In this document: in pieces, positions 1 through 64,000 of the stretch
How positions within the stretch are numbered: position 1 is the stretch's first letter
Layout of the letters: every line of letters begins with the position of its first letter
Origin: a virus
Virus record (IMG/VR): IMGVR_UViG_3300000216_000003
Coordinates: 1 to 64,000 of that record
Reading direction: 5' to 3' (one strand)
DNA length: 64,000 nt
Translations under genes and position numbers: made by a program
Notes under the pieces: generated by a model
Database searches by the model: none
Told to the model about the DNA's origin: nothing
Seen by the model: the letters and a program-made list of their open reading frames with translations, nothing else

Positions 1-513
1 CTGATCGTACTTTTCTGCCCCATCCTCAAATACTTTAAGCACATCTTCTGGCTTTTGATCATATCCTTTCGTAAAATCTTTCCATGCTTTTAGATACCGT
101 TTCGGAGTTTCTAACAATCCACCACGTTCTACATCTTCTCCGATAAACTGCAATAATCTAGTGGGGATATCTTCAGCACCACCAACTTCTGACGTCTCTT
201 CCCATGGAAATTGAATCCAGACATTCTCAATATCGAGCCCTTTAGTAAAAAGAGCGTAAAATGGTTTATCTGGATATAATTCTTTATATTTTTGTTTTGT
301 CTTACCACTATCCACTAAATCATCTACAATAATATCAGCATCTTCTACATTATCTACAACTATTGCTCCAATCATCTTTGATAACATATATGCAACAGGA
401 ATGCCACCTCTTGGAACTCCATATACACTACGATGATTAAAACTTGTTTTTAGAATGGCTTTTGATAAATCAAGTATTTTAGTTGAAATATCTTTATGTG
501 TTAGTTTAATCAT
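1..513 (-). CDS. folE: Phosphoribosyltransferase (Gpt-like) fused to GTP cyclohydrolase I; 3' part lies beyond the window edge
   Basis: Not in the ORF track. Manual translation from ATG 513: MIKLTHKD..YGVPRGG..IIVDDLVDSGKT (PRPP loop)..WIQFPWE, then the FolE N-terminus LLQFIGEDVERGGLLETPKRYLKAWKDFTKGY. Frame is open to position 1. Confidence 0.88.
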   Translation of the reverse strand, partial: MIKLTHKDISTKILDLSKAILKTSFNHRSVYGVPRGGIPVAYMLSKMIGAIVVDNVEDADIIVDDLVDSGKTKQKYKELYPDKPFYALFTKGLDIENVWIQFPWEETSEVGGAEDIPTRLLQFIGEDVERGGLLETPKRYLKAWKDFTKGYDQKPEDVLKVFEDGAEKYDQ

Positions 514-656
514 TGAACATCTCCACACCCAGTACAAACATATACATCTTGATCTTCAGACCATTCCCATTCTGAATCATATCCTCCATCTTCTTGTTCC
601 TCATTATTACATTGACATCCGATGTCTTCGACTTCAAAAGTTGGTTCTTTACTCAT
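510..656 (-). CDS. Small acidic Zn-ribbon protein (48 aa)
   Basis: Manual: MSKEPTFEVEDIGCQCN...YVCTGCGDVQ*. Stop overlaps the folE start (ATGA); start abuts the upstream stop. Confidence 0.6.
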   Translation of the reverse strand: MSKEPTFEVEDIGCQCNNEEQEDGGYDSEWEWSEDQDVYVCTGCGDVQ

Positions 657-1106
657 TTATGATTCCTTTAAAATTACTTTATTGATGGCATTTCGCAAAT
701 TAACACTATATAACTTTTCTTTTTCTTCTTCTAAATAATCATTAGATTTCTCTAATTCTGTAATACTTGATTCTAAATGTTTAATAATTTCATGGGATGT
801 TGGAATGCTATCTTTTATTTTATTATATATAAATTTTTCAAGTCGATTCATGACATATCCATCTAAATTACAAGCAGACGGTATATCAGCTTCACTATAC
901 ATATTAAGATGAAGACTGTTGCTCATTCTCCCAATCCTCAGCCCACCCTCATCTACTTTATAACCAACATTATTTACTTCTGATATTGTTATTCTTGTAT
1001 TTTCAATATACTTATTATTTACATCTTGCTCTCTGATATGTTTAAGAATAGAATCCGATAGAGTAGTGAGAGCTTTTTCAGTATTTTTAAAATGATTACT
1101 CTTCAT
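657..1106 (-). CDS. Coiled-coil hypothetical protein, paralogue family A, C-tagged
   Basis: Ends LRNAINKVILKES; paralogous to 1108-2433. Confidence 0.8.
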   Translation of the reverse strand: MKSNHFKNTEKALTTLSDSILKHIREQDVNNKYIENTRITISEVNNVGYKVDEGGLRIGRMSNSLHLNMYSEADIPSACNLDGYVMNRLEKFIYNKIKDSIPTSHEIIKHLESSITELEKSNDYLEEEKEKLYSVNLRNAINKVILKES

Positions 1107-1107
1107 A

Positions 1108-1548
1108 TTAAGAATCCTCTAGAATTACTTTATTAATCGCATTCCGCAAATTACCATCTAATAACTCATCTTTTAAATTTTCAGAATATTCATTATCCTT
1201 TTCTAACTGAGTAATGCTTTCTCTTAGATTCTGAATAATTTCTTGTTGAGTTGGTAAATGATTTTTCATCTTTTTCCAAATGAAGTCTTCAAGGTTATGT
1301 ATTGTTCGCGTACATAACTTTCTATTGGATACTAATAATTTATCAGATTTAAATTTAATAGTTAAAGTATCATTAAAACTATCAATACTTACTTTATTTA
1401 CATTATACCCAAGATTTGTTATTTCTTTTATACAATCTTGAGTTAATAATATATTCTCATTATTTTTATCTTGACTTTTAATATGATTAGAAAGTTCTTT
1501 TCTTAATTTATCAATAGAATTTTGCATATTTTTAAGAACTTGACTCAT
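1108..1548 (-). CDS. Coiled-coil hypothetical protein, family A, C-tagged
   Basis: Ends LRNAINKVILEDS. Confidence 0.8.
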   Translation of the reverse strand: MSQVLKNMQNSIDKLRKELSNHIKSQDKNNENILLTQDCIKEITNLGYNVNKVSIDSFNDTLTIKFKSDKLLVSNRKLCTRTIHNLEDFIWKKMKNHLPTQQEIIQNLRESITQLEKDNEYSENLKDELLDGNLRNAINKVILEDS

Positions 1549-1549
1549 A

Positions 1550-1987
1550 TTAAGAATCCTCTAGAATTGCTCTACTTATTGCAGATTGTAGATTAGTATT
1601 AAGTAATTCTTTTTCCTGTTCTATATCTTGCTCAACAACTTTCTCCATACTTTTAATCTTCCTCTTCATACTCTTTAATACTTCATCTTTATCTGGAACC
1701 ATTGTTTTAATTAACTCTTCCATCATACCACTCACCCAATAATGAGTTTCGTTATCACCTACATCGATTTCAGGTATTTGAATTCGAAGACGAATATCAT
1801 ACCAACAATTTTTAGTTGTTCGATCTTCCCACATATGATATTCAAACCCTTCATCTTTTAATTCTTTCATAAAAGATTTTAATAACTCTATACCTTTAAT
1901 ATGCCGCTCACAATCAGTTACCAAATAAGATAATTCTTTTTTTAATTTATCTAATGCCTGGCCTGTATTTTTGAGTTTTTGATTCAT
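1550..1987 (-). CDS. Coiled-coil hypothetical protein, family A, C-tagged
   Basis: Ends LQSAISRAILEDS. Confidence 0.8.
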   Translation of the reverse strand: MNQKLKNTGQALDKLKKELSYLVTDCERHIKGIELLKSFMKELKDEGFEYHMWEDRTTKNCWYDIRLRIQIPEIDVGDNETHYWVSGMMEELIKTMVPDKDEVLKSMKRKIKSMEKVVEQDIEQEKELLNTNLQSAISRAILEDS

Positions 1988-2433
1988 GATTCCTCTAGAA
2001 TATTCCTAGTGATAATACTCTGTAGACTTGACGCTAGAGTTGCTTTTTCTTCTTCCACCTTAGTTGCGATATTATCTTCTATCTCTTCTATTTTCGCATC
2101 TAATAATTTTTTCAACTCTTCTGGATCTGGAGATGCCAGTTTTATTAGTTCTTCGCATATATTTTTAAATGAATCCTCTTCCCTCTTCGTATCGAATCTA
2201 TGTCCCTCAATCTCAATAGGAATTATTAAAGCTATAGACTGCCCAGTAATTTTATTATCACCATCTGTATGATTAAAACGCATAATCTCCACACCAGCTT
2301 TCTCTACTCGTTTAGATACTTTTTTTAAAGGTTTAATAATTTTTAATAACCTTTCATATCCTTTAATATTATCAACTAGTTCTTCTCTTAATAATTTTAA
2401 GGAGTTCTCAATATTCTCAATTTTTCTACTCAT
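1984..2433 (-). CDS. Coiled-coil hypothetical protein, family A, C-tagged
   Basis: Ends LQSIITRNILEES. Confidence 0.8.
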   Translation of the reverse strand: MSRKIENIENSLKLLREELVDNIKGYERLLKIIKPLKKVSKRVEKAGVEIMRFNHTDGDNKITGQSIALIIPIEIEGHRFDTKREEDSFKNICEELIKLASPDPEELKKLLDAKIEEIEDNIATKVEEEKATLASSLQSIITRNILEES

Positions 2434-3137
2434 GGCACTCCGGCAATTTTGTGTATTTGTACGGATAATCGGTAACAGTGTTTTAGTGCTAATTTTGTAG
2501 CATGTGCTAAATTGGCTTTATTCTTTTCTTCATCTTGTTCATCCATTGGTTGAACATAAATAACAGGAAATGAGCCTTCAGGTCTTGCAAGTAAAATTTC
2601 ATTACCCGTTAAGGCACTGACATTTGGCAATCCATCAATTTCTCGGGTTTCCCCTTCTTTAACAATATATTTATAATGACTAATGTTTTTAACTAGACTC
2701 TTATTAATCTTTCCTGTCTTAGGACTGCAACAAATTCTAAGGTTTTTATGATTTGCAATATCATTCATTTCCTGAAACCATAGGGTTCCATTTGTTTCAA
2801 TAATAACTTCAAAATTATCTGCTAGTAGTTTACGTACTAGTTGAGGTAGCCCAGCCTGAACAAAAGGTTCTCCTCCACTAATACTAATTAATCGACAGTC
2901 TTTATGTCGAGTTTCTTCAACACGCTTTAAAATATTAGCAATAGACATTGCTCTAATATTTGTACTGAAATCTGTATCGCAAAATGTACATGTTAAATTA
3001 CAATCTGCAAAACGAATAAAAGTGATTGGCTCACCACTAGCGAATGCTTCACCTTCTAGTGAAAAGAAAATTTCTTTAATACGAATACTACCATTGAATA
3101 ACTGTTCTTGATTAACTACTTGATTCTTGCCAAACAT
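2430..3137 (-). CDS. queE: 7-carboxy-7-deazaguanine synthase (radical SAM)
   Basis: IKEIFFSLEGE..FIRFADCNLTCTFCDTDF, SGGEP, IETNGT, SPK, VQP, LSVQIHK; queC/queD/folE context. Confidence 0.92.
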   Translation of the reverse strand: MFGKNQVVNQEQLFNGSIRIKEIFFSLEGEAFASGEPITFIRFADCNLTCTFCDTDFSTNIRAMSIANILKRVEETRHKDCRLISISGGEPFVQAGLPQLVRKLLADNFEVIIETNGTLWFQEMNDIANHKNLRICCSPKTGKINKSLVKNISHYKYIVKEGETREIDGLPNVSALTGNEILLARPEGSFPVIYVQPMDEQDEEKNKANLAHATKLALKHCYRLSVQIHKIAGVP

Positions 3138-3169
3138 TTAGATTACTCTCCTGTATGATGTCTTTTACC

Positions 3170-3197
3170 ATTATATCTATATAACAGTATTAAAAAC
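3170..3197 (-). promoter_or_regulatory. Phage promoter motif GTTTTTA-N9-TATAGATATAAT upstream of queE
   Basis: One of 21 intergenic copies; a second copy is at 3233-3244. Confidence 0.75.
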
Positions 3198-3310
3198 GTG
3201 GAATTTTTAAAATAAAAAATCAATTTCAATATATTATATCTATATATTAATGGTTCTAAAATAAGTCTCAGATTAAAGAATTAATCTAAATTATATCTTT
3301 TTAGAAATAA

Positions 3311-3334
3311 AATACTGGGTTTTACCCCAGTACT
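3311..3334 (-). terminator. Intrinsic terminator
   Basis: TACTGGG/CCCAGTA stem followed by a T-rich tract on minus. Confidence 0.65.
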
Positions 3335-3338
3335 AAGT

Positions 3339-3707
3339 TTATGTCGCTTCTAATACCCGTTTGATTGTTATTTTCTTTAATTCTCTATCTAGTTTTTTGA
3401 TTATTTTGATCCTATGTTTATATGAACCCTGCCAATCAGACCAATAGTTAGGTAATGTATTATATACTAAGTCTTTTAGACTAGCACCAGCCATACTTGA
3501 TCCTGCAAACATCTTAGTTTTACGATAATAAGTATGTGCATTAGTTACTCGTTCATCACCATAAACTGTAATAAATCTATTATAGATAGGTATCCATATT
3601 TTGTTTTCACTGCGGATACCATACTCATCTGGTGACATACTAACTATTTTTAATAATGAATTATATATACTATCTAAATTTTCTTCAATTTCTTTATAAT
3701 AGTTCAT
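3339..3707 (-). CDS. Hypothetical protein, C-tagged
   Basis: Ends TIKRVLEAT; last gene before the terminator. Confidence 0.75.
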   Translation of the reverse strand: MNYYKEIEENLDSIYNSLLKIVSMSPDEYGIRSENKIWIPIYNRFITVYGDERVTNAHTYYRKTKMFAGSSMAGASLKDLVYNTLPNYWSDWQGSYKHRIKIIKKLDRELKKITIKRVLEAT

Positions 3708-4093
3708 TAAGATTGTTCCAACATTAATCTATATAGTTGTTTTTCAATAGAACTTAATATTTTTAATTGTTTAGGTCGACTAAATCGTCCAATATAGTCT
3801 TTTGTTTTACTACTGAGTCTAGCAATATTATTCTCATCATTAATTGAGTAAATTCCACTAAATCTTTTAGGTGTCTCGATAGAATGGTCAAACATATGTT
3901 CAATATAATTATTACTACTATAAATTTGAAACATCTTATCACGTTTCACAATTATTTCAATCAGAGTACCGAATACAGTTAAACCATAACCACCTCCCAT
4001 TGCTCGATGATTGCTTACAGGTAGTGCATAAAGTATGTCACGAATATCCTGATATTTTTTATTGATTTTTCGTTTGATCTCTTTATTAGTCAT
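3707..4093 (-). CDS. Hypothetical protein, C-tagged
   Basis: Ends LYRLMLEQS; coupled stop/start. Confidence 0.75.
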   Translation of the reverse strand: MTNKEIKRKINKKYQDIRDILYALPVSNHRAMGGGYGLTVFGTLIEIIVKRDKMFQIYSSNNYIEHMFDHSIETPKRFSGIYSINDENNIARLSSKTKDYIGRFSRPKQLKILSSIEKQLYRLMLEQS

Positions 4094-4452
4094 GACATAC
4101 TAAGCCTATCTTTTAATATATCATTCTTAATTTTTCTCAAAATATATTTAGTCTGAACACGTTTCTTAGTCTGAACTCGAAACATATGAAGAGCTCCTTC
4201 AATAGTATTGGTCACATTTTTATATAGTGGAAGTATTTTGAATTTTGGAGGCATTGGTTTATATGGTTCAAATCTAATAGCGGTTATTTTACCAAATGCA
4301 ATCTGAGCTCCAACACTGAACTTATCAAACTCGACAATAGTCGCGAAGAATCCATCGACGTCGAATAAGTCAGTGTGAGCTTCCATATACTTTAGGATTA
4401 AATTATCCACATCAGCATACATAGATTGCAGTTCTTTTTCTCTCTTAGTCAT
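4090..4452 (-). CDS. Hypothetical protein, C-tagged
   Basis: Ends ILKDRLSMS. Confidence 0.75.
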   Translation of the reverse strand: MTKREKELQSMYADVDNLILKYMEAHTDLFDVDGFFATIVEFDKFSVGAQIAFGKITAIRFEPYKPMPPKFKILPLYKNVTNTIEGALHMFRVQTKKRVQTKYILRKIKNDILKDRLSMS

Positions 4453-4772
4453 TAGTACTCCTTTAAAATATGATATAATAGTTTATCTTTAAATTTCTTC
4501 ATATCGAATATTAATCTATATTCTTTTAATAATAGTTTTAGTTCTTTCTCATTATTGAATGGTCGATTAGCATAATATAATGGCTTATATCCACCTTCTC
4601 TTAATCTCCATTGATTCTCCATACGGTCAACAAACCAAGGCGAATCATAATTATGATAATTCCACATCTCCCCACTCTTAATAGATACTTGAAAATATCT
4701 AGTTGGATGGTGACATCTTTTATTAAGTAAATCTATTATCTTTATGCCCATTCTAATAACCGTCTCCGACAA
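4452..4772 (-). CDS. Hypothetical protein, family B, C-tagged
   Basis: Ends FDMKKFKDKLLYHILKEY; start position uncertain. Confidence 0.7.
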   Translation of the reverse strand: MSETVIRMGIKIIDLLNKRCHHPTRYFQVSIKSGEMWNYHNYDSPWFVDRMENQWRLREGGYKPLYYANRPFNNEKELKLLLKEYRLIFDMKKFKDKLLYHILKEY

Positions 4773-5002
4773 TCATTTTTAAATTTCTTAATATCAAAGT
4801 CAATATTATATGTTTTCATATATTCCATAAATCGTTCTTCATTTGCAAATGCCATATGTGTATAATTTTTATTAATATTTCTAAGGTACCACATCGATCC
4901 CCTATAAACATACCATTCGTTATTTAGTTTAATACCAGACCATTGAGGGTAATTCTCCAGAGCATCCGTCAACTTGTTTATTATTTTTATAAAGTCAGAC
5001 AT
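4742..5002 (-). CDS. Hypothetical protein, family B, C-tagged
   Basis: Ends FDIKKFKNDCRRRLLEWA. Confidence 0.75.
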   Translation of the reverse strand: MSDFIKIINKLTDALENYPQWSGIKLNNEWYVYRGSMWYLRNINKNYTHMAFANEERFMEYMKTYNIDFDIKKFKNDCRRRLLEWA

Positions 5003-5277
5003 TAGGATTTCTCCAGTATTTGCCGGGTTATTTGGTTTTTAATATTGCTTTTGATTTCAGAAAGAGACATGGTTATATCTTTCTTTTTTAATAATTCAGT
5101 AATTTGTCTGTCATTTGAAAACGAAGAACCACATCGAGCATAATCTCCAAGATGGTAATAATATACCGCAGAACCTGGTACTTTTGCTCTACATCTAAAA
5201 ACTATATCTTTATTAATAGTAATAAATGAATCCTCTAACATATCTACATATTCATCTAATACTTTAACTATATCCAT
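5002..5277 (-). CDS. Hypothetical protein, family B, C-tagged
   Basis: Ends ITRQILEKS. Confidence 0.75.
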   Translation of the reverse strand: MDIVKVLDEYVDMLEDSFITINKDIVFRCRAKVPGSAVYYYHLGDYARCGSSFSNDRQITELLKKKDITMSLSEIKSNIKNQITRQILEKS

Positions 5278-5543
5278 TATACCCCCTTTAATATTAATTT
5301 AAGACACTTCTCTTTAAGTATTTGAATATCTATATATATATTTAGCTTAATTATTATACTTTTAAATTCCTCTTCAGTTTGAAAATCAGTATCTAGTCCA
5401 TTCCATAATGTATGGGTACTTAAATTCCAATATTGATTATATATACTTTCATTAATATATACATTTTTACATATTTTAATTGATGAAAAAGACCCATTAT
5501 AAGTAGTAAAGTATTTCTTAAGTATTTCTTCTAAGTTCTCCAT
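5277..5543 (-). CDS. Hypothetical protein, family B, C-tagged
   Basis: Ends CLKLILKGV. Confidence 0.7.
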   Translation of the reverse strand: MENLEEILKKYFTTYNGSFSSIKICKNVYINESIYNQYWNLSTHTLWNGLDTDFQTEEEFKSIIIKLNIYIDIQILKEKCLKLILKGV

Positions 5544-6198
5544 TTAAGACACCTTTCTCATCATCAGTAAAGAAATATGGAGTGTTTTGGTTCAAGAATG
5601 GTTTTCGCCGTTCAAAACATTTATCTTTAAAGTTGCTGTTATATACATAATTCATAGGTAACATCTTAGACCCTTCAAATTCAACAGAAGAAATATCTAA
5701 GTTATCACCAATATATAATGGACTAGTTTGATTTCTAAATATTTTAAATGATTTATACTCTTCAATCAAAACACAAGCAAAGGCACCATCCAATTCCTTT
5801 AGGGTAGGGATAATCCCGGACCGGCTAATACTATGTAATAATAACTTTGTATCCCACTGTATATTTGTAGAGTATTTGGTATTTAATCTTTGTATTTCTT
5901 TATTTTTCAAAATTCCATTATGCCATAATAAATATTTCTTGATAGTAGCTGGATGAATTCTAGACTGGTCATGGATCAGACCCCCAGTAGGGGCCTGAAT
6001 ATGAGCCAACATATACTTTCCATCTCGCACATGTCTCAATAGATCTTTATCAAATTTACCAAATTTCTGTAAAGGATTACATTCTAATGTATCTGGATCA
6101 ATAGTCGTAAGACTATGACTGAATTGTCCTCTAGATGCATTTAAATCTAATAACTCTGATAGTTTCTCTTTTGAGAATGATCCGATTATTCCACACAT
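5518..6198 (-). CDS. Class II (Ntn) glutamine amidotransferase, stand-alone Gat
   Basis: True start at 6198, MCGIIG (catalytic Cys2); also SRG, WHNGIL, WDTKLL, LDGAFA. The ORF-track extension to 6408 overlaps the SSB gene and is spurious. Confidence 0.85.
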   Translation of the reverse strand: MCGIIGSFSKEKLSELLDLNASRGQFSHSLTTIDPDTLECNPLQKFGKFDKDLLRHVRDGKYMLAHIQAPTGGLIHDQSRIHPATIKKYLLWHNGILKNKEIQRLNTKYSTNIQWDTKLLLHSISRSGIIPTLKELDGAFACVLIEEYKSFKIFRNQTSPLYIGDNLDISSVEFEGSKMLPMNYVYNSNFKDKCFERRKPFLNQNTPYFFTDDEKGVLNGELRRNT

Positions 6199-6199
6199 T

Positions 6200-6547
6200 T
6201 TAGAATGGGATGTCGTCATTAAAGCCTGGAATTGTACCGCCACCCTGAGGTGCTTGTTGCTGTTGTTGAGGTTGCTGTTGTTGGAATCCACCTCCACCAC
6301 CTTGCTGTTGGAATCCACCTCCACCACCTTGTCGCTGGAACCCACCTCCACCTTGATGACCACCTTCAGATGGTGGATAAGCATTAAGCCAACCATTCCA
6401 ATCGCCAACAGGAACAGAATTCATCTTAACACTTACTTTAGGAGAACCGTCTTGGTTTTGATCAAGAAGTACGATACCAACTGTAGTGTAATACTTTTTA
6501 CCATTTTCTTCACGAGTATGCTTTAGTTGTAGAGTTTGTTTAGCCAT
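6200..6547 (-). CDS. ssb: Single-stranded DNA-binding protein with a bacterial-type DDIPF tail
   Basis: About 60-aa N-domain, G/Q-rich linker with GGGGFQ repeats, ends FNDDIPF. Confidence 0.7.
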   Translation of the reverse strand: MAKQTLQLKHTREENGKKYYTTVGIVLLDQNQDGSPKVSVKMNSVPVGDWNGWLNAYPPSEGGHQGGGGFQRQGGGGGFQQQGGGGGFQQQQPQQQQQAPQGGGTIPGFNDDIPF

Positions 6548-6568
6548 GTTATTTTCGATCCTTTTAAA

Positions 6569-7273
6569 TTATTGAAGTTCTAAGTAAAGTCTTTCAAGAG
6601 TATGTTTCAGTTCTTTTTTCCGTCCAAGTGCTTCAGCAACGCCTAACATAAATTTCACATTCTTAGAGTTGCTAATACTTACTTTAGTAGTATATTCAAA
6701 GAATTCTAAATTCAATGAACCTCTACCTCGTCCAGCATCTATTTTATATTTGATATTTTCATCTTTCATAATAAAATGGGTATTGGTAGTCCAGTGACCT
6801 TTTCTAGACTGCATATTTTTTAATTTCCTTAAAATATCAGAAATAGGTTCAGCATCTTTTAGATTTATTCTTTTCATACATGATATGACATTATATTTAG
6901 TGCACCAATTAATCATCCTCTTAATACCTTCAGAATCTAACAATTCATCTTTACTCATTGTAATTTCAAGTATTTTGAGTATTGATAATTCCGTAGTATT
7001 TAAAGAATCATAATAATTGATACACCCTTGAGAATACATTCTTACATTAATATTTTTATATATTATAGATTTTCCTCTAGTTGTCCCAATCATTTCATAT
7101 GGAATATCATATTGTTTACATATTCGTGTAAATGCTTTGACTGCTTGCGGATTTACTGCTCTTGTTTTTTTATCTTGAAATATGAGAGTTGCAGATAACC
7201 CAATATCACCAAAGACTGGAGTAACATCATTATTTTCACATAATTGTAAAAATCTAATATCACCATCACTCAT
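6569..7273 (-). CDS. Hypothetical protein, family D, C-tagged
   Basis: Ends ELKHTLERLYLELQ. Confidence 0.75.
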   Translation of the reverse strand: MSDGDIRFLQLCENNDVTPVFGDIGLSATLIFQDKKTRAVNPQAVKAFTRICKQYDIPYEMIGTTRGKSIIYKNINVRMYSQGCINYYDSLNTTELSILKILEITMSKDELLDSEGIKRMINWCTKYNVISCMKRINLKDAEPISDILRKLKNMQSRKGHWTTNTHFIMKDENIKYKIDAGRGRGSLNLEFFEYTTKVSISNSKNVKFMLGVAEALGRKKELKHTLERLYLELQ

Positions 7274-7674
7274 AACCTCCTCATCTTTTCTTTCATTAAT
7301 AGATGTAAAAGATTAAACCCTTTACTATTTAGAAATCGATCCTGTATGTAGAATCTGTAACCATATCCAACAGAGGCAAGTATAACAGGACAATCTAATC
7401 CTTCGGCCTTGATTTTAGCTGGTTCTTGGTAATATCTTAAATCATAGGCATGCTTAGACGATATTACACACTTCTTGTCGAATAGTTCAATACACTCACA
7501 CGCTTCTGAATCAATATGAAGTAGTCCAAATGGAGCATACCCACGATCACCAGTTTTAATCATTACATCATTATTATATATGTATATCCAATTAATAACA
7601 TCTAAACAATCTTTAATATATTTTCGGTATTTTTTAACGAATAATAGTGTACATAGATATCTTAAATATCTCAT
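7270..7674 (-). CDS. Hypothetical protein
   Basis: Translationally coupled ORF; ends LMKEKMRRL (tag-like). Confidence 0.7.
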   Translation of the reverse strand: MRYLRYLCTLLFVKKYRKYIKDCLDVINWIYIYNNDVMIKTGDRGYAPFGLLHIDSEACECIELFDKKCVISSKHAYDLRYYQEPAKIKAEGLDCPVILASVGYGYRFYIQDRFLNSKGFNLLHLLMKEKMRRL

Positions 7675-8009
7675 GTATTATCCAATATTGCTTTAGTAAT
7701 TCCATTTATAAACTCTGACATTTGTTCTTTCGTAAACATTGTATGTGTACTTTCTTCATTAGCAATCTTATATAGATTACGCTTACTAATATCATCATAC
7801 TCAAAACTCAGAGTAACCGGACACCCATAATCATCTCCCATAATCAGCATATCCATAATATATACTGGTTCTTCGCCATCCAATTCAGTATCACATTCTT
7901 GGCAATATCCAAGATCATCAAAAGTAACACTATTTGTATTATTGATGTCATCTGTTTCCCAACCACACTTCGGGCATTTTAAATAATTATTGGACAAAGT
8001 CGCCTCCAT
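7671..8009 (-). CDS. Zn-ribbon protein, C-tagged
   Basis: CPKC..CQEC; ends ITKAILDNT. Confidence 0.75.
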   Translation of the reverse strand: MEATLSNNYLKCPKCGWETDDINNTNSVTFDDLGYCQECDTELDGEEPVYIMDMLIMGDDYGCPVTLSFEYDDISKRNLYKIANEESTHTMFTKEQMSEFINGITKAILDNT

Positions 8010-8193
8010 CTGTATCTACAAGTTCAATATTATTAACACTTTCTTCAAGAGTAACTATAGGTATATCCCGCCACATTTTAAAATCTTTAAAATTTTCACG
8101 GAATGATACATATTGTTGAAATTTTATAACATCATTATCTTTATCTACGACCATTCTAAGTGTAAATTCTGGCGGACTATTGAATCTAGACAT
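7987..8193 (-). CDS. Hypothetical protein
   Basis: Coupled ORF containing WRDIPIV. Confidence 0.65.
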   Translation of the reverse strand: MSRFNSPPEFTLRMVVDKDNDVIKFQQYVSFRENFKDFKMWRDIPIVTLEESVNNIELVDTDGGDFVQ

Positions 8194-8393
8194 TAACTAG
8201 TCTCCAATATATATTTAGTAAGAGCCCTGTGTAATTCTTTTACATTATCATCAGATATCCAAATCTGAATAGTGTCTGCCCCATTTCTACCGGCCGCAAC
8301 ATGTAGACCATTAAAATGATCATTAAACAGATCTATATATTGATGAGGTGCAAAATCATTTTTAACATAAAAAATAGAGTCGGATGTTTTCAT
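8193..8393 (-). CDS. Small protein, family C, C-tagged
   Basis: Ends VKELHRALTKYILETS. Confidence 0.75.
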   Translation of the reverse strand: MKTSDSIFYVKNDFAPHQYIDLFNDHFNGLHVAAGRNGADTIQIWISDDNVKELHRALTKYILETS

Positions 8394-8395
8394 AA

Positions 8396-8596
8396 TTATG
8401 AATCATCTAATAATTGACGGGTAAGTACTGCGTGTAACTCTTTTATCTTACTAGCAGGAACTACCATATGTACTTTTCCATCCGTCATTCTATTATATGC
8501 TGGAATCAATAGTTCACCGGATCCAGCGGATATTTTAACATCTTGAGGATAATCAACAATATATTCGGCAATATGTTCATATGCTTTTGAAATCAT
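8396..8596 (-). CDS. Small protein, family C, C-tagged
   Basis: Ends IKELHAVLTRQLLDDS. Confidence 0.75.
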   Translation of the reverse strand: MISKAYEHIAEYIVDYPQDVKISAGSGELLIPAYNRMTDGKVHMVVPASKIKELHAVLTRQLLDDS

Positions 8597-8871
8597 GATG
8601 CCTCCAATAGAGTTCTACTTATACGACGATGTAAGTCTTTAAGCTCATCTTTTGATGAATGTTCCATCATAAAATTGCCAAATTTCCACATTAAAGTCTT
8701 TACATCATTCTTATTAATTACAATACCGCCTCGAGGAGCGCCTTCAGGCCAGAAATTATCCAGCAACTGTATTCTAATACCTGGTCCACCATTCCAATTA
8801 TCTATTTCATCTTCTCTAATATGAAGATATCTTTTGGGGTTTTCATACTGATTCTTAGCTTCCAAGTACAT
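8593..8871 (-). CDS. Small protein, family C, C-tagged
   Basis: Ends LKDLHRRISRTLLEAS. Confidence 0.75.
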   Translation of the reverse strand: MYLEAKNQYENPKRYLHIREDEIDNWNGGPGIRIQLLDNFWPEGAPRGGIVINKNDVKTLMWKFGNFMMEHSSKDELKDLHRRISRTLLEAS

Positions 8872-9139
8872 TAGCTGCTAACTCCTCCCTTTCATATGTA
8901 TAATCATGATTAATTGCATCTATTAAATCTTCTTTAATATCAGGATCTGTCTCATAATGAGGGACCATACAGAAAGCGGAGTCAGTCCACAATACCCGTC
9001 CGGCACGATATCTTCCCTTTTGATCTCTGAATGTGACTTCGATACATGGTAAATGATCATCGACATATCGATTAATAATATTAACATCTTTAATATCTGT
9101 GATATTTTCAAAATTCTTCGGGAATACTCTATCCGCCAC
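8855..9139 (-). CDS. Hypothetical protein
   Basis: Coupled ORF; ends LAANVLGS. Confidence 0.7.
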   Translation of the reverse strand: MADRVFPKNFENITDIKDVNIINRYVDDHLPCIEVTFRDQKGRYRAGRVLWTDSAFCMVPHYETDPDIKEDLIDAINHDYTYEREELAANVLGS

Positions 9140-9354
9140 TATGCCATCTCCAGTAATAATTTTTGAATAGCAGTAATCAGTTCTTTCGCTTTCTCTGGAC
9201 TAAGTACAGTATCATAAGAAGGTTTCCTTTCTGGATGTGTTCCGTCGAAAACATCTTCTATAGTTATTCTAATGTCTCCACGGTCAATCCGAATTACAAT
9301 ATCTTCATTATAACTATCTTTCATATTATATGTTGACACAATAAAAAACTCCAA
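9139..9354 (-). CDS. Small protein, family C, C-tagged
   Basis: Ends AKELITAIQKLLLEMA; directly downstream of the promoter at 9376. Confidence 0.7.
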   Translation of the reverse strand: MEFFIVSTYNMKDSYNEDIVIRIDRGDIRITIEDVFDGTHPERKPSYDTVLSPEKAKELITAIQKLLLEMA

Positions 9355-9375
9355 ATAAGGTTGATATTATTCTTT

Positions 9376-9403
9376 ATTATATCTATATATACTATATAAA
9401 AAC
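9376..9403 (-). promoter_or_regulatory. Phage promoter motif
   Basis: GTTTTTA-N9-TATAGATATAAT on minus. Confidence 0.75.
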
Positions 9404-9426
9404 ACAAATAAAACTGGGTAAAGACG

Positions 9427-9627
9427 TTAATCTTCACCCAGGTATTGTTGTAATTTTTCTTTTATTTCGATTGCTATATCACGCTCAATATATACAATTT
9501 CCATTCGATTAGCAGCATATATTAATACTAAATTCAATTTTCCATTGATAACATTTAAACTTATGGCTGGGCCATCTTTATCTGCTTCTTCTTTTACTAT
9601 TAATAAATGTTTATTATGAATTGTCAT
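9427..9627 (-). CDS. Small protein, family C-like
   Basis: Start MTIHNK at 9627 (ATGA coupling); ends KLQQYLGED. Confidence 0.7.
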   Translation of the reverse strand: MTIHNKHLLIVKEEADKDGPAISLNVINGKLNLVLIYAANRMEIVYIERDIAIEIKEKLQQYLGED

Positions 9628-9821
9628 GATGTTTCCAATAGCCATTTACCTAATGACTCATATAATTCTTTTATATCTTTTCTACTCATATGTGACGCAT
9701 TATCAGATGATACAAATCTGACATAATGCTGATTAGAATAGAATCTGATTATATGTCTATTGAATCTAGAACAATCATATAAACAGTCCTCATCTGCTTT
9801 TCTATTCCATGCGCCATTCAT
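9624..9821 (-). CDS. Small protein, family C, C-tagged
   Basis: Ends IKELYESLGKWLLETS. Confidence 0.75.
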   Translation of the reverse strand: MNGAWNRKADEDCLYDCSRFNRHIIRFYSNQHYVRFVSSDNASHMSRKDIKELYESLGKWLLETS

Positions 9822-10426
9822 ACCGAAATCAGTACCTCTTTCATAAGTGAATTTTTGGTACTTTGATATTTATCTGTTGCTAATAACCAAGCCGTCGTAA
9901 GTCGAAGTAATATACGGTTGCTATCAATATGTAGATGTTGAGGATAACTATTACGACTTTCAATTCCTAATTTATTCCCATACATAGTTACTTTAAATAA
10001 TATATTATTTAGAATACTTATATTTTTTACTTTTGGAGTCGTAGTTATATCTTTATTTAAAATATTTAATAGTAATTCCATTTCTTTATCACATGTATTT
10101 AAATATTTAATTACATCAATAGTTGAATATGTCTCGTGTAAAAAATCAACATCTTTAAAATTTATAATAGTTGTAATTAATTTACCTTCTCTGTTGCTTA
10201 ATGCTCTTAAAATAATATCCATAAATATTTGAAATGCTTTATCTTCAATGAATTTAGAATAGTAGTATTCAGATTCTAATACTGGAATGTTTTTAATTGT
10301 TAATCCATTATCAAACGTTAATTCTACACTAGCATTTATTTTAAATCTAATATTATCTTTATCGCAACTTTTATCATATATAGATCTAAATTTATGGAAT
10401 TTATCCCAATCAGTAATATCTCCCAT
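9818..10426 (-). CDS. Hypothetical protein, family D, C-tagged
   Basis: Ends KNSLMKEVLISV. Confidence 0.75.
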   Translation of the reverse strand: MGDITDWDKFHKFRSIYDKSCDKDNIRFKINASVELTFDNGLTIKNIPVLESEYYYSKFIEDKAFQIFMDIILRALSNREGKLITTIINFKDVDFLHETYSTIDVIKYLNTCDKEMELLLNILNKDITTTPKVKNISILNNILFKVTMYGNKLGIESRNSYPQHLHIDSNRILLRLTTAWLLATDKYQSTKNSLMKEVLISV

Positions 10427-11037
10427 TAAGCATTCTTTAATTTAGTATACATTAGTTTTCTATTAAATTCATCCATCTTACCACCTGCTTTCAAAATAGT
10501 AATAACACCTTTAAAATATTTAAAATATTCTTGTTTTTGTCTATCCCGATACATACCCATTTTTTCATTATTACTATAATATTTAAGATTCTGTATTCTT
10601 AACTTCATGAATGGAACATGAAACCCGATAATATTACCCATTAATTCAATTTCAAACAATTGACTTTTATATGAACAATTTCCATTAATATTTTCAAGGA
10701 AAAGCCAAAAGTCTTCGACTTCTGAAGTTGAAATAGATTCAAATATCTCTATTAATTTAGCCGGGTCTTTTACCTTCTTACTTAAAGTAGTGACACCTTT
10801 TAAGTGTTTACTTGTTGTTTTAGTAATATTAAATATATCAGTAATGAATTTAAATACTTTATAATCATTATCTGTCCATTTATTTAAGATATTTAGCGCT
10901 TCTTTAAATGTCTTATTTGAAGCTGCATTAATAACACATCCATTGATTGCAAGATCAATACCTTGCAATCGAATGGATTTATTAAAATCTGAAGATAATA
11001 ATGGTTGTAGTTCAACTAGTTCACAATCAACAGCCAT
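10426..11037 (-). CDS. Hypothetical protein, family D, C-tagged
   Basis: Ends FNRKLMYTKLKNA. Confidence 0.75.
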   Translation of the reverse strand: MAVDCELVELQPLLSSDFNKSIRLQGIDLAINGCVINAASNKTFKEALNILNKWTDNDYKVFKFITDIFNITKTTSKHLKGVTTLSKKVKDPAKLIEIFESISTSEVEDFWLFLENINGNCSYKSQLFEIELMGNIIGFHVPFMKLRIQNLKYYSNNEKMGMYRDRQKQEYFKYFKGVITILKAGGKMDEFNRKLMYTKLKNA

Positions 11038-11276
11038 TAAGCTTTTTCCAGTAATAGTTTACCCAACCACTCATATAATATTTTAACCTCTTTTCTTTCA
11101 AATGTGTTATATACCTTAACTTCAACAGTAGCGTCACCAACATCTAAATCTAAAGTATTACAAGCACTTAAAAATTCAGCACTAGATTTATCAAATGATA
11201 AGATATTACTACTACCCGAACTATTTCTTGTGTGAAATTCTATCTCACCAAATTCTTCTTCTTCGTATATAACCAT
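11037..11276 (-). CDS. Small protein, family C, C-tagged
   Basis: Ends VKILYEWLGKLLLEKA. Confidence 0.75.
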   Translation of the reverse strand: MVIYEEEEFGEIEFHTRNSSGSSNILSFDKSSAEFLSACNTLDLDVGDATVEVKVYNTFERKEVKILYEWLGKLLLEKA

Positions 11277-11506
11277 TAGGATGATCCTAGTAACATTTTA
11301 CTAATATAAGAATGTATAATTTTAAGGTTTTCTTTATTTAGAGTTATAGTTGCCGCTGCTGTCGTTTCTGATCCATAATCATTTATAATTTTAATTTGGG
11401 CACTTGCCCCATATTGAGATTCGATGGGATATATCGTAATATCTTGATATACCCCATCCATCTCTCTACTAGAAGTGTTAATTTGTAATTCTTCTAGATC
11501 ATCCAT
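11276..11506 (-). CDS. Small protein, family C, C-tagged
   Basis: Ends LKIIHSYISKMLLGSS. Confidence 0.75.
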   Translation of the reverse strand: MDDLEELQINTSSREMDGVYQDITIYPIESQYGASAQIKIINDYGSETTAAATITLNKENLKIIHSYISKMLLGSS

Positions 11507-12260
11507 CTTCTAATATATTCTCCCATGGAATATCAATACTATATGGAATTGGATCTTTCATTCCAGCTTTAGCAAAGTTCATAATCCGTTCTGAACAACT
11601 TGGACAGATGCCGCAACTATAGCAGACCTCTACAGGTTCAACATTTTTCAGATTATCAGGCTCTACTTTTAAACACTCTGTTGGATCATAACAAGTATGC
11701 GTATCGTCAAATGGTACATTTAATTCAATGCCAATTTTAATTTCATCTACTTTTGCCATATCAATAAATGGAGCTTCGATTGTAATTTGATATTTACGAT
11801 TAAGCATTGAAATGTCATTCATCAAATCCACAAAATTTCGAGAAGTATCCCAATACTGGTACTCATCATGGGCCTGAAGTCCTAAGAATATTTTTTTACA
11901 TCCATTGCTTTGGGCATATGATAATGCAATAGTAGAGAGCATCATATTTCTATATGGTACTTCAGTTACTGGTTGTGGATCGCCAATTACATCTTTAATA
12001 GTTGGCATTTTAACTGTTGAGTCTACTGCTAATGCAGACACATCTTTAATAATTGTCCCAAGAAAGGAAATATCAATAATATGATGTAATACATCAAGCT
12101 TCCGGCATGATATCTTCGCTTTCTCTACTTCAATAGAGTGGCGTTGACCATATTGAAATGTGAGAGCAAAGACATTCTCAGCTCCATATTCTTTAACTAG
12201 TTTATATAACAAAATTGTACTATCTAATCCACCACTAAGTACGCTTACAACTTTATCCAT
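11499..12260 (-). CDS. queC: 7-cyano-7-deazaguanine (preQ0) synthase
   Basis: SGGLDS PP-loop, YGQRH, VPYRN, THTCY, CGICPSC Zn site. Confidence 0.93.
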   Translation of the reverse strand: MDKVVSVLSGGLDSTILLYKLVKEYGAENVFALTFQYGQRHSIEVEKAKISCRKLDVLHHIIDISFLGTIIKDVSALAVDSTVKMPTIKDVIGDPQPVTEVPYRNMMLSTIALSYAQSNGCKKIFLGLQAHDEYQYWDTSRNFVDLMNDISMLNRKYQITIEAPFIDMAKVDEIKIGIELNVPFDDTHTCYDPTECLKVEPDNLKNVEPVEVCYSCGICPSCSERIMNFAKAGMKDPIPYSIDIPWENILEDG

Positions 12261-12348
12261 TCAAAATACCTCGCTATAATTACTAATGTTGCCGTTCCAT
12301 ATAAAACAATCAAAATCCATTTATTTATCGGAGTACATACCATATTAT

Positions 12349-12819
12349 TTAATCCCAGAGGTTAAAGTAGTATTTGCGGAATAAATCTAAACCTTCATCG
12401 ATTTTCGTTTGATCTTTTTTCTTAATTGCAAAATAATCCTGTCCATCAACAATTATTTTAAATGCAATAATCATCCGTTCAAGAATAGTCATCCACTTAT
12501 GAAACCCAGGATCGCCTTTAATAGGTGTAGCATAATCAGGAGTACCATCAGGTTTCATTTCGTATTCACTTAAAGAACCAGGATAACCATGGGTCATTAA
12601 ACGAAAACGAATTAACCGGGGGAGGATATATTCTGCTAATGTGATATCAAAGGACCATAAATCACTATCACTAAATCCCCGGGTTTTAATTTGTTTTTGG
12701 TATTTTTTCCAACCTTTTTTATAATCTTTTTTAGTTATTAGATTATTAGTTGGGTTATATTCCATATGTTTCTTCTTAATATTTAAACGTTTAATAAACT
12801 TCTTACTTGGTTTTAACAT
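12349..12819 (-). CDS. Conserved phage hypothetical protein (tandem paralogue)
   Basis: Likely start MLKPSKK at 12819; W..D..LA..ILPRL..FR..GYP..MI.AF..GLDLF..Y..LWD. Confidence 0.75.
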   Translation of the reverse strand: MLKPSKKFIKRLNIKKKHMEYNPTNNLITKKDYKKGWKKYQKQIKTRGFSDSDLWSFDITLAEYILPRLIRFRLMTHGYPGSLSEYEMKPDGTPDYATPIKGDPGFHKWMTILERMIIAFKIIVDGQDYFAIKKKDQTKIDEGLDLFRKYYFNLWD

Positions 12820-12820
12820 T

Positions 12821-13282
12821 TTACCACCATAGGTGTTGGTAATATTTATGGAATGCATCGAGTCCTCTTGTAATTCGAATATTATCTTTTTTTGACCACT
12901 CATGCCAATTATCATCTACAATCTTTCCATGGGCAAAAATCATATCATCAATAACATTTCGCCATTTTTTAAATGCTTTATTATTAGCTTTAACCATTGC
13001 TTTTTTAGATAGTTTACCAGATCCATCATCTAGATTTCCAATTGAGTCGAATGATTGATCGGAAAACTCAGATGGAAATCCATTCATATCTTTACGAAAT
13101 AATTTTAATCTTGGTAATGTAAATTCAGAAATAACTGAGCATAACGACCAACATTCAGTTGAACTTAACCCGGTTTTCTTTAATTGTTTCATATGATGTT
13201 TATATCGCTTATCTTTTTTATCTATATATAATGGTTTTTTTGTTGACCATTTAGTTAACATCTTCTTCTTATCTTTCTTCAA
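12821..13282 (-). CDS. Conserved phage hypothetical protein (tandem paralogue of 12349)
   Basis: LPRLKLFR..GFP..DMIFAH..GLDAFHKYYQHLWW. Confidence 0.75.
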   Translation of the reverse strand: MKKDKKKMLTKWSTKKPLYIDKKDKRYKHHMKQLKKTGLSSTECWSLCSVISEFTLPRLKLFRKDMNGFPSEFSDQSFDSIGNLDDGSGKLSKKAMVKANNKAFKKWRNVIDDMIFAHGKIVDDNWHEWSKKDNIRITRGLDAFHKYYQHLWW

Positions 13283-13550
13283 AATATTCAGCCCTCGCTA
13301 CAGTAGTTTCCATATCATCTTCATCTTCATCCATTGACCAGTTTACATCACACTCTTTACATCGATCCCATAAAAGATTTAAGACATGGGGATTTTCCCA
13401 ATCTCCCCGATTGAGATATGAACAATATCCATTATCTTGTTTTGGTTTATCAATAAATATAAACCAAAATGGACATATTACTTTATTCCCATTTAAGTCA
13501 TACGAGTAACAATAACCACCTTCAGGTATTATTTGATCTAGCCGAGTCAT
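13269..13550 (-). CDS. Cys-rich hypothetical protein
   Basis: IPEGGYCY..CPFW..GYCSYL..LWDRCKEC. Confidence 0.75.
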   Translation of the reverse strand: MTRLDQIIPEGGYCYSYDLNGNKVICPFWFIFIDKPKQDNGYCSYLNRGDWENPHVLNLLWDRCKECDVNWSMDEDEDDMETTVARAEYFEER

Positions 13551-13563
13551 TTATTTACCTTTG

Positions 13564-13612
13564 AAAATATAATGAATGGGTAGAAATATTTATAACTACC
13601 CATTCATATTTT
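13564..13612 (-). terminator. Hairpin/terminator
   Basis: ATGAATGGGTAG / CTACCCATTCAT inverted repeat. Confidence 0.6.
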
Positions 13613-13865
13613 ACCTGTCTGCAAGTCGGTCAAGTTCTTTTTTATATTGTTCAAGCCGTTGATTACTTATACTTGTATATTGTTCATGAGACATACCGAT
13701 TACGTTCAATATTGTGTCTTTAATAGAAACGGTATATGAAGCAAATGATTCATTAAGCAGCAATCCAACAGAAAACCACAAAATCTGGACACGACTATAC
13801 TTATATTCTGTATTTTCAATATATAGCAATTTAGGCCACTTATGCAATTCAAAGAATAACATCAT
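13611..13865 (-). CDS. Hypothetical protein
   Basis: Coupled to the queD stop. Confidence 0.65.
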   Translation of the reverse strand: MMLFFELHKWPKLLYIENTEYKYSRVQILWFSVGLLLNESFASYTVSIKDTILNVIGMSHEQYTSISNQRLEQYKKELDRLADR

Positions 13866-14470
13866 GTTACTTGTTGCTCAACTGCCTTATTAAAGAATTC
13901 AGATTCGATAGAGTCAAGTTTGATATTATTGAATAATTCACGATCAGTCCAGTCATTCATTACATCTTCACTAAACTCAATCATATCAATATCAATATGG
14001 CCCATAGTATCAATATAATCATAGACATCTCGGACGCCACATTCTGCGTATCCAGTATCCGTTTCATGTACACGAATGGATTTAAGAGTAACTTCTCCTT
14101 CACCATTTGCCATTTTGGTTTTCTCGAGAATCTTATCTACTAAGAGGAATAGTACTCGAGAGAGTTGTTCAGCACTTGGATTAACTGGAATACTAATCCA
14201 TCGGGCACTGTGTTTTTTGATTGAATCAATATAATCACCATTATCTTGATCCCAGAAGACAGTAGCATGATCAAATGAATCAATAATATCTTTAATATTA
14301 CCTTTCATTAGACCAAAGTCATACACCATCTGACCATTATCTAAGTACTTCGAATCCAGCATTACTTCTACTTTATAACTATGTCCATGAATACTATATT
14401 TACAACGATCTGTACTACAGTTACGCACAACATGGGCATTTTCAAATTTGTAAAGTTTTCTAATAATCAT
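13862..14470 (-). CDS. queD: 6-carboxy-5,6,7,8-tetrahydropterin synthase (long, Campylobacterota-type)
   Basis: IIRKLYKFENAHVVRNC..RC..SIHGHSYKVEV, VYDFGL, SFDHA, PSAE, VHETDTGYA. Confidence 0.92.
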   Translation of the reverse strand: MIIRKLYKFENAHVVRNCSTDRCKYSIHGHSYKVEVMLDSKYLDNGQMVYDFGLMKGNIKDIIDSFDHATVFWDQDNGDYIDSIKKHSARWISIPVNPSAEQLSRVLFLLVDKILEKTKMANGEGEVTLKSIRVHETDTGYAECGVRDVYDYIDTMGHIDIDMIEFSEDVMNDWTDRELFNNIKLDSIESEFFNKAVEQQVT

Positions 14471-14666
14471 CTTCGTCTTCTACCTCATCAGCAAAACAAT
14501 TAATGTCATAATCTTCTTCTGTATTTGTATAATCTATAATAGCATGTGTTATATTAGTTTGTTCTTTAGCTAGTTTAATAGCTTCTTCTTCTGAATTAGC
14601 TTCTACTATTCCAAGAAAAACTGTCATATCTACAGATGCATGCACTTCGTATCTTTTCTTACTCAT
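14460..14666 (-). CDS. Small acidic protein (EA.S.EEA..A motif)
   Basis: Likely start MSKKRY at 14666; paralogue of 14897. Confidence 0.65.
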   Translation of the reverse strand: MSKKRYEVHASVDMTVFLGIVEANSEEEAIKLAKEQTNITHAIIDYTNTEEDYDINCFADEVEDEDDY

Positions 14667-14904
14667 CTTCTTCACCGTCTGTAAAAATCTCTTTAATCTC
14701 TTTTCTTGATATTGGAAATTTTCCTTGAACTTGTCCACAGTCTAAGCAAATATCAATATTAATATAGTCACCTCCATTATCAAATATCATAGCATACCCT
14801 TGATAATCAACATTATCACTTTCAATATTCACCCATGCCATATCGCTACATTTACCACCAACAATTGCGATACGGGGACTATTACATTTAGTACACTCAG
14901 ACAT
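14659..14904 (-). CDS. Zn-binding hypothetical protein
   Basis: Likely start MSECTKC at 14904; KCSD..GGDY..CLDCGQVQG. Confidence 0.7.
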   Translation of the reverse strand: MSECTKCNSPRIAIVGGKCSDMAWVNIESDNVDYQGYAMIFDNGGDYINIDICLDCGQVQGKFPISRKEIKEIFTDGEEDE

Positions 14905-15082
14905 TTTTAATCTCCAATACTTTAATTTCGGGAATATCAAATTCTAATTCTTCAAAAATTTTATCATGTAGCTCTTCTGATCTGGTTTCAGCTATTTTCC
15001 GAGCTTCTTCATAAGAATCTGCTTTAACTTCTCCAAGATGATTAGTGATATAATATTCTGCAACTAGTTCATATGTAGGCAT
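14897..15082 (-). CDS. Small acidic protein
   Basis: VKADSYEEARKIA; paralogue of 14460. Confidence 0.65.
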   Translation of the reverse strand: MPTYELVAEYYITNHLGEVKADSYEEARKIAETRSEELHDKIFEELEFDIPEIKVLEIKNV

Positions 15083-15309
15083 TTAACTATACTCCAGTAT
15101 AAGTCGTGAAACTGTCTTTTGATCTAGAGTGGATTTACCATCTTTGAGCCATTGAATCCAATCTACTTTTGATAGTTTATTGCCTTTAATATACCAAGCT
15201 TCTCGATTATTGCTATTGGTATGTATAAGAGCTGGACCATCTTCTCGATGTAGAATTCCGTCTCCATTTGTCCATTGTCGATCCCCCAGATATTTTTCTG
15301 TCCATTCAT
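15083..15309 (-). pseudogene. HREDGPA-repeat protein, C-tagged, frameshifted in a G5 tract
   Basis: SD plus ATG at 15309 gives MNGQKNIWG; adding one G at 15283-15287 restores DRQWTNGDGILHREDGPA...KTVSRLILEYS*. Confidence 0.7.
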
Positions 15310-15346
15310 ATTAATTTCCTTAAAAATAATAAGTAGATTATAACAT

Positions 15347-15358
15347 ATAATATCTATA
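15347..15358 (-). promoter_or_regulatory. Phage promoter core TATAGATATTAT
   Basis: Motif copy upstream of the start at 15309. Confidence 0.65.
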
Positions 15359-15374
15359 TATAGAATTAGAAAAA

Positions 15375-15785
15375 TTAATTATACTTTAATATATTATAAG
15401 TTATTTTACTAGTTATTTCACCTTTATAATATTTATGGAACCATTCTTTCCATTCTATAAATGATAGTTTAATTCCATTAATATACCATTCTGGAATACC
15501 TTTAACTGGGTCAACAGCTGGACCAATCTCACAATGCAGTAATCCATACTTCCACCACTCGGTTATTTCATTCTCAACATTGACGGCTGGAGCATCTCTT
15601 CTGTGTAATTTTCCATAATAATACCAGTTCTGCTCAAGTTCTGTTATTATTGCAGGACCATCTAAACGATGTAGTTTGCCATGTTTAAACCAAAACTCAT
15701 TGCCATTTGGTTTAATAATAGCAGGACCATTCTTTCGATGGTATCTATCTTGCTTATCTAACCAATATTTAGTTTTATCAGTCAT
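15375..15785 (-). CDS. HRxDGPA-repeat protein, C-tagged
   Basis: Four HRxxGPA-type repeats; ends ITYNILKYN. Confidence 0.8.
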   Translation of the reverse strand: MTDKTKYWLDKQDRYHRKNGPAIIKPNGNEFWFKHGKLHRLDGPAIITELEQNWYYYGKLHRRDAPAVNVENEITEWWKYGLLHCEIGPAVDPVKGIPEWYINGIKLSFIEWKEWFHKYYKGEITSKITYNILKYN

Positions 15786-15813
15786 TTGTTTTCCTATTTT
15801 TTAAACATGTTGA

Positions 15814-15825
15814 TATAGATATAAT
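15814..15825 (+). promoter_or_regulatory. Phage promoter core TATAGATATAAT
   Basis: Heads the plus-strand operon 15905-17280. Confidence 0.7.
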
Positions 15826-15904
15826 AAATAAGGTAAAAAATCACGATCTTATTATTACTTAATAAAGTGATCGTATATAAAACTTAAATAAAGGAGCGAA
15901 CTAA

Positions 15905-16144
15905 ATGGAACCGTATACATTATGCAAATTCGATATAAATATATACCCAAAAGACTTTGGAAAAGATAAAGATCCATATATTGCAGAAGTTACAAAAATA
16001 ATGAATAATGAGATATATTTAATATATATGGGAGATATTCCCAATATGCCTGGACACTGCCTTGTTATAGGATATGAAACAGGGAAACCATATATAGCTT
16101 ATCATCCAGAATGTTTTATTCCTATTTTAATGGAGGAGTTGTAG
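15905..16144 (+). CDS. Hypothetical protein (tandem paralogue)
   Basis: YMGDIPNMPGHC..YH; SD AAGGAG. Confidence 0.75.
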   Translation: MEPYTLCKFDINIYPKDFGKDKDPYIAEVTKIMNNEIYLIYMGDIPNMPGHCLVIGYETGKPYIAYHPECFIPILMEEL

Positions 16145-16145
16145 A

Positions 16146-16355
16146 ATGATTCGGCAATATGCAAGATGTTGGTTATCACCAGATTCAGTTAATGATGAGG
16201 TGTTTAAACGAAAATTCAAGAAGGAATCGTTTCTTGTTTATATAGGAGAAATTCCAAATATGCCTGGACATTGCATAGTAGCTGGGTGGGATAGCGGTAA
16301 ACTATATTCTGGATACCATACTGATACTTTTATAGAAATTGGAGATGATGAATGA
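16146..16355 (+). CDS. Hypothetical protein (tandem paralogue of 15905)
   Basis: YIGEIPNMPGHC..YH. Confidence 0.75.
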   Translation: MIRQYARCWLSPDSVNDEVFKRKFKKESFLVYIGEIPNMPGHCIVAGWDSGKLYSGYHTDTFIEIGDDE

Positions 16356-16645
16356 GAAATGATGAATTCGCAAGTCAATATAAAGACTTGCAAATAAAAT
16401 GTGCAAACTATGTAAAATGCTATCCAAGATCCGTTTATAATATCTGGAAACCGGAAGGAGAAGTACATACACCTCCTATGATTGAAGATATTGAATTGGA
16501 CGCCCAAGATCCTAACTCATGGTCATTTGAAGGTACTTATGCTGGAAGTTTAGTCTTCAATTGTGATCCATATGATAATACAGTTTTTGCCGTTATAAAT
16601 AGAGAAGGTAGAATTAAAATAGTAGGTAATGGGGATTATGAATAA
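16352..16645 (+). CDS. Hypothetical protein
   Basis: Coupled ORF. Confidence 0.65.
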   Translation: MRNDEFASQYKDLQIKCANYVKCYPRSVYNIWKPEGEVHTPPMIEDIELDAQDPNSWSFEGTYAGSLVFNCDPYDNTVFAVINREGRIKIVGNGDYE

Positions 16646-17063
16646 TAATTATCTATCTAATTACATACTAGAAATGTCACAATTAGTAGGTGAATTAGAT
16701 GAAATATTAAAATTAGTATCTATAGAGATAAAAAGAAAGTTATTAGTCAGAAAACCCATCCACTATGTTATATTAAAAGATATGATCGATGATGGAGAAA
16801 TATCTTTAATACCAAGATGGGCGGGGGTAAATCAAAAGAATTATAATGGTGCTTTAGATATTTTAAATGAGATTCTTTATACAAGATACAAATTTGTCGG
16901 TCCTGTATTACATGCTACAATTATATACTGGATAAAGAGTCCATTAGAAATGAAGAACATTAGAATATATTCTGGTAGACCTGATGATTTAGATATTATT
17001 ATGACTATTAAATCAAATGAAAAAGTTAAATACAAACAGATGGAGATAAGTAATGAAGAGTGA
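16629..17063 (+). CDS. Hypothetical protein
   Basis: Coupled ORF. Confidence 0.65.
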   Translation: MGIMNNNYLSNYILEMSQLVGELDEILKLVSIEIKRKLLVRKPIHYVILKDMIDDGEISLIPRWAGVNQKNYNGALDILNEILYTRYKFVGPVLHATIIYWIKSPLEMKNIRIYSGRPDDLDIIMTIKSNEKVKYKQMEISNEE

Positions 17064-17280
17064 ATACTATACTTATATAAGAGCAGATATTGAATCTAAA
17101 ATTATGGAAGTAGCTGATAGAGAATTATCATATCATCCAAATCCAGATATATCAAGTACATTTGCCAGAAAAATAAATAATGCATACTTCGACTGCCGTC
17201 GAATGTTAGATGCATATGAAAACCAAAATAGTCAAGAAGAATGGGTTTCTGCCTATCTTGATTACAATTCAGAAGAGTAG
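17053..17280 (+). CDS. Hypothetical protein
   Basis: Last gene before a convergent terminator. Confidence 0.65.
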   Translation: MKSEYYTYIRADIESKIMEVADRELSYHPNPDISSTFARKINNAYFDCRRMLDAYENQNSQEEWVSAYLDYNSEE

Positions 17281-17283
17281 AAC

Positions 17284-17312
17284 AAAGGGTGCCCTTTCGG
17301 GCACTCTTTTTA
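17284..17312. terminator. Bidirectional terminator
   Basis: AAAGGGTGCCC-TTTC-GGGCACTCTTTT between convergent genes. Confidence 0.75.
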
Positions 17313-17672
17313 TTTAAGAAGTGTATTTTCAAGTACCCGAATAATGTGATGTTTACTTTCTTCTATATTATCCGCACAGACAAATCGATCAAAAGCCAAG
17401 TCATTAAATCTACCAAGTAGAAGTTCTAAGACTTCGTGGAGGGCGTATTTTTTAACTAGCTTTTTAGTAGGTTTTATGTTCCATTGATCATTCATCGTAA
17501 TGCGGGCAGACTTTGCTCTATAATCCATTTCACACATTGCAAAATAGTCATTTGTCATAAATGAATCAAGTACGACTTCTAAATGATAATTTATAAGTCC
17601 AAATTTCTTCTGCCATTTAAACACTTCTTTTTTAAATAATTTAAATTGTTTTTCTGTTATGTTATATTTCAT
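17310..17672 (-). CDS. Zincin-like hypothetical protein
   Basis: ALHEVLEL (HExxE variant), E..H. Confidence 0.6.
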   Translation of the reverse strand: MKYNITEKQFKLFKKEVFKWQKKFGLINYHLEVVLDSFMTNDYFAMCEMDYRAKSARITMNDQWNIKPTKKLVKKYALHEVLELLLGRFNDLAFDRFVCADNIEESKHHIIRVLENTLLK

Positions 17673-17696
17673 ATATTCTCCAAATAAAACATACCC

Positions 17697-18626
17697 CTAT
17701 TTAAGGGGTATGCCGTTTGACCGTTTGATTGCTTCGATTATACGTTCAGCTGATTTAGATACCGATTTAGCCCAAAGAGCCTTAATATCCACTTCAATAG
17801 TAAATTTCTTCATTAATTCTAATAGTTCTTCTTTATTATACGTATATGGAACTGTCATATATCGAATATTAGCAAATGGAAGAGGTCCGATGTATAGTTC
17901 GTTTCTATTTTTAATTGGAGTTATTAAATCATTAAAGATTTTTTGGTTTTTAATATTAATAGGAACAAATTTACCAGCCATCATAGGTTTAAATGTTTCA
18001 GTTTGAGTAAGTGTATTGTATAGTTTCATACCAACAACGCCGGCAGGTTCTTTTTTATATACACCTGTACCAAACTTACCATTCGATCCAATATAAGAGA
18101 AATCTCCAGACTTTGAATCAGTTATGATTCGATTCCAGCTTTTATTAGCAAGATCGTTTAATGCTTTAGTTGTATCGACCTTTCCATTAATTTTTTTATT
18201 TAGAGCGATATCTTCAACTAATGCCCGAATAAAGTCTTTAGTGACTCCTGAATACTCATTTCGTACAACAGGGATTCCAGTATATTTAATCTTCGGGGTA
18301 TCATATGTTCGACCCTCTTTTGATGTAGCAGCATAAGCATAGTTTTTCTTAACATCTAAGAATAATATACTTTCGGCTGTGAGTTCAGTTTTATAGAAAG
18401 TCATATTATGTTCAGGTGCGACATTCATCTTCTTGAGTAAATGGTCAACTGTAAATCTTTCAATTACATCATTTAATTCAGTACCAACTTGATCTGCAAA
18501 TTTAACACCTTCTTCTGGATCTTTTGGTTTAAGAGAAGGGACATTAATATATAATGAATCGGTATCACTATAAAGTACATATTTAAGTGGATTATCTACA
18601 TCATCAAAGAAAGTTTTTTTAATCAT
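17697..18626 (-). CDS. Family B DNA polymerase, C-terminal (palm-thumb) half of a split enzyme
   Basis: Starts just before YSDTDSLY (region I); KKNYA; KYTGIPVVR; no exonuclease, motif A or motif B. Confidence 0.85.
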   Translation of the reverse strand: MIKKTFFDDVDNPLKYVLYSDTDSLYINVPSLKPKDPEEGVKFADQVGTELNDVIERFTVDHLLKKMNVAPEHNMTFYKTELTAESILFLDVKKNYAYAATSKEGRTYDTPKIKYTGIPVVRNEYSGVTKDFIRALVEDIALNKKINGKVDTTKALNDLANKSWNRIITDSKSGDFSYIGSNGKFGTGVYKKEPAGVVGMKLYNTLTQTETFKPMMAGKFVPINIKNQKIFNDLITPIKNRNELYIGPLPFANIRYMTVPYTYNKEELLELMKKFTIEVDIKALWAKSVSKSAERIIEAIKRSNGIPLK

Positions 18627-19072
18627 TCTGTACTTCCTTGCGCATCTACTGCTTTATTAGCAAGCCTATCAACAAGATTATTAAGAGGATCGTTAGCATG
18701 AGCTTTTACCCAATGGTATTTAACGGTGAGTTTTTGATCTAATGCATCTAATTCTTTCCACATTTCTACATTCTTAACCGGTTTTCCAGCAGCAGTCTTC
18801 CAACCTTTAGCCTTCCAATTTTTAAGCCACTGACTCATTCCCATTTTTACTAAATTACTATCAGTATAAACATTGATTGGAATAGATGGTGATTGAACCG
18901 CCTCTAATCCTTTAATAACAGCCATTAGTTCCATTTGATTATTAGTAGCATGTGGAACATATCCATTAAGACGTTTTTCATATTGTTTATATTTTAAATA
19001 TACACCCCATCCACTTTTACCTGGATTATTACGGCTTGCTCCATCACAATACAATATGATAAAATCACTCAT
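18623..19072 (-). CDS. rnhA: Ribonuclease HI
   Basis: YCDGASRNNPG, TNNQMEL, YTDS, WKAKGWKT, WVKAH, N.LVDRLA. Confidence 0.95.
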   Translation of the reverse strand: MSDFIILYCDGASRNNPGKSGWGVYLKYKQYEKRLNGYVPHATNNQMELMAVIKGLEAVQSPSIPINVYTDSNLVKMGMSQWLKNWKAKGWKTAAGKPVKNVEMWKELDALDQKLTVKYHWVKAHANDPLNNLVDRLANKAVDAQGSTE

Positions 19073-19297
19073 TTAATTCCATCCTTTTTTCAAAATAGCA
19101 GTCACAATATCTAAAGCTTCTTGATAATATTCATGGTTTTTATTCTTCTTATGCATATGTTTTTTTAACCAAACTGGAGAATTACTTCTTTCATTAGGCA
19201 ATTCCATTTCTTTAACTAATTTTTCAAGACGTTTAAACAATTGAGGCTTATTATCTATATCCACTTGAATTCCTTGTTTATTACAATGTGATACCAT
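19073..19297 (-). CDS. Hypothetical protein
   Basis: ORF within operon; start uncertain. Confidence 0.6.
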   Translation of the reverse strand: MVSHCNKQGIQVDIDNKPQLFKRLEKLVKEMELPNERSNSPVWLKKHMHKKNKNHEYYQEALDIVTAILKKGWN

Positions 19298-19488
19298 CCA
19301 TCTACTCCATGATGTCTAAAGAAATTTGCTGAGTATCTAGAAATAGGGATGGTATCTCCACCTTTAGTAACTATGTATAACTTATTATTCTTCTTGTATG
19401 TATTATCAACAAATATATCACAGAATGGGACAGTGTATAATGTCTTTTGAATAAATTTAATCGTCCGAAGACGTTCTGTTCTTGTCAT
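19255..19488 (-). CDS. Hypothetical protein
   Basis: ORF within operon. Confidence 0.55.
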   Translation of the reverse strand: MTRTERLRTIKFIQKTLYTVPFCDIFVDNTYKKNNKLYIVTKGGDTIPISRYSANFFRHHGVDGWYHIVINKEFKWI

Positions 19489-19846
19489 ATTCTTTTATTA
19501 ATTTATGAATTAAAATAATAGTATCTGGTAAATGTTCTGGTGATTGTTCAACCACATTATCAATAATCTCAGATTCTTCAAATCCTAATTGTTGGTCTAC
19601 ACAAAAATCTTCACTATATATTTCGGGATTTAATGTAATTCTAGGAATATCATTAATATTTTCTAATAAATATTCAGTATAGAATAAAGCTTTTTCTACA
19701 TCTTCTTTCCCATTCTTCCATCTATGCCGAGATATATATTTAACAATATTACCTCTATAAAAATCAAGGGTTTGATCAAGAATAAAGTCTATTACTTCAA
19801 TTTTGCCTTTATTATAGTGATCCGGATGTTTTACTTTATCAGCCAT
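19457..19846 (-). CDS. DUF3310 (SaV / T7 gp1.7 nucleotide-kinase-like) protein
   Basis: VKHPDHYNKGKIEVIDFI..GNIVKYISR..KNGKEDVEKA. Confidence 0.85.
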   Translation of the reverse strand: MADKVKHPDHYNKGKIEVIDFILDQTLDFYRGNIVKYISRHRWKNGKEDVEKALFYTEYLLENINDIPRITLNPEIYSEDFCVDQQLGFEESEIIDNVVEQSPEHLPDTIILIHKLIKEYDKNRTSSDD

Positions 19847-19896
19847 GTTTTCAATTCCTTTATATATATATTATTAATTAGAAAACGTAATTAATA

Positions 19897-20214
19897 ATGG
19901 AGAAATGTATGTTTACAAAATGTAAGGTATTAGAAATAACAGATGAAGAAATGAATGCAATGATGCATGACGATGGATCTGAATTTAATGGAATCGATAA
20001 GTCTATAAATATACCATCATATGATCACTTAATTCTTCGATTTGGCAATCCATATAAATATGAAGAATATAATATGTGGAAATTAGAATTACCAGATCAA
20101 AGAATTATTTATATATGTTATTATTTAGATCGAGAAACTCCCAATATAGAAATTGCCATAAATTATGTATCTTATCTAAATGATATATTCGACACCCTAT
20201 TCCGAAAGGAGTAG
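19897..20214 (+). CDS. Hypothetical protein, family E (D.L.L.FG.P)
   Basis: YDHLILRFGNPY..WKLE; hairpin terminator at 20193-20220. Confidence 0.7.
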   Translation: MEKCMFTKCKVLEITDEEMNAMMHDDGSEFNGIDKSINIPSYDHLILRFGNPYKYEEYNMWKLELPDQRIIYICYYLDRETPNIEIAINYVSYLNDIFDTLFRKE

Positions 20215-20218
20215 GGTT

Positions 20219-21085
20219 TTATTTCTTATCATATACCTCTTCATATACATCCATTAAGATTGGGTATTTCTTTTTAACCATTTCATACGCAGTCATAGCA
20301 TAATCACGAATCTCAACCTGAGCATGATCATCACATCGTAAGCCAAAGAAATTACTCAAGCTTCTAAAATTAACAGTCCAGTATAAATCGGTATAAGTTG
20401 CGACAGGCATTACATTACGAATCAATTCTCGGGCTCTAGCTCTAGCACCCTTAATATTAATAGGATACTTTCCAGTGCCTTTACAATATTCACATTCTTC
20501 CCGCAAATGTTCTGGAATTTCAATTTTACCTTGAAATACTCCAGTTGAATTACAGTGAGGGCATGCGGCTTCAGATTGCACAGCAATTCTATCATACATC
20601 TGTGCAAGTTTCTCTTTGTGAAATTTATAAGTATTAGAAATTACTCGTTCATATTGTTCTAAATCTTGATCTGTTAATAGTTCAAGACCATCGAATGTTA
20701 TATGATCTTGATCTGGAATATAAAATTCATCAAGGGGAGTTCTATACCGTTGACTATATTCATTAAAACTACTAATACGATGTCGAATCCATTGACGGGC
20801 AACGAATAAAGGCATCACAATTCTAAATCTAAAATATAATGTTTCGAATGGGGTACCATGATTATTTTTAAGTAGGTGAGTTAATAATTTAATATCTTTA
20901 TCTTTAATATCTTTAATGTTATAAATCTTAGTATTTGAAGTAGATACTCTTGCATTATTTAGAATTTCTGCTTCATCACCCCAACTGGATTCAAGTTCAA
21001 TAAATCCAGAATTGTGTACTTTTTTAGCAAATGTTGGATTTGTTTTAACTTTAAGGGCTATTTCATCTTGTAATGATTTATTCAT
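20219..21085 (-). CDS. thyX: Flavin-dependent thymidylate synthase with inserted CxxC-CxxC Zn finger
   Basis: ARVS, HGTPFE, RHRISSFNEYSQRY (RHRx7SxR), NFRSL..LR, HAQVEIR. Confidence 0.93.
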   Translation of the reverse strand: MNKSLQDEIALKVKTNPTFAKKVHNSGFIELESSWGDEAEILNNARVSTSNTKIYNIKDIKDKDIKLLTHLLKNNHGTPFETLYFRFRIVMPLFVARQWIRHRISSFNEYSQRYRTPLDEFYIPDQDHITFDGLELLTDQDLEQYERVISNTYKFHKEKLAQMYDRIAVQSEAACPHCNSTGVFQGKIEIPEHLREECEYCKGTGKYPINIKGARARARELIRNVMPVATYTDLYWTVNFRSLSNFFGLRCDDHAQVEIRDYAMTAYEMVKKKYPILMDVYEEVYDKK

Positions 21086-21248
21086 GGTGAACCTCTGGCT
21101 TTGAAATATATGATTTTTTTATGATGACTGGCATTTGTTGCATAATAAACTCAATATCTGATTTATTTAATCCCATACTAAAAAGAAATCCAATAACATT
21201 CCGGGCTAATTCAAATGCTTTAATTTTACCTATAGTTCTATTTTCCAT
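21078..21248 (-). CDS. Small hypothetical protein (56 aa)
   Basis: Manual: MENRTIGKIKAFELARN...PEVHHE*; fills the operon gap. Confidence 0.55.
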   Translation of the reverse strand: MENRTIGKIKAFELARNVIGFLFSMGLNKSDIEFIMQQMPVIIKKSYISKPEVHHE

Positions 21249-21960
21249 TTTGAATTTGTTCTAACTCCATTAACATCTTTAAATTTTGTTTAATCATATG
21301 ATTACTGTATATATTTTTCGCTACTAATTTTCCGGTCTTTCCAGCTTCATATTTGGTAAACATAATAAACCCAATACTATTCTTTATATTATTAAGTTCC
21401 TTTTCTTTTTTTAATAATGCCAATGTTAATATTTCTATTTCTTCTAATAATTTTTCAGGTTCACATTCTTTTAAATCATTAAATAGATCAGTAATAGTTA
21501 ATCCATCTTTTAATTGATTCCATATATCAGACAATGCTTTAAAATCAAAAATAATATACGCATCATTCGCAATCTTAAATAACCCTATTAACTCTTCACT
21601 AGTAGTCATATCAGGATGGCATTTTTTAGAAATATCTCTAAATAATGATTTACATTTGCTACGAGTTATTTTATCAACTACTATTTTCGGTTCTTCTGCT
21701 AATTGAAAATTTGGATTATGTTCATTCGGCTTATTCTTTAATCTTTTAATATTCTCTTCATCTAATTGTCTTTTTATTTCTATTTGATCATCCATAAATG
21801 ATGGATTCTCTTTTCGAAGAGAACTTAAACACGATTCTATATTGGTTAGTGTTTCATCTGTTGACTGTTGTATAGTATCTATATGTTTTTTAATCTTTAT
21901 TATTTTTTGATAATATTGAGCAGATTGAATAATAACAGGAACCATATTTAACCCGGCCAC
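21238..21960 (-). CDS. J-domain co-chaperone-like protein
   Basis: LFRDISKKCHPD..LFKIANDAY, flanked by coiled coils. Confidence 0.75.
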   Translation of the reverse strand: MAGLNMVPVIIQSAQYYQKIIKIKKHIDTIQQSTDETLTNIESCLSSLRKENPSFMDDQIEIKRQLDEENIKRLKNKPNEHNPNFQLAEEPKIVVDKITRSKCKSLFRDISKKCHPDMTTSEELIGLFKIANDAYIIFDFKALSDIWNQLKDGLTITDLFNDLKECEPEKLLEEIEILTLALLKKEKELNNIKNSIGFIMFTKYEAGKTGKLVAKNIYSNHMIKQNLKMLMELEQIQNGK

Positions 21961-24638
21961 TTTGACTTGATCGCATATGCTTTAGCATTGATAGATGTTA
22001 ATAAATCTAACATATTACTTATCTCTGAATAATATATACCATCAAATGAGTCATCTTTTATATTTGATTTAATTATAGCTAAATAGTTATTAGATTTATC
22101 ATATATTGTCTTAGCTATTCTAGTTTGCACTTGTTTTTGATCTATAATTTTAGCTATTTCAATAACAGTATTACTAAGAACTTCTATAGACTCTTTAAAT
22201 ACATTATACACTTTAATAGTTGATCCTGTACTTGTTTCTGGTATAGGAATAGAACTGCCATTTATTTTATAATCTATTAAGGCCACTTTTAATGAATTTA
22301 ATTGAACTTCTCTTTCATTAGAATCCCATCCAGTAAATCCAATTTCTTTCATTGTTACTCCAGTTTTAGACTTACTAATAACAATTGTCGGATTTAATTT
22401 TATTGGGGTTTTAAGAACCGGTGCATTAGTTTTTTCTTCATCATCGATTCTAATTTGTTCTTTTCTTTCGGCATTTTCTTTAGCAACTACAGCCTTTTTT
22501 CTAGCATTCACTAATTGATATTTAGCGAATCTCAAATGACTTACTTTTAATATATCACTATCTGGATTAGTTGGATTTAGATTTGAAATACTACTACTAA
22601 TAGAAGAGGCATTCGAACTAATATCTATATTTGATACAGATTCTAATGCAGAAACTAAAGTATCATTATTACCAGAATGTATAGCGGTACCTACTTCAAT
22701 TGCTTCTAAACTACTTAATAATTGATCTTGAGTAGTGCAATCTCGTATGTTTGTATTGAGGGATTCAATTATTAACGTTTTTCTTTGAGATGAATTACAT
22801 CTATTATTCATATTTTTTAATTCAGAAACAATAAAACCTGCTTTTTCTTGTATTGATTCCATATAACTTAACACGGCAGACTCAGACATAAGAGCAGCAT
22901 TAATAGCACCAGATGCTTCAATCTTTATATTATTGAAAACTTGAATAGTCTCTTCAGCTGTTGATCCAGTTGTTATTTTATTTTGTCCAGTTATTGAGTT
23001 AATTCTCGATTTCATAATACTGGTTACTGAATTATATATAGTACTACTATTTAACATCGCAATATTTGAAGATATCTCTACATCACCATTCTCTAGATTA
23101 GAAATATAAGAGCCAACAGATTCTGTAGATGATCCACAGTCTGCGACTCCATTCATAAATGTTTCAGCTTGTTCTGGGCATAGTGTACTAAGACTTATTG
23201 AAAGATTTGAAATTTCATTGCTGCGAATATATGTATCTAAACTTGATATTTTATAACTTAAATCTGAAATTTGAGAATCTAATTCTCCGATACTTTCAGT
23301 AGCTGCAGATATAGTTCCAGTATTAACTTCACTTTCTATATCACCAATAGTAGTAACTGCATCTTTTATTTTATCAATTGCCCCACCCACCATAGTAGAA
23401 GCAGCATCTTGACAGTCTCGTTGAGATTGTGAATTACCTTTACCTGATTGAATGGCAGATAAGACATTAGAAAGGGATGAATTTAAATTTTTAGTTGAAC
23501 ATCTTAATACTGAAGCACCACACTTATTAAGTACATCTTTTATTTCTTTTGGAAGAGAAGAAGATAATTTATCTAATTCAGAACCTAAGACTGCTGACGC
23601 ACTTGGTAATACTTTTTTAGCTATATTAGCTGCTGCCGAAGCACCAGCCTTACCAATAGTATTTTTCAGTTCTTCGAAAGTTGTTGATGTTGCTTTTTGT
23701 AAAGATGTTGCACTTGGGGCTGCTGATGTTGATATTGCTTTAGCCGCAGTCGCTGGATTAAATGGTAACGGTTCTGATGAAACAGGAATATCTCTACCTC
23801 CAGCCATCGCATCTTTTAATCCAGAAGCAGCACTAGAAACAGTCTCTGCTATATCATTAAGACTAACATTTGATAAATTAATACCAGCCATACTTCCAAG
23901 GGTTGGAATTGAAGGAATTTGTATGCCTCCAATCTTTGGCATACCAATCCCTCCCAAGTCCGGCATTGTAACAGAACCGCAAGGACTATCACTTTTTCCT
24001 TGAAAAATACTTCCAACTGCACTTAGACTTTTAGAAGCGCTTTCAAATACAGTATTTAAAGATTTTGATTGGTTTAATACGGAATCTGCTATACCATTAC
24101 TACTATCTAAATTTTTACCTAATGTATTTTGCACACTAGAGGAAATATCTGACATATTAAATCCAAGAGTATTTGCAATAACATTAATATTACCATTTTT
24201 ATTAGCTAAATTAATACTATTAAGGGCAGTTGAAATATCAACGGCACTAGATATCATATCTTTATTATCAGGGGTTGATAAAAGCTGGATGTCATTAGAT
24301 GACATTCTAGATGATTCAACTTTCTCCCTTTCTAAATTAGATAATAATGTATCAAATTTTAGTTTTTGATAACTTAACAGGGTTGAAATTTCCGATATTT
24401 GAGTTGCATTAAGATTAGTGTCGGCTTGTAGATTTGTTGTAATTATAGAAAATTTAGTATTTTGTATAATAGCAATATCATAAGCAGCATTAAGAGCTTT
24501 TCCTTTATACTCAAATGCAATATCTGAGATCCTATCTCTAAGATCTGATAACTCAGTAGATTGTCCATTATAACCTATATAAGTTCCATAAATATTTGTA
24601 ATCTCATTAGATAGATTATAAAAATCTAAACTTGTCAT
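21948..24638 (-). CDS. Large S/N/A-rich helical protein, possibly a virion component
   Basis: 896-aa ORF, low complexity, P/G-rich segment; no catalytic motif recognised. Confidence 0.6.
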   Translation of the reverse strand: MTSLDFYNLSNEITNIYGTYIGYNGQSTELSDLRDRISDIAFEYKGKALNAAYDIAIIQNTKFSIITTNLQADTNLNATQISEISTLLSYQKLKFDTLLSNLEREKVESSRMSSNDIQLLSTPDNKDMISSAVDISTALNSINLANKNGNINVIANTLGFNMSDISSSVQNTLGKNLDSSNGIADSVLNQSKSLNTVFESASKSLSAVGSIFQGKSDSPCGSVTMPDLGGIGMPKIGGIQIPSIPTLGSMAGINLSNVSLNDIAETVSSAASGLKDAMAGGRDIPVSSEPLPFNPATAAKAISTSAAPSATSLQKATSTTFEELKNTIGKAGASAAANIAKKVLPSASAVLGSELDKLSSSLPKEIKDVLNKCGASVLRCSTKNLNSSLSNVLSAIQSGKGNSQSQRDCQDAASTMVGGAIDKIKDAVTTIGDIESEVNTGTISAATESIGELDSQISDLSYKISSLDTYIRSNEISNLSISLSTLCPEQAETFMNGVADCGSSTESVGSYISNLENGDVEISSNIAMLNSSTIYNSVTSIMKSRINSITGQNKITTGSTAEETIQVFNNIKIEASGAINAALMSESAVLSYMESIQEKAGFIVSELKNMNNRCNSSQRKTLIIESLNTNIRDCTTQDQLLSSLEAIEVGTAIHSGNNDTLVSALESVSNIDISSNASSISSSISNLNPTNPDSDILKVSHLRFAKYQLVNARKKAVVAKENAERKEQIRIDDEEKTNAPVLKTPIKLNPTIVISKSKTGVTMKEIGFTGWDSNEREVQLNSLKVALIDYKINGSSIPIPETSTGSTIKVYNVFKESIEVLSNTVIEIAKIIDQKQVQTRIAKTIYDKSNNYLAIIKSNIKDDSFDGIYYSEISNMLDLLTSINAKAYAIKSKWPG

Positions 24639-24648
24639 GCTCTACCCC

Positions 24649-24981
24649 TTAATATTCTTGAATACAAGCCCCTAATAATTTTTTAATCCACTTAGGCCGT
24701 GGAGTTGTATTCCGTTCAATTTCTAATAGTTTATGTAAAATATCATAAATAACAGGTACTTCAGGAGTGATCTTAACACCAGTAATAATCGGAGTTTCTA
24801 ACCCTTCTATTGATTTTGCATATCCAGTTTTTCTATTAAACATATCTCTTGGACTACAATAACTAACACCAACATCAAGAGTATTATCTTCTTTTTTACG
24901 GGTAGCAATTGTAATTGTTCCCATTGTAAAATGTGTATGTTGATCATTAAGTAGTCGTAAATGTCGAACTCTAGTAATCAT
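24649..24981 (-). CDS. Conserved phage hypothetical protein
   Basis: GVSYCSPRDMFNRKTG motif. Confidence 0.7.
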   Translation of the reverse strand: MITRVRHLRLLNDQHTHFTMGTITIATRKKEDNTLDVGVSYCSPRDMFNRKTGYAKSIEGLETPIITGVKITPEVPVIYDILHKLLEIERNTTPRPKWIKKLLGACIQEY

Positions 24982-25284
24982 TTAATTGCTCCACTTATAG
25001 TAACAATGATTATAAATTGTTAAACGTAAATCGCGATTTGTTTTAATTAGTGTATTATTACCCGGAAAATTATTAGATATTACAAATTGATCTTTTCCAG
25101 GTATATAATTATTATCATATATTGAATATGTATTTGTAGCTATTAATTGCTTTTTACCAGTTCTAATTAAATATTTATAGTATTTATCTGCATTATAGAA
25201 TTTGCCTTTAAAACAAATAGTAAATATCTCAGATGCATGTACATTTAGAGTAAATAATAAAGAAAATATAAGTGCGTATATCAT
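24982..25284 (-). CDS. Secreted/periplasmic hypothetical protein
   Basis: Signal peptide ending VHA|SE. Confidence 0.6.
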   Translation of the reverse strand: MIYALIFSLLFTLNVHASEIFTICFKGKFYNADKYYKYLIRTGKKQLIATNTYSIYDNNYIPGKDQFVISNNFPGNNTLIKTNRDLRLTIYNHCYYKWSN

Positions 25285-26615
25285 GTATTAATCTCTACAA
25301 TTTGGTTAGTTTTAAATTCAGATTTAAAAATATTTGTTTTAACTTTAATAGATGATATAAACAAATCATCAAAAGCAGTATCTATTAAATCAAATATAAC
25401 TGGCTGCTTCTTCCCTTTACATATTCGCAGTACTCTACCAGACGTTTGAATTACACTTGTTTTACCTTTTAAAGGGCATGCTAATAATAAAGCAGAAAGA
25501 GCTTTATAATCAAATCCAGCTGAAGCATATCTACTAGTCGCTACTAATAATGTATCATCTTCTTGATCCACTTCTCGTTGTTCACTAAAAAATGGTCTTG
25601 CATTTAACCCTTTATTTATAAGCATAGCAGTAATCGTTTCTACTTGTTTTTTCGTACTAACAATAATAATTAAACGATGGCCTACCTCCATACATTTACT
25701 TGAGATTCGATATATATTATCTAAATACTTTTCACTTTGAAGTATAATACTATTATGAAAAGCGACTTTTTTAATATAATCTCCCATATAATGCATTTTT
25801 CGCTTATACTTCGGCCCAAGTCCTGAATCATATTTTACAAAGTTAATTTTCGGTGTCATATCATAGTCTTTAACAACATATAATATGTCTCCAATCGTTC
25901 CCTTTAATAATAATTCATTTATACCTCTAACATATGGAGTAGCAGTTAATCCTACTATATTTAAGGTATTTAGCAATAATGAACTTGTTGCAAATTTTCC
26001 AGCTGATGATGTCTTATGTACTTCATCATAGAATACTAAATCATATCCAGCATCTCTAATTTTTACATACCATTCTTTAAGATCAGTCTTTACTTTTGAT
26101 AATAAAGTTTGTACCATTGCAATTGCAACTGGTTTATCTGTTTCAAATTTCTTTCCTTGTATAATACCAATATCATCTTCCTCTAATGACGTAAACTGAG
26201 TATATGCATCAATCCACTGTTCCATTAGTTTAGTATTATCAAGAATAATTAAAGTTTTTTTCTTTAGTTTTGAAGTAAGGAATGCGGCTGAGAATGTCTT
26301 ACCAAATCCAGGACTAGCTTGAAATAACCCACCAATATTTCCATTTTGATTATAATAATCAAGTAAATATTTAAGGGCTGCTTTTTGGCCAGATCTAACG
26401 TCAGCAGTAGATTCAATTTCTATTGTTTGAGGTTTAAATTCAGCATCAACATGATTAAATATTAATGGTGTCGGATAGTCTTTATTAAAATATCGTGGTA
26501 ATATATAGTGTGTCGGTGTTTCATGTAATAAGAATTCTTGATCTGCAAAATTGTACAAAGCAGGGTACTGATTTAATAATTGAGGCAAATCATTTTTATT
26601 AAGTAATGTCCACAT
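25281..26615 (-). CDS. Superfamily 2 helicase (UvsW-like)
   Basis: ASPGFGKT, DEVH, GLTATP, GFD, QTSGRVLR. Confidence 0.92.
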   Translation of the reverse strand: MWTLLNKNDLPQLLNQYPALYNFADQEFLLHETPTHYILPRYFNKDYPTPLIFNHVDAEFKPQTIEIESTADVRSGQKAALKYLLDYYNQNGNIGGLFQASPGFGKTFSAAFLTSKLKKKTLIILDNTKLMEQWIDAYTQFTSLEEDDIGIIQGKKFETDKPVAIAMVQTLLSKVKTDLKEWYVKIRDAGYDLVFYDEVHKTSSAGKFATSSLLLNTLNIVGLTATPYVRGINELLLKGTIGDILYVVKDYDMTPKINFVKYDSGLGPKYKRKMHYMGDYIKKVAFHNSIILQSEKYLDNIYRISSKCMEVGHRLIIIVSTKKQVETITAMLINKGLNARPFFSEQREVDQEDDTLLVATSRYASAGFDYKALSALLLACPLKGKTSVIQTSGRVLRICKGKKQPVIFDLIDTAFDDLFISSIKVKTNIFKSEFKTNQIVEINT

Positions 26616-26944
26616 TAGCTCATCTGTAGTATCCGTTTATTAATTGTTTGTTTCTCATATTCATCTGATAATTTGGAATATAAATCTTTTAATATGGGTA
26701 TAAATATTTCACCATATGTTATACATATATCATCAACAGTAAACATAATTACTGAAGTATCTTGATTTTCTTCAGTATTTAATCTAATACTAGTTGGAAT
26801 ACATGTATCTTTAAAATGTCCAGATGCTCCATTAGGAACATTAACTTCTATCCCATATAAATAAGCCCATTTATCATTATAACTATACTCTATATATCCA
26901 TATTTAAATTTACATTTTTGAAGTAGGTTTGAATTATTTTTCAT
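26615..26944 (-). CDS. Hypothetical protein, C-tagged
   Basis: Ends INKRILQMS. Confidence 0.7.
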   Translation of the reverse strand: MKNNSNLLQKCKFKYGYIEYSYNDKWAYLYGIEVNVPNGASGHFKDTCIPTSIRLNTEENQDTSVIMFTVDDICITYGEIFIPILKDLYSKLSDEYEKQTINKRILQMS

Positions 26945-27290
26945 CTAGCAGTAGCTTAGAACAAGTATTCTTTATATTTGAATCATTCGAGTATTCAAGA
27001 GCGAATCTAATAAGAGATTCTTCATCGGGACTATTAATATAAGGCATTTCTTCTCGTATAATATCAAATATTTTCGGTCCTACAGCACATATACCAATTT
27101 TAAATACTAACTCTTTTAGGTTTTTATTTTCCGCTTCTAGTATATCTAATTTAGTTAATCCAGTACTATTAGCAACTGTATTTACTGCATTTGAAAATTT
27201 GGCTCCAACTCCAGTTATTGCATTATGTTGTATACCATCTAATACATTTCCCATTATTTCCTCTACTTCGTATGTAATATCAAGGCTCAT
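26934..27290 (-). CDS. Hypothetical protein, C-tagged
   Basis: Ends CSKLLLDEK. Confidence 0.7.
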   Translation of the reverse strand: MSLDITYEVEEIMGNVLDGIQHNAITGVGAKFSNAVNTVANSTGLTKLDILEAENKNLKELVFKIGICAVGPKIFDIIREEMPYINSPDEESLIRFALEYSNDSNIKNTCSKLLLDEK

Positions 27291-27601
27291 AGTAACTCCA
27301 ATATTCGTTTAGTAATCGAATTCTTATCATCTTTACTTAATTCTAACTTATCAAAACAATCTCGCAACCATATAACTTCAATATCTGCATTAGTAAATGA
27401 AAAACATTTATCTTTATACAACTCGTATCTATCTTTACTATTTTTTATCTGGTATTTTAAATATTTAGAGACATTCATCTTTAAATTATCTTCGACGATT
27501 TCCAATGGGGGAGGATCTAGATTGCCCATTACTATTGTGCCCATATTATTAGGAATAGCAATAACATTCGGATCTCCTGGTGGTGGATATATATTAGACA
27601 T
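27287..27601 (-). CDS. Hypothetical protein, C-tagged
   Basis: Ends ITKRILELL. Confidence 0.7.
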   Translation of the reverse strand: MSNIYPPPGDPNVIAIPNNMGTIVMGNLDPPPLEIVEDNLKMNVSKYLKYQIKNSKDRYELYKDKCFSFTNADIEVIWLRDCFDKLELSKDDKNSITKRILELL

Positions 27602-27603
27602 AT

Positions 27604-29040
27604 CTATCTCTCCAACATATTTTTTAAACTAATATTTAATTGATACATAAGATTCTTCTTCTGTTTTGCCGTTAAATATGTAACTGCATCAATTTTATCA
27701 GTAATATATTCACAATCTTTATATTTTCCATTCGAAAAATATACTGGGTATTTAATCGGTTCTGTTTTATATTTCTTATGACCATGTTTATCAATGAAAA
27801 CATAAAGAACTGTCTCTCCTAATACTTGAATATTAAAAAGAGTAAAATCAGAACTAATTTTTTCTACTTTTTGATCACCTACTAAATTCATATCAGCCTC
27901 AGGTATGGACTCTTTTTTCATTTTAACTAAAATAGAATCTAATTCAGTAATTGCCTTTTCAAATTTAGGCATATTTCTATCAGTAATATCATCAGGAGCC
28001 ATCATAGCAAACTTAGTGCCAAATAATTGGCCGTTATTTTTAGACAATAAACCTTTAATACCATTAGATTGACAAACTTTCTGCCCTAAATATATCTGTA
28101 ATTTAGAGGGGAATTGTTGATGTACTAAATCTGTAACACTTTTACACCCACTAATAACATTTCTTATACCCTTTAATTTATCACCTTCATGCGAATAACA
28201 CATTAGACTATTAGTATAAACATATGTTAAACCATATTTCTTAGTCATCGATTCAAAATGGTATCTAAATAGTTTACCAAAATTATCGGAAAAAGGAAGA
28301 TTATTATTAACATCTTCTAACGAGGGAGACAAGCCAACCACAGCAATATCCACATTACTTGGATTATCAACACAACTAGCATTAGTATCTAAAACTATTG
28401 TACCTTTATTGTTAAGGGTACAAGATTTACAGGCTCCTCTTGTCTTGATATATTGTTTGAACATATCATTGATTTCGGTTACCTTTTCTTTTACATTTAT
28501 TTGCTGTTCTGGAATAACTATTGATTTTTTAGCTTTGCCACTTTTTAATTTTTCTTTACCACCTATAGTAAGTTTAATATTATCTATTATTTCTTCAGAT
28601 ATAATACCTACATTATATAATTCAAATAAGTGATTAATTTCATCCTGGTTTAACGGCTGCTCTTGAACAGTTTTGTAGAATTTATTAATTGTATCAGTAA
28701 ACGTATTACGTGGTAAGTTTTGATACTTACTAAAATATAACTGGTTTAAACTTCTAATGTTAAAGGTATGAAGTAATTTAGCAAAAGTAAATAAGTAATC
28801 TTGTTGATTATATTTATGAAAATCATAAAGATTGTTTAAATATTTATTTACATATACTATGAGTTGAGGATGGTTTAAAATAACATTGTATAGTCTATAT
28901 ACATAACTAGCTTGGAACTCTTTTTCATCAAATATTGGTTTAATACTACTTGGATTTAAGAGCCATTTAGTTAGTTGTTTTATCTTTTTAAACTTTAAAT
29001 CAACTTTACTAATTTTTTTAATACCTGTCGTAGTCTTCAT
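27604..29040 (-). CDS. Multidomain protein with a degenerate family-4 uracil-DNA glycosylase-like domain
   Basis: ACKSCTL..IAVVGLSP..ED..PF..GKL..TNSLMC..C. Confidence 0.7.
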   Translation of the reverse strand: MKTTTGIKKISKVDLKFKKIKQLTKWLLNPSSIKPIFDEKEFQASYVYRLYNVILNHPQLIVYVNKYLNNLYDFHKYNQQDYLFTFAKLLHTFNIRSLNQLYFSKYQNLPRNTFTDTINKFYKTVQEQPLNQDEINHLFELYNVGIISEEIIDNIKLTIGGKEKLKSGKAKKSIVIPEQQINVKEKVTEINDMFKQYIKTRGACKSCTLNNKGTIVLDTNASCVDNPSNVDIAVVGLSPSLEDVNNNLPFSDNFGKLFRYHFESMTKKYGLTYVYTNSLMCYSHEGDKLKGIRNVISGCKSVTDLVHQQFPSKLQIYLGQKVCQSNGIKGLLSKNNGQLFGTKFAMMAPDDITDRNMPKFEKAITELDSILVKMKKESIPEADMNLVGDQKVEKISSDFTLFNIQVLGETVLYVFIDKHGHKKYKTEPIKYPVYFSNGKYKDCEYITDKIDAVTYLTAKQKKNLMYQLNISLKNMLER

Positions 29041-29411
29041 AGCCCTCTCAATGTCTCCATCATCTCAATATCATACATATCGTCTTCTATTTGACCCAAT
29101 AAATCTCTAGTCGGTATTAATTTTTGACCAAGTATCCTCTCTAACTCTTGAGGTACTCCATTATTTATAGTCCATTCTGAAATCTCACCAATTCTATATA
29201 TTCTATGAGTAGATATTGTTACTGTTTTTTGTACATTTATCAATTTAATATGCCACCAGATACTTGTTTTACTTTCTTGATAGTTTCCAAATAATAATAA
29301 TAATTTATCCAGACTTATTTTATACCAAAATGGATGTATTTTAAATAGATTTATATTATAATATTTATCAACAGGACCTTCTACTACAACATAATCTCTA
29401 GCCAACTTCAA
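29037..29411 (-). CDS. Hypothetical protein, family E
   Basis: ISLDKLLLLFGN..WWHIKL. Confidence 0.7.
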   Translation of the reverse strand: MKLARDYVVVEGPVDKYYNINLFKIHPFWYKISLDKLLLLFGNYQESKTSIWWHIKLINVQKTVTISTHRIYRIGEISEWTINNGVPQELERILGQKLIPTRDLLGQIEDDMYDIEMMETLRGL

Positions 29412-29685
29412 GATACTCCCGTATTAACTGTAAGTCTTTTGCTTTCTGATACCTGAATTCATATTCATATCGAACACCATGCCGATTATGCGCCTCTGCC
29501 CAACTAATTTCAAATATTTTCCTACTTTTAATCATCCTCAAAGTCCAACCAAAATCATAAGTAGGTTGACCTAATAAAAGCATTAACTTATCCATAGATA
29601 TTGTTTTCCCACTAACAATAAAATTTTCTGTATGCTTCCATGATGGAATTTGTCGTTGTTCTAATACTTTAAACGGTCTAGGCAT
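29398..29685 (-). CDS. Hypothetical protein, family E
   Basis: ISMDKLMLLLGQP..WTLRM; ends LIREYLEVG. Confidence 0.7.
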   Translation of the reverse strand: MPRPFKVLEQRQIPSWKHTENFIVSGKTISMDKLMLLLGQPTYDFGWTLRMIKSRKIFEISWAEAHNRHGVRYEYEFRYQKAKDLQLIREYLEVG

Positions 29686-29701
29686 TTATTAGTTCCTAAA
29701 T

Positions 29702-29734
29702 AAAAAGGGAGAGAACGTTAATTCTCTCCCTTTT
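29702..29734 (-). terminator. Intrinsic terminator
   Basis: AAAAGGGAGAGAA-cgttaa-TTCTCTCCCTTTT. Confidence 0.8.
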
Positions 29735-29748
29735 GTTGTGCTTAGTGA

Positions 29749-30225
29749 TTAGGCTAGGATATCGTCCAAGATGGAGTCGATATCGGATTTGCCTTTACCT
29801 TTAGCAGCGCCACCGCCAAATTCTTTATGTGGAAGTTTTGCTTCAACATAAGCTTGTAGTTTTGCAATTGAACCTTGATCATTAGCAGCTTTAGCAGCTT
29901 CAATACGATCTTCAATGTTCTTACGGGTCTGTCTTACACAATTATAAACTTGTTGTCTAGTTACTTCATTACCATTGAGCTTAGAGAGCTCTTGTGCAAT
30001 GATGGAAGTATCTTTAGTAGCATACTGATCTAGAATGATCTTCTTATCTTCAGAAGTCAAACGAACAGCAGGCTTCTTACGAACTTCGCCATTTTTATTT
30101 ACTTTAGCGCCACCGGGAACGGCAGGAGCAGTTGCATCAGGAGCGGCATCAGCGACAGCGGCAACAACAGGGGCAACAGCAGGAGTAGCGGCAGGAGCTT
30201 TGGCGAAAGGGTTAGGTGCATTCAT
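29749..30225 (-). CDS. Putative DNA-binding (HTH) protein with Ala/Pro-rich N-terminus
   Basis: RLTSEDKKII..IAQELS..VTRQQVYNCV HTH-like segment; followed by a strong terminator. Confidence 0.6.
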   Translation of the reverse strand: MNAPNPFAKAPAATPAVAPVVAAVADAAPDATAPAVPGGAKVNKNGEVRKKPAVRLTSEDKKIILDQYATKDTSIIAQELSKLNGNEVTRQQVYNCVRQTRKNIEDRIEAAKAANDQGSIAKLQAYVEAKLPHKEFGGGAAKGKGKSDIDSILDDILA

Positions 30226-30260
30226 GTTTTTAAATCCTTTTTTTTATGATTAATGTTTGT

Positions 30261-32021
30261 TTATTGTGCACTTGAAAATAAGCGCGAAATGTTAAATCTC
30301 TCTACATCTTGACATAATCGTCTTTTTAAATCGACATTTGTAATACATTGCATAATTGCCCCACTCTCTTCACCGAGAGGAGGTTGTAGTATATATTCAA
30401 CAGGTTGTTGTTTAGTAACAACTTCCAGGTGATCTGCGCTCATTTCTCCTAATCCTTTAAAGCGCTTAACTTCGAATCCATTCGAACTATATTGGTCAAT
30501 AAGAGACTCATCATATATGGGTATCATAGGATGTTTCTTTTTAAGTGCACCATATAGAGGTGGCACTATAATAGATACCCGTTTTTCTGTAATTAGACTT
30601 GGAGCGTAACGCCAAAGTGCTATTAAAACTAATACCACAATGTGCATTCCATCCGCATCAGCATCACATATTATTTTTACATTATCATATCTAAATCTGC
30701 GTTTCCCTACGCCGATCGCTTCCAATAAATATTTTACTTTCCCTTTTTCTTTTTCTGTAACTTTTCCAATTGATTTATTAATCGTATTTTCGATTTTACC
30801 AGATAATGGAAATATTGCTTCATCTTTTGCGTTTCTAATCTCAAGCAATGTTCCTCCGGCAGAGTCACCTTCTAGTATATATAATATTTTACCAGGAGAG
30901 TTCTTACAATCTTTTAATGGATTGCCAGACGATACTCTTTTGCCTCTACTTCCAAGTGTTTTTTTAGCTTTTTTATTCGATTTAAGATTTGTAATAAATT
31001 CAAAATGCTCTTTGAATAAAGGAATCTTTAATGAGACATCCCCTTTTAATTTATTAATTACAGATGACATGTTTTTTGTCATTTTTGTTTTAATCTGACT
31101 ATCAAACTTAGGCTCTGGGACTGTTACAGATACATACATTTTTAAATATGAAAGAATATCATTCTTTGTAAGTTTAGACGTTTCTTCTAAGTATTCTTTA
31201 ACACAATTATAAATTAATGTTGAAGAATTTGTTAGATATGTGCCTTCACATATATTAAGATTAACATCTCCTTTTATAGTGTGTGCTTGTCTTCCGATTG
31301 AATCATAAGTAAAGAAAATATCAATATTATCAGCTATAGATACATGTTCTAACGTATCTGCACCTACTTCTTGTTTCGCATAATCATATAATGAATTTAC
31401 TTTAATCTGATCATTATTTAATAATAAGTAATGGTCAGGATTATGTGCCGAAACTAGTTCTAATCTTTTTCTTAGTTTATCTAAATCATATTCAGCAGAA
31501 ACAAAATATTGAGGGTCTACTGCAAATACAATTTGAGTAGTCCAACTATTTGAATCTTTAGTTATGATCTTTGAATGGAATGTTGAATCTTGGAAATAAT
31601 AATTAATAACTTCATCTTTATTAATAGGATTTCTTAATATTAAATTCATTCGGGTAGATAATGCATTAACAGCTGTTAATCCAATACCGTGTAATCCAAT
31701 AGCATTTTTATATCCACTATTATCGAATTTTCCACCAGTTTTAGCTTGTGTAGCAATAGCAATAGGTGATTCGAGAAAGCTGCCATCTGGCATTTGGACA
31801 TTTTGTATTGGAATACCCCTACCATTATCCGTAATAGTTACACTATTATCCGGATTAATATCCACAGCAACGGCTGTTGCATATCCATTAGCTAACTCAT
31901 CTAGTGAATTATCTAATACTTCTGTAATCAAGTGATCTGGACTATTGGTATCTCCAATATACATCCCAGGTCTTTGGCGAATATGTTCAATATCCCCCAT
32001 TGCTTGAATAGTGACGCTCAT
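30261..32021 (-). CDS. gyrB: Type IIA topoisomerase B subunit (GyrB/ParE-like)
   Basis: HIRQRPGMYIG, EVLDNSLDE, DNGRGIP, GGKF, GLHGIG, EGDSA, PLSGKI, DADADG, RFKGLGEM. Confidence 0.95.
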   Translation of the reverse strand: MSVTIQAMGDIEHIRQRPGMYIGDTNSPDHLITEVLDNSLDELANGYATAVAVDINPDNSVTITDNGRGIPIQNVQMPDGSFLESPIAIATQAKTGGKFDNSGYKNAIGLHGIGLTAVNALSTRMNLILRNPINKDEVINYYFQDSTFHSKIITKDSNSWTTQIVFAVDPQYFVSAEYDLDKLRKRLELVSAHNPDHYLLLNNDQIKVNSLYDYAKQEVGADTLEHVSIADNIDIFFTYDSIGRQAHTIKGDVNLNICEGTYLTNSSTLIYNCVKEYLEETSKLTKNDILSYLKMYVSVTVPEPKFDSQIKTKMTKNMSSVINKLKGDVSLKIPLFKEHFEFITNLKSNKKAKKTLGSRGKRVSSGNPLKDCKNSPGKILYILEGDSAGGTLLEIRNAKDEAIFPLSGKIENTINKSIGKVTEKEKGKVKYLLEAIGVGKRRFRYDNVKIICDADADGMHIVVLVLIALWRYAPSLITEKRVSIIVPPLYGALKKKHPMIPIYDESLIDQYSSNGFEVKRFKGLGEMSADHLEVVTKQQPVEYILQPPLGEESGAIMQCITNVDLKRRLCQDVERFNISRLFSSAQ

Positions 32022-32066
32022 AAATTTATCACCTATTTTTGAACAATTAAAACTGCTTTCATTAAA

Positions 32067-32094
32067 ATAATATCTATATAAGATTTTTGAAAAC
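32067..32094 (-). promoter_or_regulatory. Phage promoter GTTTTCA-N9-TATAGATATTAT upstream of gyrB
   Basis: Motif copy. Confidence 0.75.
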
Positions 32095-32117
32095 GTGGTT
32101 ATGTACTAAAATCTTAG

Positions 32118-32945
32118 TTATTTGGATGTTCTTAATAATGACAAAATGGGATAGATGAAGTATCTAAGAATCCATTTTGGATTTGATGTTATAATACTTT
32201 TTTCAAGTGTACCATTCTGAGTAATCGTCTTGCCATTGTCGAAAACATAGTAATATTTATATTTTTCAAATTCTCCAGACTTTTTCAAAATATCCATATA
32301 AGTCTTAGAATATATCTTATAAATATACGTCAAAACTCTAGGATCCCCTGAAAATATAGCCGGAAGTAATTCTTTTACTATGTATTCCGGTGGTGACTTT
32401 AATTGTCCTTTTACATCTATTTTATTGTTATACTCATATATAGATGTTTTATTAAAACGCATGTATTTAATTACATCATTGATATGAAATTTTACATCAT
32501 TATCTAATATATAATTACTAAATGTAATATTTTTTGAATCTACTGGTATTCCACTAAATACAGCACCATCTTTTTTATATTCAAGTATGTTAACATTATC
32601 CCAATCATTATATATCTTACCTAAACAAAATACTTTTGAATACATATTTAAATCAGATATATAATTATGATTAGGGGTAGATGCTTGTTTTAATGTTGTT
32701 GCTATAAATATATTCCGTTCTAATTTTGATTCTAAACTGAATATACGTTTGACAAAGTCATTATCTTTTCCAAATATTATTTTACAAATAGTTGGAAATG
32801 CAGATGTAATATCAAGCTCAATGATATCTTCTGCTAATATTTGCGTTTGGTTATCATCGGCATAATAATATGCAAATTTTTCTCCAATATTGCCAATAGC
32901 ACAGTCTTTAGTTAATCGAGCATAGTCATCAAGAAGATCGATCAC
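32118..32945 (-). CDS. Minimal divergent PolB-like nucleotidyltransferase
   Basis: ELDITSAFPTI (motif A-like), EYKKDGAVF (motif C-like), IDVKG. Confidence 0.55.
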   Translation of the reverse strand: MIDLLDDYARLTKDCAIGNIGEKFAYYYADDNQTQILAEDIIELDITSAFPTICKIIFGKDNDFVKRIFSLESKLERNIFIATTLKQASTPNHNYISDLNMYSKVFCLGKIYNDWDNVNILEYKKDGAVFSGIPVDSKNITFSNYILDNDVKFHINDVIKYMRFNKTSIYEYNNKIDVKGQLKSPPEYIVKELLPAIFSGDPRVLTYIYKIYSKTYMDILKKSGEFEKYKYYYVFDNGKTITQNGTLEKSIITSNPKWILRYFIYPILSLLRTSK

Positions 32946-33170
32946 TGTCTCTACTTCGCATAATAATATTCACTCCAATTCCTATAATAATAGATACTAT
33001 AGTTCCCGCTAGAAAATCAATCAAGAGTTATTATTCCGTTTTTGTTCTGCGTCAGAATAAATAACTCTAATTGCGTGAAGTCCTACACATGCTAGTAGAA
33101 GTAGTAATAGCTCGCCCATTTTATTAAACACTCCATGTTAATTTATTTTAGTCATTCTCTGGGGTACTCC

Positions 33171-34172
33171 TTACATATTGAGTTTTAGAACACGATCTAT
33201 TGCCTCACTTAGAAATGCTAAGTAATGTAAATATGGCAACTTCTTCGTTGAATGAGATTCCAAATACTGTGAAACCAGAATTTTTAATGGGAGAAAATGT
33301 ATCTTATTGTTTATTTCTTCATAAATAGTTTCATAATGTAAATCTCTACTAAATTGTGCAATCTCTAATATTTGAGCATAAGGTTGTGATATTGGAGAAT
33401 TTAATGGACTAGATAGTATTAATTTTTTAGATGTAATATCTGTAGCAGATAAAATAATATTCATTATTTCTAATGTCTTATTAATAATCAGTTCTTCATT
33501 AGAAGATATTTTAGTCTTAACATTACTAAAATCTAACTGCCCATTCAAGGCATTAACTTGAAGACTGGTAATTAAATTCCTAAGCCCCATACTAAAGTTA
33601 GTAAAAGCATAGTTTTTTAATTCTTCTTCATTATACGTAATATTTTCACTATCTAAAATTTGTTTTAATCGAACATATGTGCCTTCCTGGTTAACACCTT
33701 TAAATTCGATAATATGATTAAATCTACTTTGTACAGCAGGGTCAATCTTATTTAAATAATTGGTGGTTGCGATAAAAGTAGCATGGGATTGAAAATTCTC
33801 TAATGTGCCATCTTTAAGTTGAATTAATGCCTGATTTGATAATCTATCAAATTCTTCAATAACGATAATTTTCTTACTGGATTTAATTGCTCTTTTTTGA
33901 ACCCATGTCGATAGAGCATCAATCTCCTGTACAGAACGACTTTTAATCTTATTTAAATCGTTACTATTTTTAATAAATTTGTTAACTAGAATTGAAATAA
34001 GTGCAGATTTACCAGTTCCTGGTTTTCCGCATAAGAGTAAATTTCCATCAATATGGCCGGCCTCCAACCACTTTTGTACTTGATCTTCAAGAGCTTTACT
34101 CTCAAAGACGTACTCGTCAATACCTTTCGGCTTATATTTCATAAACCAACTAGTATCAAGAATATTACCCAT
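33171..34172 (-). CDS. Clamp loader AAA+ subunit (T4 gp44/RFC-like)
   Basis: WFMKYKP, GKPGTGKS, EEFDRLS, TTN, VQSRF. Confidence 0.92.
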   Translation of the reverse strand: MGNILDTSWFMKYKPKGIDEYVFESKALEDQVQKWLEAGHIDGNLLLCGKPGTGKSALISILVNKFIKNSNDLNKIKSRSVQEIDALSTWVQKRAIKSSKKIIVIEEFDRLSNQALIQLKDGTLENFQSHATFIATTNYLNKIDPAVQSRFNHIIEFKGVNQEGTYVRLKQILDSENITYNEEELKNYAFTNFSMGLRNLITSLQVNALNGQLDFSNVKTKISSNEELIINKTLEIMNIILSATDITSKKLILSSPLNSPISQPYAQILEIAQFSRDLHYETIYEEINNKIHFLPLKILVSQYLESHSTKKLPYLHYLAFLSEAIDRVLKLNM

Positions 34173-34212
34173 GTTTCTCCTTTATATAGTAATCAAAGTA
34201 AAATCCCAATTT

Positions 34213-34240
34213 ATTATATCTATATGTCTATTTTAAAAAC
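34213..34240 (-). promoter_or_regulatory. Phage promoter upstream of the clamp loader
   Basis: GTTTTTA-N9-TATAGATATAAT. Confidence 0.75.
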
Positions 34241-34252
34241 ACAAATAAATCT

Positions 34253-34492
34253 TCAGGCATTCTCAAGGAATGCCCGAAGAAGAAGTCTATTGTTTCTTTC
34301 ATTTGTTGATGATCTTATTATTTCTGGTATATATTTTACATCCAACCAATGATATCCGGTTCCTTCCCAGAATTGTATATTTAATACATATTCATTAGTT
34401 GCATCTTGTTTTAATTTAGCAATGGGTTTATTATTTTTTAATAGACAATAAGCCCATTCACTCCAACCTAAATCTTCTTCATTATAAATCAT
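34253..34492 (-). CDS. Small protein, family F, C-tagged
   Basis: Ends LLRAFLENA; no coupled downstream gene. Confidence 0.75.
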   Translation of the reverse strand: MIYNEEDLGWSEWAYCLLKNNKPIAKLKQDATNEYVLNIQFWEGTGYHWLDVKYIPEIIRSSTNERNNRLLLRAFLENA

Positions 34493-34689
34493 ACTAATAA
34501 TAATAAGGCTTTACTAAGTTCTACCTTATTTTCTTTATTAGTACATATTTTTAAATACATACGAATATAATCTAATGATAAAAATATGGAAAAACTAGGA
34601 TCATCATTTAGATACGTCACTTTAAATATTGCAGTATTTCCTGAAACTTTTTGGTATACAAAATTAGATCTATTTACAATATGTTTCAT
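34489..34689 (-). CDS. Small protein, family F, C-tagged
   Basis: Ends CTNKENKVELSKALLLLV. Confidence 0.7.
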   Translation of the reverse strand: MKHIVNRSNFVYQKVSGNTAIFKVTYLNDDPSFSIFLSLDYIRMYLKICTNKENKVELSKALLLLV

Positions 34690-34937
34690 TAACTTTCTTC
34701 TAAAACTAGGCGCATTATTCTGTATTCATCTTCTTTAGATATGCAGTATTTAGAAATTTCTCTTATATTTATACTATCTTTATCTAATTCCCAATAAGGA
34801 CACCCATCACTACCATGAACAAGACATGCTCCAGCTGGTACAGATTTCATCTTTAATTTAATTTGTTCATCATGTGATATTCTAAATTTAACATTAGGAA
34901 TGAAAGAATCCATCCCTCCAAGTGTATTTAAAAACAT
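34689..34937 (-). CDS. Small protein, family F, C-tagged
   Basis: Ends CISKEDEYRIMRLVLEES. Confidence 0.75.
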   Translation of the reverse strand: MFLNTLGGMDSFIPNVKFRISHDEQIKLKMKSVPAGACLVHGSDGCPYWELDKDSINIREISKYCISKEDEYRIMRLVLEES

Positions 34938-34947
34938 ATTAATACCT

Positions 34948-35235
34948 TTATGTTTGACTTAGTATAAATCGAGTTAGTTCATATTTAGCCTGTCGAGTAC
35001 TGCATCTATTTATCATTCTTTTAGCCCCATCTACCGTCATCATATAAGTAGTTGGAAATAATTTAGATTTATTATAAAAATTATAGTATGGTTCAGTTTT
35101 TATTCTAAATACGCCACTATCTCCTATCATATGGTTTAATTTAATTTCCATTATAGTTACATTATCAAGATAGTGTTTTATTTCATCACCTTGTGTTATT
35201 ATTTTATATTTCCAGTTGCGATACCATTCAATCAT
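34948..35235 (-). CDS. Small protein, family F, C-tagged
   Basis: Ends CSTRQAKYELTRFILSQT. Confidence 0.75.
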   Translation of the reverse strand: MIEWYRNWKYKIITQGDEIKHYLDNVTIMEIKLNHMIGDSGVFRIKTEPYYNFYNKSKLFPTTYMMTVDGAKRMINRCSTRQAKYELTRFILSQT

Positions 35236-35429
35236 AATAGTTTCAATATTAATTTAGTTAAAACATTTTTAGCTTTAGATGTAGTGCAATGATTTAAGAT
35301 GATTCTTGCATCATCAACACCTCTAACGAATAGAGGCATATGACGATCATCATCAAATACCACATATACATGACTACTATCTGGCCATTCATAGGCATTT
35401 ATAATTCTATGAGAATTTAATAATATCAT
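35232..35429 (-). CDS. Small protein, family F, C-tagged
   Basis: Ends CTTSKAKNVLTKLILKLL. Confidence 0.75.
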   Translation of the reverse strand: MILLNSHRIINAYEWPDSSHVYVVFDDDRHMPLFVRGVDDARIILNHCTTSKAKNVLTKLILKLL

Positions 35430-35656
35430 GAATGTTCCAATATAAATTTAGTAAGAGTATGTTTTGCTTTATCAGTAATGCAATCAAGTAGATAACTTTT
35501 AGCTAAATATGGGCTTAAATGCATCTCTCTTTTAACTCCGATTGCTTCAGTAACTGTTACAATTGGACATTTTTTACATGTAATTGGTTCCCATATAAAA
35601 ACATCAACTATTCCTATAACGGCTAATATTTCTTCTTCCGTTAATATATCACTCAT
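35426..35656 (-). CDS. Small protein, family F, C-tagged
   Basis: Ends CITDKAKHTLTKFILEHS. Confidence 0.75.
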   Translation of the reverse strand: MSDILTEEEILAVIGIVDVFIWEPITCKKCPIVTVTEAIGVKREMHLSPYLAKSYLLDCITDKAKHTLTKFILEHS

Positions 35657-35850
35657 GACTCCTCTAATAATATTCTAAGTAGTTGTTTATCTACTCCAGG
35701 AACATGCGGTTCTTGCATTAACTCTTTAATTGTTTCAGGTGTATTTTTATATCTCATTACTTGATTATACTTATTATACTTATTATACCTTCGAACGAGT
35801 ATATCTAAAGGCCAATTAGATCCATCTTTAGTATTTATAACTTTGAGAAT
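35653..35850 (-). CDS. Small C-tagged protein with an ATT start (or a mutated ATG)
   Basis: Manual: (I)LKVINTKDGSNWPLD...DKQLLRILLEES*; ATT sits at the usual TAATG coupling position after AAGGA. Confidence 0.55.
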   Translation of the reverse strand: MLKVINTKDGSNWPLDILVRRYNKYNKYNQVMRYKNTPETIKELMQEPHVPGVDKQLLRILLEES

Positions 35851-36284
35851 TATACAGTCCTTAATAAGTATCTCCCAATATTCATTTTTAATTGAGGTCT
35901 CTTTACCAGTTCAAAATATTCTTTTAACATACTTGGTTTTGGACTTTTTGCTATTAATAAATCAACACTATCTAATGATATCTTGTTATAATCACTAATA
36001 TGCACTTTTCTGGCGGTTAAATCAAAATACAGGATAGTATCGATAATATTAAAAGTTATTAATACTTGATCTTCGAAATCAAATATACAAACACCTGTAA
36101 ATTGTTCAATATCTGTATGAGGACAATTTTTTAAATGACAATCTCTTATTCTTTTCTGTTCTGATATGCGCTTAATATACCGATTGGATTGTGGTTCAAG
36201 GGAAGACCATTTATAACCAATACCAGTACTTATTGGTTTTTCATATTCTTTTTCACTAAGTACATCATATCCAAAATGACACAT
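35850..36284 (-). CDS. Hypothetical protein, C-tagged
   Basis: Ends IGRYLLRTV. Confidence 0.7.
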   Translation of the reverse strand: MCHFGYDVLSEKEYEKPISTGIGYKWSSLEPQSNRYIKRISEQKRIRDCHLKNCPHTDIEQFTGVCIFDFEDQVLITFNIIDTILYFDLTARKVHISDYNKISLDSVDLLIAKSPKPSMLKEYFELVKRPQLKMNIGRYLLRTV

Positions 36285-36562
36285 TATGATCTCTCTAGTA
36301 TAAGTTTAGTAAGTGCATTCCTAGCTTGTCGTGTGCTGCATCTAGGTAATAGTTTAAGCGCATCTTCTTTTGTTAAATGAATTGCCGCAGGAAACCTATT
36401 CCGACGAAATTGCCATTCATTATAATACGGCTCCGGTGTAATTCTGTATGAGTGTAGAAGTTGTTCATATTCAACTAACATAATCGTAGTAGTTAATAGA
36501 TGAGTTATGATATCTTTATATAATTGATTACCTCCATAATCAAATCCATAATCAAACCCCAT
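36284..36562 (-). CDS. Small protein, family F, C-tagged
   Basis: Ends CSTRQARNALTKLILERS; shares RI.xEPYYN with 34948. Confidence 0.75.
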   Translation of the reverse strand: MGFDYGFDYGGNQLYKDIITHLLTTTIMLVEYEQLLHSYRITPEPYYNEWQFRRNRFPAAIHLTKEDALKLLPRCSTRQARNALTKLILERS

Positions 36563-36759
36563 TATATAGACTCTAATATAAATTTAGTAAGTTCATTTTT
36601 TGCTTGAGGTGTAATGCATCTGGATAGCATATCTTGCGCCTTTATTTTATCCATCATAATATAATAAACTTTCCTATCCAGAGTTATTACTTTAAAATCT
36701 GGACAGGAAAAATGTTCGGTTGGAAGTATACGAATCTCAATTACATCAGTTACTGGCAT
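36562..36759 (-). CDS. Small protein, family F, C-tagged
   Basis: Ends CITPQAKNELTKFILESI. Confidence 0.75.
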   Translation of the reverse strand: MPVTDVIEIRILPTEHFSCPDFKVITLDRKVYYIMMDKIKAQDMLSRCITPQAKNELTKFILESI

Positions 36760-38084
36760 TACTTTAAGCTATCAAGTCTATCTAAAGTTAGTTTATCATG
36801 ATCTTTTATATCACCTAAAATCCGTTTAAGATCTCCTTGAACTGCGACTATATCAATATCTTTTTCAATTAAAGTTTTAATTCGATATTTACCACAGACT
36901 TGTCTAATTTCATCGTCTTCAATATTCATCTTATTATATGGAATAGTATGAGCATAAATTTGTCTAAATCCAGTAACTAAGTCATCTACTTTTTTCAAAG
37001 AAGATCCAGATTCAACTAACATCCTAATAATACTAATAATATTAAGTTCTCTGATTTTCTTTTGACTCTTAGCTAATTCATCTTTTAGATTACCCATCCA
37101 AGCATCTTTCCATTTAGAAAAAGCATTGAAAAGTATTTGATCTATCGAATATAATTGCACAGTGCCGTTCTCACTAACAAAATTACATTTTACATTTACT
37201 TTAGAACTAACTTGCATTTGAACTGTATGAATAAACTGTTGATCACAATTACCTTTTCTAGGGGTAACCTCAATACATAACACCTTTTTCTCAGTTAAAT
37301 CTATGACATCATAGTACGGAATCTTGTTCTTTTCTTCATATTTTTCATTAAAGGAAATCAACCTAGAGAAACCGATTAATGGATTTTTACCTAGAATATA
37401 TACTGAATTATTTTTAACAATTATTTTCGGTACTATTTGAACAGTTCCAATACCAGTTGTCAATATTTTTTCAAAATCACCAACAGTCTCTTCATATACA
37501 TCACAATTCTCTACTTGTGGTATAATTGTAGGTGGTGTTTGATTTGTTAATAATGCATGAGTTCTACTTATTAGATCAAAGAAAGAATATCTTGGAATTT
37601 TAGTAATATTAAAGGAAATACCCGTAATAAACCCATTTCCGATTAATCCTAGGGGGATTGGAGAAGGTAGGTATAACGGCTCTTTCTCTAATTCTATCTT
37701 CTCCCAAGGTACAAAATCAAGAAACTCACTAAACATCTTATCTAAATAACTAGATGTTTTAATTTCTGTGTATCTATAGGCAGCTGCTTTAACACTATGT
37801 AATGCATCATGTCCCCAGTTTCCCATCGGTTCAGCGAAACCACGTTTGGCTAGGGATATAAGAGATGCATAAGTAGATAGATCACCATGAGGGTGATAAT
37901 GTGCAATAGCTTGACCTACAATTTTAGCAGATTTTACAAATTTGCCACCTCTTGCCACTTCATGCAGGCAGAGTAATAATCGTCTTTCGACAGGCTTTAG
38001 AGCGTCGACGTCACCAGGAATTGCTCTTAGAGCATCTGTGTATCGTCCATATGTTGCATATAGTGATGGGATAGCAATTTTCAA
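36759..38084 (-). CDS. gyrA: Type IIA topoisomerase A subunit (GyrA/ParC-like, no C-terminal pinwheel)
   Basis: RAIP..DALKPVERR, KSAKIVG, YHPHGD, AAAYRYTE (catalytic Tyr); 441 aa. Confidence 0.93.
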   Translation of the reverse strand: MKIAIPSLYATYGRYTDALRAIPGDVDALKPVERRLLLCLHEVARGGKFVKSAKIVGQAIAHYHPHGDLSTYASLISLAKRGFAEPMGNWGHDALHSVKAAAYRYTEIKTSSYLDKMFSEFLDFVPWEKIELEKEPLYLPSPIPLGLIGNGFITGISFNITKIPRYSFFDLISRTHALLTNQTPPTIIPQVENCDVYEETVGDFEKILTTGIGTVQIVPKIIVKNNSVYILGKNPLIGFSRLISFNEKYEEKNKIPYYDVIDLTEKKVLCIEVTPRKGNCDQQFIHTVQMQVSSKVNVKCNFVSENGTVQLYSIDQILFNAFSKWKDAWMGNLKDELAKSQKKIRELNIISIIRMLVESGSSLKKVDDLVTGFRQIYAHTIPYNKMNIEDDEIRQVCGKYRIKTLIEKDIDIVAVQGDLKRILGDIKDHDKLTLDRLDSLK

Positions 38085-38096
38085 AGTTTACTTTCC

Positions 38097-39089
38097 TTAT
38101 GACAAAGATAATTGGAACCTATTAAGTTTATTTCTAAAAGCATTATATTCACCGACCATATGAACATATGCAACCATACGAGTAAGCATTCCAGTATAGT
38201 CATAATCATAACTACCTAGTTCAACATTTCGTATACATGGTACACTTACCCATATTTTTTTAAATGCTTGAGGATTATAAATATTAAATACTAACCCTTT
38301 TATATTTATAACCATATTTGTTTTATACTTACTTGCTGTAGCGGCATCGTTAATTCTAGTCATTTGCTTTAGAATAGATTCAACATCATCTGTTATTTTA
38401 TCTTGTGAATTAAGCAAATTTGTATATTCTGCATTTTTAAATATGGATGCTATTTTATTAATACTAGAAGATGGGATATCTATTGTTGAATGACTATTAC
38501 TAGTATATGATCCATCTGCAAGATAGTTTAAAAATTTCAAATGTTCTGATGTAGTACTATCTCCAATCTTTTGAATATTTTGCAGTTTCTTAATAATTGT
38601 CTTTAATTTATCTGTTAATTTTTCTTCTAATGGGTAAAAACCCAACATACCTATAGTACATTCAAAATTTAAATAAGTATAATTATCCCCTACTTGGCGT
38701 TTACTATAAATTGATAATTCTTTAGGTCTTAAATTAACCCGAAATTGATGAGCAGTGCCTTCGAAAACCTTGTCTATTAATTTTTGAAAATTGATAGTTT
38801 TAATTGCCTGTTTATTTGTAAACCGACAAGCAGAATGCCCTTCTACTTCCCGTATAGTTATACTACTAAAACGATTACTATCATCAATAATAAATATAAC
38901 ACCGTTTTTTACATTAGCAATACCTTGCCTACTATTAATTTGATCAAATTCAATCATTGATGAGAATGCCCACCCTGCATTATCAACAAGATAAATCCCT
39001 TTTTGGTTTTCTAATAAAGAGGAGTATTTATTACCACCCCTAAATATTATATCATTATTAGATGCTTCCAAAATATTCGTTATTTTCAT
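38097..39089 (-). CDS. Hypothetical protein, family D, C-tagged
   Basis: Ends FRNKLNRFQLSLS; starts MKITNILEAS. Confidence 0.75.
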   Translation of the reverse strand: MKITNILEASNNDIIFRGGNKYSSLLENQKGIYLVDNAGWAFSSMIEFDQINSRQGIANVKNGVIFIIDDSNRFSSITIREVEGHSACRFTNKQAIKTINFQKLIDKVFEGTAHQFRVNLRPKELSIYSKRQVGDNYTYLNFECTIGMLGFYPLEEKLTDKLKTIIKKLQNIQKIGDSTTSEHLKFLNYLADGSYTSNSHSTIDIPSSSINKIASIFKNAEYTNLLNSQDKITDDVESILKQMTRINDAATASKYKTNMVINIKGLVFNIYNPQAFKKIWVSVPCIRNVELGSYDYDYTGMLTRMVAYVHMVGEYNAFRNKLNRFQLSLS

Positions 39090-39487
39090 GTTAGTAACAG
39101 TTTAATCCTTTGAAATTCGTGAATAACAGTTTTGACTGCGCTATAATGTCTTAGTATCTGATACATTTCAACTGGAAATTTTTTCTCATTTACTTCAAAT
39201 ATATAAGAATCTGTCTCAGTATTAACTGATATAGATCTTTTAGTTCCCCCATTTTTATTCCCTACCAACCAGTATAGTTTTATACTACCAGTTTCAAAGA
39301 ATTTTTTATATATATGTCTATCCATAAATTGAAAGTTCGGTTCTTTCTCATCTTTAATAATATAATCAAGAAATTTTTCTCCACAATTATCCAATTCTAA
39401 TAGAGAGGCATGTATTTCTTTTATATTATCAAAATCTTGAACCGTATTTGTAATGGTATTCATATATTTAGCGTCAAGTTTTATCAA
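39086..39487 (-). CDS. Hypothetical protein, C-tagged
   Basis: Ends FQRIKLLLT. Confidence 0.7.
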   Translation of the reverse strand: MIKLDAKYMNTITNTVQDFDNIKEIHASLLELDNCGEKFLDYIIKDEKEPNFQFMDRHIYKKFFETGSIKLYWLVGNKNGGTKRSISVNTETDSYIFEVNEKKFPVEMYQILRHYSAVKTVIHEFQRIKLLLT

Positions 39488-40400
39488 TATTCATTAACTC
39501 CGAAACATCTTTTGTTAATATTGGCTTATAATATTCAGCAGTACATTCTGGATTTAATTGATTCATTACTTGAGTTATTGAAAATTTAATTTGATTCGTA
39601 TTCAAAATATCAGCATCGAAAACAATTTTAAAGTTATGTTTTCCGATTAATAAAAAATTAGTAATTAGTTCTTTAACTACTTTTGTATAATACTTACCAT
39701 TAATGGCTAAGAAAAAATTATTCTTAGTATTAAAAATACTATAATGGTAAAGATTAATAGCATCAAATGCACCTTCACATATAACAATAGATTCGAATTC
39801 ATCTATCTTTCCTATATCTTGAAAGAAATAATATTGTTTATTGGTTGCATTCATATAACGTATTTTTGAAGGAGATATAAATCTAGAAGTGACTATATTT
39901 CCATTATAATTACTAAATGTACATCTTAATTTATTATCATATACATCTGGGTATAAGAAATGTTCTAGTGCCGATCCATCTAATATTCTTGTATATAAAT
40001 ATCTTTGAAAAACATCATAATATTGTGGATTATTACTTCTAAACTCTCTATGTATACTTTGTATTGGTATTTTTTTCTGTTTTATTAATGATTTTGAAGA
40101 GGATGTAAATACATAATCAGTCTTAAGAGATGCAAGTTTCCTAAGCACATCTATATTACTAAATCCACCATCTTTTAATAACTTTAATAATGAACCCTTA
40201 CTATCACATCTAAAACAGTTAAAAAATGGCTTCCTTCTACCAATATTCATATGCCCGTGGGATGGATTTAACTTTCTAATTGCATCATCACAGTAAGGGC
40301 AAAACATTTCATAATATTCATGATTTGGTAACAGTTTAAATATTTTTGAAGTTGTTTGTAAATGATATACGATATCAGGAAAGTCTTCTATTTGAAACAA
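39474..40400 (-). CDS. DNA primase (Zn finger plus TOPRIM, T4 gp61-like)
   Basis: CPYCDD..FNCFRC, ICEGAFDA, VFDAD, KDVSEL. Confidence 0.9.
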   Translation of the reverse strand: MFQIEDFPDIVYHLQTTSKIFKLLPNHEYYEMFCPYCDDAIRKLNPSHGHMNIGRRKPFFNCFRCDSKGSLLKLLKDGGFSNIDVLRKLASLKTDYVFTSSSKSLIKQKKIPIQSIHREFRSNNPQYYDVFQRYLYTRILDGSALEHFLYPDVYDNKLRCTFSNYNGNIVTSRFISPSKIRYMNATNKQYYFFQDIGKIDEFESIVICEGAFDAINLYHYSIFNTKNNFFLAINGKYYTKVVKELITNFLLIGKHNFKIVFDADILNTNQIKFSITQVMNQLNPECTAEYYKPILTKDVSELMNIDKT

Positions 40401-40433
40401 TTAAAACCCTCCAATTAATGCATTAACATATTT

Positions 40434-40461
40434 ATTATATCTATATAAGATCAATAAAAAC
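40434..40461 (-). promoter_or_regulatory. Phage promoter upstream of the primase
   Basis: GTTTTTA-N9-TATAGATATAAT. Confidence 0.75.
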
Positions 40462-40757
40462 TAATATATTTCTAGAAGTATATCAGATACATGATTAGGA
40501 TTGTCTCCAAATATATAGACAGATTGACAAGAACTTATTATGTTTACTAATTCACCATTAAAGAATTCTAACTGCCAGAAGTTTTGCCAATGATGGTCAT
40601 CATCTGTCTTTACTTTATATGGATTTCCAAATAATAAAAATAATCTATCATTATTAGAATAGTTCGGTATTTGTATCTGTATTTGACTTGGGTCATTAAC
40701 TCCAAAGAACCCGGATTCAGAAAGAGTTTTGATATGTTTACATTTATAATTTCTCAT
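40461..40757 (-). CDS. Hypothetical protein, family E, C-tagged
   Basis: DRLFLLFGNPY..WQLE; ends VSDILLEIY. Confidence 0.7.
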   Translation of the reverse strand: MRNYKCKHIKTLSESGFFGVNDPSQIQIQIPNYSNNDRLFLLFGNPYKVKTDDDHHWQNFWQLEFFNGELVNIISSCQSVYIFGDNPNHVSDILLEIY

Positions 40758-41104
40758 ATTTTAATTCTTAAGTGTTTAAATACTGGCACTATTGCTTTTA
40801 ATGAATTTGATCTTACTCTTAAATTATTGTCATATAACCTTATTATAACACAATATTTTCCAATCTTCAATTTCCAGAAGATTGCCGGTCCTGGATCAAC
40901 CCAGTCATTTTCTTCATCTACCATCTGCCAAAATGAATCTTTTGGTGGTTGTGGTTCCTTAGTACCTCCACCAATCATTAATGCTATCCTATCTTCAGTT
41001 ATATTTTCTTTTTTATAGTAAACTTCAAATTTATATTTTTGAGAACACATATCTTGTTTTCGAACATTCAAAGCAGTAAATTTTAACATTGGTAAGTTCT
41101 CCAT
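40754..41104 (-). CDS. Hypothetical protein, family E-like
   Basis: DRIALMIG..FWKLK. Confidence 0.65.
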   Translation of the reverse strand: MENLPMLKFTALNVRKQDMCSQKYKFEVYYKKENITEDRIALMIGGGTKEPQPPKDSFWQMVDEENDWVDPGPAIFWKLKIGKYCVIIRLYDNNLRVRSNSLKAIVPVFKHLRIKI

Positions 41105-41391
41105 AACTCTTTACTTACTTTTTCTAATGATTCATGACTTGGCCCAAAATCAGGGTTTGGATAAGTTTTAAAGGGAGTACATTTTTCCAATAGAAATACA
41201 TGTTCTTTTAATGGTGAACAATTACATTCCCAATACACCGCCTCTTCATATAGAAGCGGTATATTAACTGTTGCTTTACAGGACCGACAATCATAACCAG
41301 CCCATGTAAAGAATGAAGAGAGCCTAGATATAACTAGAGCTTCTCTATATGGTGTTTTTTCTACAATAGTAATATCTTCTCTAAATCCCAT
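41083..41391 (-). CDS. Zn-binding hypothetical protein
   Basis: CRSC..CNC. Confidence 0.65.
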   Translation of the reverse strand: MGFREDITIVEKTPYREALVISRLSSFFTWAGYDCRSCKATVNIPLLYEEAVYWECNCSPLKEHVFLLEKCTPFKTYPNPDFGPSHESLEKVSKELWRTYQC

Positions 41392-41971
41392 TTTTTAAAT
41401 CAATATAATCACTATATTGATCCAATATAGGAATAATAAAACTATCTACAAAATCGGTTAAATCAGTATCAAATATATCTAATGCGACAGTTAATTTCAT
41501 AGTTTCTTTTGGCATGTTGATTGTTTCATCTACATTATGCATAGTTTCTAATGCTTTAATCTTAAAATTAAAATGAGAAACTAATAATTTTTTCAGTTCA
41601 TATGAATCAGTTGGGACTGTTTCTAAAGAAGGTAATGTAATTTTAACCATATCTACAAACAGTATTTCATAAATAAAACGGCCCATAGTTTGAAGCCGTT
41701 GTGATGATAAATTTATAGATTCTTTATAAGGTAAAGAAAAATAATTTTCATCAATATAATCAATCATATCAATTAGTGATTGTTCTGGTAATTCATCAAA
41801 TCCTTGCATATAATTAATACCAAGATTTGTCAAATGTATATATTGACTTTGAATATCAGTATCAAGTTCTTCTTTGACTATAAATCTGTTAATTTGTTTG
41901 ATGATATGCGGATGCCAAGAGGCACCCGCTTTAGTTACATCATCATTATATAGTAGTGTTTCGTTGATCAT
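41381..41971 (-). CDS. Hypothetical acidic helical protein
   Basis: 196-aa ORF downstream of the putative clamp. Confidence 0.7.
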   Translation of the reverse strand: MINETLLYNDDVTKAGASWHPHIIKQINRFIVKEELDTDIQSQYIHLTNLGINYMQGFDELPEQSLIDMIDYIDENYFSLPYKESINLSSQRLQTMGRFIYEILFVDMVKITLPSLETVPTDSYELKKLLVSHFNFKIKALETMHNVDETINMPKETMKLTVALDIFDTDLTDFVDSFIIPILDQYSDYIDLKNGI

Positions 41972-41987
41972 AATATATTAAATACCT

Positions 41988-42869
41988 TTAAATTAATAAG
42001 TTTTCATCGCCGGATTGGCTGATGTCTTCATATAGTGTTACTGAAATATATCCAGTATTAATTCTACTCATAAGCCAGAATGTATCTTCTACTTTTCCAA
42101 GATGTACTTCATATGCTTCTGCTTCAATCTGTAGAAAACTATAAGACTTAAGTACCAACTGTACATTCACATCTGAAAGAGTTGGTTCGTTTCTATATGC
42201 TGGAAATGTATATACAATAGTCTCTGGGATAGACATTGCTTTTAATTGATCATTATCTACCAGCAATTCAACATATTCAGCCCCTGCCCCTGTAATAACA
42301 CCTTTAATAATTTTAATTACATTTTTATCAAGAGCCAAAGGAACACCAATAGCAGTAGCTGCACTTAGATCTGGCGGAGATTGATCTTCTGTTAACTCTT
42401 CAATTTGTTTTGGAAGAATAATCACCATATCATTATTTTTAATTAGATATTGTTGTTGCTCTGGATTATCAATAATCTGAACATCATCATTACCACGTAA
42501 AGCCTTAAATAATTTAATATATTTTTCAGGATTAATAATATGTAGATTAATATCAGGACCAAGAAGCTCACTAACATCAATATTAATAACAGCGGTACCT
42601 TTATTAATAGACTGATTAATAGTACTATTACTAATAGTAATTACACCAGTTTTTTCCAGAATACTGAGTAGTTTAGCTAATTGATCCCATTCAGCAGGAC
42701 TAATCTTAGCCAGTAGAGTCTGCCCTTCTCCAAGAGCAACAGCCGGTGTGGCTACTGGTGTAGCCTCTGGTGTAGCAGCCAAAGGAGCAGTTTCTTGAAG
42801 TTCAGGCATAATTAATTCTTGGGTTGGTGAAGCCTCTGCTGGAGTAGTAGATGCGAAGACGTTTGTCAT
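41988..42869 (-). CDS. Putative sliding clamp (T4 gp45-like) with a P/A/T-rich N-terminal extension
   Basis: After about 50 disordered residues, the sequence KISPAEW..LLSIL..ITI..INIDVSELL..LHIINPEKYIKLFKAL..DVQI parallels gp45; clamp loader present in the window. Confidence 0.5.
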   Translation of the reverse strand: MTNVFASTTPAEASPTQELIMPELQETAPLAATPEATPVATPAVALGEGQTLLAKISPAEWDQLAKLLSILEKTGVITISNSTINQSINKGTAVINIDVSELLGPDINLHIINPEKYIKLFKALRGNDDVQIIDNPEQQQYLIKNNDMVIILPKQIEELTEDQSPPDLSAATAIGVPLALDKNVIKIIKGVITGAGAEYVELLVDNDQLKAMSIPETIVYTFPAYRNEPTLSDVNVQLVLKSYSFLQIEAEAYEVHLGKVEDTFWLMSRINTGYISVTLYEDISQSGDENLLI

Positions 42870-43228
42870 TTAGTTTCCTTTTCAGTCATGATTTTATTGA
42901 AAGTGTATTTTTCCCGATTTTTATTTATAATATCTTGAATAGTTGAACATGGTTCTGTAACTTTAATATTTACGATAATGCTTCCATTTGAATAATATTC
43001 TTTTTCTCTTCTAATAGTATATATACATCCGACTGATGACTTTTCTACCATCGATTCTGTTAGCCAATATTCATCGCTATGAGGATTGGTATGTAACAAT
43101 ACTAACCCAACACTACTAAGAATTAAGAGTGCGCTAAAAAACCAGGTTCCATAAGGAAAATTTTCAACAAAAAACATAATAGTAAAAAATAAGGACATTA
43201 TACATATTATCGGTAGTGCTATTTCCAT
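42866..43228 (-). CDS. Two-TM membrane protein (tandem paralogue)
   Basis: Two N-terminal TM helices; C.Y..R..PCSTIQ..I..NR.KY. Confidence 0.75.
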   Translation of the reverse strand: MEIALPIICIMSLFFTIMFFVENFPYGTWFFSALLILSSVGLVLLHTNPHSDEYWLTESMVEKSSVGCIYTIRREKEYYSNGSIIVNIKVTEPCSTIQDIINKNREKYTFNKIMTEKETK

Positions 43229-43597
43229 TTAATTATCACCTTCTGTACGTATGGTACTATTTAATATTTTATACTTTTTCCGGTTCTCATCTATAGTAGA
43301 TTGAATAGTGGAACATGGTTTATCAATATTGATAATTGTAATATCCTGTCTAGAAATACTCCATCCTTTATGTTTTCGTAGTGAATAATAACAATTATTA
43401 GGGAGTTGTTGTATATATTCTTTATAATAATATGTTGGACTCCCTTTCATAATATCATAAGATTTGCCACCGGCTGCTATTCCACCTAATAAAAACATCA
43501 AACCAACAAAATAGTGGGTTGTTTTGTTTGCGGTTAATATAAAAATTATTGCTAATGTAAGCAATACAACAGCTACAATTATAAGAATAATATCCAT
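43229..43597 (-). CDS. Two-TM membrane protein (paralogue of 42866)
   Basis: Same architecture and PCSTIQ motif. Confidence 0.75.
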   Translation of the reverse strand: MDIILIIVAVVLLTLAIIFILTANKTTHYFVGLMFLLGGIAAGGKSYDIMKGSPTYYYKEYIQQLPNNCYYSLRKHKGWSISRQDITIINIDKPCSTIQSTIDENRKKYKILNSTIRTEGDN

Positions 43598-44011
43598 TTA
43601 ACAAACCTCGATTATTTCATCTGAATTTAGAAAATTCCGACGTTCAATTACTCCGAAAGTGCTATTATCAATAGTATAATATATCCGTTTTAATCCTATT
43701 TTATTTAAATAGTTCATACAGTGTTTACATGGTTTCGCTAGTCTGAATTTATTTGCTTTATCGATTCTAACGACTAACATTTCCAATCCTTTTAGATCTA
43801 TATATGCATTTAATACTGCGTCCTGCTCTGCATGAAGACTCCCTACCCATTTCATATATTTAGGATGTAGACGTCTTTTACTTCTCTGAGCTGTGTTTTT
43901 ACCTTTAGATATGATTTTTGATTTATTAAATATAATAGCACCTAGTTTAAATTGGTGGTCTACTTTTTTAGCTTCTTTAACAGCCGCCGTAATGAAACTC
44001 TTTTTAAACAT
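43598..44011 (-). CDS. Zinc-dependent (cytidine/dCMP-type) deaminase
   Basis: HAE..AKPCKHC. Confidence 0.85.
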   Translation of the reverse strand: MFKKSFITAAVKEAKKVDHQFKLGAIIFNKSKIISKGKNTAQRSKRRLHPKYMKWVGSLHAEQDAVLNAYIDLKGLEMLVVRIDKANKFRLAKPCKHCMNYLNKIGLKRIYYTIDNSTFGVIERRNFLNSDEIIEVC

Positions 44012-44044
44012 AAACCCCTCTTTCTATTCATTAATATGTAATTT

Positions 44045-44073
44045 ATTATATCTATATATTAATAAATAAAAAC
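44045..44073 (-). promoter_or_regulatory. Phage promoter upstream of the deaminase operon
   Basis: GTTTTTA-N10-TATAGATATAAT. Confidence 0.72.
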
Positions 44074-44074
44074 A

Positions 44075-44180
44075 AGTAAAAGATCATCAATAACCGAGGT
44101 TATTAATGAAGACACAATCTTAAACTCCAGGGATTAACCCGAAGGTTAAATCTGTGAGAACTAGGACAAGTCCTAATTCT
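44075..44180 (-). ncRNA. Candidate small structured RNA (three hairpins)
   Basis: Promoter at 44187-44214, then hairpins 44157-44180, 44132-44152 (cUUCGg) and 44084-44109 with a U tract; no convincing ORF. Confidence 0.45.
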
Positions 44181-44186
44181 TTATAT

Positions 44187-44214
44187 ATAATATCTATATC
44201 AAATCTTTGAAAAC
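44187..44214 (-). promoter_or_regulatory. Phage promoter GTTTTCA-N9-TATAGATATTAT
   Basis: Motif copy with no ORF immediately downstream. Confidence 0.72.
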
Positions 44215-44228
44215 GTGGTGATTCTATA

Positions 44229-44747
44229 TTAGAAAGAATTACCAGTTACTGCACTAAATGCACTAAAGTCAACATCAGAGAACTCTAAATTATGTGAAGC
44301 AATAGTATATTCAATTGATTGTTCTTGTGCACCAAGAGTGGGTAATAGATTTCCAGTTATAGGATCTACATCCAAATTTCCATTACCAAGTGCAATAATA
44401 ATTGGAAGATCTGGATTAGAATACATAAACATTGAAGTATATAGTGTGAATGCTGTTTCTACTACTTCAACATTAGTAGCGTCCATATCATCATCAACAA
44501 TAATCTTTAGAAATGTAGGAGATCCATCTCTTGATATCACATTTACATAACTAGCAGCATATGCTCTTATTAATGTAAATTTAGTAGCGTTACTTGGAAG
44601 AACAATGGACCCACTTAATAGATATTTTGGGTTTGTTAATATTGTTTTTCCACTTGATGATACTAGATCTTGTGATTCTTGATATGCAGCCCCACCTCCA
44701 GCATACTCAATAATTTTTGTTTTAGTTTCAGTGATAAGTTGTTTCAT
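44229..44747 (-). CDS. Hypothetical protein, possibly virion-associated
   Basis: Beta-rich; starts MKQLITE; promoter copy at 44844-44855. Confidence 0.65.
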   Translation of the reverse strand: MKQLITETKTKIIEYAGGGAAYQESQDLVSSSGKTILTNPKYLLSGSIVLPSNATKFTLIRAYAASYVNVISRDGSPTFLKIIVDDDMDATNVEVVETAFTLYTSMFMYSNPDLPIIIALGNGNLDVDPITGNLLPTLGAQEQSIEYTIASHNLEFSDVDFSAFSAVTGNSF

Positions 44748-44961
44748 TAAATTATATACCTTTTTATATCATTTAAGAATGTTACTAATCCTATATAGTG
44801 TATAAGACTTTAAAAAATAATATTAATATTTAGGCCCCAATATATTATATCTATATATTCCTGCTACGTAAATAAAAACATACAAGCTATTTTTTACTTT
44901 TATCTAGTTTTGATATAGATATAATAAAATACTATTTCCTCTTTTACAAAGGATTTTTACT

Positions 44962-45129
44962 ATGAAAGCATTCCGTATTCGGAAGAACAACTATTTGTTC
45001 CTGGAAGGCTGTATACAAAACCTATTTTACTCAGAAGGAGTACCGCCACATTTCAAATTTCAACAAGAAATGCCATTTAAAAGACCATCAAAGAAAGGTG
45101 TTATATTCTTTTGTAGAAAAAAGACATAA
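44962..45129 (+). CDS. Small basic protein (55 aa)
   Basis: Manual: promoter 44914-44925, SD AAGGA, MKAFRIRKNN...FFCRKKT*; terminator about 45141-45181. Confidence 0.6.
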   Translation: MKAFRIRKNNYLFLEGCIQNLFYSEGVPPHFKFQQEMPFKRPSKKGVIFFCRKKT

Positions 45130-45182
45130 AGAAATAAAGAAATAAAAGAGTAATCGTAATAATATACGTTACTCTTTATTTG

Positions 45183-45521
45183 TTATGACCATTTTAAAAT
45201 TAGTTTTGTTATTGTTTTTTGATCCAAAGATGATTTACCATCTTTAAGCCTCTGTATCCATTCAATTTTAGATATTTCTTTATCAATAATATACCATCTA
45301 TCTGGATTATCATTATTAAATATTATAGCTGGTCCATCTTCTCTATGTAATAACCCATTATTAAACCAATATTTATTTCCTGTACTTGTATTTACAAAAG
45401 CATACCCATCTTCTCTATGTAGTTCTCCGTATGTATTTGTCCATATTAAATGGTCACCATCTTCATCAGTTTCACCTTTAAGATTAGGTGGATATATGTC
45501 AATTGTATAATGTTTACTCAT
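45183..45521 (-). CDS. HREDGPA-repeat protein, C-tagged
   Basis: Ends LDQKTITKLILKWS. Confidence 0.8.
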   Translation of the reverse strand: MSKHYTIDIYPPNLKGETDEDGDHLIWTNTYGELHREDGYAFVNTSTGNKYWFNNGLLHREDGPAIIFNNDNPDRWYIIDKEISKIEWIQRLKDGKSSLDQKTITKLILKWS

Positions 45522-45523
45522 TA

Positions 45524-45859
45524 TTAACTATTCTCCAGTATGATTCTGTTGATTGTCTTTTGATCCAGAGAGGATTTACCATCTCTTAAGTATTGAATCC
45601 ATTCATCTTTCGTTATATATTCACCATCAATATACCATTCATTAATATTTCCACTTTTCCAAATGCAAGCAGGACCATCTTCTCTATGTAACACGCCTCT
45701 ACAATACCAATATTCGGCACCAGTTTTATAAATAATTGCTGGTCCATTTTCTCTATGAAATAATCCATCAGAATCAGTCCATACACGATCACCATATTTA
45801 CATTCATCCCCATTTAAATTGGGAATAAATAATTCTTCATCGTATATGTCATTTGGCAT
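45524..45859 (-). CDS. HREDGPA-repeat protein, C-tagged
   Basis: Ends LDQKTINRIILENS. Confidence 0.8.
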   Translation of the reverse strand: MPNDIYDEELFIPNLNGDECKYGDRVWTDSDGLFHRENGPAIIYKTGAEYWYCRGVLHREDGPACIWKSGNINEWYIDGEYITKDEWIQYLRDGKSSLDQKTINRIILENS

Positions 45860-46179
45860 TAACTATGCTCCAGTATGAGTTTTAATTCTGTATTTCGACC
45901 TAAACTAGAGGCAGCTTCTTTAAGCCATTGAAGCCACTCATCTTTTGAAATATCTATTCCATAGACATACCATCTAAGATCATATGATTCATCAACAGCT
46001 GGACCATCTTCTCGATGTAACCACCCATGATAGAACCAATTAACATGCCCATCTGGATATATAATAGCTGGACCATCTTCACGATGCCATCTACCTTCAG
46101 AATCAGTCCATATCATATCTCCATCTTGGTCTAATTCACCTTTAATATTGGGTTTAGTGCGTACAGTTGTATTATTCAT
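45859..46179 (-). CDS. HREDGPA-repeat protein, C-tagged
   Basis: Ends ELKLILEHS. Confidence 0.8.
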   Translation of the reverse strand: MNNTTVRTKPNIKGELDQDGDMIWTDSEGRWHREDGPAIIYPDGHVNWFYHGWLHREDGPAVDESYDLRWYVYGIDISKDEWLQWLKEAASSLGRNTELKLILEHS

Positions 46180-46484
46180 ATATTAAGACATTTCTTAATA
46201 GATTTAATAGCAGCTTCCATCTTTAGACGGGCAGAAGAATTAGCACTATGAACTTTTAATTTGGGGCATTTAAAACTTTTATTTAAGTGTACTTGTTCTT
46301 CAATGTATAATAAAACATCATAACCAGTACCAATACCTTCATCGTCTCCTAAGTCATGATCTAAACTAATTACAGATATCCTTTCTGGATGTTTTAGTAA
46401 TGTTATTACTTCTTTAGGGGTTTTTAATAGTATCCAAGTATTATCATATGGAGTTCTTTCATCATCGAGATATATTTTCATCAT
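46176..46484 (-). CDS. Cyclic-phosphate-processing receiver-like domain protein
   Basis: KIYLDDERTP..ISLDHDLG..TGYDVL..VHSAN. Confidence 0.8.
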   Translation of the reverse strand: MMKIYLDDERTPYDNTWILLKTPKEVITLLKHPERISVISLDHDLGDDEGIGTGYDVLLYIEEQVHLNKSFKCPKLKVHSANSSARLKMEAAIKSIKKCLNI

Positions 46485-46744
46485 GAATTCTCCAATATTA
46501 GACGAGTAATTTTATCAATTGAAATACTCGGATTACCAGATTTAAGCCATTGTATCCATTGTTTCTTAGTCATAATATTACCGTGATTGTAATATATTTC
46601 GAATTTATTATTAGTAATCATAGCCGGGCCATCTTCTCGATGTAGTTCTCCTTTATCATCACACCAAATTAAACCACCATCTACAGTAGCGACACCTTGT
46701 ACATTACGACGACTATGTTTTATACTATCTTCATTAAATGTCAT
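46481..46744 (-). CDS. HREDGPA-repeat protein, C-tagged
   Basis: Ends ITRLILENS. Confidence 0.8.
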   Translation of the reverse strand: MTFNEDSIKHSRRNVQGVATVDGGLIWCDDKGELHREDGPAMITNNKFEIYYNHGNIMTKKQWIQWLKSGNPSISIDKITRLILENS

Positions 46745-47091
46745 GATTCCTCCAATATTAATCCAATTAATTCATTTCGCTCTTTTCTTGTTATATTTTT
46801 AATATTATCTAAAATATACCTAGCATCTTCTCCCCTCAATTCTGAAGTTTTTATATTTATAACAACTCCATTATCCCAAATATTTAATAATCCATGCATA
46901 ATATCTAATATTTTTCTAAAATCTAAATCATAATCATCAAACTCATTTGTAAAAATAGTTATATCCATATTACTAGAATACTTATTCTCATCTAAACATA
47001 CTCTAAATAATTCAGTTTCTAGTGTAATTTTGATCATTTTAGTAACATATGTAATAACTTTTTCTTCTGCCGCTTCTCGTCTCGATATCAC
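46741..47091 (-). CDS. Hypothetical protein, family G, C-tagged
   Basis: Ends ITRKERNELIGLILEES. Confidence 0.75.
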   Translation of the reverse strand: MISRREAAEEKVITYVTKMIKITLETELFRVCLDENKYSSNMDITIFTNEFDDYDLDFRKILDIMHGLLNIWDNGVVINIKTSELRGEDARYILDNIKNITRKERNELIGLILEES

Positions 47092-47450
47092 GATTGCTCC
47101 AATAGATGTCTTCTGAGTGAATTCTCTTCTTCTGAAGAAAGATTTTTACTTCTATTTAACATATCTCTAGTTTGACAATTATTCAATATATCTGCTCTAA
47201 CTGATATATTTATTATATCAGCACCGAAAAATACATCAGGGTCTAGAATATCCCTCCTAATTATATTATACCAATATTCTGATATATTAATATAGGATTC
47301 AAAATTCAAATCTTTAATCGGTAGATACCGGATAGAAATAGCCGTAATATTATAATCTGTTGTTGTAGTATATTTTACTATAAACAGATTAGATCCGATA
47401 GTCTTCTGAACTAGTTTTTTAACTTCTTTTATTAATTGATCAGTTGTCAC
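47088..47450 (-). CDS. Hypothetical protein, family G, C-tagged
   Basis: Ends LRRHLLEQS. Confidence 0.75.
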   Translation of the reverse strand: MTTDQLIKEVKKLVQKTIGSNLFIVKYTTTTDYNITAISIRYLPIKDLNFESYINISEYWYNIIRRDILDPDVFFGADIINISVRADILNNCQTRDMLNRSKNLSSEEENSLRRHLLEQS

Positions 47451-47815
47451 GATTGTTCCAATAGATGTCTATTTAACATATTAGTTTCTTTATTGGAAAG
47501 ATTTGGTATTATTCGGAATATATCCATTATTTGTTTTTTCTCTAATATATTAGTATTAATAATTAAATGCTTAATTTTATTATATGTTTTACTATCTCTA
47601 AACATATCTTCTATTTTATGTTTCAAATATTCATCAGTTGGAATAGTTCCAAGTAGAATATTACCTCTCATAATAGTAATAACTTCAGATTGTAGATACC
47701 ATATAGTTAAATACATAGTATTATTAATTCTAGAAGTATCTAATATGAAAAGTCGGTTGCCTAGTATATTTCGACATATAGTTCTTGTATTTCTAATTAT
47801 CTCTTTTTCAGTCAT
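47447..47815 (-). CDS. Hypothetical protein, family G, C-tagged
   Basis: Ends LNRHLLEQS. Confidence 0.75.
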   Translation of the reverse strand: MTEKEIIRNTRTICRNILGNRLFILDTSRINNTMYLTIWYLQSEVITIMRGNILLGTIPTDEYLKHKIEDMFRDSKTYNKIKHLIINTNILEKKQIMDIFRIIPNLSNKETNMLNRHLLEQS

Positions 47816-48372
47816 GATTGCTCCAATATCACTCTATTTAATCTAATCGTTTCTTTAACTGTAATAGAAGGGATAGTATCTAAAAGATGTAAAACTGCTG
47901 CTTTATTTAATTCTTCAAACACTATCTTTATTCTAATCCCTCTCATATCTCCAGTTTGAACAATTGCACCTCTCATAATTGGAATCTTCCATTTTACAGA
48001 GTTTTGCATCATTCTTCGTTGAATAAACATACGATTATTAGAAGTATTAGCTTCATGATCTACAAATATTCGAATATAACAATCAAATGGTTTAATACTG
48101 TTCCATTGTATTGTATGGTTATAATCGATTGCAAATAATCTATTTGGCAGTATCATTTTAGCTATCATAGTTACGTCATTTTTTATCTTATTTAATCTAC
48201 TTAATCTAGATCTATATACTAATTCACCAGTCTCTCTAGGAGATATAAAAGGGGGTGTTGATATACTACGAGGCATAGCCGGTATTGCGAATACGGGTAT
48301 TCCTGGTTCTATGATTGGATTTTCTTCATAAGACTTTATCCACATATCATGAAACGATTTTAAACTAAACAT
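47812..48372 (-). CDS. Hypothetical protein, family G, C-tagged
   Basis: Ends LNRVILEQS. Confidence 0.75.
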   Translation of the reverse strand: MFSLKSFHDMWIKSYEENPIIEPGIPVFAIPAMPRSISTPPFISPRETGELVYRSRLSRLNKIKNDVTMIAKMILPNRLFAIDYNHTIQWNSIKPFDCYIRIFVDHEANTSNNRMFIQRRMMQNSVKWKIPIMRGAIVQTGDMRGIRIKIVFEELNKAAVLHLLDTIPSITVKETIRLNRVILEQS

Positions 48373-48373
48373 T

Positions 48374-48721
48374 CTAAGAATCCTCCAATATTATACGAGT
48401 TAATATATTCTTTTCATAACTAGTAATATCATAAAGAGTATCAAGAAGAGATTGGGCTTCTTCCCTCCCCAATTTATTTATGGTTATATCTTCTACTCTT
48501 GCTCTTTTATCTGTTATTCCAGTATTTATTAATTGTTGTAGATTGTATAATAAAACAACTGATATTGAATCTTTATTTATATGAGATATTTTAATTTTTA
48601 CTTCATTATATTTTATACTTTTCTTTATCTTAAATAATCTAGTATTTGTCATTACTTCTATTATATAATACATACTATTCTTTATTGTATCTAAGTGAAC
48701 CCTTTTTTGAGAAGATATCAT
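48374..48721 (-). CDS. Hypothetical protein, family G, C-tagged
   Basis: Ends LTRIILEDS. Confidence 0.75.
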   Translation of the reverse strand: MISSQKRVHLDTIKNSMYYIIEVMTNTRLFKIKKSIKYNEVKIKISHINKDSISVVLLYNLQQLINTGITDKRARVEDITINKLGREEAQSLLDTLYDITSYEKNILTRIILEDS

Positions 48722-48990
48722 ATATTTTCCAGTAATGCTTTAGTAATTATATTTAACGGCAACTTTGAATGTTTTTTAATCCAATTTCTCCAATCTTCTT
48801 TACTAAGACTCCTCCCATGTATGTAAAATAGATCATCCTTATTAATATTTCCTCTTATAATAGCAGGGCCTTCTTCTCTATGTAATTTCTTATCTTTTCT
48901 GTAATAACAATTACCAAAAGGATCAATATATTGTATATCTAGTGTTATCCTTGCTATCTCAGTTATTACTGTAATATCATCCCGATCCAT
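48718..48990 (-). CDS. HREEGPA protein, C-tagged
   Basis: Ends ITKALLENI; promoter copy at 49025-49036. Confidence 0.75.
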   Translation of the reverse strand: MDRDDITVITEIARITLDIQYIDPFGNCYYRKDKKLHREEGPAIIRGNINKDDLFYIHGRSLSKEDWRNWIKKHSKLPLNIITKALLENI

Positions 48991-49052
48991 ATTAACCCCT
49001 ATATATAGAATGTGAATATATTGTATTATATCTATATAAGACGAAATAAAAA

Positions 49053-49079
49053 GTGGTGAGACCTTGATGATCTCACCAC
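49053..49079 (-). terminator. Intrinsic terminator
   Basis: GTGGTGAGA / TCTCACCAC stem with a T tract on minus. Confidence 0.7.
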
Positions 49080-49085
49080 GGTAAA

Positions 49086-49331
49086 CTAACCGATAACGAC
49101 TAGTTTTAGTTGTGTATTTTTTGGAGTTGAAGTCATATCAAGAGTAATCTCAATACTATCTTCAGTAATAGTATCGATACCCCAATCAAAAGCTTCTTTC
49201 CATAATTCTGTTTCTTTATATCTATAATAGACAAAACAAACAACATCTGTTGTATTTAATTCATGATATAATGTATGTTGAGTTTTATCACAAACCCATT
49301 CAAATACTTCCTTCTTTACACAACCGCTCAA
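49086..49331 (-). CDS. Hypothetical protein
   Basis: Coupled ORF. Confidence 0.6.
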   Translation of the reverse strand: MSGCVKKEVFEWVCDKTQHTLYHELNTTDVVCFVYYRYKETELWKEAFDWGIDTITEDSIEITLDMTSTPKNTQLKLVVIG

Positions 49332-49729
49332 GCGACACGCATCAATAGACGATCGCTAAGGACTTTAGCGATACCTGAATTAGTTTCTGCTAACTCAGTG
49401 TCTGATAAATATGGTAGAAGTTCAATAAAATTAGAACCAATACGAGTAAAGGTAACTGAGTGTTTCGAACTGTAGAAATCTACAGAGGATACCATATAAC
49501 CAGAGCTCAACCACATTAGAGTATGGTAATGATGATATTTTCCAGGAGCATCTTTATCTGGATGTGGATCATTAGACCAGAATAATGCGTTCATATGATC
49601 AGTAGCGCTCTTAGGCAATGTAAATCCTAGAATATTCTCTAGTTCTTCCATTGATAATTTAACACGCTGTGTAGTCTTTTCAGAAAGGTAAGTATGTAAT
49701 GGTTTGTATTTTGATTTAACCTTCGTCAT
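49328..49729 (-). CDS. Putative DNA-binding protein (KY.PL..YL..LS..E.E.ILG..LP.SA..WSN family)
   Basis: Motif shared with the N-terminus of 50009. Confidence 0.65.
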   Translation of the reverse strand: MTKVKSKYKPLHTYLSEKTTQRVKLSMEELENILGFTLPKSATDHMNALFWSNDPHPDKDAPGKYHHYHTLMWLSSGYMVSSVDFYSSKHSVTFTRIGSNFIELLPYLSDTELAETNSGIAKVLSDRLLMRVA

Positions 49730-49976
49730 CTGATAAGTCTCCTTGGGGTTGTGGTGTATCTCTAGAACAATAACGCTCTAGAAGTAGTGGTTCTTTGTTA
49801 AATAATCCAAGTATACATGATACTTCGTTAATAGGTCTGTTTGAATTAAGTGCTTCTTTTTTAATATTTTCTATTTGTTGTAATTTTTGTTCTTCATGCT
49901 TATATCTAAGAACATCTTCAGATGTATCACTTTTATACATAAATATTATCATAACTATAATAGTTAGTGCAACCAT
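49716..49976 (-). CDS. Membrane-anchored hypothetical protein
   Basis: N-terminal hydrophobic helix. Confidence 0.55.
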   Translation of the reverse strand: MVALTIIVMIIFMYKSDTSEDVLRYKHEEQKLQQIENIKKEALNSNRPINEVSCILGLFNKEPLLLERYCSRDTPQPQGDLSDDEG

Positions 49977-50008
49977 TATACCTAATATAATATCACTCCA
50001 ATTGATAT

Positions 50009-50767
50009 TTATAATGTTCTCGCAATATGTGTAATCAAGGATACTTTCTCTTCTTTATTTAAAGCATCAATCCCATTAATAATAATATCATATACTTGCC
50101 CTGGTGCATATTGAGCTTCTTGCTCATGTGTTACTACTTCTTGTTCGTGAATAATTGGATTAATATAGTTATTGTAATCTGCTAATTGTTCATCACGAGG
50201 CAAAAGACATTCATGTTTATCAAGATAGTCGAATAGATATTTCTTAAACTTCAATGCTTCATGTTCTGCTGCTTCAATAGTTCCACAAGAATGTATAGAG
50301 AAGAATTTACATAGATCAACACCTGGATTATAATTAATATTCCACCGAACACCAAAATTTTTACCACTTGAAGGTTTTTCTAAAACATCAGGTCGGCCTT
50401 TAACTGTACAACCATTAATCCATGCTGATGGGCGATTACTTTTTTGTTTAGGTGTATCGTAATGTGATCCCCTTTTAATAATGTCAACATTTATAATAGT
50501 TTCTTCTTTGGTTCTATCTTTATTAGTATTAGGAAATATATCTTTGGGAGTTCGTACTTTATACCCCATACTGAATAAAGTAATAGACATACGTTGATCT
50601 TCTATTGTCCACCAGCGATTATGTCTTCTGGCTGAGGGCGGTAGAGATTGTCCAGTAAATCGTTCAAGAGTATTTAAAGATAGTGATGTTTTATCTTTTG
50701 AAAAATCATTAGTAATAACTTCAATATATTCTTTTAATAATGGATCACTATAATTAAAATCTGGCAT
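50009..50767 (-). CDS. Putative DNA-binding protein (LP.SA..WW domain plus AP2-like domain)
   Basis: LPPSARRHNRWW; KFFSIHSCGTIEAAEHEALKFK. Confidence 0.6.
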   Translation of the reverse strand: MPDFNYSDPLLKEYIEVITNDFSKDKTSLSLNTLERFTGQSLPPSARRHNRWWTIEDQRMSITLFSMGYKVRTPKDIFPNTNKDRTKEETIINVDIIKRGSHYDTPKQKSNRPSAWINGCTVKGRPDVLEKPSSGKNFGVRWNINYNPGVDLCKFFSIHSCGTIEAAEHEALKFKKYLFDYLDKHECLLPRDEQLADYNNYINPIIHEQEVVTHEQEAQYAPGQVYDIIINGIDALNKEEKVSLITHIARTL

Positions 50768-50837
50768 TTAAAAATTTCCTATTAAATTAAAACAGACGCA
50801 ATCGCTAGTATAAGCCGACTGCGCCGTTAGTGGGAAG

Positions 50838-51332
50838 TTAAGGTCTTCTGCAGACCTTTTTACGGCCAGGCCATTGTTTTTTAGAACAGTCTTGACCAAG
50901 TTTTTGTAATTTTTGTATTACTTCGCCTATTGGGTTATTATATGGAAAGAAGCTACCATCATGCATATTCATATTCAATTCATAATGTATAATAGTACAT
51001 ACTCCAATTCCTTTATCTCCAACTGGAAGTTTAGCAACAAAATGAATATCTTCTTCTCCAGTTAAAATCATTAAACCATGGCGCAATCGAGATAAGACAA
51101 TATTCATTTGCTTATCAGAATTAGTTCGACCAATATAGATGGGTGCTCCGGGTTTAATATTTTCTGGGTTCTCTCCAGCCTTTTTACAGAGTGCGGCAAT
51201 ATAAACTTGATCTTGTTTTTCAATTGGACGGGAATCTGATTTTGAATTTTTCATTGCTACATCTAATACTTTATCAATAGAAAGCAAATTCACAGTTATA
51301 ATCCCTAATAAGTTTGAAATGTTGAAATCCAT
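50838..51332 (-). CDS. Hypothetical protein
   Basis: ORF; true start probably MKNSKS; hairpin downstream at about 50785-50830. Confidence 0.6.
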   Translation of the reverse strand: MDFNISNLLGIITVNLLSIDKVLDVAMKNSKSDSRPIEKQDQVYIAALCKKAGENPENIKPGAPIYIGRTNSDKQMNIVLSRLRHGLMILTGEEDIHFVAKLPVGDKGIGVCTIIHYELNMNMHDGSFFPYNNPIGEVIQKLQKLGQDCSKKQWPGRKKVCRRP

Positions 51333-52789
51333 TTATCATTAAATGGTGAGATTTGATTATCTTCTTGACTATAACTATCTTTAGCCATTGTCATATTTAC
51401 AGCATCAATATACATACTAAAACAACCTTCTTTTGTCTCAAATAATTTTTCATCAATTCCAATATGCAATAATTCTTTTTCATATTTACGGGCAAGACCA
51501 GTATCGATACCAATCTCAATATCTTTAATTTTATCACCGGCTAATTTAAGAGTTAAACCAATTAGCCAATTATTATAATAATTAGGATCAAAAGATTCTC
51601 CTCTACCAACAGGTTTAAAGTCGAGTAAAGTAATTCTTGCATTTGATAATCCTTGCATATGTGTAATTATATCATAAAAATCATGAATAGAGCTACTTCC
51701 CATTACATATTGAAAATTAAATTTATAATATTGCGGAGCATCTTTAGTAGTGTTTAATATATCTTCAGAATTAGAGATACTAACTGCATAATTAGCTCCT
51801 AATTCATCTAATTGTTTTGAATTCTTACGAACATATTCAATATTACGAGTAGTGAAATTAGGAATAATGTCTTGTTTCCGAAACTGTTCAAGAATCTGTA
51901 TAAAGTCTGGATGTGTTGTTGGTTCACCTCCTCCAATAGCTACTTCAAAAATATTGGCATCTCCAAGTGTTTTAATAATATGAGACATATTATCCAAAGT
52001 AGCATGTTTTCCTTTAGTAGAACTACCTTGATAACAAAAACTACAACCAGTTTCACAATAGTCTGTAATCTTTACATCTACTAGTTCAGGAGTTGTCGAT
52101 TTGATATAATCAGGGTGTGAACCATTTAATGTAAACCGTATCTTAGTTCCATTACTTTGATTAAATACAGCCCAATATCCTTTATCTTTTCTTGCTATTA
52201 CTTTTAATTTAGCAGCCCCATATGGAACATATTGTTGAATAGCATCTAAAGCATTAGGAGTTTTATACTCATCAGTAACATATTCTTCTTTATCTTCATC
52301 ATAGTATTCAGAATATGTGTCTGCGCTTAAATAATGACCATCCCCATTATCATTTCCACCAAGAATAACAATTTGATCATTATTCCCAATATATGCAATA
52401 ACATCATCTAAAAAATTAGAGTTTGGTTTATTATCCCTATGTGAATATGGAAATGTAAAACTAGACTGATGATCAACATAAGAGGGCTTAAAACCTTCTA
52501 CTTCACCTTCATCACCTTCAATATACTGTTTAGCACATTCTTTACCAACACGACGAAAAGTATCTTTTAATGCTCGTCGTTCAAGAGAGTTCTCTTCTGT
52601 TTGTCCTATAATTAAAGATAACATATAATGTTGTTTTGCTATTGGTGAAACTAATGTAAAATCATTCCAACCATATTGACCAACATCACTATCTCCAATA
52701 TCATCAGAGAAAGTATCTTTCTTAAAAACAATTGAGTGACTACTGCTACTATTTGTAGCAAATCCATATCGAATACTAGAAACTTTCAT
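51305..52789 (-). CDS. Radical SAM protein with an N-terminal GFATNSSSSHS domain
   Basis: PELVDVKITDYCETGCSFCYQ (CxxxCxxC), GGGEP, NFTT, KPVGRG, SMYIDAV. Confidence 0.88.
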   Translation of the reverse strand: MKVSSIRYGFATNSSSSHSIVFKKDTFSDDIGDSDVGQYGWNDFTLVSPIAKQHYMLSLIIGQTEENSLERRALKDTFRRVGKECAKQYIEGDEGEVEGFKPSYVDHQSSFTFPYSHRDNKPNSNFLDDVIAYIGNNDQIVILGGNDNGDGHYLSADTYSEYYDEDKEEYVTDEYKTPNALDAIQQYVPYGAAKLKVIARKDKGYWAVFNQSNGTKIRFTLNGSHPDYIKSTTPELVDVKITDYCETGCSFCYQGSSTKGKHATLDNMSHIIKTLGDANIFEVAIGGGEPTTHPDFIQILEQFRKQDIIPNFTTRNIEYVRKNSKQLDELGANYAVSISNSEDILNTTKDAPQYYKFNFQYVMGSSSIHDFYDIITHMQGLSNARITLLDFKPVGRGESFDPNYYNNWLIGLTLKLAGDKIKDIEIGIDTGLARKYEKELLHIGIDEKLFETKEGCFSMYIDAVNMTMAKDSYSQEDNQISPFNDKWISTFQTY

Positions 52790-53207
52790 CTATATCTACC
52801 TCTATAGTTTTAACTTTCTCAAGTTGATGTGTTGAATTAAATACATCATCAACTGGAATAGAAACCTTTTTCTCCCCAGTCATAAATTCCCCAGTCTTCT
52901 TATTTCTATATAAGGTAACATGAAAAGAATTAGATGTAATATTTACTAAATTTAATTCAGGATTGCCTTCTTTATGTTCTCCATCTAATGACCACTGATG
53001 TAGTGCAGTACCATCATCAATAGAATCTGTTATATATCCTATTAATGGATACCCAAGTTTACCTTGAGTAGATATAATATCTGCTGTATATTCTCCATTA
53101 GCTGTCATCATTGGATCTTTTAGTCTTAATAATCGTTTTGAAGCAGATGGTAATCCATTTAACTTTGGTTGTGTAATTGGAGTATCACTCATTTTGAATA
53201 CCTTCAA
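52776..53207 (-). CDS. Hypothetical protein
   Basis: YPLIGYI..HQWSLDG; paralogue of 53185. Confidence 0.65.
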   Translation of the reverse strand: MKVFKMSDTPITQPKLNGLPSASKRLLRLKDPMMTANGEYTADIISTQGKLGYPLIGYITDSIDDGTALHQWSLDGEHKEGNPELNLVNITSNSFHVTLYRNKKTGEFMTGEKKVSIPVDDVFNSTHQLEKVKTIEVDIDESF

Positions 53208-53397
53208 ATATTGGTTCTATAATTGAATAATCTTCTACATTATAAACACTATTACCATCATCATCCCAAGCATGTAACTTATTATTATCTTCAATATAAC
53301 CAATATGTCTGAAAGGATGTCTTCCTTTCTTTGTAATATAGTGGATCCAAGATCCAGTTTTTGTTTTAAGTAAAGAAGGGTTACTCCAGTCGATCAT
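53185..53397 (-). CDS. Hypothetical protein
   Basis: True start MIDWSNP at 53397, after the promoter at 53429; HIGYI..HAWDDDG. Confidence 0.65.
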   Translation of the reverse strand: MIDWSNPSLLKTKTGSWIHYITKKGRHPFRHIGYIEDNNKLHAWDDDGNSVYNVEDYSIIEPIFEGIQNE

Positions 53398-53428
53398 TAT
53401 TAGTACTCCAATAAGTAAATTATATTCT

Positions 53429-53482
53429 ATTATATCTATATGAGATAATTGAAAGCTTGAATCAAAAATATATAGATATAAT
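53429..53482. promoter_or_regulatory. Back-to-back divergent promoters
   Basis: Minus copy 53429-53440 and plus copy 53471-53482 of TATAGATATAAT. Confidence 0.72.
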
Positions 53483-53537
53483 ATATTAGAATCTAATATT
53501 TTTAGATTTTTCATTTTACCTTTAAGGAGCCTAACCT

Positions 53538-53888
53538 ATGTCTGAAGAAAATACACCTACCCACGAAGCACAGTCTGATACTCAAACAGAGCCCACAGAA
53601 GAACAAAAACAATTATTTATGCAGAAGATGCAAATGAAAGCTCAACAAGAAGCTTTACTAAAACATCAAATTGTTCAGTCTGCGTCTACAATTTTAGCTG
53701 GCATTTTTTCAAATACAACATCAAGTGTCGGTGGAATTAATAGTGATCCAACTAAGAATCTAGCTATTCGCAATAAGAGACTAGAAAAAGTCGGAGTTGC
53801 CGTAGATACTGCTATTACACTTATTTCTTATGTTAATGGTCTTGATCTTGATAAAGATGTCAAGAAGATGGGCCAAGAAAAGAAATAA
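53538..53888 (+). CDS. Hypothetical Q/E-rich protein, monocistronic
   Basis: SD AAGGAG; own promoter and terminator. Confidence 0.75.
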   Translation: MSEENTPTHEAQSDTQTEPTEEQKQLFMQKMQMKAQQEALLKHQIVQSASTILAGIFSNTTSSVGGINSDPTKNLAIRNKRLEKVGVAVDTAITLISYVNGLDLDKDVKKMGQEKK

Positions 53889-53906
53889 AATATATTTTTA
53901 TTTTAC

Positions 53907-53953
53907 AAGTAATAACTCAGGTTACTATCTCGAGTAAACCTGAGTTATTACTT
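53907..53953. terminator. Perfect 17-bp inverted repeat
   Basis: AAGTAATAACTCAGGTT-N13-AACCTGAGTTATTACTT. Confidence 0.75.
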
Positions 53954-53954
53954 C

Positions 53955-54125
53955 ATTTCATGGACAACTCTACCCCCATGAAATACTACCATAATTTTAA
54001 GCATTATCTTTATAATAGAGACAATGCTGCCGTAAGTTAACATGGGTAAAGTTAAAACTCACACCAGTATAATACTTAAACTATAGCGGGCCACCGACTT
54101 ATAGAGTATAGTGGCGGTAGCTTGA
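53955..54125 (-). ncRNA. Candidate structured ncRNA
   Basis: Promoter 54132-54143, nested hairpins, ends at the 17-bp inverted repeat; no ORF with an SD. Confidence 0.45.
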
Positions 54126-54173
54126 TATTATATTATATCTATATCAAATCCTTTAAAAAATAAAGGACGTTTT

Positions 54174-54383
54174 TTACGCCCAGTACAGTTTATTATATCT
54201 AATTACATTTTCTGTTGGATCTCCAATCATTTCTATAGCATAAGGAGAACGTCTGCAAATAGCATATGCATTCTCTTCGATTGGGGTATCTCTAAATTTT
54301 ATTAATATATTTACCCAAATATTATCCCAATATCTCCAAGACTTATTATCTAATAATAATGTATATGCATAGGATAATCTCAT
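54174..54383 (-). CDS. Small protein, family H (YxKLxW tag)
   Basis: Ends PTENVIRYNKLYWA. Confidence 0.75.
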   Translation of the reverse strand: MRLSYAYTLLLDNKSWRYWDNIWVNILIKFRDTPIEENAYAICRRSPYAIEMIGDPTENVIRYNKLYWA

Positions 54384-54385
54384 TT

Positions 54386-54595
54386 TTAACTCCAATATAA
54401 TTTATTATAGTTTTCGACTGCTGTTGTTGGATTCTTAATTACTTCTATAGTATGGTCTGCTACTCTACATATTTTATATGCATTCTCTTCAGTTGGTGTT
54501 TTCTCAAATTCTAATAGTAATAATTTCCATTTAATATCCCAAGAAGTATGTGGTGGTTCTTTTAACATTTGAACAAATTTATCAGATAATTCCAC
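54386..54595 (-). CDS. Small protein, family H
   Basis: Ends PTTAVENYNKLYWS; probable GTG start. Confidence 0.72.
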   Translation of the reverse strand: MELSDKFVQMLKEPPHTSWDIKWKLLLLEFEKTPTEENAYKICRVADHTIEVIKNPTTAVENYNKLYWS

Positions 54596-54597
54596 TA

Positions 54598-54810
54598 TTA
54601 ACTCCAATATAATTTATTATAAGTTTCGACTGCTGGTGTTGGATCTTTAATATTATTAATAGATTTAGGAAAAAATTTACAAACAATACATGCATTCTCT
54701 TCACTTGGTTTTCTGTGAAAATTCAATAAAGCTTGTTTATACCCCCTATTATTTCTTTTCTTCCTCCATTTTTTATTTATAATCTTAATAGATTCTTCGG
54801 ATAATTTCAT
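54598..54810 (-). CDS. Small protein, family H
   Basis: Ends PTPAVETYNKLYWS. Confidence 0.75.
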   Translation of the reverse strand: MKLSEESIKIINKKWRKKRNNRGYKQALLNFHRKPSEENACIVCKFFPKSINNIKDPTPAVETYNKLYWS

Positions 54811-55079
54811 TAAGACCACCACATCTTATGATATGTTATGACTGTTTCTGGGACATCTTTACAATACTTCAATATATCTGGATATACTTGTATTAATTTA
54901 TTTATATCAGAAATTGATATATCTTCATACTTATATGATTCTTTATTCTTAAACCATTCATAATAACCATGTGAATTTAACATAATATGTAGAGATGCTG
55001 TTAGTCTATTTTGACTATCGGGGATATAATCAACAGGACATTCAATAGTCGCTTTTTTTACCGTTGTATTTATTTGCAT
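54810..55079 (-). CDS. Small protein, family H
   Basis: Start MQINTT at 55079; ends PETVITYHKMWWS. Confidence 0.72.
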   Translation of the reverse strand: MQINTTVKKATIECPVDYIPDSQNRLTASLHIMLNSHGYYEWFKNKESYKYEDISISDINKLIQVYPDILKYCKDVPETVITYHKMWWS

Positions 55080-55318
55080 TATACCTCCTGTAGTTTTATA
55101 TATGTCTTTAGTTCTTGAGTAGGGTTTATAACCCAAGCATAGAATGTGTTGCTCCATGTTTGTTGTTCTGAATGTCTTTGTCTAAACATATGATATATAT
55201 TTATAGCGTTTTCGAACGTTGGATCGGCTGCCATCTTAAAGAATCCGTCTCGCCATTCAATTTCATCTGGAGTGGTAGAGTGCCAGGATTGAGTAATTAT
55301 GTCTTCTCGTAAGTGCAT
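55079..55318 (-). CDS. Small protein, family H2
   Basis: PTFENAINIY; ends PTQELKTYIKLQEV. Confidence 0.75.
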   Translation of the reverse strand: MHLREDIITQSWHSTTPDEIEWRDGFFKMAADPTFENAINIYHMFRQRHSEQQTWSNTFYAWVINPTQELKTYIKLQEV

Positions 55319-55563
55319 TAAGACTCCATTAGTTTTACGTAGTTGATTAGTTCTTGAGATGGGTCTTCGAACCAGGTGAAGAAAGAACCCTTATCCCATA
55401 TATCATTATCGAAATTATTAATTTTATATTGGTATATATTTATGGCATTTTCGAATGTTGGATTATTGTGGAATATTAAAAACACTTCTTTCCAATCATC
55501 ATGTTTCCATACATCTTCATCAACATCTATTAAATCGCAAAGTACTTCTTTTGATAATTGCAT
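55318..55563 (-). CDS. Small protein, family H2
   Basis: Start MQLSKE at 55563; ends PSQELINYVKLMES. Confidence 0.75.
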   Translation of the reverse strand: MQLSKEVLCDLIDVDEDVWKHDDWKEVFLIFHNNPTFENAINIYQYKINNFDNDIWDKGSFFTWFEDPSQELINYVKLMES

Positions 55564-55619
55564 TAGGAATCCATTAGTTTTACGTAGTTGATTAGTTCTT
55601 GAGATGGGTCTTCGAACCA
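55325..55619. repeat. Exact 50-bp direct repeat (55325-55374 = 55570-55619)
   Basis: TCCATTAGTTTTACGTAGTTGATTAGTTCTTGAGATGGGTCTTCGAACCA occurs twice; encodes the C-termini of adjacent paralogues. Confidence 0.9.
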
Positions 55620-55802
55620 AGAGAGGAAGCCGATTGAAGTCCATGCGTTATTCTCAAAATGTTTCGATTTTAAATGATATATATTTATAGCATTTTCAAG
55701 TGTAGGCTCTTTCATAAATAATATAAAACTATTTTTCCATTCTGGATCAGTTTTCCAATAGCTATGCATTACTGTATTTTCTGTATCATGAGTTAGTTTC
55801 AT
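55563..55802 (-). CDS. Small protein, family H2
   Basis: Ends PSQELINYVKLMDS. Confidence 0.75.
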   Translation of the reverse strand: MKLTHDTENTVMHSYWKTDPEWKNSFILFMKEPTLENAINIYHLKSKHFENNAWTSIGFLSWFEDPSQELINYVKLMDS

Positions 55803-55955
55803 TATATTTTTCCTTCGTTAATTTATTTAGCTGTAAAAATACATTTTCGCTATATTTTATCAAAGATGAAGAAAATATAAACGAAGATACATCAAACACG
55901 TCGTTGAGCCTCCCACGGCAAATGAAAAGATTAAATTTAAAACCCTTTCATTAAA

Positions 55956-55983
55956 ATAATATCTATATATTAGTTTTGAAAAC
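55956..55983 (-). promoter_or_regulatory. Phage promoter GTTTTCA-N9-TATAGATATTAT heading the leftward block
   Basis: Motif copy. Confidence 0.72.
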
Positions 55984-56545
55984 TTGGAAGCGGCCAGGGG
56001 ATTCCTCTCTTCCTTTATTTTTTATGTATATTCAATAAAAAATCATAAATTTTAATGTAATTATACATAATTTTTATAAATCTAACTATTAACTTAAAAA
56101 AACAGAGTTTCAGCGCGACGGCGAAACCCTAACAAAAGCTGTTAAGTTTTTAACTATATCAAATACTGAGTTAGACCTCCCACTTAAAAAATTTTTAGAA
56201 AAAAATGCCCCGTAAAACTATTCTAACTTCTATTAAGTAGTTTCACTTCTGAGACCAGAGTGCTACTTTTACTTAGCTCCTTAGAATAGGAAGAGTTAAG
56301 ACAACTCACTTTGAATTATCTTAAGTACAAGTTTATTATTTCTATTAATTCTTAGTATTTTATTTTTTAATTTAATTAACTTATTGTCTTAGTTTACTTT
56401 AAAATCTTTAAGAAAGATATAATGAGTAATAGATACTATCTAGTTCAATTTCTTTTGGTTATGGAATATTATATATATATATTCTTGGTTCTTCACACTT
56501 TGACCTAATAAGTCCTTATTTTTACTGTATTTTTTAAAACTTATA

Positions 56546-56557
56546 TATAGATATTAT
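56546..56557 (+). promoter_or_regulatory. Phage promoter core TATAGATATTAT
   Basis: Upstream of the AP2-like gene. Confidence 0.65.
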
Positions 56558-56615
56558 AAAGTAAAGAATAGGGTTATTTTTCAGACTTAACTTAAATACA
56601 GGGAGTATACTCAAA

Positions 56616-57113
56616 ATGAATACTGAAGATCAGCATATGCGCGGAGTTAATGAAGTGGTAATTAATAAGGTTCCTTATATATCGGTTACTTATGGGAGAC
56701 GAGGAAACGATAATTATAGAAACCATCGTATACCTCTTGATGGAAGGTATGATAAAAAAGATGCATTCAAGATAGGGAAATTCTTGCGAATGGATATATC
56801 ATTTGGAAATCCAGATGCAACTGTTGAAAGTACTATAAGAAACCATAAAGAATTATCACATCTAGAATATAGTGGATTAGATTCTACAAATACTAGTGGG
56901 ATTGCTGGGGTTTTTTTTACTAAAAATAACAATAGCTGGCGAGCTTATTTTGGAACACCTAGTACATCTACTCATAAAAGCGCATCTTTTTCTATTAAAA
57001 AATTCGGGAATGATAAAGCCAAACGAAAGGCAATTACTCTAAGAAAATTATGGGAAGGTGGCTCTAATATTACCCGCAAAGAATTTCTAAAGATGATCTC
57101 CGGCGTTTGTTAA
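56616..57113 (+). CDS. AP2-like DNA-binding domain protein
   Basis: NTSGIAGV..WRAYF..SFSIKKFG..AKRKAITLRK; no HNH motif seen. Confidence 0.7.
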   Translation: MNTEDQHMRGVNEVVINKVPYISVTYGRRGNDNYRNHRIPLDGRYDKKDAFKIGKFLRMDISFGNPDATVESTIRNHKELSHLEYSGLDSTNTSGIAGVFFTKNNNSWRAYFGTPSTSTHKSASFSIKKFGNDKAKRKAITLRKLWEGGSNITRKEFLKMISGVC

Positions 57114-57123
57114 TCTTTTCAAC

Positions 57124-57157
57124 TGCTCCTAGGACTTTCCTAGGGGCTTTTATTTTT
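57124..57157 (+). terminator. Intrinsic terminator
   Basis: GCTCCTAGGA-ctt-TCCTAGGGGC-TTTT. Confidence 0.75.
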
Positions 57158-57220
57158 GGACCAAAGATATATAGATATAATATATTGAAAATAAATTTTT
57201 AAGAATTATAGGAATTTAAT

Positions 57221-57484
57221 ATGTGGATTGATGAGAATGATTTAAGAGTATTACATGTATATGATCTCGATCTATTTGAACTTGGTCGATTACCGTCTGA
57301 TAAACAAATACAAAATAATCCAGATGTTGTGTCAATGGAAGACTGCATAGAACTTTTAAACTATGTCGAAGTTGATGAAGATGAAGCATTAGAATTAATC
57401 CGCAAGTGGAAGTTCACAATTAAATATATTGAGGAACCGACAATTGCAGTTACTAATTATCATACTCTATTATGGGAAGTTTAA
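57221..57484 (+). CDS. Small protein with the family H tail
   Basis: Promoter 57170-57181; ends PTIAVTNYHTLLWEV. Confidence 0.72.
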   Translation: MWIDENDLRVLHVYDLDLFELGRLPSDKQIQNNPDVVSMEDCIELLNYVEVDEDEALELIRKWKFTIKYIEEPTIAVTNYHTLLWEV

Positions 57485-58027
57485 ATGATTTCAACTCAAG
57501 ATGCTAGTGGTATCCATTTTACATTTGATAATAAATTTATATTAAGTATTCAATATGGATATGGTAATTATTGTGAGAATAGAAGTGTTGATCAGACATT
57601 AGATAAGCCAGTTGATTATTTATCTTTAAATCACAAACCACATAAATCAATAAATGCTGAAATTGCTATATTGCATCAAGATAAAGATATTAAATTCTAT
57701 GAAAATAACGATATGATGACATTTGGCAGAGTTGCTAATGGATTAGATGATGAAGTAGCCGGATGGATCCCTACAGAGAAGATTATGGATGTAATGGAAT
57801 GGGTAAGACGATTACCAACTACATATAGACATACTTGTGATATATTAGACTTTCCAATTAAAGGTAGAATAGTAGAAGATGACTATCGGAATATTCTCTG
57901 GTACCCAAAACCATGGAATAATGAGTTAATATTTAAGGCTATTACTCAATCTGAGGATGCTATTCATTATATTGAATCACCATCTATAGATATTCAAAAT
58001 TATTATAAATTAAAATGGATAGTATAA
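57485..58027 (+). CDS. Phage hypothetical domain fused to the family H tail
   Basis: FDNKFILSIQYG..NYC..AEIA..VAGW; ends PSIDIQNYYKLKWIV. Confidence 0.75.
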   Translation: MISTQDASGIHFTFDNKFILSIQYGYGNYCENRSVDQTLDKPVDYLSLNHKPHKSINAEIAILHQDKDIKFYENNDMMTFGRVANGLDDEVAGWIPTEKIMDVMEWVRRLPTTYRHTCDILDFPIKGRIVEDDYRNILWYPKPWNNELIFKAITQSEDAIHYIESPSIDIQNYYKLKWIV

Positions 58028-58233
58028 TGCATGTTAATAAAGTAGTATTAAATATTGCAAGAACTAAATTTAATATAGATAGTAAACTTAAACATTTAGT
58101 ACTTAATTTTAATGATAATCCAACTGAAGAGAATGCTTATGAATTTTGTCGCCATTATGAAATCACAATACCGTTATTTATTAAGAACCCTACGGATAAT
58201 GTTCGGAATTATCACAAACTCTTCTGGTCCTAA
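58027..58233 (+). CDS. Small protein, family H
   Basis: PTEENAYEFCR; ends PTDNVRNYHKLFWS. Confidence 0.75.
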   Translation: MHVNKVVLNIARTKFNIDSKLKHLVLNFNDNPTEENAYEFCRHYEITIPLFIKNPTDNVRNYHKLFWS

Positions 58234-58237
58234 ACAA

Positions 58238-58477
58238 ATGACAGTTAGTCGATTGGTCTATCGTATGATGATTGAAAATAAACATGCTCCAAATGACCCT
58301 GGGACTATTTATTGGTCAACAAACGTTCCAGTTTCTAATACTGAAGTATTGAATATATTAGCATCTGATAGAGGCCTAATGCAAAGTACTTTAATGAGTT
58401 ATCTAAATAATCCAACTCCAGAAGTAACTAAGTTTTGGGAACGTGAACAATTATATAGGAAACTAAAAGAAGTATGA
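58238..58477 (+). CDS. Small protein with an H-like tail
   Basis: Start MTVSRL at 58238; ends NPTPEV..LYRKLKEV. Confidence 0.65.
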   Translation: MTVSRLVYRMMIENKHAPNDPGTIYWSTNVPVSNTEVLNILASDRGLMQSTLMSYLNNPTPEVTKFWEREQLYRKLKEV

Positions 58478-60090
58478 TGGATTTACCAGTACGATATATT
58501 CCAATAAATTATCAAACTTTTAGAGCAGTTATTAAGATAACCGTTAAACCAATGGTAAATACTCTACGGATCGAGTATAGTTATCATGACCTCAAACAGC
58601 CACAACTAATACAAACTGTGGAGAAAGCTTTTCTAGAGGACCCCTCTGCTAATAATATATTTAATACTCTACCACTAGAAATGTTATTTAAACATGACAT
58701 CTCTGTGGCTCAAGCAGCATCTCTGGTTTTTTATCTTGAGAATAAATTAAAAGATCCGAAAGATTTTATCCCGATTGACTTACCAAATTTAAAATTATAT
58801 CTACAAAAGTCTCAAATCTATTTAATATATACATTTATTAAATCCGTATCTGAACAATATGAAATAATATTATCTAATTTAAAAAATGAAGGAAATAATA
58901 AAAAGAATGAAGATACTAAAGAGGAGGAAGTAAGTAATGCTAGCAGATCTACTACTTCCGGCGATGTTCGTAACGATGTTCCTGTTGTTCCTAGTAGAGT
59001 TGATAAATCACTGTTGCCCGAGAAGAACGGAGAAATAACAGATATTTTAGAAGAGGCTTTTTCCCTTTCTCCTAATAAAATTGTTAATTTCTACTTAACT
59101 AAGCAAATCATTAATAATAGTCACAGCTGTATCATAGAAGAGAACGGGAATAATATCACCATTGGGATAATCCCCCTTATAGATGTTGAACTTTATAGTT
59201 ATTCTCTATCTAATGTTAGTGATTTGAATAATGTTATTAATTCTTTTGATATTAATCAAGATGATATTATTATTAAGATTAAAACAGCATGTCAACATTT
59301 AAATTATATAATTAATGAACGGCAAAATGTGAAACCATTATTGTTAACGGCGGCATTACAAGTGGTTTCATTCTTAATCTATCTTTACCGTATTAAATTG
59401 CCAAATACTAAATCGGATAACTTCGAGAACATTATTAATGGTTCAATTCAAAGAATTATGATTAATGTATTCAAAAGTCAGACTTCAATCCTCTTTAAGT
59501 TTAAAGATTATTTGGAATTAGATTATGATGAAGAAATTAAGACTATTAATTCATCAGTTGAGAAATACAATTATCTATTAAAAATTGATAAAGATGAATT
59601 TATCGATAGTGTACTGGCGGATGTTAAAACATCTAAAACAACTGAAGAAGAATTAGAATTACCCTTGATTAATACACCTACTGTGATTGATATTACTAAG
59701 TATTTTGGTACTACTATTGATTGGAAAAATGATAAACGTCTTTTGGCATATGAAGTTATTGAAAATCCTAGACACAAAGTCATTAGTCAGTCATATAATC
59801 AATTACTAAAAATTAGCCAAAGTGGTACGAATCTTGCGATAAAAAATATGAATTTGATTGTCTCGAAATATTATGATATAATTACAACTAAGATATTTAA
59901 AGAAATTGACAATAATCAAGAACTAGTAAAGACTAATGTTAGTACATTATTATTAATGAAAAAGTTTATTATTCCATTTGTAAGTAAAAGTACAAGTACA
60001 TATACCCTCCTATTTTTATTATATCAAGTAGTAATACCACATATTCATAATATGCATGGACAAACTCAGTTCATAGATGTATTTCACTAA
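58474..60090 (+). CDS. Large hypothetical protein
   Basis: 538-aa ORF; no recognised motif. Confidence 0.7.
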   Translation: MMDLPVRYIPINYQTFRAVIKITVKPMVNTLRIEYSYHDLKQPQLIQTVEKAFLEDPSANNIFNTLPLEMLFKHDISVAQAASLVFYLENKLKDPKDFIPIDLPNLKLYLQKSQIYLIYTFIKSVSEQYEIILSNLKNEGNNKKNEDTKEEEVSNASRSTTSGDVRNDVPVVPSRVDKSLLPEKNGEITDILEEAFSLSPNKIVNFYLTKQIINNSHSCIIEENGNNITIGIIPLIDVELYSYSLSNVSDLNNVINSFDINQDDIIIKIKTACQHLNYIINERQNVKPLLLTAALQVVSFLIYLYRIKLPNTKSDNFENIINGSIQRIMINVFKSQTSILFKFKDYLELDYDEEIKTINSSVEKYNYLLKIDKDEFIDSVLADVKTSKTTEEELELPLINTPTVIDITKYFGTTIDWKNDKRLLAYEVIENPRHKVISQSYNQLLKISQSGTNLAIKNMNLIVSKYYDIITTKIFKEIDNNQELVKTNVSTLLLMKKFIIPFVSKSTSTYTLLFLLYQVVIPHIHNMHGQTQFIDVFH

Positions 60091-60274
60091 TGAGGTTATA
60101 ATGATTGAAGAACTAAGACTTGAAATCGAAGGATTTCACAATGAACATAATATAGAAGCAGTAGCAGATAAAATTAATGAAATAATTCAATATTTAAATG
60201 CATTAGAAGAACAATTTGGTAATATGGCAGATGTGCTTGCTGAAATACCAAAAGATGCTGAGGACTGGGATTGA
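60077..60274 (+). CDS. Small acidic protein
   Basis: DKINEIIQYLN. Confidence 0.6.
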   Translation: MYFTNEVIMIEELRLEIEGFHNEHNIEAVADKINEIIQYLNALEEQFGNMADVLAEIPKDAEDWD

Positions 60275-60277
60275 GTA

Positions 60278-60394
60278 ATGCTATATTCAATATTTAAATA
60301 TATGATAATTGTATTCTCACTTATCATATTTCTGACTGTGGGATCTGCTAGTCTTATACAGGTCATATATGTATTAATACAAACGTTATCATAA
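60278..60394 (+). CDS. Small membrane peptide (38 aa)
   Basis: Manual: MLYSIFKYMIIVFSLIIFLTVGSASLIQVIYVLIQTLS*. Confidence 0.45.
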   Translation: MLYSIFKYMIIVFSLIIFLTVGSASLIQVIYVLIQTLS

Positions 60395-60409
60395 ATAAGG
60401 TATTTACTA

Positions 60410-60748
60410 ATGATTAAAGCATGTAAAAATTGTAGATGGGCTGGTAAGAAGCAGTTATTTATTATGAAATATCGAACTATGATATGTAAAAATATAAAGA
60501 ATGTCGGTTGGCGTGTAGAACCGCAAAATGAGACGGATTATACTACAGGAACGACTAAATATAATAATGGAGAATATATGACATGTAATGTTGCTAGACT
60601 AGAACATCAGTCTTGTGGTAAAGAAGGTAAACATTTTGAGGCATATGATTCTATCATTAGTAAGATTAAATCATATGGGGGCACATTTATTATAATAGAA
60701 ATTATAATATTAATAGAAGCCATATTTGTATTGAATATGTTTTTATAA
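60410..60748 (+). CDS. Cys-containing protein with a C-terminal TM helix
   Basis: CKNC..C..C..AR..CGKEGKHFE. Confidence 0.7.
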   Translation: MIKACKNCRWAGKKQLFIMKYRTMICKNIKNVGWRVEPQNETDYTTGTTKYNNGEYMTCNVARLEHQSCGKEGKHFEAYDSIISKIKSYGGTFIIIEIIILIEAIFVLNMFL

Positions 60749-60759
60749 GGAATAAAATA

Positions 60760-61011
60760 ATGGCAGTATCGAAGATGATTATCTGTAAAGTATGTAAAAA
60801 AGAAAAGTATGTTACCTATTCACTTGGATATTGTGGTCTAGATCCATCTACTTGTAATGAATGCGAGAAACTAGCAAAGGCAAAAGAGAAATCTCAATAT
60901 TTATTGGCATTGGCTAATAAACCAATTATAGAAAGGCTAGCTGCGATTGAAGAATGGATGTATAAAGAAGATCGCAAACCAAAATACGATAATGAACGAA
61001 TATTATATTAA
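60760..61011 (+). CDS. Zn-ribbon hypothetical protein
   Basis: CKVC..CNEC..ERLAAIEEWMY. Confidence 0.7.
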   Translation: MAVSKMIICKVCKKEKYVTYSLGYCGLDPSTCNECEKLAKAKEKSQYLLALANKPIIERLAAIEEWMYKEDRKPKYDNERILY

Positions 61012-61018
61012 AATTTAA

Positions 61019-61046
61019 GTTTTCATCAATCTTATATAGATATAAT
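61019..61046 (+). promoter_or_regulatory. Phage promoter GTTTTCA-N9-TATAGATATAAT
   Basis: Motif copy. Confidence 0.72.
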
Positions 61047-61096
61047 CAATTGTAGTAATAAGAATCCTTATTAAAAATAAATTAAGGACTAAATAA

Positions 61097-61147
61097 TTGA
61101 TTCAAGCATCAACTGAAGGATCAGGCGGCTGGGTTGGGGCTGACTGA
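61097..61147 (+). CDS. Candidate 16-aa micropeptide MIQASTEGSGGWVGAD
   Basis: SD AAGGA 8 nt before TTG; own promoter and hairpin 61158-61189. Confidence 0.4.
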   Translation: MIQASTEGSGGWVGAD

Positions 61148-61157
61148 TATATTAAAG

Positions 61158-61195
61158 ATTGGACGATATTCGAAAGAGTGTCGTCCAATTTATTA
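61158..61195 (+). terminator. GAAA-tetraloop hairpin/terminator
   Basis: ATTGGACGATATTC-GAAA-GAGTGTCGTCCAAT-TTATT. Confidence 0.7.
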
Positions 61196-61225
61196 TATTT
61201 GTTCATAGAAAAAGTCCACAACTAC

Positions 61226-61254
61226 GTTTTGAAATATGTTCCTATAGATATAAT
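61226..61254 (+). promoter_or_regulatory. Phage promoter heading the RNAP operon
   Basis: CACGTTTT-like element plus TATAGATATAAT at 61243-61254; leader hairpin about 61296-61335. Confidence 0.7.
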
Positions 61255-61367
61255 ATATTGAAAGGTAATTTTTTTGTTATTTACATTTATATTTTTATAG
61301 GAAGAACTTAGGGCTCCTCCCAGTTCTTTCCTATAATTTTTCAACTTTACATAAAAGGATAATTAAT

Positions 61368-61679
61368 ATGGATATTGATACTCGTTTAATACTTGATTTT
61401 AGTCCTGGTACTAAAATTAACGTTATATCTGCTACTAATGGACAAAAAAGTGTACATGCTCTCACAAGTAAAGAACTATTACTAACTAGAGCTCACTTAT
61501 ATGAAATTCCCATCACTAATAAAGAACTTAATTATAAAGATTATCATGTAATTAAAGTAGAAGGTGATATTTCCGAAAGAATACACATTTTAAATGTTAG
61601 AGATGGTATGATTGTTATAGAAGCGATTGTTCATCTTGCCAAACTTAAAGATCAAATGGTTATTGGAAAAGTAATTTAA
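61368..61679 (+). CDS. Hypothetical protein
   Basis: SD AAGGA; ORF. Confidence 0.65.
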   Translation: MDIDTRLILDFSPGTKINVISATNGQKSVHALTSKELLLTRAHLYEIPITNKELNYKDYHVIKVEGDISERIHILNVRDGMIVIEAIVHLAKLKDQMVIGKVI

Positions 61680-61695
61680 TTATTAGGATTTCGTA

Positions 61696-61881
61696 ATGAA
61701 ACTGAACGTAACAAAAAAAGAATTAAAATTTTTAGATGTTACAGATACTATTATTATAGAAACTAGAGATAAAAAATTATTGAAAATAAAGCCTATTGGA
61801 AAAGGGTTTAATATTAGTATCGATGATATTATATACGATGTGAGTGATGGAACCATTAAAAAAATAGGGACTAATGATTAA
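61696..61881 (+). CDS. Hypothetical protein
   Basis: Overlaps the RNAP start. Confidence 0.6.
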   Translation: MKLNVTKKELKFLDVTDTIIIETRDKKLLKIKPIGKGFNISIDDIIYDVSDGTIKKIGTND

Positions 61882-64000
61882 TAAACAAGATCTACCTGAA
61901 ATTACATCATCAAAATTATATTTAGATAGTAAGAAGTCGCAAGTAGATCAAGCCGGTTTAATTTCTGAAATTGCCTTTGGACCGGTTAAATCTTATAAAT
62001 GCTCATGTGGTAATCTTAATTCCAAAGTTATTCATGAGAATCAAAGATGTATTAAGTGTAAAGTGGAATGTATTGATAATGCTTCTAGGTATACTAGATT
62101 TGCTAAAATCAGTTTACCATTTCCAATACTCAAAAAACTCGAAAGACAAAAACTACTCAAATTTGTAAAGCGGAAGAATGCACACATATTAGATCCGGTT
62201 CAGTCAGATCGACTAACAACTACATCATTTTATATTCAATATATTAAAGATACAGATAAACTGGAATTAGTTACTGATTATGATGCTGGAAACTGTATAC
62301 CATTAGTAATAACTGGCTTATTTACATTATATTTAGGATTGTATATTGCACAAGTATACTTTACTTCTAAATCAGCAGAAGAACTATTATCTAATTTCTT
62401 TTTTGATCTTTTAGTTGTCCCTCCAAATACACGTATGTCTATACTTGTAGAGAAGGATAGTAAGATGACTATGATCACTCATGAATTAGATAATATTTAT
62501 ATTAAAATTCTAAGACTAAAGCATTATTGCACTAAGTTTGATACATATCAACAGATTCGAGAATATACTGATATGATAATTCAATCATTAGATAATAAGA
62601 TTGGGATTCCAATTACTGATGATATTTTAATTACATTTGATCAATTAACAAGTAAAATTACTTATTATTGCGATGATGTATATTCTCATATTACAGGAAC
62701 TCTTAGTGGAAAGACTGGGTTGATTCGGGATCAATTTTTAGGTAGATCTATTGACTTTAGTAGCAGAGCAGTAATTGTACCAGATCCAACTTTAAAAGCT
62801 CATGAAATAATAATTCCTCGTAAGATATTCTTAAAACTATGGCTTATAGAATACTATAGATATTTAAGAACTATGCTTAAAGATGAATGGGCCACTCTTC
62901 AGACAGCGAAGATATTATCATCAGTTACGAAGACAGAAAATTCATATACGAATGAATTAGAATATGTTGATGAATTTATTGAATACTTTTTTAGAGAAAG
63001 TGACTATAGACAACGAATTGTACTCGTAAACAGACAACCGACATTGTGGCGATACGGTATGCCCGGAGTTATTGTATCTGGAATTACAGAAGAGAATGTA
63101 ATTAAAATTAGCCCTATTAGCACACAACCATTAAATGCTGACTTTGATGGTGATACATATGCTCTTTATCGGTTACATGATAGAGGAGCTATTCAAGAAA
63201 TATCGCAAAATGCTTACACTTTAAATAATATTCAATATGATCATAATACAGCATATCTTAATACTTTATCAATGGAATCTAAATATAGTTTTGTTCTTCT
63301 AACTTACTCCAAGATAAATAATGATTTAGAATATATCACTATAGATTCTTTAAAATCACTACCAATATATGAAGAACCAGAGTTAAATAAATTAGTACTA
63401 TTTAATAAGAAGAGATATTCATATGGAGTATGTCTATTAAATAAATGGTGTGGATTTGATAATATTATACTAACTAAAGAATCATCATCTGATGATCTTT
63501 CGAAAGAAATACATAAAGATAGTTTGTCTAATGAAGATTACTTTAATAGAATAAATAAAGTAAATCAATTGTTAAGTTGGTTGGTATCTACTCATTCAAA
63601 GGAAACATTAACTTTACCTTTTAACGAAGCAATTACTATTGTACATAGTGCACGTGAGAATCATCTTCTCCAACATCTACCATCTAATCCACATATAGGG
63701 CATCAAGTACATCAAACTTTTGTAAATGATGCATATAAAAATATTCCGGAAGAGTTTAAACTTGCCAAATTAGCCAAGTCTAAATATAATAAAGTACAAT
63801 TTTCAAGATCTCTTGTATCTATTGGATATATTGCAGATGATAGAAATATCATCTCACCAGAACCAGTAACGACTGCTCTACTTAGTGGATTAACTGAAGA
63901 AGAATTTTTCAGAACATCATATGGAAGTCGTAAAGGTATTGTTGACAAGCATGATGCAACACCCCGGTCTGGATACTTGGAAAGATCATTAGTATTAAAC
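61874..64000 (+). CDS. rpoC: Phage DNA-directed RNA polymerase beta-prime subunit (truncated by the window end)
   Basis: Not in the ORF track. Manual: GLISEIAFGPVKSYKCSCG..RCIKC (Zn finger), LSGKTGLIRDQFLGRSIDFSSRAVI, VNRQPTLW, NADFDGD (63134-63154), bridge helix GLTEEEFF..GSRKGIVD..SGYLERSLV; these motifs are in one frame reaching position 64000. Confidence 0.93.
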   Translation, partial: MINKQDLPEITSSKLYLDSKKSQVDQAGLISEIAFGPVKSYKCSCGNLNSKVIHENQRCIKCKVECIDNASRYTRFAKISLPFPILKKLERQKLLKFVKRKNAHILDPVQSDRLTTTSFYIQYIKDTDKLELVTDYDAGNCIPLVITGLFTLYLGLYIAQVYFTSKSAEELLSNFFFDLLVVPPNTRMSILVEKDSKMTMITHELDNIYIKILRLKHYCTKFDTYQQIREYTDMIIQSLDNKIGIPITDDILITFDQLTSKITYYCDDVYSHITGTLSGKTGLIRDQFLGRSIDFSSRAVIVPDPTLKAHEIIIPRKIFLKLWLIEYYRYLRTMLKDEWATLQTAKILSSVTKTENSYTNELEYVDEFIEYFFRESDYRQRIVLVNRQPTLWRYGMPGVIVSGITEENVIKISPISTQPLNADFDGDTYALYRLHDRGAIQEISQNAYTLNNIQYDHNTAYLNTLSMESKYSFVLLTYSKINNDLEYITIDSLKSLPIYEEPELNKLVLFNKKRYSYGVCLLNKWCGFDNIILTKESSSDDLSKEIHKDSLSNEDYFNRINKVNQLLSWLVSTHSKETLTLPFNEAITIVHSARENHLLQHLPSNPHIGHQVHQTFVNDAYKNIPEEFKLAKLAKSKYNKVQFSRSLVSIGYIADDRNIISPEPVTTALLSGLTEEEFFRTSYGSRKGIVDKHDATPRSGYLERSLVLN

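Follow-up and report, generated by a model that had tools for sequence, protein, structure and literature searches.

Do the dozens of small, dissimilar proteins of this phage that end in nearly the same residues carry a peptide maintained by selection, and what would such a peptide do? The question was raised by a sequence-only reading of the window, the first 64 kb of a 106,480-bp contig (30% GC) from an uncultured giant phage, in which about 50 small proteins between positions 657 and 48990 were said to share a register-locked C-terminal tag. The contig represents ~41% of the phage genome (~285 kb), and all contig counts and absences reported here are limited to that share. It also encodes phiKZ-type RNA polymerase subunits. 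To define the gene set, ORFs were called greedily in six frames, non-overlapping and at least 45 aa long, yielding 207 ORFs on the whole contig.

Analysis of the C-termini revealed that 62 of the 207 ORFs end in [KR]-x-x-L-x-x-x-stop, compared with 2.4 expected over the whole contig. For an intermediate form, h-x-[KR]-x-x-L-[EKDQS]-x-x, the count of matching ends is 45 ORFs (0.29 expected), and the strict motif proposed earlier ends 21 ORFs and occurs at none of 31,291 internal positions. Leucine occupies position -4 in 81 of the 207 ORFs, against 18 expected. The register lock proved genuine: 62 ORFs have the Leu of [KR]xxL at -4, whereas each of the other positions among the last 30 has it in 0-16 ORFs, the peaks at -8 and -9 forming part of the same tail helix. 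About 44-47 of the 62 ORFs lie inside 657-48990, 44 being the count with K/R at -7 and Leu at -4. Together with four near misses (4452, 10426, 15375 and 46741), one ORF consisting of little beyond the tail (35653-35757) and one frameshifted ORF (15083-15310), they account for the original figure of about 50, and every example tail quoted at the time was found in the translations. The carriers are small, non-enzymatic proteins, ~50 in the window and ~65 on the contig (~30% of its ORFs), and the tail also occurs outside 657-48990, in a plus-strand arm at 72-103 kb. The full 285-kb genome probably contains well over 100.

Among alternative-frame ORFs, the motif was present in 4 of 149, and two of these four are real genes displaced from the gene set. 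A control of 80 loci from other phages, many of them at 23-35% GC, gave 0-3 motif ends per locus, and five relatives showed the tail motif at background level only; the tail is therefore no generic effect of AT-rich phages. The tail is missing from the nearest relatives, whose large topoisomerase subunit is 38-40% identical, so the clade as a whole does not conserve the system. This lineage specificity is explained equally well by a lineage-specific family expansion and by an address system. A literature search found no publication describing such a tail.

Within the window, the carriers are arranged in arrays and operons, and all carrier loci given below lie on the minus strand. Four tandem paralogues (657-1106, 1108-1548, 1550-1987 and 1984-2433; 145-149 aa), all tailed and with helical, coiled-coil-like bodies, form one BLAST cluster; their tail profile matches those of other groups with this tail, but their body profile does not. 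An array of seven small genes (3339..5543; at 3339, 3707, 4090, 4452, 4742, 5002 and 5277) has six tailed members and one near miss (4452-4772), and its operon-terminal carrier (3339-3707), which writes L-E as TTA GAA, is followed by a hairpin and a T-run. Two carriers, 6569-7273 (234 aa) and 7671-8009 (112 aa), have an untagged gene between them, and the tail profile found the segment 7674-7766 (E=1.9e-6). The interval 8193..11506 contains a small alpha/beta family with an 18-residue tail helix (A5; at 8193, 8396, 8593, 9139, 9624, 11037 and 11276), a further carrier (9818-10426) and a near miss (10426-11037). A member of the H-R-E-D-G-P-A repeat family at 15083..15310 has a full tail that is out of frame with its own ATG; the frames could be joined at a run of five A, and the break may reflect a pseudogene, a ribosomal slip or an error of assembly.

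Three tagged genes (26615..27601; at 26615, 26934 and 27287) lie in the replication operon, flanked by the helicase gene and a gene for a 478-aa protein. Membership is doubtful for a 95-aa ORF at 29398..29685, whose tail is weak (R at -7, L-E at -4/-3) and gave no match in the tail profile search. Downstream of the small topoisomerase subunit lie ten tagged genes (34253..36759; at 34253, 34489, 34689, 34948, 35232, 35426, 35850, 36284 and 36562), in an array that has, in addition, the 34-aa ORF at 35653-35757; an alignment of this array (A1), searched against 5.8 billion proteins, matched only this phage's own proteins. Between the primase and topoisomerase genes, two carriers of 330 and 133 aa (38097..39487) have degenerate tails, with S or L replacing E at -3, and neither belongs to a Pfam or PHROG family. 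Finally, a single twelve-gene operon (45183..48990), with a promoter motif at 49025 and with 47447-47815 recovered as one of its genes, has eleven tailed members; 46176-46484 is untailed, and 46741-47091 is without K/R at -7. H-R-E-D-G-P-A repeats make up the bodies of five members, and those of the rest are different (alignment A4).

The tail follows the consensus K-N-x-[IL]-[TSN]-[KR]-x-[IL]-L-E-x-S-stop over a ~15-residue helix, with no proline or glycine from -17 to -4 in the carriers and with Asn at -11 in 25 of 62. A turn and another hydrophobic patch usually come before it. The nine-residue tag first described is thus real but was drawn too short, the module spanning ~15-25 residues. 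In the AF2 model of A5, the tail corresponds to helix 48-65, the best-scored part of a protein with low overall pLDDT; in that of A4, beta hairpins are followed by helix 84-92 and by tail helix 100-110. These helices and the proline- and glycine-free span agree with a terminal helix of 15-20 residues; its amphipathicity is modest. The hydrophobic moment is 0.36 in tails versus 0.29 in untagged ends, as expected of a helix used on two faces. Over all 207 ORFs, with none preselected, the most informative C-terminal positions were -4, -3 and -7, which on a helical wheel face away from the hydrophobic stripe. The net charge of the tail is +1 to +1.7, with a hydrophobic core and K/R on its flanks.

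A helix-turn-helix motif, which has hydrophobic residues at positions 4, 8, 10 and 15, glycine at 9 and a three-residue turn, was considered and rejected. When the motif is aligned so that its position 15 falls on -9, only 19-35% of carriers have a hydrophobic residue at positions 4, 8 and 10, K or S stands at position 9 where glycine is required, and Pfam detected no such family among the 17 carriers scanned. Family C of the contig has a tail with K-x-K-L.

The compact gene order raises the question of whether the tail is simply what results when the initiation region of the next gene (A/T-rich enhancer, GGAG and ATGA/TAATG overlap) is translated, a by-product of coupling. The stop lies within 5 nt of the next start in 49 of 62 carriers, and the L-E codons double as a Shine-Dalgarno site, as the sequence-only reading had recognized: they are biased towards GGAG, with TTG and CTG making up 50% of Leu codons at -4 (11% genome-wide) and GAG 64% of Glu codons at -3 (18% genome-wide), and TCA is favoured at -1 ahead of TGA. 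However, a GGAG/GAGG/AGGA core in the last six codons is as frequent in untagged coupled genes (32/74) as in tagged ones (21/49; 43% each), the former encoding it via many different residue pairs, and in over half of the coupled genes that are tagged, the tail contains no strong core. No Shine-Dalgarno site reaches positions -15 to -5, which vary synonymously. Synonymous codons at -9, -7 and -5 match genome-wide usage, in line with the independence claimed for these positions, and the tail as a whole uses both AGR and CGN for Arg, both TCN and AGY for Ser, and six codons for Leu at -4. The enrichment also survives removal of coupled genes, again as anticipated: among the 67 ORFs that have no start within 20 nt and hence count as uncoupled, 10 carry the tail, compared with ~1% expected, and TTA GAA writes L-E in uncoupled tagged genes. 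Relatives that are AT-rich and tightly packed show no such signal. As a sole cause, coupling is largely refuted and now scarcely credible, and the tail is maintained by selection as a peptide. Since L-4 and E-3 overlap the Shine-Dalgarno site, their conservation may be due in part to the RNA.

Comparison of the carrier bodies revealed little in common beyond this peptide. BLAST of the 62 bodies gave 41 singletons and seven small clusters, and profile-profile comparison of nine family groups (hhalign) gave body probabilities of at most 0.7%, whereas the tails of seven of the nine groups matched mutually at 14-87% (E 4e-6 to 2e-3). The similarity along the body that marks simple paralogy was thus not found; a contrasting case of plain paralogy is relative G002, in which 14 genes with a common end have bodies forming a single BLAST cluster. 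Low-confidence AF2 models (pLDDT 58-63) depict beta-hairpin repeats in one body and a small alpha/beta fold in another, with the tail a helix in both. The claim of unrelated bodies in at least seven families holds at this level: judged by sequence comparison, the tail is modular across at least seven body groups mutually without detectable similarity, although such bodies can still be very old paralogues. Under that alternative, all carriers would derive from one small gene via tandem duplication, their bodies having diverged beyond recognition, and the C-terminal helix would be a conserved structural or self-association element of the fold with no common external reader. The tandem arrays are consistent with such descent, as are within-group similarity that often extends 25-32 residues back from the end, the paralogous family with a conserved C-terminal end in the relative, and the restriction of the tail to this lineage. 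It is harder to reconcile with tails that match at profile level when bodies do not, with predicted architectures that differ (beta-hairpin repeats, coiled coils, small alpha/beta), and with most constrained positions that are distinct from the main hydrophobic stripe. Furthermore, a 53-bp direct repeat (48/53 identical), containing tail codons and the next start, flanks an unrelated acidic gene, and past the TAG stop of that gene a tail remains in frame; this junction suggests how the tail could spread. We regard common descent of all carriers as a serious but doubtful possibility.

Tagged genes are co-transcribed with replication genes, with which they share operons and a promoter motif. The ORF ends bear out the reported absence of the tail from QueE, QueD, PolB, RNase H, ThyX, helicase, GyrA/B, primase and the deaminase, and the partial match in QueC, where 11499-12260 has only I-L-E-D-G; polymerase, helicase, primase, topoisomerase, RNA polymerase subunits and ligase are all without it. 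An import signal for a phage compartment, as once suggested, is unlikely, because the replication and transcription enzymes that most need import have no tail.

Our preferred explanation, held tentatively and at somewhat less than an even chance, is that the tail is a short C-terminal helical module acting as a shared docking helix for one partner, for class-wide handling. The stripe formed by -13, -9, -6, -5 and -2 would pack on the protein's own body, and the opposite, most constrained face, L-4, E-3 and K/R-7 (with T-8, N-11 and S-1), would face one shared partner from phage or host; this exposed-face argument uses an ideal helical wheel and structure models with pLDDT 58-63. The partner would treat the whole early/middle protein class alike, and the variable bodies would give different activities or targets. 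In tight operons, the service of the L-E codons as the next gene's ribosome-binding site would help to fix the distance to the stop. The module would spread via tandem duplication and via gene-junction recombination that puts a tail segment behind an unrelated gene. A stronger form of this docking explanation, a true address label by which one receptor reads the conserved helix face and handles ~65 unrelated early proteins as a class, appears rather unlikely to us. Its receptor could be a head-core component, a lineage-specific J-domain protein with host DnaK, or a host hub. If it is correct, the class might be capsid-loaded as an exchangeable injected effector library, and new genes would join it by junction recombination placing them before a resident tail.

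Other functions of the tail were weighed against docking. As a degron or timer, or in a chaperone hand-off, it would direct early proteins to a host AAA+ protease, or to DnaK via a phage J-domain protein, and the class would be cleared or folded together. The J-domain gene noted earlier is real: a 240-aa J-domain-like protein with an HPD motif is encoded at 21238..21960 on the minus strand and is a candidate reader only, with a Pfam DnaJ match (E=0.003) below the curated cut-off and a PDB match to the Ydj1 J-domain at E=0.023. No J-domain homologue was found in the five relatives, which also lack the tail, a single co-occurrence. The fixed distance to a free C-terminal end and the basic, K/R-flanked hydrophobic core would likewise suit such a role. 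On the other hand, the tail ends in the polar E-x-S, whereas ClpXP and Tsp tails are non-polar at the end; DnaK disfavours an acidic residue next to Leu; conserved polar positions across 12 residues would be needless for a degron; and no ClpP, MoxR or vWA gene is present on the contig (~41% of the genome), from which PF07726 (MoxR) and PF13519 (vWA) are both absent; the five nearest relatives likewise have no MoxR or vWA gene. We judge this role quite improbable. An amphipathic helix that targets the membrane, as those at the C-termini of MinD or FtsA do, would also be terminal, basic and partly hydrophobic, but the hydrophobic moment barely exceeds that of untagged ends, Glu is conserved at -3, and neither the exact register nor conserved polar positions are needed for lipid binding, making this very improbable.

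Capsid loading or ejection, in which the tail would dock small proteins on the scaffold, inner body or portal so that a variable effector set is packaged and injected, is possible but unlikely. T4 internal proteins are a diverse set sharing only a short capsid-targeting sequence (PMC3012670), and in giant phages that have a virion RNA polymerase, large families of paralogues are packaged, the family size depending on the lineage (from 2 members, in phiKZ, up to 20, in SPN3US; PMC5694885). The phiKZ-type RNA polymerase subunits of the contig point the same way, and one coiled-coil carrier weakly matches a PHROG internal head protein (E=6e-4), probably through a composition effect. Against this reading, known targeting peptides are N-terminal and cleaved off, the operons and promoter motif of the tagged genes are those of replication genes, no structural genes lie close to them, and the head genes are not within the 41% of the genome that was available.

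Among known systems, dockerins are C-terminal calcium-binding modules of ~70 residues that bind cohesin partners and occur on extracellular cellulosomal enzymes. They resemble the tail as a C-terminal module on dozens of unrelated proteins of one genome, with one cognate receptor in their case, but share neither sequence nor fold with it. The SspB XB, ssrA and MuA tails, which serve AAA+ proteases as tethering peptides or degrons, span 3-10 residues, are extended and have mostly non-polar or basic ends, are likewise short motifs anchored at the C-terminus and are read by one hub; the phage tail differs in being helical and ending in E-x-S.

Encapsulation peptides of bacterial microcompartments are terminal amphipathic helices of 15-20 residues at the N- or C-terminus of unrelated cargo, which bind one shell partner and can also cluster cargo (PMC4594438). 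They conserve a hydrophobic pattern with little sequence conservation and follow a long, poorly conserved linker (PMC4594438), whereas here conservation extends to particular polar residues and fixes the distance to the stop exactly, and the linker is short or missing: the A5 helix comes directly after a strand, and the A4 helix after a loop of ~7 residues. No microcompartment shell family was found among the 40 larger ORFs.

The capsid-targeting sequence of T4 (IPI-III, Alt) is N-terminal, 10-20 residues long, present on a handful of proteins and removed by the prohead protease (PMC3012670, PMC5694885). The present tail, by contrast, lies at the extreme C-terminus, is helical, and occurs on ~30% of contig ORFs in operons shared with replication genes; its I-L-E fits the L/I-x-E cleavage site, yet cleavage there would take off only two residues. 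In T4, the carrier set changes fast, one phage structure is the reader, and the sequence can be transferred to foreign proteins (PMC3012670, PMC5694885). In both systems, one short terminal peptide is common to diverse small phage proteins with unrelated bodies.

The pattern [KR]-x-x-L-x-x-x-stop ends 62 of the 207 non-overlapping ORFs of at least 45 aa on the contig, against 2.4 expected from its internal frequency, and a stricter nine-residue version forms the end of 21 ORFs with zero internal occurrences. The leucine falls at position -4 (counted back from the stop, -1 being the last residue) and at almost no other position. ORFs read in alternative frames carry the pattern in about 1-3% of cases, and 80 loci of other phages around topoisomerase homologues, many of them equally AT-rich and tightly packed, contain 0 to 3 tails each. 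The C-terminal composition profile peaks at -9, -7, -5, -4 and -3 on this contig; in two near-complete relatives, 285 and 257 kb long and each with about 30% GC, it is almost flat. With the leucine fixed in place and both alternative frames and other phages at background level, the register-locked C-terminal tag proposed in the sequence-only reading is real, and the observation of a shared tail is solid. Its nine-residue pattern also stands; its length does not, as the module is longer, with helix features reaching back to -17. The carriers of the tail are small (median 92 aa, only three exceeding 200 aa), accounting for 58 of the 149 ORFs of up to 150 aa, and none is found among the recognisable enzymes, as that reading had stated.

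Position by position, the 62 carriers describe a helix of about 15 residues. Proline and glycine are entirely absent from -17 to -4; position -15 is lysine or serine and hydrophobic in just 3%, -13 is isoleucine or leucine, and asparagine occupies -11 in 25 carriers. Position -9 is hydrophobic in 97%, -8 is threonine, leucine or asparagine, -5 is isoleucine, leucine or lysine, glutamate stands at -3 in 36 of 62, and serine at -1 in 29 of 62. Immediately upstream, proline and glycine peak at -18 and a pair of hydrophobic positions follows at -21/-22, marking a turn before the tail and the end of another structural element. AlphaFold2 predicted the tail as helical in both families modelled, with low overall pLDDT (58-63). 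In one family the predicted helix comes behind beta hairpins and covers residues 100-110; in the other it comes behind strands, covers residues 48-65 and scores better than any other stretch of the protein.

On an ideal helical wheel, -13, -9, -6, -5 and -2 form a single hydrophobic stripe, and -4, -7, -3, -8, -11 and -1 lie on the opposite side. The three most informative positions across all 207 ORFs, without preselection, are -4, -3 and -7. The hydrophobic moment of the tail is only a little higher than for untagged ends, which is what one would expect of a helix that uses both its faces. A helix-turn-helix reading was dropped because the hydrophobic pattern does not fit, and comparison of the tail profile with PDB sequences returned chance-level matches only, the best (E=0.4) being a helix of NtrC-type ATPases.

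The tail overlaps extensively with translation signals. In 49 of the 62 carriers the stop lies within 5 nt of the next start. The -4 leucine is encoded by TTG or CTG in 50% of carriers versus 11% genome-wide, and the -3 glutamate by GAG in 64% versus 18%, so that the two codons spell GGAG and, as had been claimed, double as the Shine-Dalgarno sequence of the next gene. The -1 serine is TCA in 52% versus 24%, consistent with an ATGA overlap. A GGAG, GAGG or AGGA core is equally frequent within the final six codons of tagged and untagged coupled genes (43% each), and in the untagged coupled genes it is written by many different residue pairs. Among ORFs with no start within 20 nt, the tail is kept in 10 of 67, a count that includes a few gene-set artefacts, with the leucine-glutamate pair spelled mostly TTA GAA. 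Clearly terminal tagged genes lie at 3339, 6569, 34253, 35850, 45183, 82439 and 87406. The enrichment thus outlasts the removal of coupled genes, and operon-terminal genes named in support of that claim (3339, 34253 and 45183) are among those that retain the tail. Positions -9, -7 and -5 show ordinary synonymous codon mixtures, and arginine, serine and leucine within the tail are each spelled by unrelated codon families. The constraint acts on the peptide. Two of its codons are put to additional use as a ribosome-binding site, which probably helps to fix the three-residue spacing to the stop. An account of the tail as a mere ribosome-binding site is accordingly true in part and not in the main.

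When the last 16 residues were cut off, the 62 carrier bodies resolved into 41 BLAST singletons and seven clusters of two to five. They include H-R-E-D-G-P-A beta-hairpin repeats, long coiled-coil-like helices, small alpha/beta proteins and all-helical proteins of 65 aa. Profile-profile comparison of nine family groups gave body probabilities of no more than 0.7% for all pairs, while the tails of seven groups matched one another at 14-87% probability, in agreement with the claim that the bodies are unrelated. Tails of one carrier family at 84-87.6 kb (family C) matched those of a group at 102-103.5 kb at 91% and no others, defining two tail classes that both have lysine or arginine at -7 and leucine at -4. 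Pfam and PHROGs searches of 10 carriers and Pfam searches of 7 further ones yielded nothing above cut-offs, and the ESM Atlas gave no usable match for two carriers.

Plain paralogy is therefore not detectable among the carriers at the level of sequence. What an ordinary paralogous family looks like is illustrated, in contrast, by the IMG/VR relative IMGVR_UViG_3300028584_000450, where a tandem array of 14 genes (158.9-171.1 kb; 141-320 aa) shares the end K-F-P-E-x-x-E-Y-W-R-L-L-Y-G and all 14 bodies fall into one BLAST cluster. That the carriers nonetheless descend from one very old family, with the helix as a structural or self-association element, is the main rival reading, though one that seems to us rather unlikely; if so, the tail would still document a striking gene-family expansion, though no new kind of system.

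By profile and protein searches, the tail is specific to this lineage. Its profile matches the contig at 38 places; across the five nearest IMG/VR relatives, three of them 92-100% complete, the counts are 0, 0, 1, 0 and 0. A HMMER search of 1.84 billion representative proteins returned two matches at E<=0.001, a strain variant that differs by one residue from a 65-aa protein of this phage and a 1268-aa protein with four internal stretches, and thus nothing credible besides the strain variant of one carrier. A search with carrier family A1 against 5.8 billion proteins recovered only the phage's own. No close relative emerged from megablast and tblastn searches of GenBank phages (best RNA polymerase beta' matches about 25% identity) or from IMG/VR scans with single proteins; an IMG/VR scan with a topoisomerase alignment found relatives at no more than 40% identity, all without the tail. 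Topoisomerase proteins from closer relatives are nevertheless on record, at 89% identity on a 4.4-kb contig and at 45-51% on contigs of up to 287 kb. The one metagenome scan yielded a 3.4-kb contig at 54% identity; its genes in syntenic position show no detectable homology to the pair of carriers that lies between the primase and topoisomerase genes. We found no paper describing such a tail.

The contig itself (106,480 bp, 30% GC), of which the window forms the first 64 kb, was estimated by CheckV to be 41% complete, and proteins identical to its own are also present on a separate 284,614-bp contig. It encodes several components of a phiKZ-type multisubunit RNA polymerase, a T4-type topoisomerase II with both of its subunits, clamp loader, helicase, primase, NAD-dependent ligase, ThyX, QueC, QueD and a radical-SAM protein. 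No structural genes were recognised on it, and its gene content marks it as the portion with the replication and early-to-middle genes of an uncultured giant phage, whose closest cultured relatives are only about 25% identical in RNA polymerase beta'. The ribonucleotide reductase large subunit is represented by two ORFs at contig 69108-72220 (L001:9108-12220), covering profile positions 205-488 and 508-780 and separated by a 232-aa ORF; the gene could be split, or it could have received an insertion of the intron or intein type. GIY-YIG/HNH-type homing-endonuclease genes at contig 76815-77894 and 95984-97138 adjoin RNA polymerase subunit genes. The DNA polymerase may be split over two genes, a 309-aa ORF at 17697-18626 (-) with weak family B matches (E about 1e-4) and the 896-aa ORF at 21948-24638 (-) initially read as PolB, which matched no PHROG family; a split DNA polymerase has been reported in SPN3US-type phages (PMC5694885). 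Directly downstream of the larger gene lies, at 21238-21960 (-), the gene for a J-domain-like protein in which an HPD motif is present.

The motif TATAGATAT(A/T)AT has 28 exact copies on the contig, seven of them beyond the window and 21 within it (3170, 3233, 9376, 15347, 15814, 32067, 34213, 40434, 44045, 44187, 44844, 44914, 49025, 53429, 53471, 54132, 55956, 56546, 57170, 61035 and 61243). The copies inspected are intergenic and oriented toward the downstream gene, and the motif is probably the phage's own promoter; the operons it heads hold both tagged and replication genes. A second shared ending, roughly P-[TS]-x-x-V-x-x-Y-x-K-L-Y-W-S, occurs on about seven small genes flanking a strand switch (54174-55644 (-) and 57221-58027 (+)), with leucine or methionine at -4 in the leftward genes and leucine at -5 in the two rightward genes.

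Beyond the window, a 53-bp direct repeat (48/53 identical) at contig 84651-84703 and 85034-85086 (L002:4651-4703 and 5034-5086) spans the final 17 codons of a family C gene and the overlapping start of the gene that follows. The two copies flank an unrelated gene for an acidic 115-aa protein, which uses the duplicated start and has a complete in-frame tail behind its TAG stop; loss of that stop would join the tail to a new body. The arrangement is a direct trace of junction recombination. Two further traces, both in the window, are a 34-aa ORF at 35653-35757 (-), which comprises little besides the tail module and may be a remnant or free copy of it, and a member of the repeat family at 15083-15310 (-), whose ATG and complete tail lie in different frames. 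A run of five A could join these frames, and the locus may be explained by pseudogene formation, misassembly or ribosomal slippage. The junction repeat suggests how new phage genes can pick up, all at once, a functional C-terminus and the ribosome-binding site coupled to it, which bears on the birth and retention of orphan genes.

A peptide-selected helix, with its constrained residues off the hydrophobic stripe, fixed at the end of varied bodies and absent from enzymes, leads us tentatively to a shared docking module as the best reading, one we hold at somewhat less than an even chance; one shared partner would then read the helix on many different bodies. Where such proteins would go is a separate matter. 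Import into a phage compartment, one of the destinations first proposed, is unlikely, given that no tail is present on the enzymes of replication and transcription. Among possible readers of the tail, no phage-nucleus shell protein was recognised on the contig: a 622-aa candidate is instead a Ski2-like helicase, and ORFs of 538, 478, 430 and 440 aa had no matches. Capsid loading is possible by analogy, given the large paralogue families, variable between lineages, that are packaged by giant phages carrying a virion RNA polymerase (PMC5694885); against it, the tagged genes share operons and the TATAGATAT(A/T)AT motif with replication genes. A role as a degron or in hand-off to DnaK is likewise possible: the J-domain-like protein, as with the tail, has no counterpart in the five nearest relatives, but many genes are lineage-specific, and this link is one co-occurrence among them. 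Searches for MoxR, vWA and ClpP as further candidate readers found none on the contig.

Giant-phage genomes consist mostly of small orphan genes that offer no handle for study. If a third of the genes carry a peptide read by a single partner, that partner would be the key to a whole unknown class, and the peptide, if the docking reading is true, a ready tool for sending foreign proteins where the class goes. Dockerins are a known system of the same docking logic. A shared terminal docking or targeting peptide also underlies the capsid-targeting sequence of T4 (PMC3012670) and the encapsulation peptides of microcompartments (PMC4594438). By analogy, we tentatively place the tail with these systems.

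Follow-up and report, generated by a model that had tools for sequence, protein, structure and literature searches.

A cluster of tandem paralogues in a probable jumbo-phage fragment, a new single-repeat branch of DUF4116 with a probable capping helix in place of a C-terminal addressing tag

DUF4116 (PF13475) is an abundant, widespread repeat family, without known function and without solved structure. An alpha-solenoid was predicted for it by a 2021 modelling study (PMC8078820). Alpha-solenoids of the HEAT, ARM and TPR types follow a helix-turn-helix repeat logic and possess capping helices. C-terminal tags of the degron or sorting type are short peptides, exposed and portable. Some jumbo phages are known to possess sorting systems. 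At TAATG and ATGA overlaps, a Shine-Dalgarno (SD) site within the 3' end of the upstream gene has been described across prokaryotes (PMC6728339). The cluster described here occupies positions 54174–58477 of the window, a 64,000-nt stretch of a viral record of 106,480 bp. The source is probably a fragment of a marine jumbo phage, as a gene for a multisubunit RNA polymerase beta'-like protein is present in the record.

In a first-pass annotation, eleven ORFs with tails of the type P-x6-Y-x-K-L-x-W-S, seven on the minus and four on the plus strand on either side of a gap at 55.8–56.6 kb, were described as a second tag dialect. All eleven ORFs and their tails are present within 54174–58477, and Leu or Met is found at position −4 in all but one (10 of 11). 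The pattern P.{5,7}[YF].[KT][LM].{2,4}$ is matched by 10 of the 517 ORFs (≥35 aa) of the whole record, all within 54174–58233; no other ORF of the record ends so. Clustering of ten tail-bearing ORFs in about 4 kb is far beyond chance. With the family HMM, members score 50–88 bits vs. <10 bits for every other ORF of the record. The residues K, L, N, Y and I are frequent at the GC content of the record (30%), but resemblance by chance or by the composition of an AT-rich genome is extremely improbable and was rejected on the 4-kb clustering and the gap in HMM score.

For six of the ORFs, the start of the longest reading frame lay too far upstream and was corrected to one overlapping or closely following the preceding stop (TAATG etc.). 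Corrected products are 68–89 aa in length, except for g9 (180 aa). On the minus strand, g7 (55563..55802; 79 aa, subfamily B) heads the operon, ends in PSQELINYVKLMDS and has its own SD, AAGGA, 5' of the ATG. It is followed by g6 (55318..55563; 81 aa, subfamily B), the ATG of which overlaps the g7 stop (TAATG), and by g5 (55079..55318; 79 aa, subfamily B), the final codons of which, CAG GAG GTA, supply AGGAGG for g4. Next is g4 (54810..55079; 89 aa), which has P0112 of a second phage as orthologue and resembles the family over its C-terminal ~38 aa only. Subfamily A is represented by g3 (54598..54810; 70 aa), with the tail PTPAVETYNKLYWS and TGG AGT supplying GGAG for g2, by g2 (54386..54595; 69 aa) and by the last gene of the operon, g1 (54174..54383; 69 aa), with the tail ...YNKLYWA and final codons without SD. 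On the plus strand, g8 (57221..57484; 87 aa; orthologue P0142) matches the family with its C-terminal 40 aa. It is followed by g9 (57485..58027; 180 aa; orthologue P0006), which consists of an N-terminal domain (residues 1–140) and a C-terminal repeat-and-cap unit (~141–180). The start of g10 (58027..58233; 68 aa, subfamily A) overlaps the g9 stop. The tail of g11 (58238..58477; 79 aa) reads NNPTPEV, then a 7-residue insert, then LYRKLKEV.

The conserved part exceeds the 14-aa tail. A motif P(T/S)xENA..I is found further upstream, 22 residues from the tail P in g1–g3 and g10, and 31–33 residues from it in g5–g7 because of a 9–11-residue insertion within the repeat of subfamily B. With the tails removed, seven of the eleven proteins (g1, g2, g3, g10 and g5, g6, g7) still match each other and are homologous throughout; tail-less g4, g8, g9 and g11 have no detectable match among the eleven. 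Only the repeat-plus-cap unit is shared by g4, g8 and g9: their leave-one-out alignments span 31–40 residues, not 14 (E 0.012 for g4, 2.2e-9 for g8). g11 is not recognised out of sample (leave-one-out E 0.87, ranking below unrelated ORFs) and is a doubtful member on account of this and of its interrupted tail. The family thus comprises ten solid members and one doubtful. Homology of all eleven proteins throughout, which the first-pass annotation had named as the observation contradicting a mobile tail module, was not found. Since the bodies are not all homologous throughout, the C-terminal unit does sit on different bodies (g4, g8, g9). To this extent the mobile module stands; what is shared, however, is a folded repeat with its cap. 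The same applies to g9, first described as carrying the tail on an unrelated longer domain. Its N-terminal 140 aa are indeed an orphan domain, for which ESM Atlas and word-index searches gave only g9 itself and one orthologue, but the shared part is a DUF4116-type unit of ~40 residues.

The family profile, searched against 1.84 billion representatives, gave 342 matches at E ≤ 1e-3 and 32 at E ≤ 1e-10, with E down to 4e-19 for the best multi-repeat proteins. Long matches carry 5–14 matched stretches each, at family-profile positions ~28–62, and PF13475 is present on 88 of the 100 checked (10/10, then 78/90). Alignment of the family with DUF4116 two-repeat units by hhalign (probability 96.2%, E 2.7e-9) places family positions 32–61 on unit positions 2–31, i.e. 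on one repeat and the 'NPTxxV' start of the next. By this alignment, the tail corresponds to the opening part of a second DUF4116 repeat of 22 residues. The spacing P34–P56 in g1–g3 and g10 equals the DUF4116 period, canonical units being likewise 22 residues apart. The same shortened half-repeat ending occurs in 65 of 133 long matches, which stop 10–30 residues past the last 'NP[ST]xxV'. Searched singly in Pfam, ten window proteins have no DUF4116 match even at E ≤ 10 (single window sequences fall below the gathering threshold of 24.9 bits). Scanning all six frames of the entire record with PF13475 gave nothing, and Pfam and PHROGs searches with single proteins gave nothing usable, only weak phrog_5925 matches at E about 1e-3. 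No window protein alone reaches the Pfam model; the DUF4116 link rests on profile-level searches. Y-x-K-L-x-W differs from the canonical DUF4116 helix (QLxAV); an aromatic residue at +7 is rare, occurring in 55 of 1040 internal repeats and in only 10 of 65 terminal half-repeats of the long matches. Of the tail-less sequences, g9 ranks first (E 0.012) under a canonical one-unit DUF4116 HMM and g8 ranks third (E 0.19), which is suggestive only. Before the tail, g4, g8 and g9 resemble the canonical repeat only weakly (E 0.012 at best). Each family protein holds one full repeat and a half-repeat, with no array of several repeats. The cluster is a new, divergent, single-repeat branch of DUF4116.

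The AlphaFold model of g2 (pLDDT 93.5) is a compact, all-helical, five-helix domain (helices 5–12, 21–32, 36–43, 49–52 and 58–68). The unit is helix / short helix / helix, and the tail forms helix 58–68 (block pLDDT 97). The model of g9 is confident for its C-terminal 40 residues only (~141–180, pLDDT 71–90; final 20 residues 84–90), with the same three-helix pattern. The tail is thus predicted to be a packed terminal helix of a folded repeat, not an exposed or disordered peptide; structure prediction, proposed in the first-pass annotation for the tail module, gave no free tag. Foldseek searches against PDB and BFVD returned no match at E ≤ 0.001, BFVD entries named DUF4116 appearing only at non-significant E. 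With VIA-align wide, Z was 3.0–4.2 at best, and the weak neighbours were all generic TPR, HAT, HEAT or TOG segments. Some DUF4116 matches also score with HEAT, Arm or TPR models. Homodimer prediction for g2 scored 0.01, which is evidence neither way.

Orthologues of each subfamily are present on an 8.5-kb contig of the second phage; the family therefore diversified before the two phages split. The tail motif is kept in every orthologue, at 33–61% overall identity. Between clear orthologue pairs the tail is no better conserved than the body: 64% vs. 63% for g9 and P0006 (61% identity), 57% vs. 53% overall for the g4 pair and 36% vs. 41% overall for the g8 pair. Within subfamilies A and B, no other segment is as well conserved between the phages as the tail (e.g. 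12/14 in g5 vs. 52% overall). The cluster had no match among GenBank phages by megablast or tblastn, and no related loci were found among metagenome contigs or viral contigs.

These data bear on the addressing tag, a portable C-terminal signal that a receptor common to all carriers would recognise (e.g. for packaging, for import into a compartment of the phage or for transfer to a hub protein), forming a second class beside the ...[KR]x[IL]LExS tails of the first dialect. Conservation within subfamilies A and B and retention of the motif in all second-phage orthologues are what a functional tag would also predict or are in keeping with one, as are bodies without detectable kinship (g4, g8, and g9 with its orphan domain) and a probable jumbo-phage origin. 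The tag is nevertheless very unlikely: the tail is modelled very confidently as a packed helix and corresponds by homology to the initial helix of a repeat unit, an ending that many long DUF4116 proteins likewise have; the common segment is 31–40 residues long; no gene of the record outside the one cluster has the tail; and clear orthologues do not conserve it above the body. No candidate receptor was found. Neither a second specificity class, given a DUF4116-homologous terminal helix that is modelled as integral, nor a separate receptor, of which nothing is indicative, is upheld. Leu/Met at −4 seems to tie these tails to the first dialect by coincidence only, the Leu here belonging to the helix motif Y-x-K-L.

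At the DNA level, all ten junctions are overlaps or gaps of 0–5 nt: six overlaps of the TAATG type and four gaps (g8–g9, 0 nt; g3–g2, 2 nt; g2–g1, 2 nt; g10–g11, 4 nt). GGAG or AGGAGG is present at four of the ten, within the final codons of g2, g3, g5 and g6; elsewhere only weaker purine runs (GGA or less) occur. By these signals the operon is taken to be translationally coupled, the SD lying within the 3' part of the preceding gene. The last 2–3 residues of the tail overlap the SD of the next gene (TGG AGT, CAG GAG GTA, ATG GAG). Genome-wide, SD 4-mers starting −10 to −7 from the stop occur in 23, 13, 13 and 10 genes vs. 1.26 expected per position, and positions −4 and −3 show an excess of the rare codons TTG, CTG and GAG. 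The pair Leu(−4)-Glu(−3) of the first dialect is often encoded by NTG-GAG, which forms the SD of the next gene. Direct repeats have a period of 212 bp in g1–g3 and of 239–245 bp in g5–g7. The tail DNA of g6 and g7 is 100% identical over about 45–60 nt, synonymous sites included (68% overall), and that of g2 and g3 is 86–93% identical (62% overall), which points to junctions homogenised between neighbouring copies, by gene conversion or recent unequal crossing-over. A pure DNA-level artefact, in which tails resemble each other only through the SD and start of the next gene and gene conversion, the peptide being unselected, would draw on these SD sites, stop/start overlaps, codon enrichments and the g6/g7 identity. 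It is very unlikely. The SD spans the last 2–3 codons only, and P, V/L, Y, K and L sit 15–40 nt further upstream; genes on either strand, and those of the second phage, retain the motif; g1, without a downstream gene, still has ...YNKLYW; and the DUF4116 match is at the protein level.

The promoter motif TATATAGATAT(A/T)AT, which recurs across the genome, has copies ~157 nt 5' of g7 (55959..55969, minus strand) and 43 nt 5' of g8 (57168..57178, plus strand), the latter just 3' of a terminator-like hairpin (57125–57147). A terminator-like hairpin with T-run (54165..54181, minus strand) directly follows g1. Since a genome-wide motif precedes both gene blocks, there is no mark of a special early class. 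Placement among the first genes of both divergent units, as first described, holds for position only: g7–g1 are a whole operon, and the plus side opens with an AP2-domain gene having its own promoter motif and terminator. A sigma-70 consensus scan gave fewer sites than shuffled sequences did; in the 55.8–56.6 kb gap, Rfam and tRNA scans found nothing but one chance-level hit. RNA evidence for the cluster is thin: a marine metatranscriptome run from that study contains contigs identical to 58082–58251 and 58372–58522, where DNA carry-over is possible, and stretches without coverage are uninformative.

Overall, the eleven ORFs are best explained, with high probability, as paralogues that arose by tandem duplication and encode small all-helical proteins. 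On this reading, their conserved C-terminal 31–40 residues are one DUF4116-type helical repeat followed by a shortened half-repeat capping the fold. P-x6-Y-x-K-L-x-W-S is the capping helix, with Pro-Ser/Thr at the helix start and Y, K-L and W, the best-conserved positions, probably packing against the repeat. Tail resemblance is sharpened by SD overlap of the last 2–3 codons and by homogenised junctions. As the tail is no detachable address label, ordinary gene-family biology applies. Purely by inference, the products would be putative small alpha-solenoid-type protein-binding adaptors, with the repeat and cap as scaffold and with target specificity coming from the divergent N-terminal halves or, in g9, from the extra domain; a putative role in host take-over or anti-defence is plausible. 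It is unlikely that the unit is a shared docking domain bringing diversified 'heads' (variable N-terminal halves and the 140-aa domain of g9) to one common partner, which could be a host hub protein or an open-ended phage solenoid. If true, a phage adaptor or addressing family would have arisen from a single DUF4116 repeat, the first role assigned to this widespread repeat.

The candidate second addressing code of the phage is accordingly taken off the list. C-terminal look-alikes can arise from a solenoid capping half-repeat, from codons doubling as ribosome-binding site and from homogenised tandem junctions, and the SD effect needs control before the much larger first dialect of the genome is taken for a tag. 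DUF4116 gains a minimal single-repeat branch, of which the 69-aa member g2 would be an easy target for structure determination.

Compared with C-terminal degron and sorting tags, the segment shares the extreme C-terminal place and presence in several proteins, but is predicted to be a packed helix of a folded repeat unit and is restricted to a single cluster of paralogues. Intragenic SD sites at stop/start overlaps are seen at the family junctions and genome-wide; they account for the last 2–3 tail residues only, not for the P-x6-Y-x-K-L core. HEAT, ARM and TPR solenoids resemble the family in architecture only, without significant structural or sequence match to the window proteins. DUF4116 is closest. 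Shared with it are the 22-residue period opening with (N)P(S/T), an all-helical model (g2), the C-terminal shortened half-repeat, as in about half of long DUF4116 members, and the joining of repeats to varied N-terminal domains, e.g. PcfJ-like or DUF7666 in other proteins. The family is distinguished from DUF4116 by one full repeat and cap instead of 5–14 repeats, by the cap helix Y-x-K-L-x-W instead of QLxAVxxxG and, in subfamily B, by the insertion of 9–11 residues inside the repeat.

The eleven small ORFs and their shared C-terminal tails (P-x6-Y-x-K-L-x-W-S), seven on the minus strand (g7 first to g1 last, 54174–55802) and four on the plus strand (g8–g11, 57221–58477), are all present as described in the first-pass annotation. 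The regular expression of the tail is matched by 10 of 517 ORFs (≥35 aa, whole record), all within 54174–58233; a family HMM run over the ORFs of the record scores the eleven at 29–88 bits and all others below 10 bits. Six ORF starts were corrected. The true starts overlap the preceding stop (TAATG and similar) or come closely after it, giving proteins of 68–89 aa, plus one of 180 aa. The shared part extends beyond the tail alone: in the alignment a second motif, P(T/S)xENA..I, lies 22 residues upstream of the tail Pro-Thr. Mutual recognition persists after removal of the tail among g1, g2, g3 and g10 (subfamily A) and g5, g6 and g7 (subfamily B); family recognition is not found for g4, g8, g9 and g11 with their tails cut off. 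Leave-one-out searches with the full sequences recover g8 (E 2.2e-9), g9 (E 3e-4) and g4 (E 0.012) via their last 31–40 residues, and do not recover g11 (E 0.87). The eleven proteins are therefore not all homologous throughout, as they would be if the tail were simply the conserved end of one fold: seven are, three share a C-terminal unit of ~35 residues alone, and the eleventh is doubtful. For the N-terminal 140 residues of g9, the sole relative found is one orthologue. The tail had also been proposed as a mobile module; the modularity is real, but its level is that of the folded repeat unit (last 31–40 residues of g8, g9 and g4).

The structure of g2 was modelled by AlphaFold2 with the family alignment. 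Mean pLDDT is 93.5, with five helices at residues 5–12, 21–32, 36–43, 49–52 and 58–68. The tail is the last helix of the model, where confidence is highest, and both helices that follow a Pro-Thr start two residues past the proline. In the g9 model confidence is limited to the last 40 residues, which again show the pattern helix, short helix, helix. Structure searches with the models gave nothing significant; the weak resemblances were to TPR, HAT or HEAT segments and to a few viral proteins carrying the name DUF4116.

The cluster contains tandem direct DNA repeats of 212 bp (g1–g3) and 239–245 bp (g5–g7). Neighbouring genes are most alike in DNA where they encode the two protein motifs. At their 3' ends (55318–55380 versus 55563–55625), following starts included, g6 and g7 are 100% identical over about 45–60 nt, the genes being 68% identical overall; the tails of g2 and g3 are 86–93% identical, against 62% overall. 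Because identity peaks at tails and motifs, the nucleotide alignments point to homogenisation of neighbouring copies by gene conversion or recent unequal crossing-over. Within the final codons of a gene lies the ribosome-binding site of the next: TGG AGT TAA ahead of the g1 and g2 starts, CAG GAG GTA TAATG ahead of g4, ATG GAG TCT TAATG ahead of g5, and weaker purine runs at the remaining junctions. Genome-wide, Shine-Dalgarno 4-mers starting at −10 to −7 from the stop occur in 23, 13, 13 and 10 genes (expectation 1.26 per position), TTG or CTG encodes Leu at −4 in 43% of cases (11% in gene bodies), and GAG encodes Glu at −3 in 52% (18% in gene bodies). That overlapping gene pairs carry intragenic Shine-Dalgarno motifs is known as a general feature (PMC6728339). 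The W-S, E-S and E-V endings are accounted for in this way. A purely nucleotide-level origin of the tail likeness would have to cover the P-x6-Y-x-K-L core as well; the Shine-Dalgarno sequence fails to explain this core, since it lies upstream and g1, at the end of its operon, retains it, and such an origin is considered very improbable.

Other C-terminal tails in the same genome, with [KR]x[IL]LExS, had been read as a first dialect of the tag. In the whole record, 56 of 214 crude gene calls end in [KR]x[ILVMK]Lxxx (e.g. window 657–2433, 8193–8871, 34253–36759 and 45183–48990). In many of these tails Leu(−4)-Glu(−3) is encoded by TTG, CTG or CTA followed by GAG, with strong enrichment of rare codons. 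Since these codons give GGAG 7–10 nt ahead of a next start that overlaps the stop (TAATG or ATGA), part of this tag is the Shine-Dalgarno sequence of the next gene; this leaves the upstream [TS][KR]x[IL] part unexplained.

The record contains a promoter-like motif, TATATAGATAT(A/T)AT, 19 times in exact form (e.g. at window positions 3173, 9379, 32070, 40437, 44048, 49028, 53469, 55959, 56544, 57168 and 61033), often with a CCACGTTTT-type hairpin tail ahead of it. All copies are co-oriented with the nearest downstream ORF call and lie 24–116 nt upstream of it, although for the copy before g7 (55959–55969, minus strand) this call is doubtful (37 aa) and g7 itself is about 157 nt away. With this copy and a terminator-like hairpin after g1 (54165–54181), g7–g1 form one complete operon of family members only. 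A further copy precedes g8 (57168–57178), and g8–g11 are the opening of a longer plus-strand unit. Since this promoter type recurs throughout the genome, the clusters cannot be placed in a special temporal class. Transcription in the g10–g11 region is weakly hinted at by two RNA-library contigs, which are identical to 58082–58251 and 58372–58522. Midway through the strand-switch region, the gene at 56616–57113 (+) encodes a 165-aa protein whose AP2 DNA-binding domain matches PF00847 above threshold (E 3.4e-10). The gene is its own promoter-to-terminator unit (motif 56544–56554, terminator-like hairpin 57125–57147), and the protein is possibly a regulator or what is left of a homing endonuclease. 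At 55985–56290 (minus strand), the ORF-free gap has G+C-rich islands within very A+T-rich DNA. RNA of the minus strand there folds more favourably than shuffled sequences (z −2.96, 1 of 100) and contains no Rfam families or tRNAs; the stretch may encode a structured RNA or have a part in replication or regulation. A lone plus-strand gene (53538–53888) with its own motif at 53469 lies between minus-strand units. RNA-library contigs cover 53532–53805, and several differences in some of them hint at a related strain.

The record is a single linear IMG/VR virus sequence of 106,480 bp, of which the window forms the first 64 kb, with a GC content of 30% and a CheckV completeness of 41%. Its genes include those for topoisomerase II subunits, a helicase, a clamp loader, a radical-SAM protein and a multisubunit RNA-polymerase beta'-like protein. 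The same proteins are also found on a separate contig of 284,614 bp; together with the low CheckV completeness, this makes the record a probable jumbo-phage fragment. Three runs with the label marine metagenome, which all belong to a single study of 2016, contain its DNA. The beta'-like protein (1017 aa, window 61874–64000, continuing to 64927 in the record) shows about 24% identity to beta' from jumbo phages of Rhizobium. A radical-SAM / Fe-S oxidoreductase domain (phrog_16999, E 6e-33, CxxxCxxC motif) is the C-terminal half of a 494-aa protein (51305–52789, −), whose N-terminal half is without a match.

Ten small homologues (P0026, P0048, P0072, P0075, P0091, P0112, P0120, P0142, P0146 and P0006) are all located on one other contig of 8.5 kb. 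They include clear orthologues of g4, g8, g9 and subfamily B, so the cluster and its subfamilies are older than the split of the two phages. A profile built from the eleven proteins was searched against 1.84 billion representative proteins and gave 342 matches at E≤1e-3. Beyond the family and a handful of small relatives, these are long proteins, each with 5–14 separate alignments to profile positions ~28–62 and therefore with a tandem repeat. PF13475 (DUF4116), for which a modelling study predicted an alpha-solenoid (PMC8078820), is assigned by Pfam to 10 of 10 and 78 of 90 matches tested; its own threshold is reached by no single window protein. In hhalign, the family (21 sequences) aligns with DUF4116 two-repeat units at a probability of 96.2% (E 2.7e-9), family positions 32–61 covering one repeat and the NPTxxV with which the following repeat begins. 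On profile comparison, the window family is a divergent, single-repeat branch of the known DUF4116 repeat family, recognisable with profiles only.

The members are quite likely small alpha-solenoid-type proteins. One DUF4116 repeat and a capping helix would form the conserved scaffold and the N-terminal half the variable part; the family would have expanded by tandem duplication, and its genes would be translated by coupling. Alpha-solenoid-type repeat proteins are usually protein binders. Beside a strand switch in a large phage, a tandem family of very small, diversifying proteins may plausibly serve as host-directed or anti-defence binders.

The tails had been assigned to a second dialect of an addressing system. 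Within subfamilies A and B, conservation is highest in the tails; in g9, g4 and g8, the clear orthologue pairs, the tails are conserved no better than the body. The repeat of the long DUF4116 matches, IKNPSExVQLxAVxxxGxAIxY, has a period of 22 residues, equal to the P34–P56 spacing of the window family. The final NP[ST]xxV lies 10–30 residues before the C-terminus in 65 of 133 long matches, so a truncated C-terminal half-repeat is common in these proteins. An addressing tag is thus unsupported and regarded as unlikely: the tail, the last helix of the g2 model, is the same kind of ending as the truncated half-repeat of long DUF4116 proteins.
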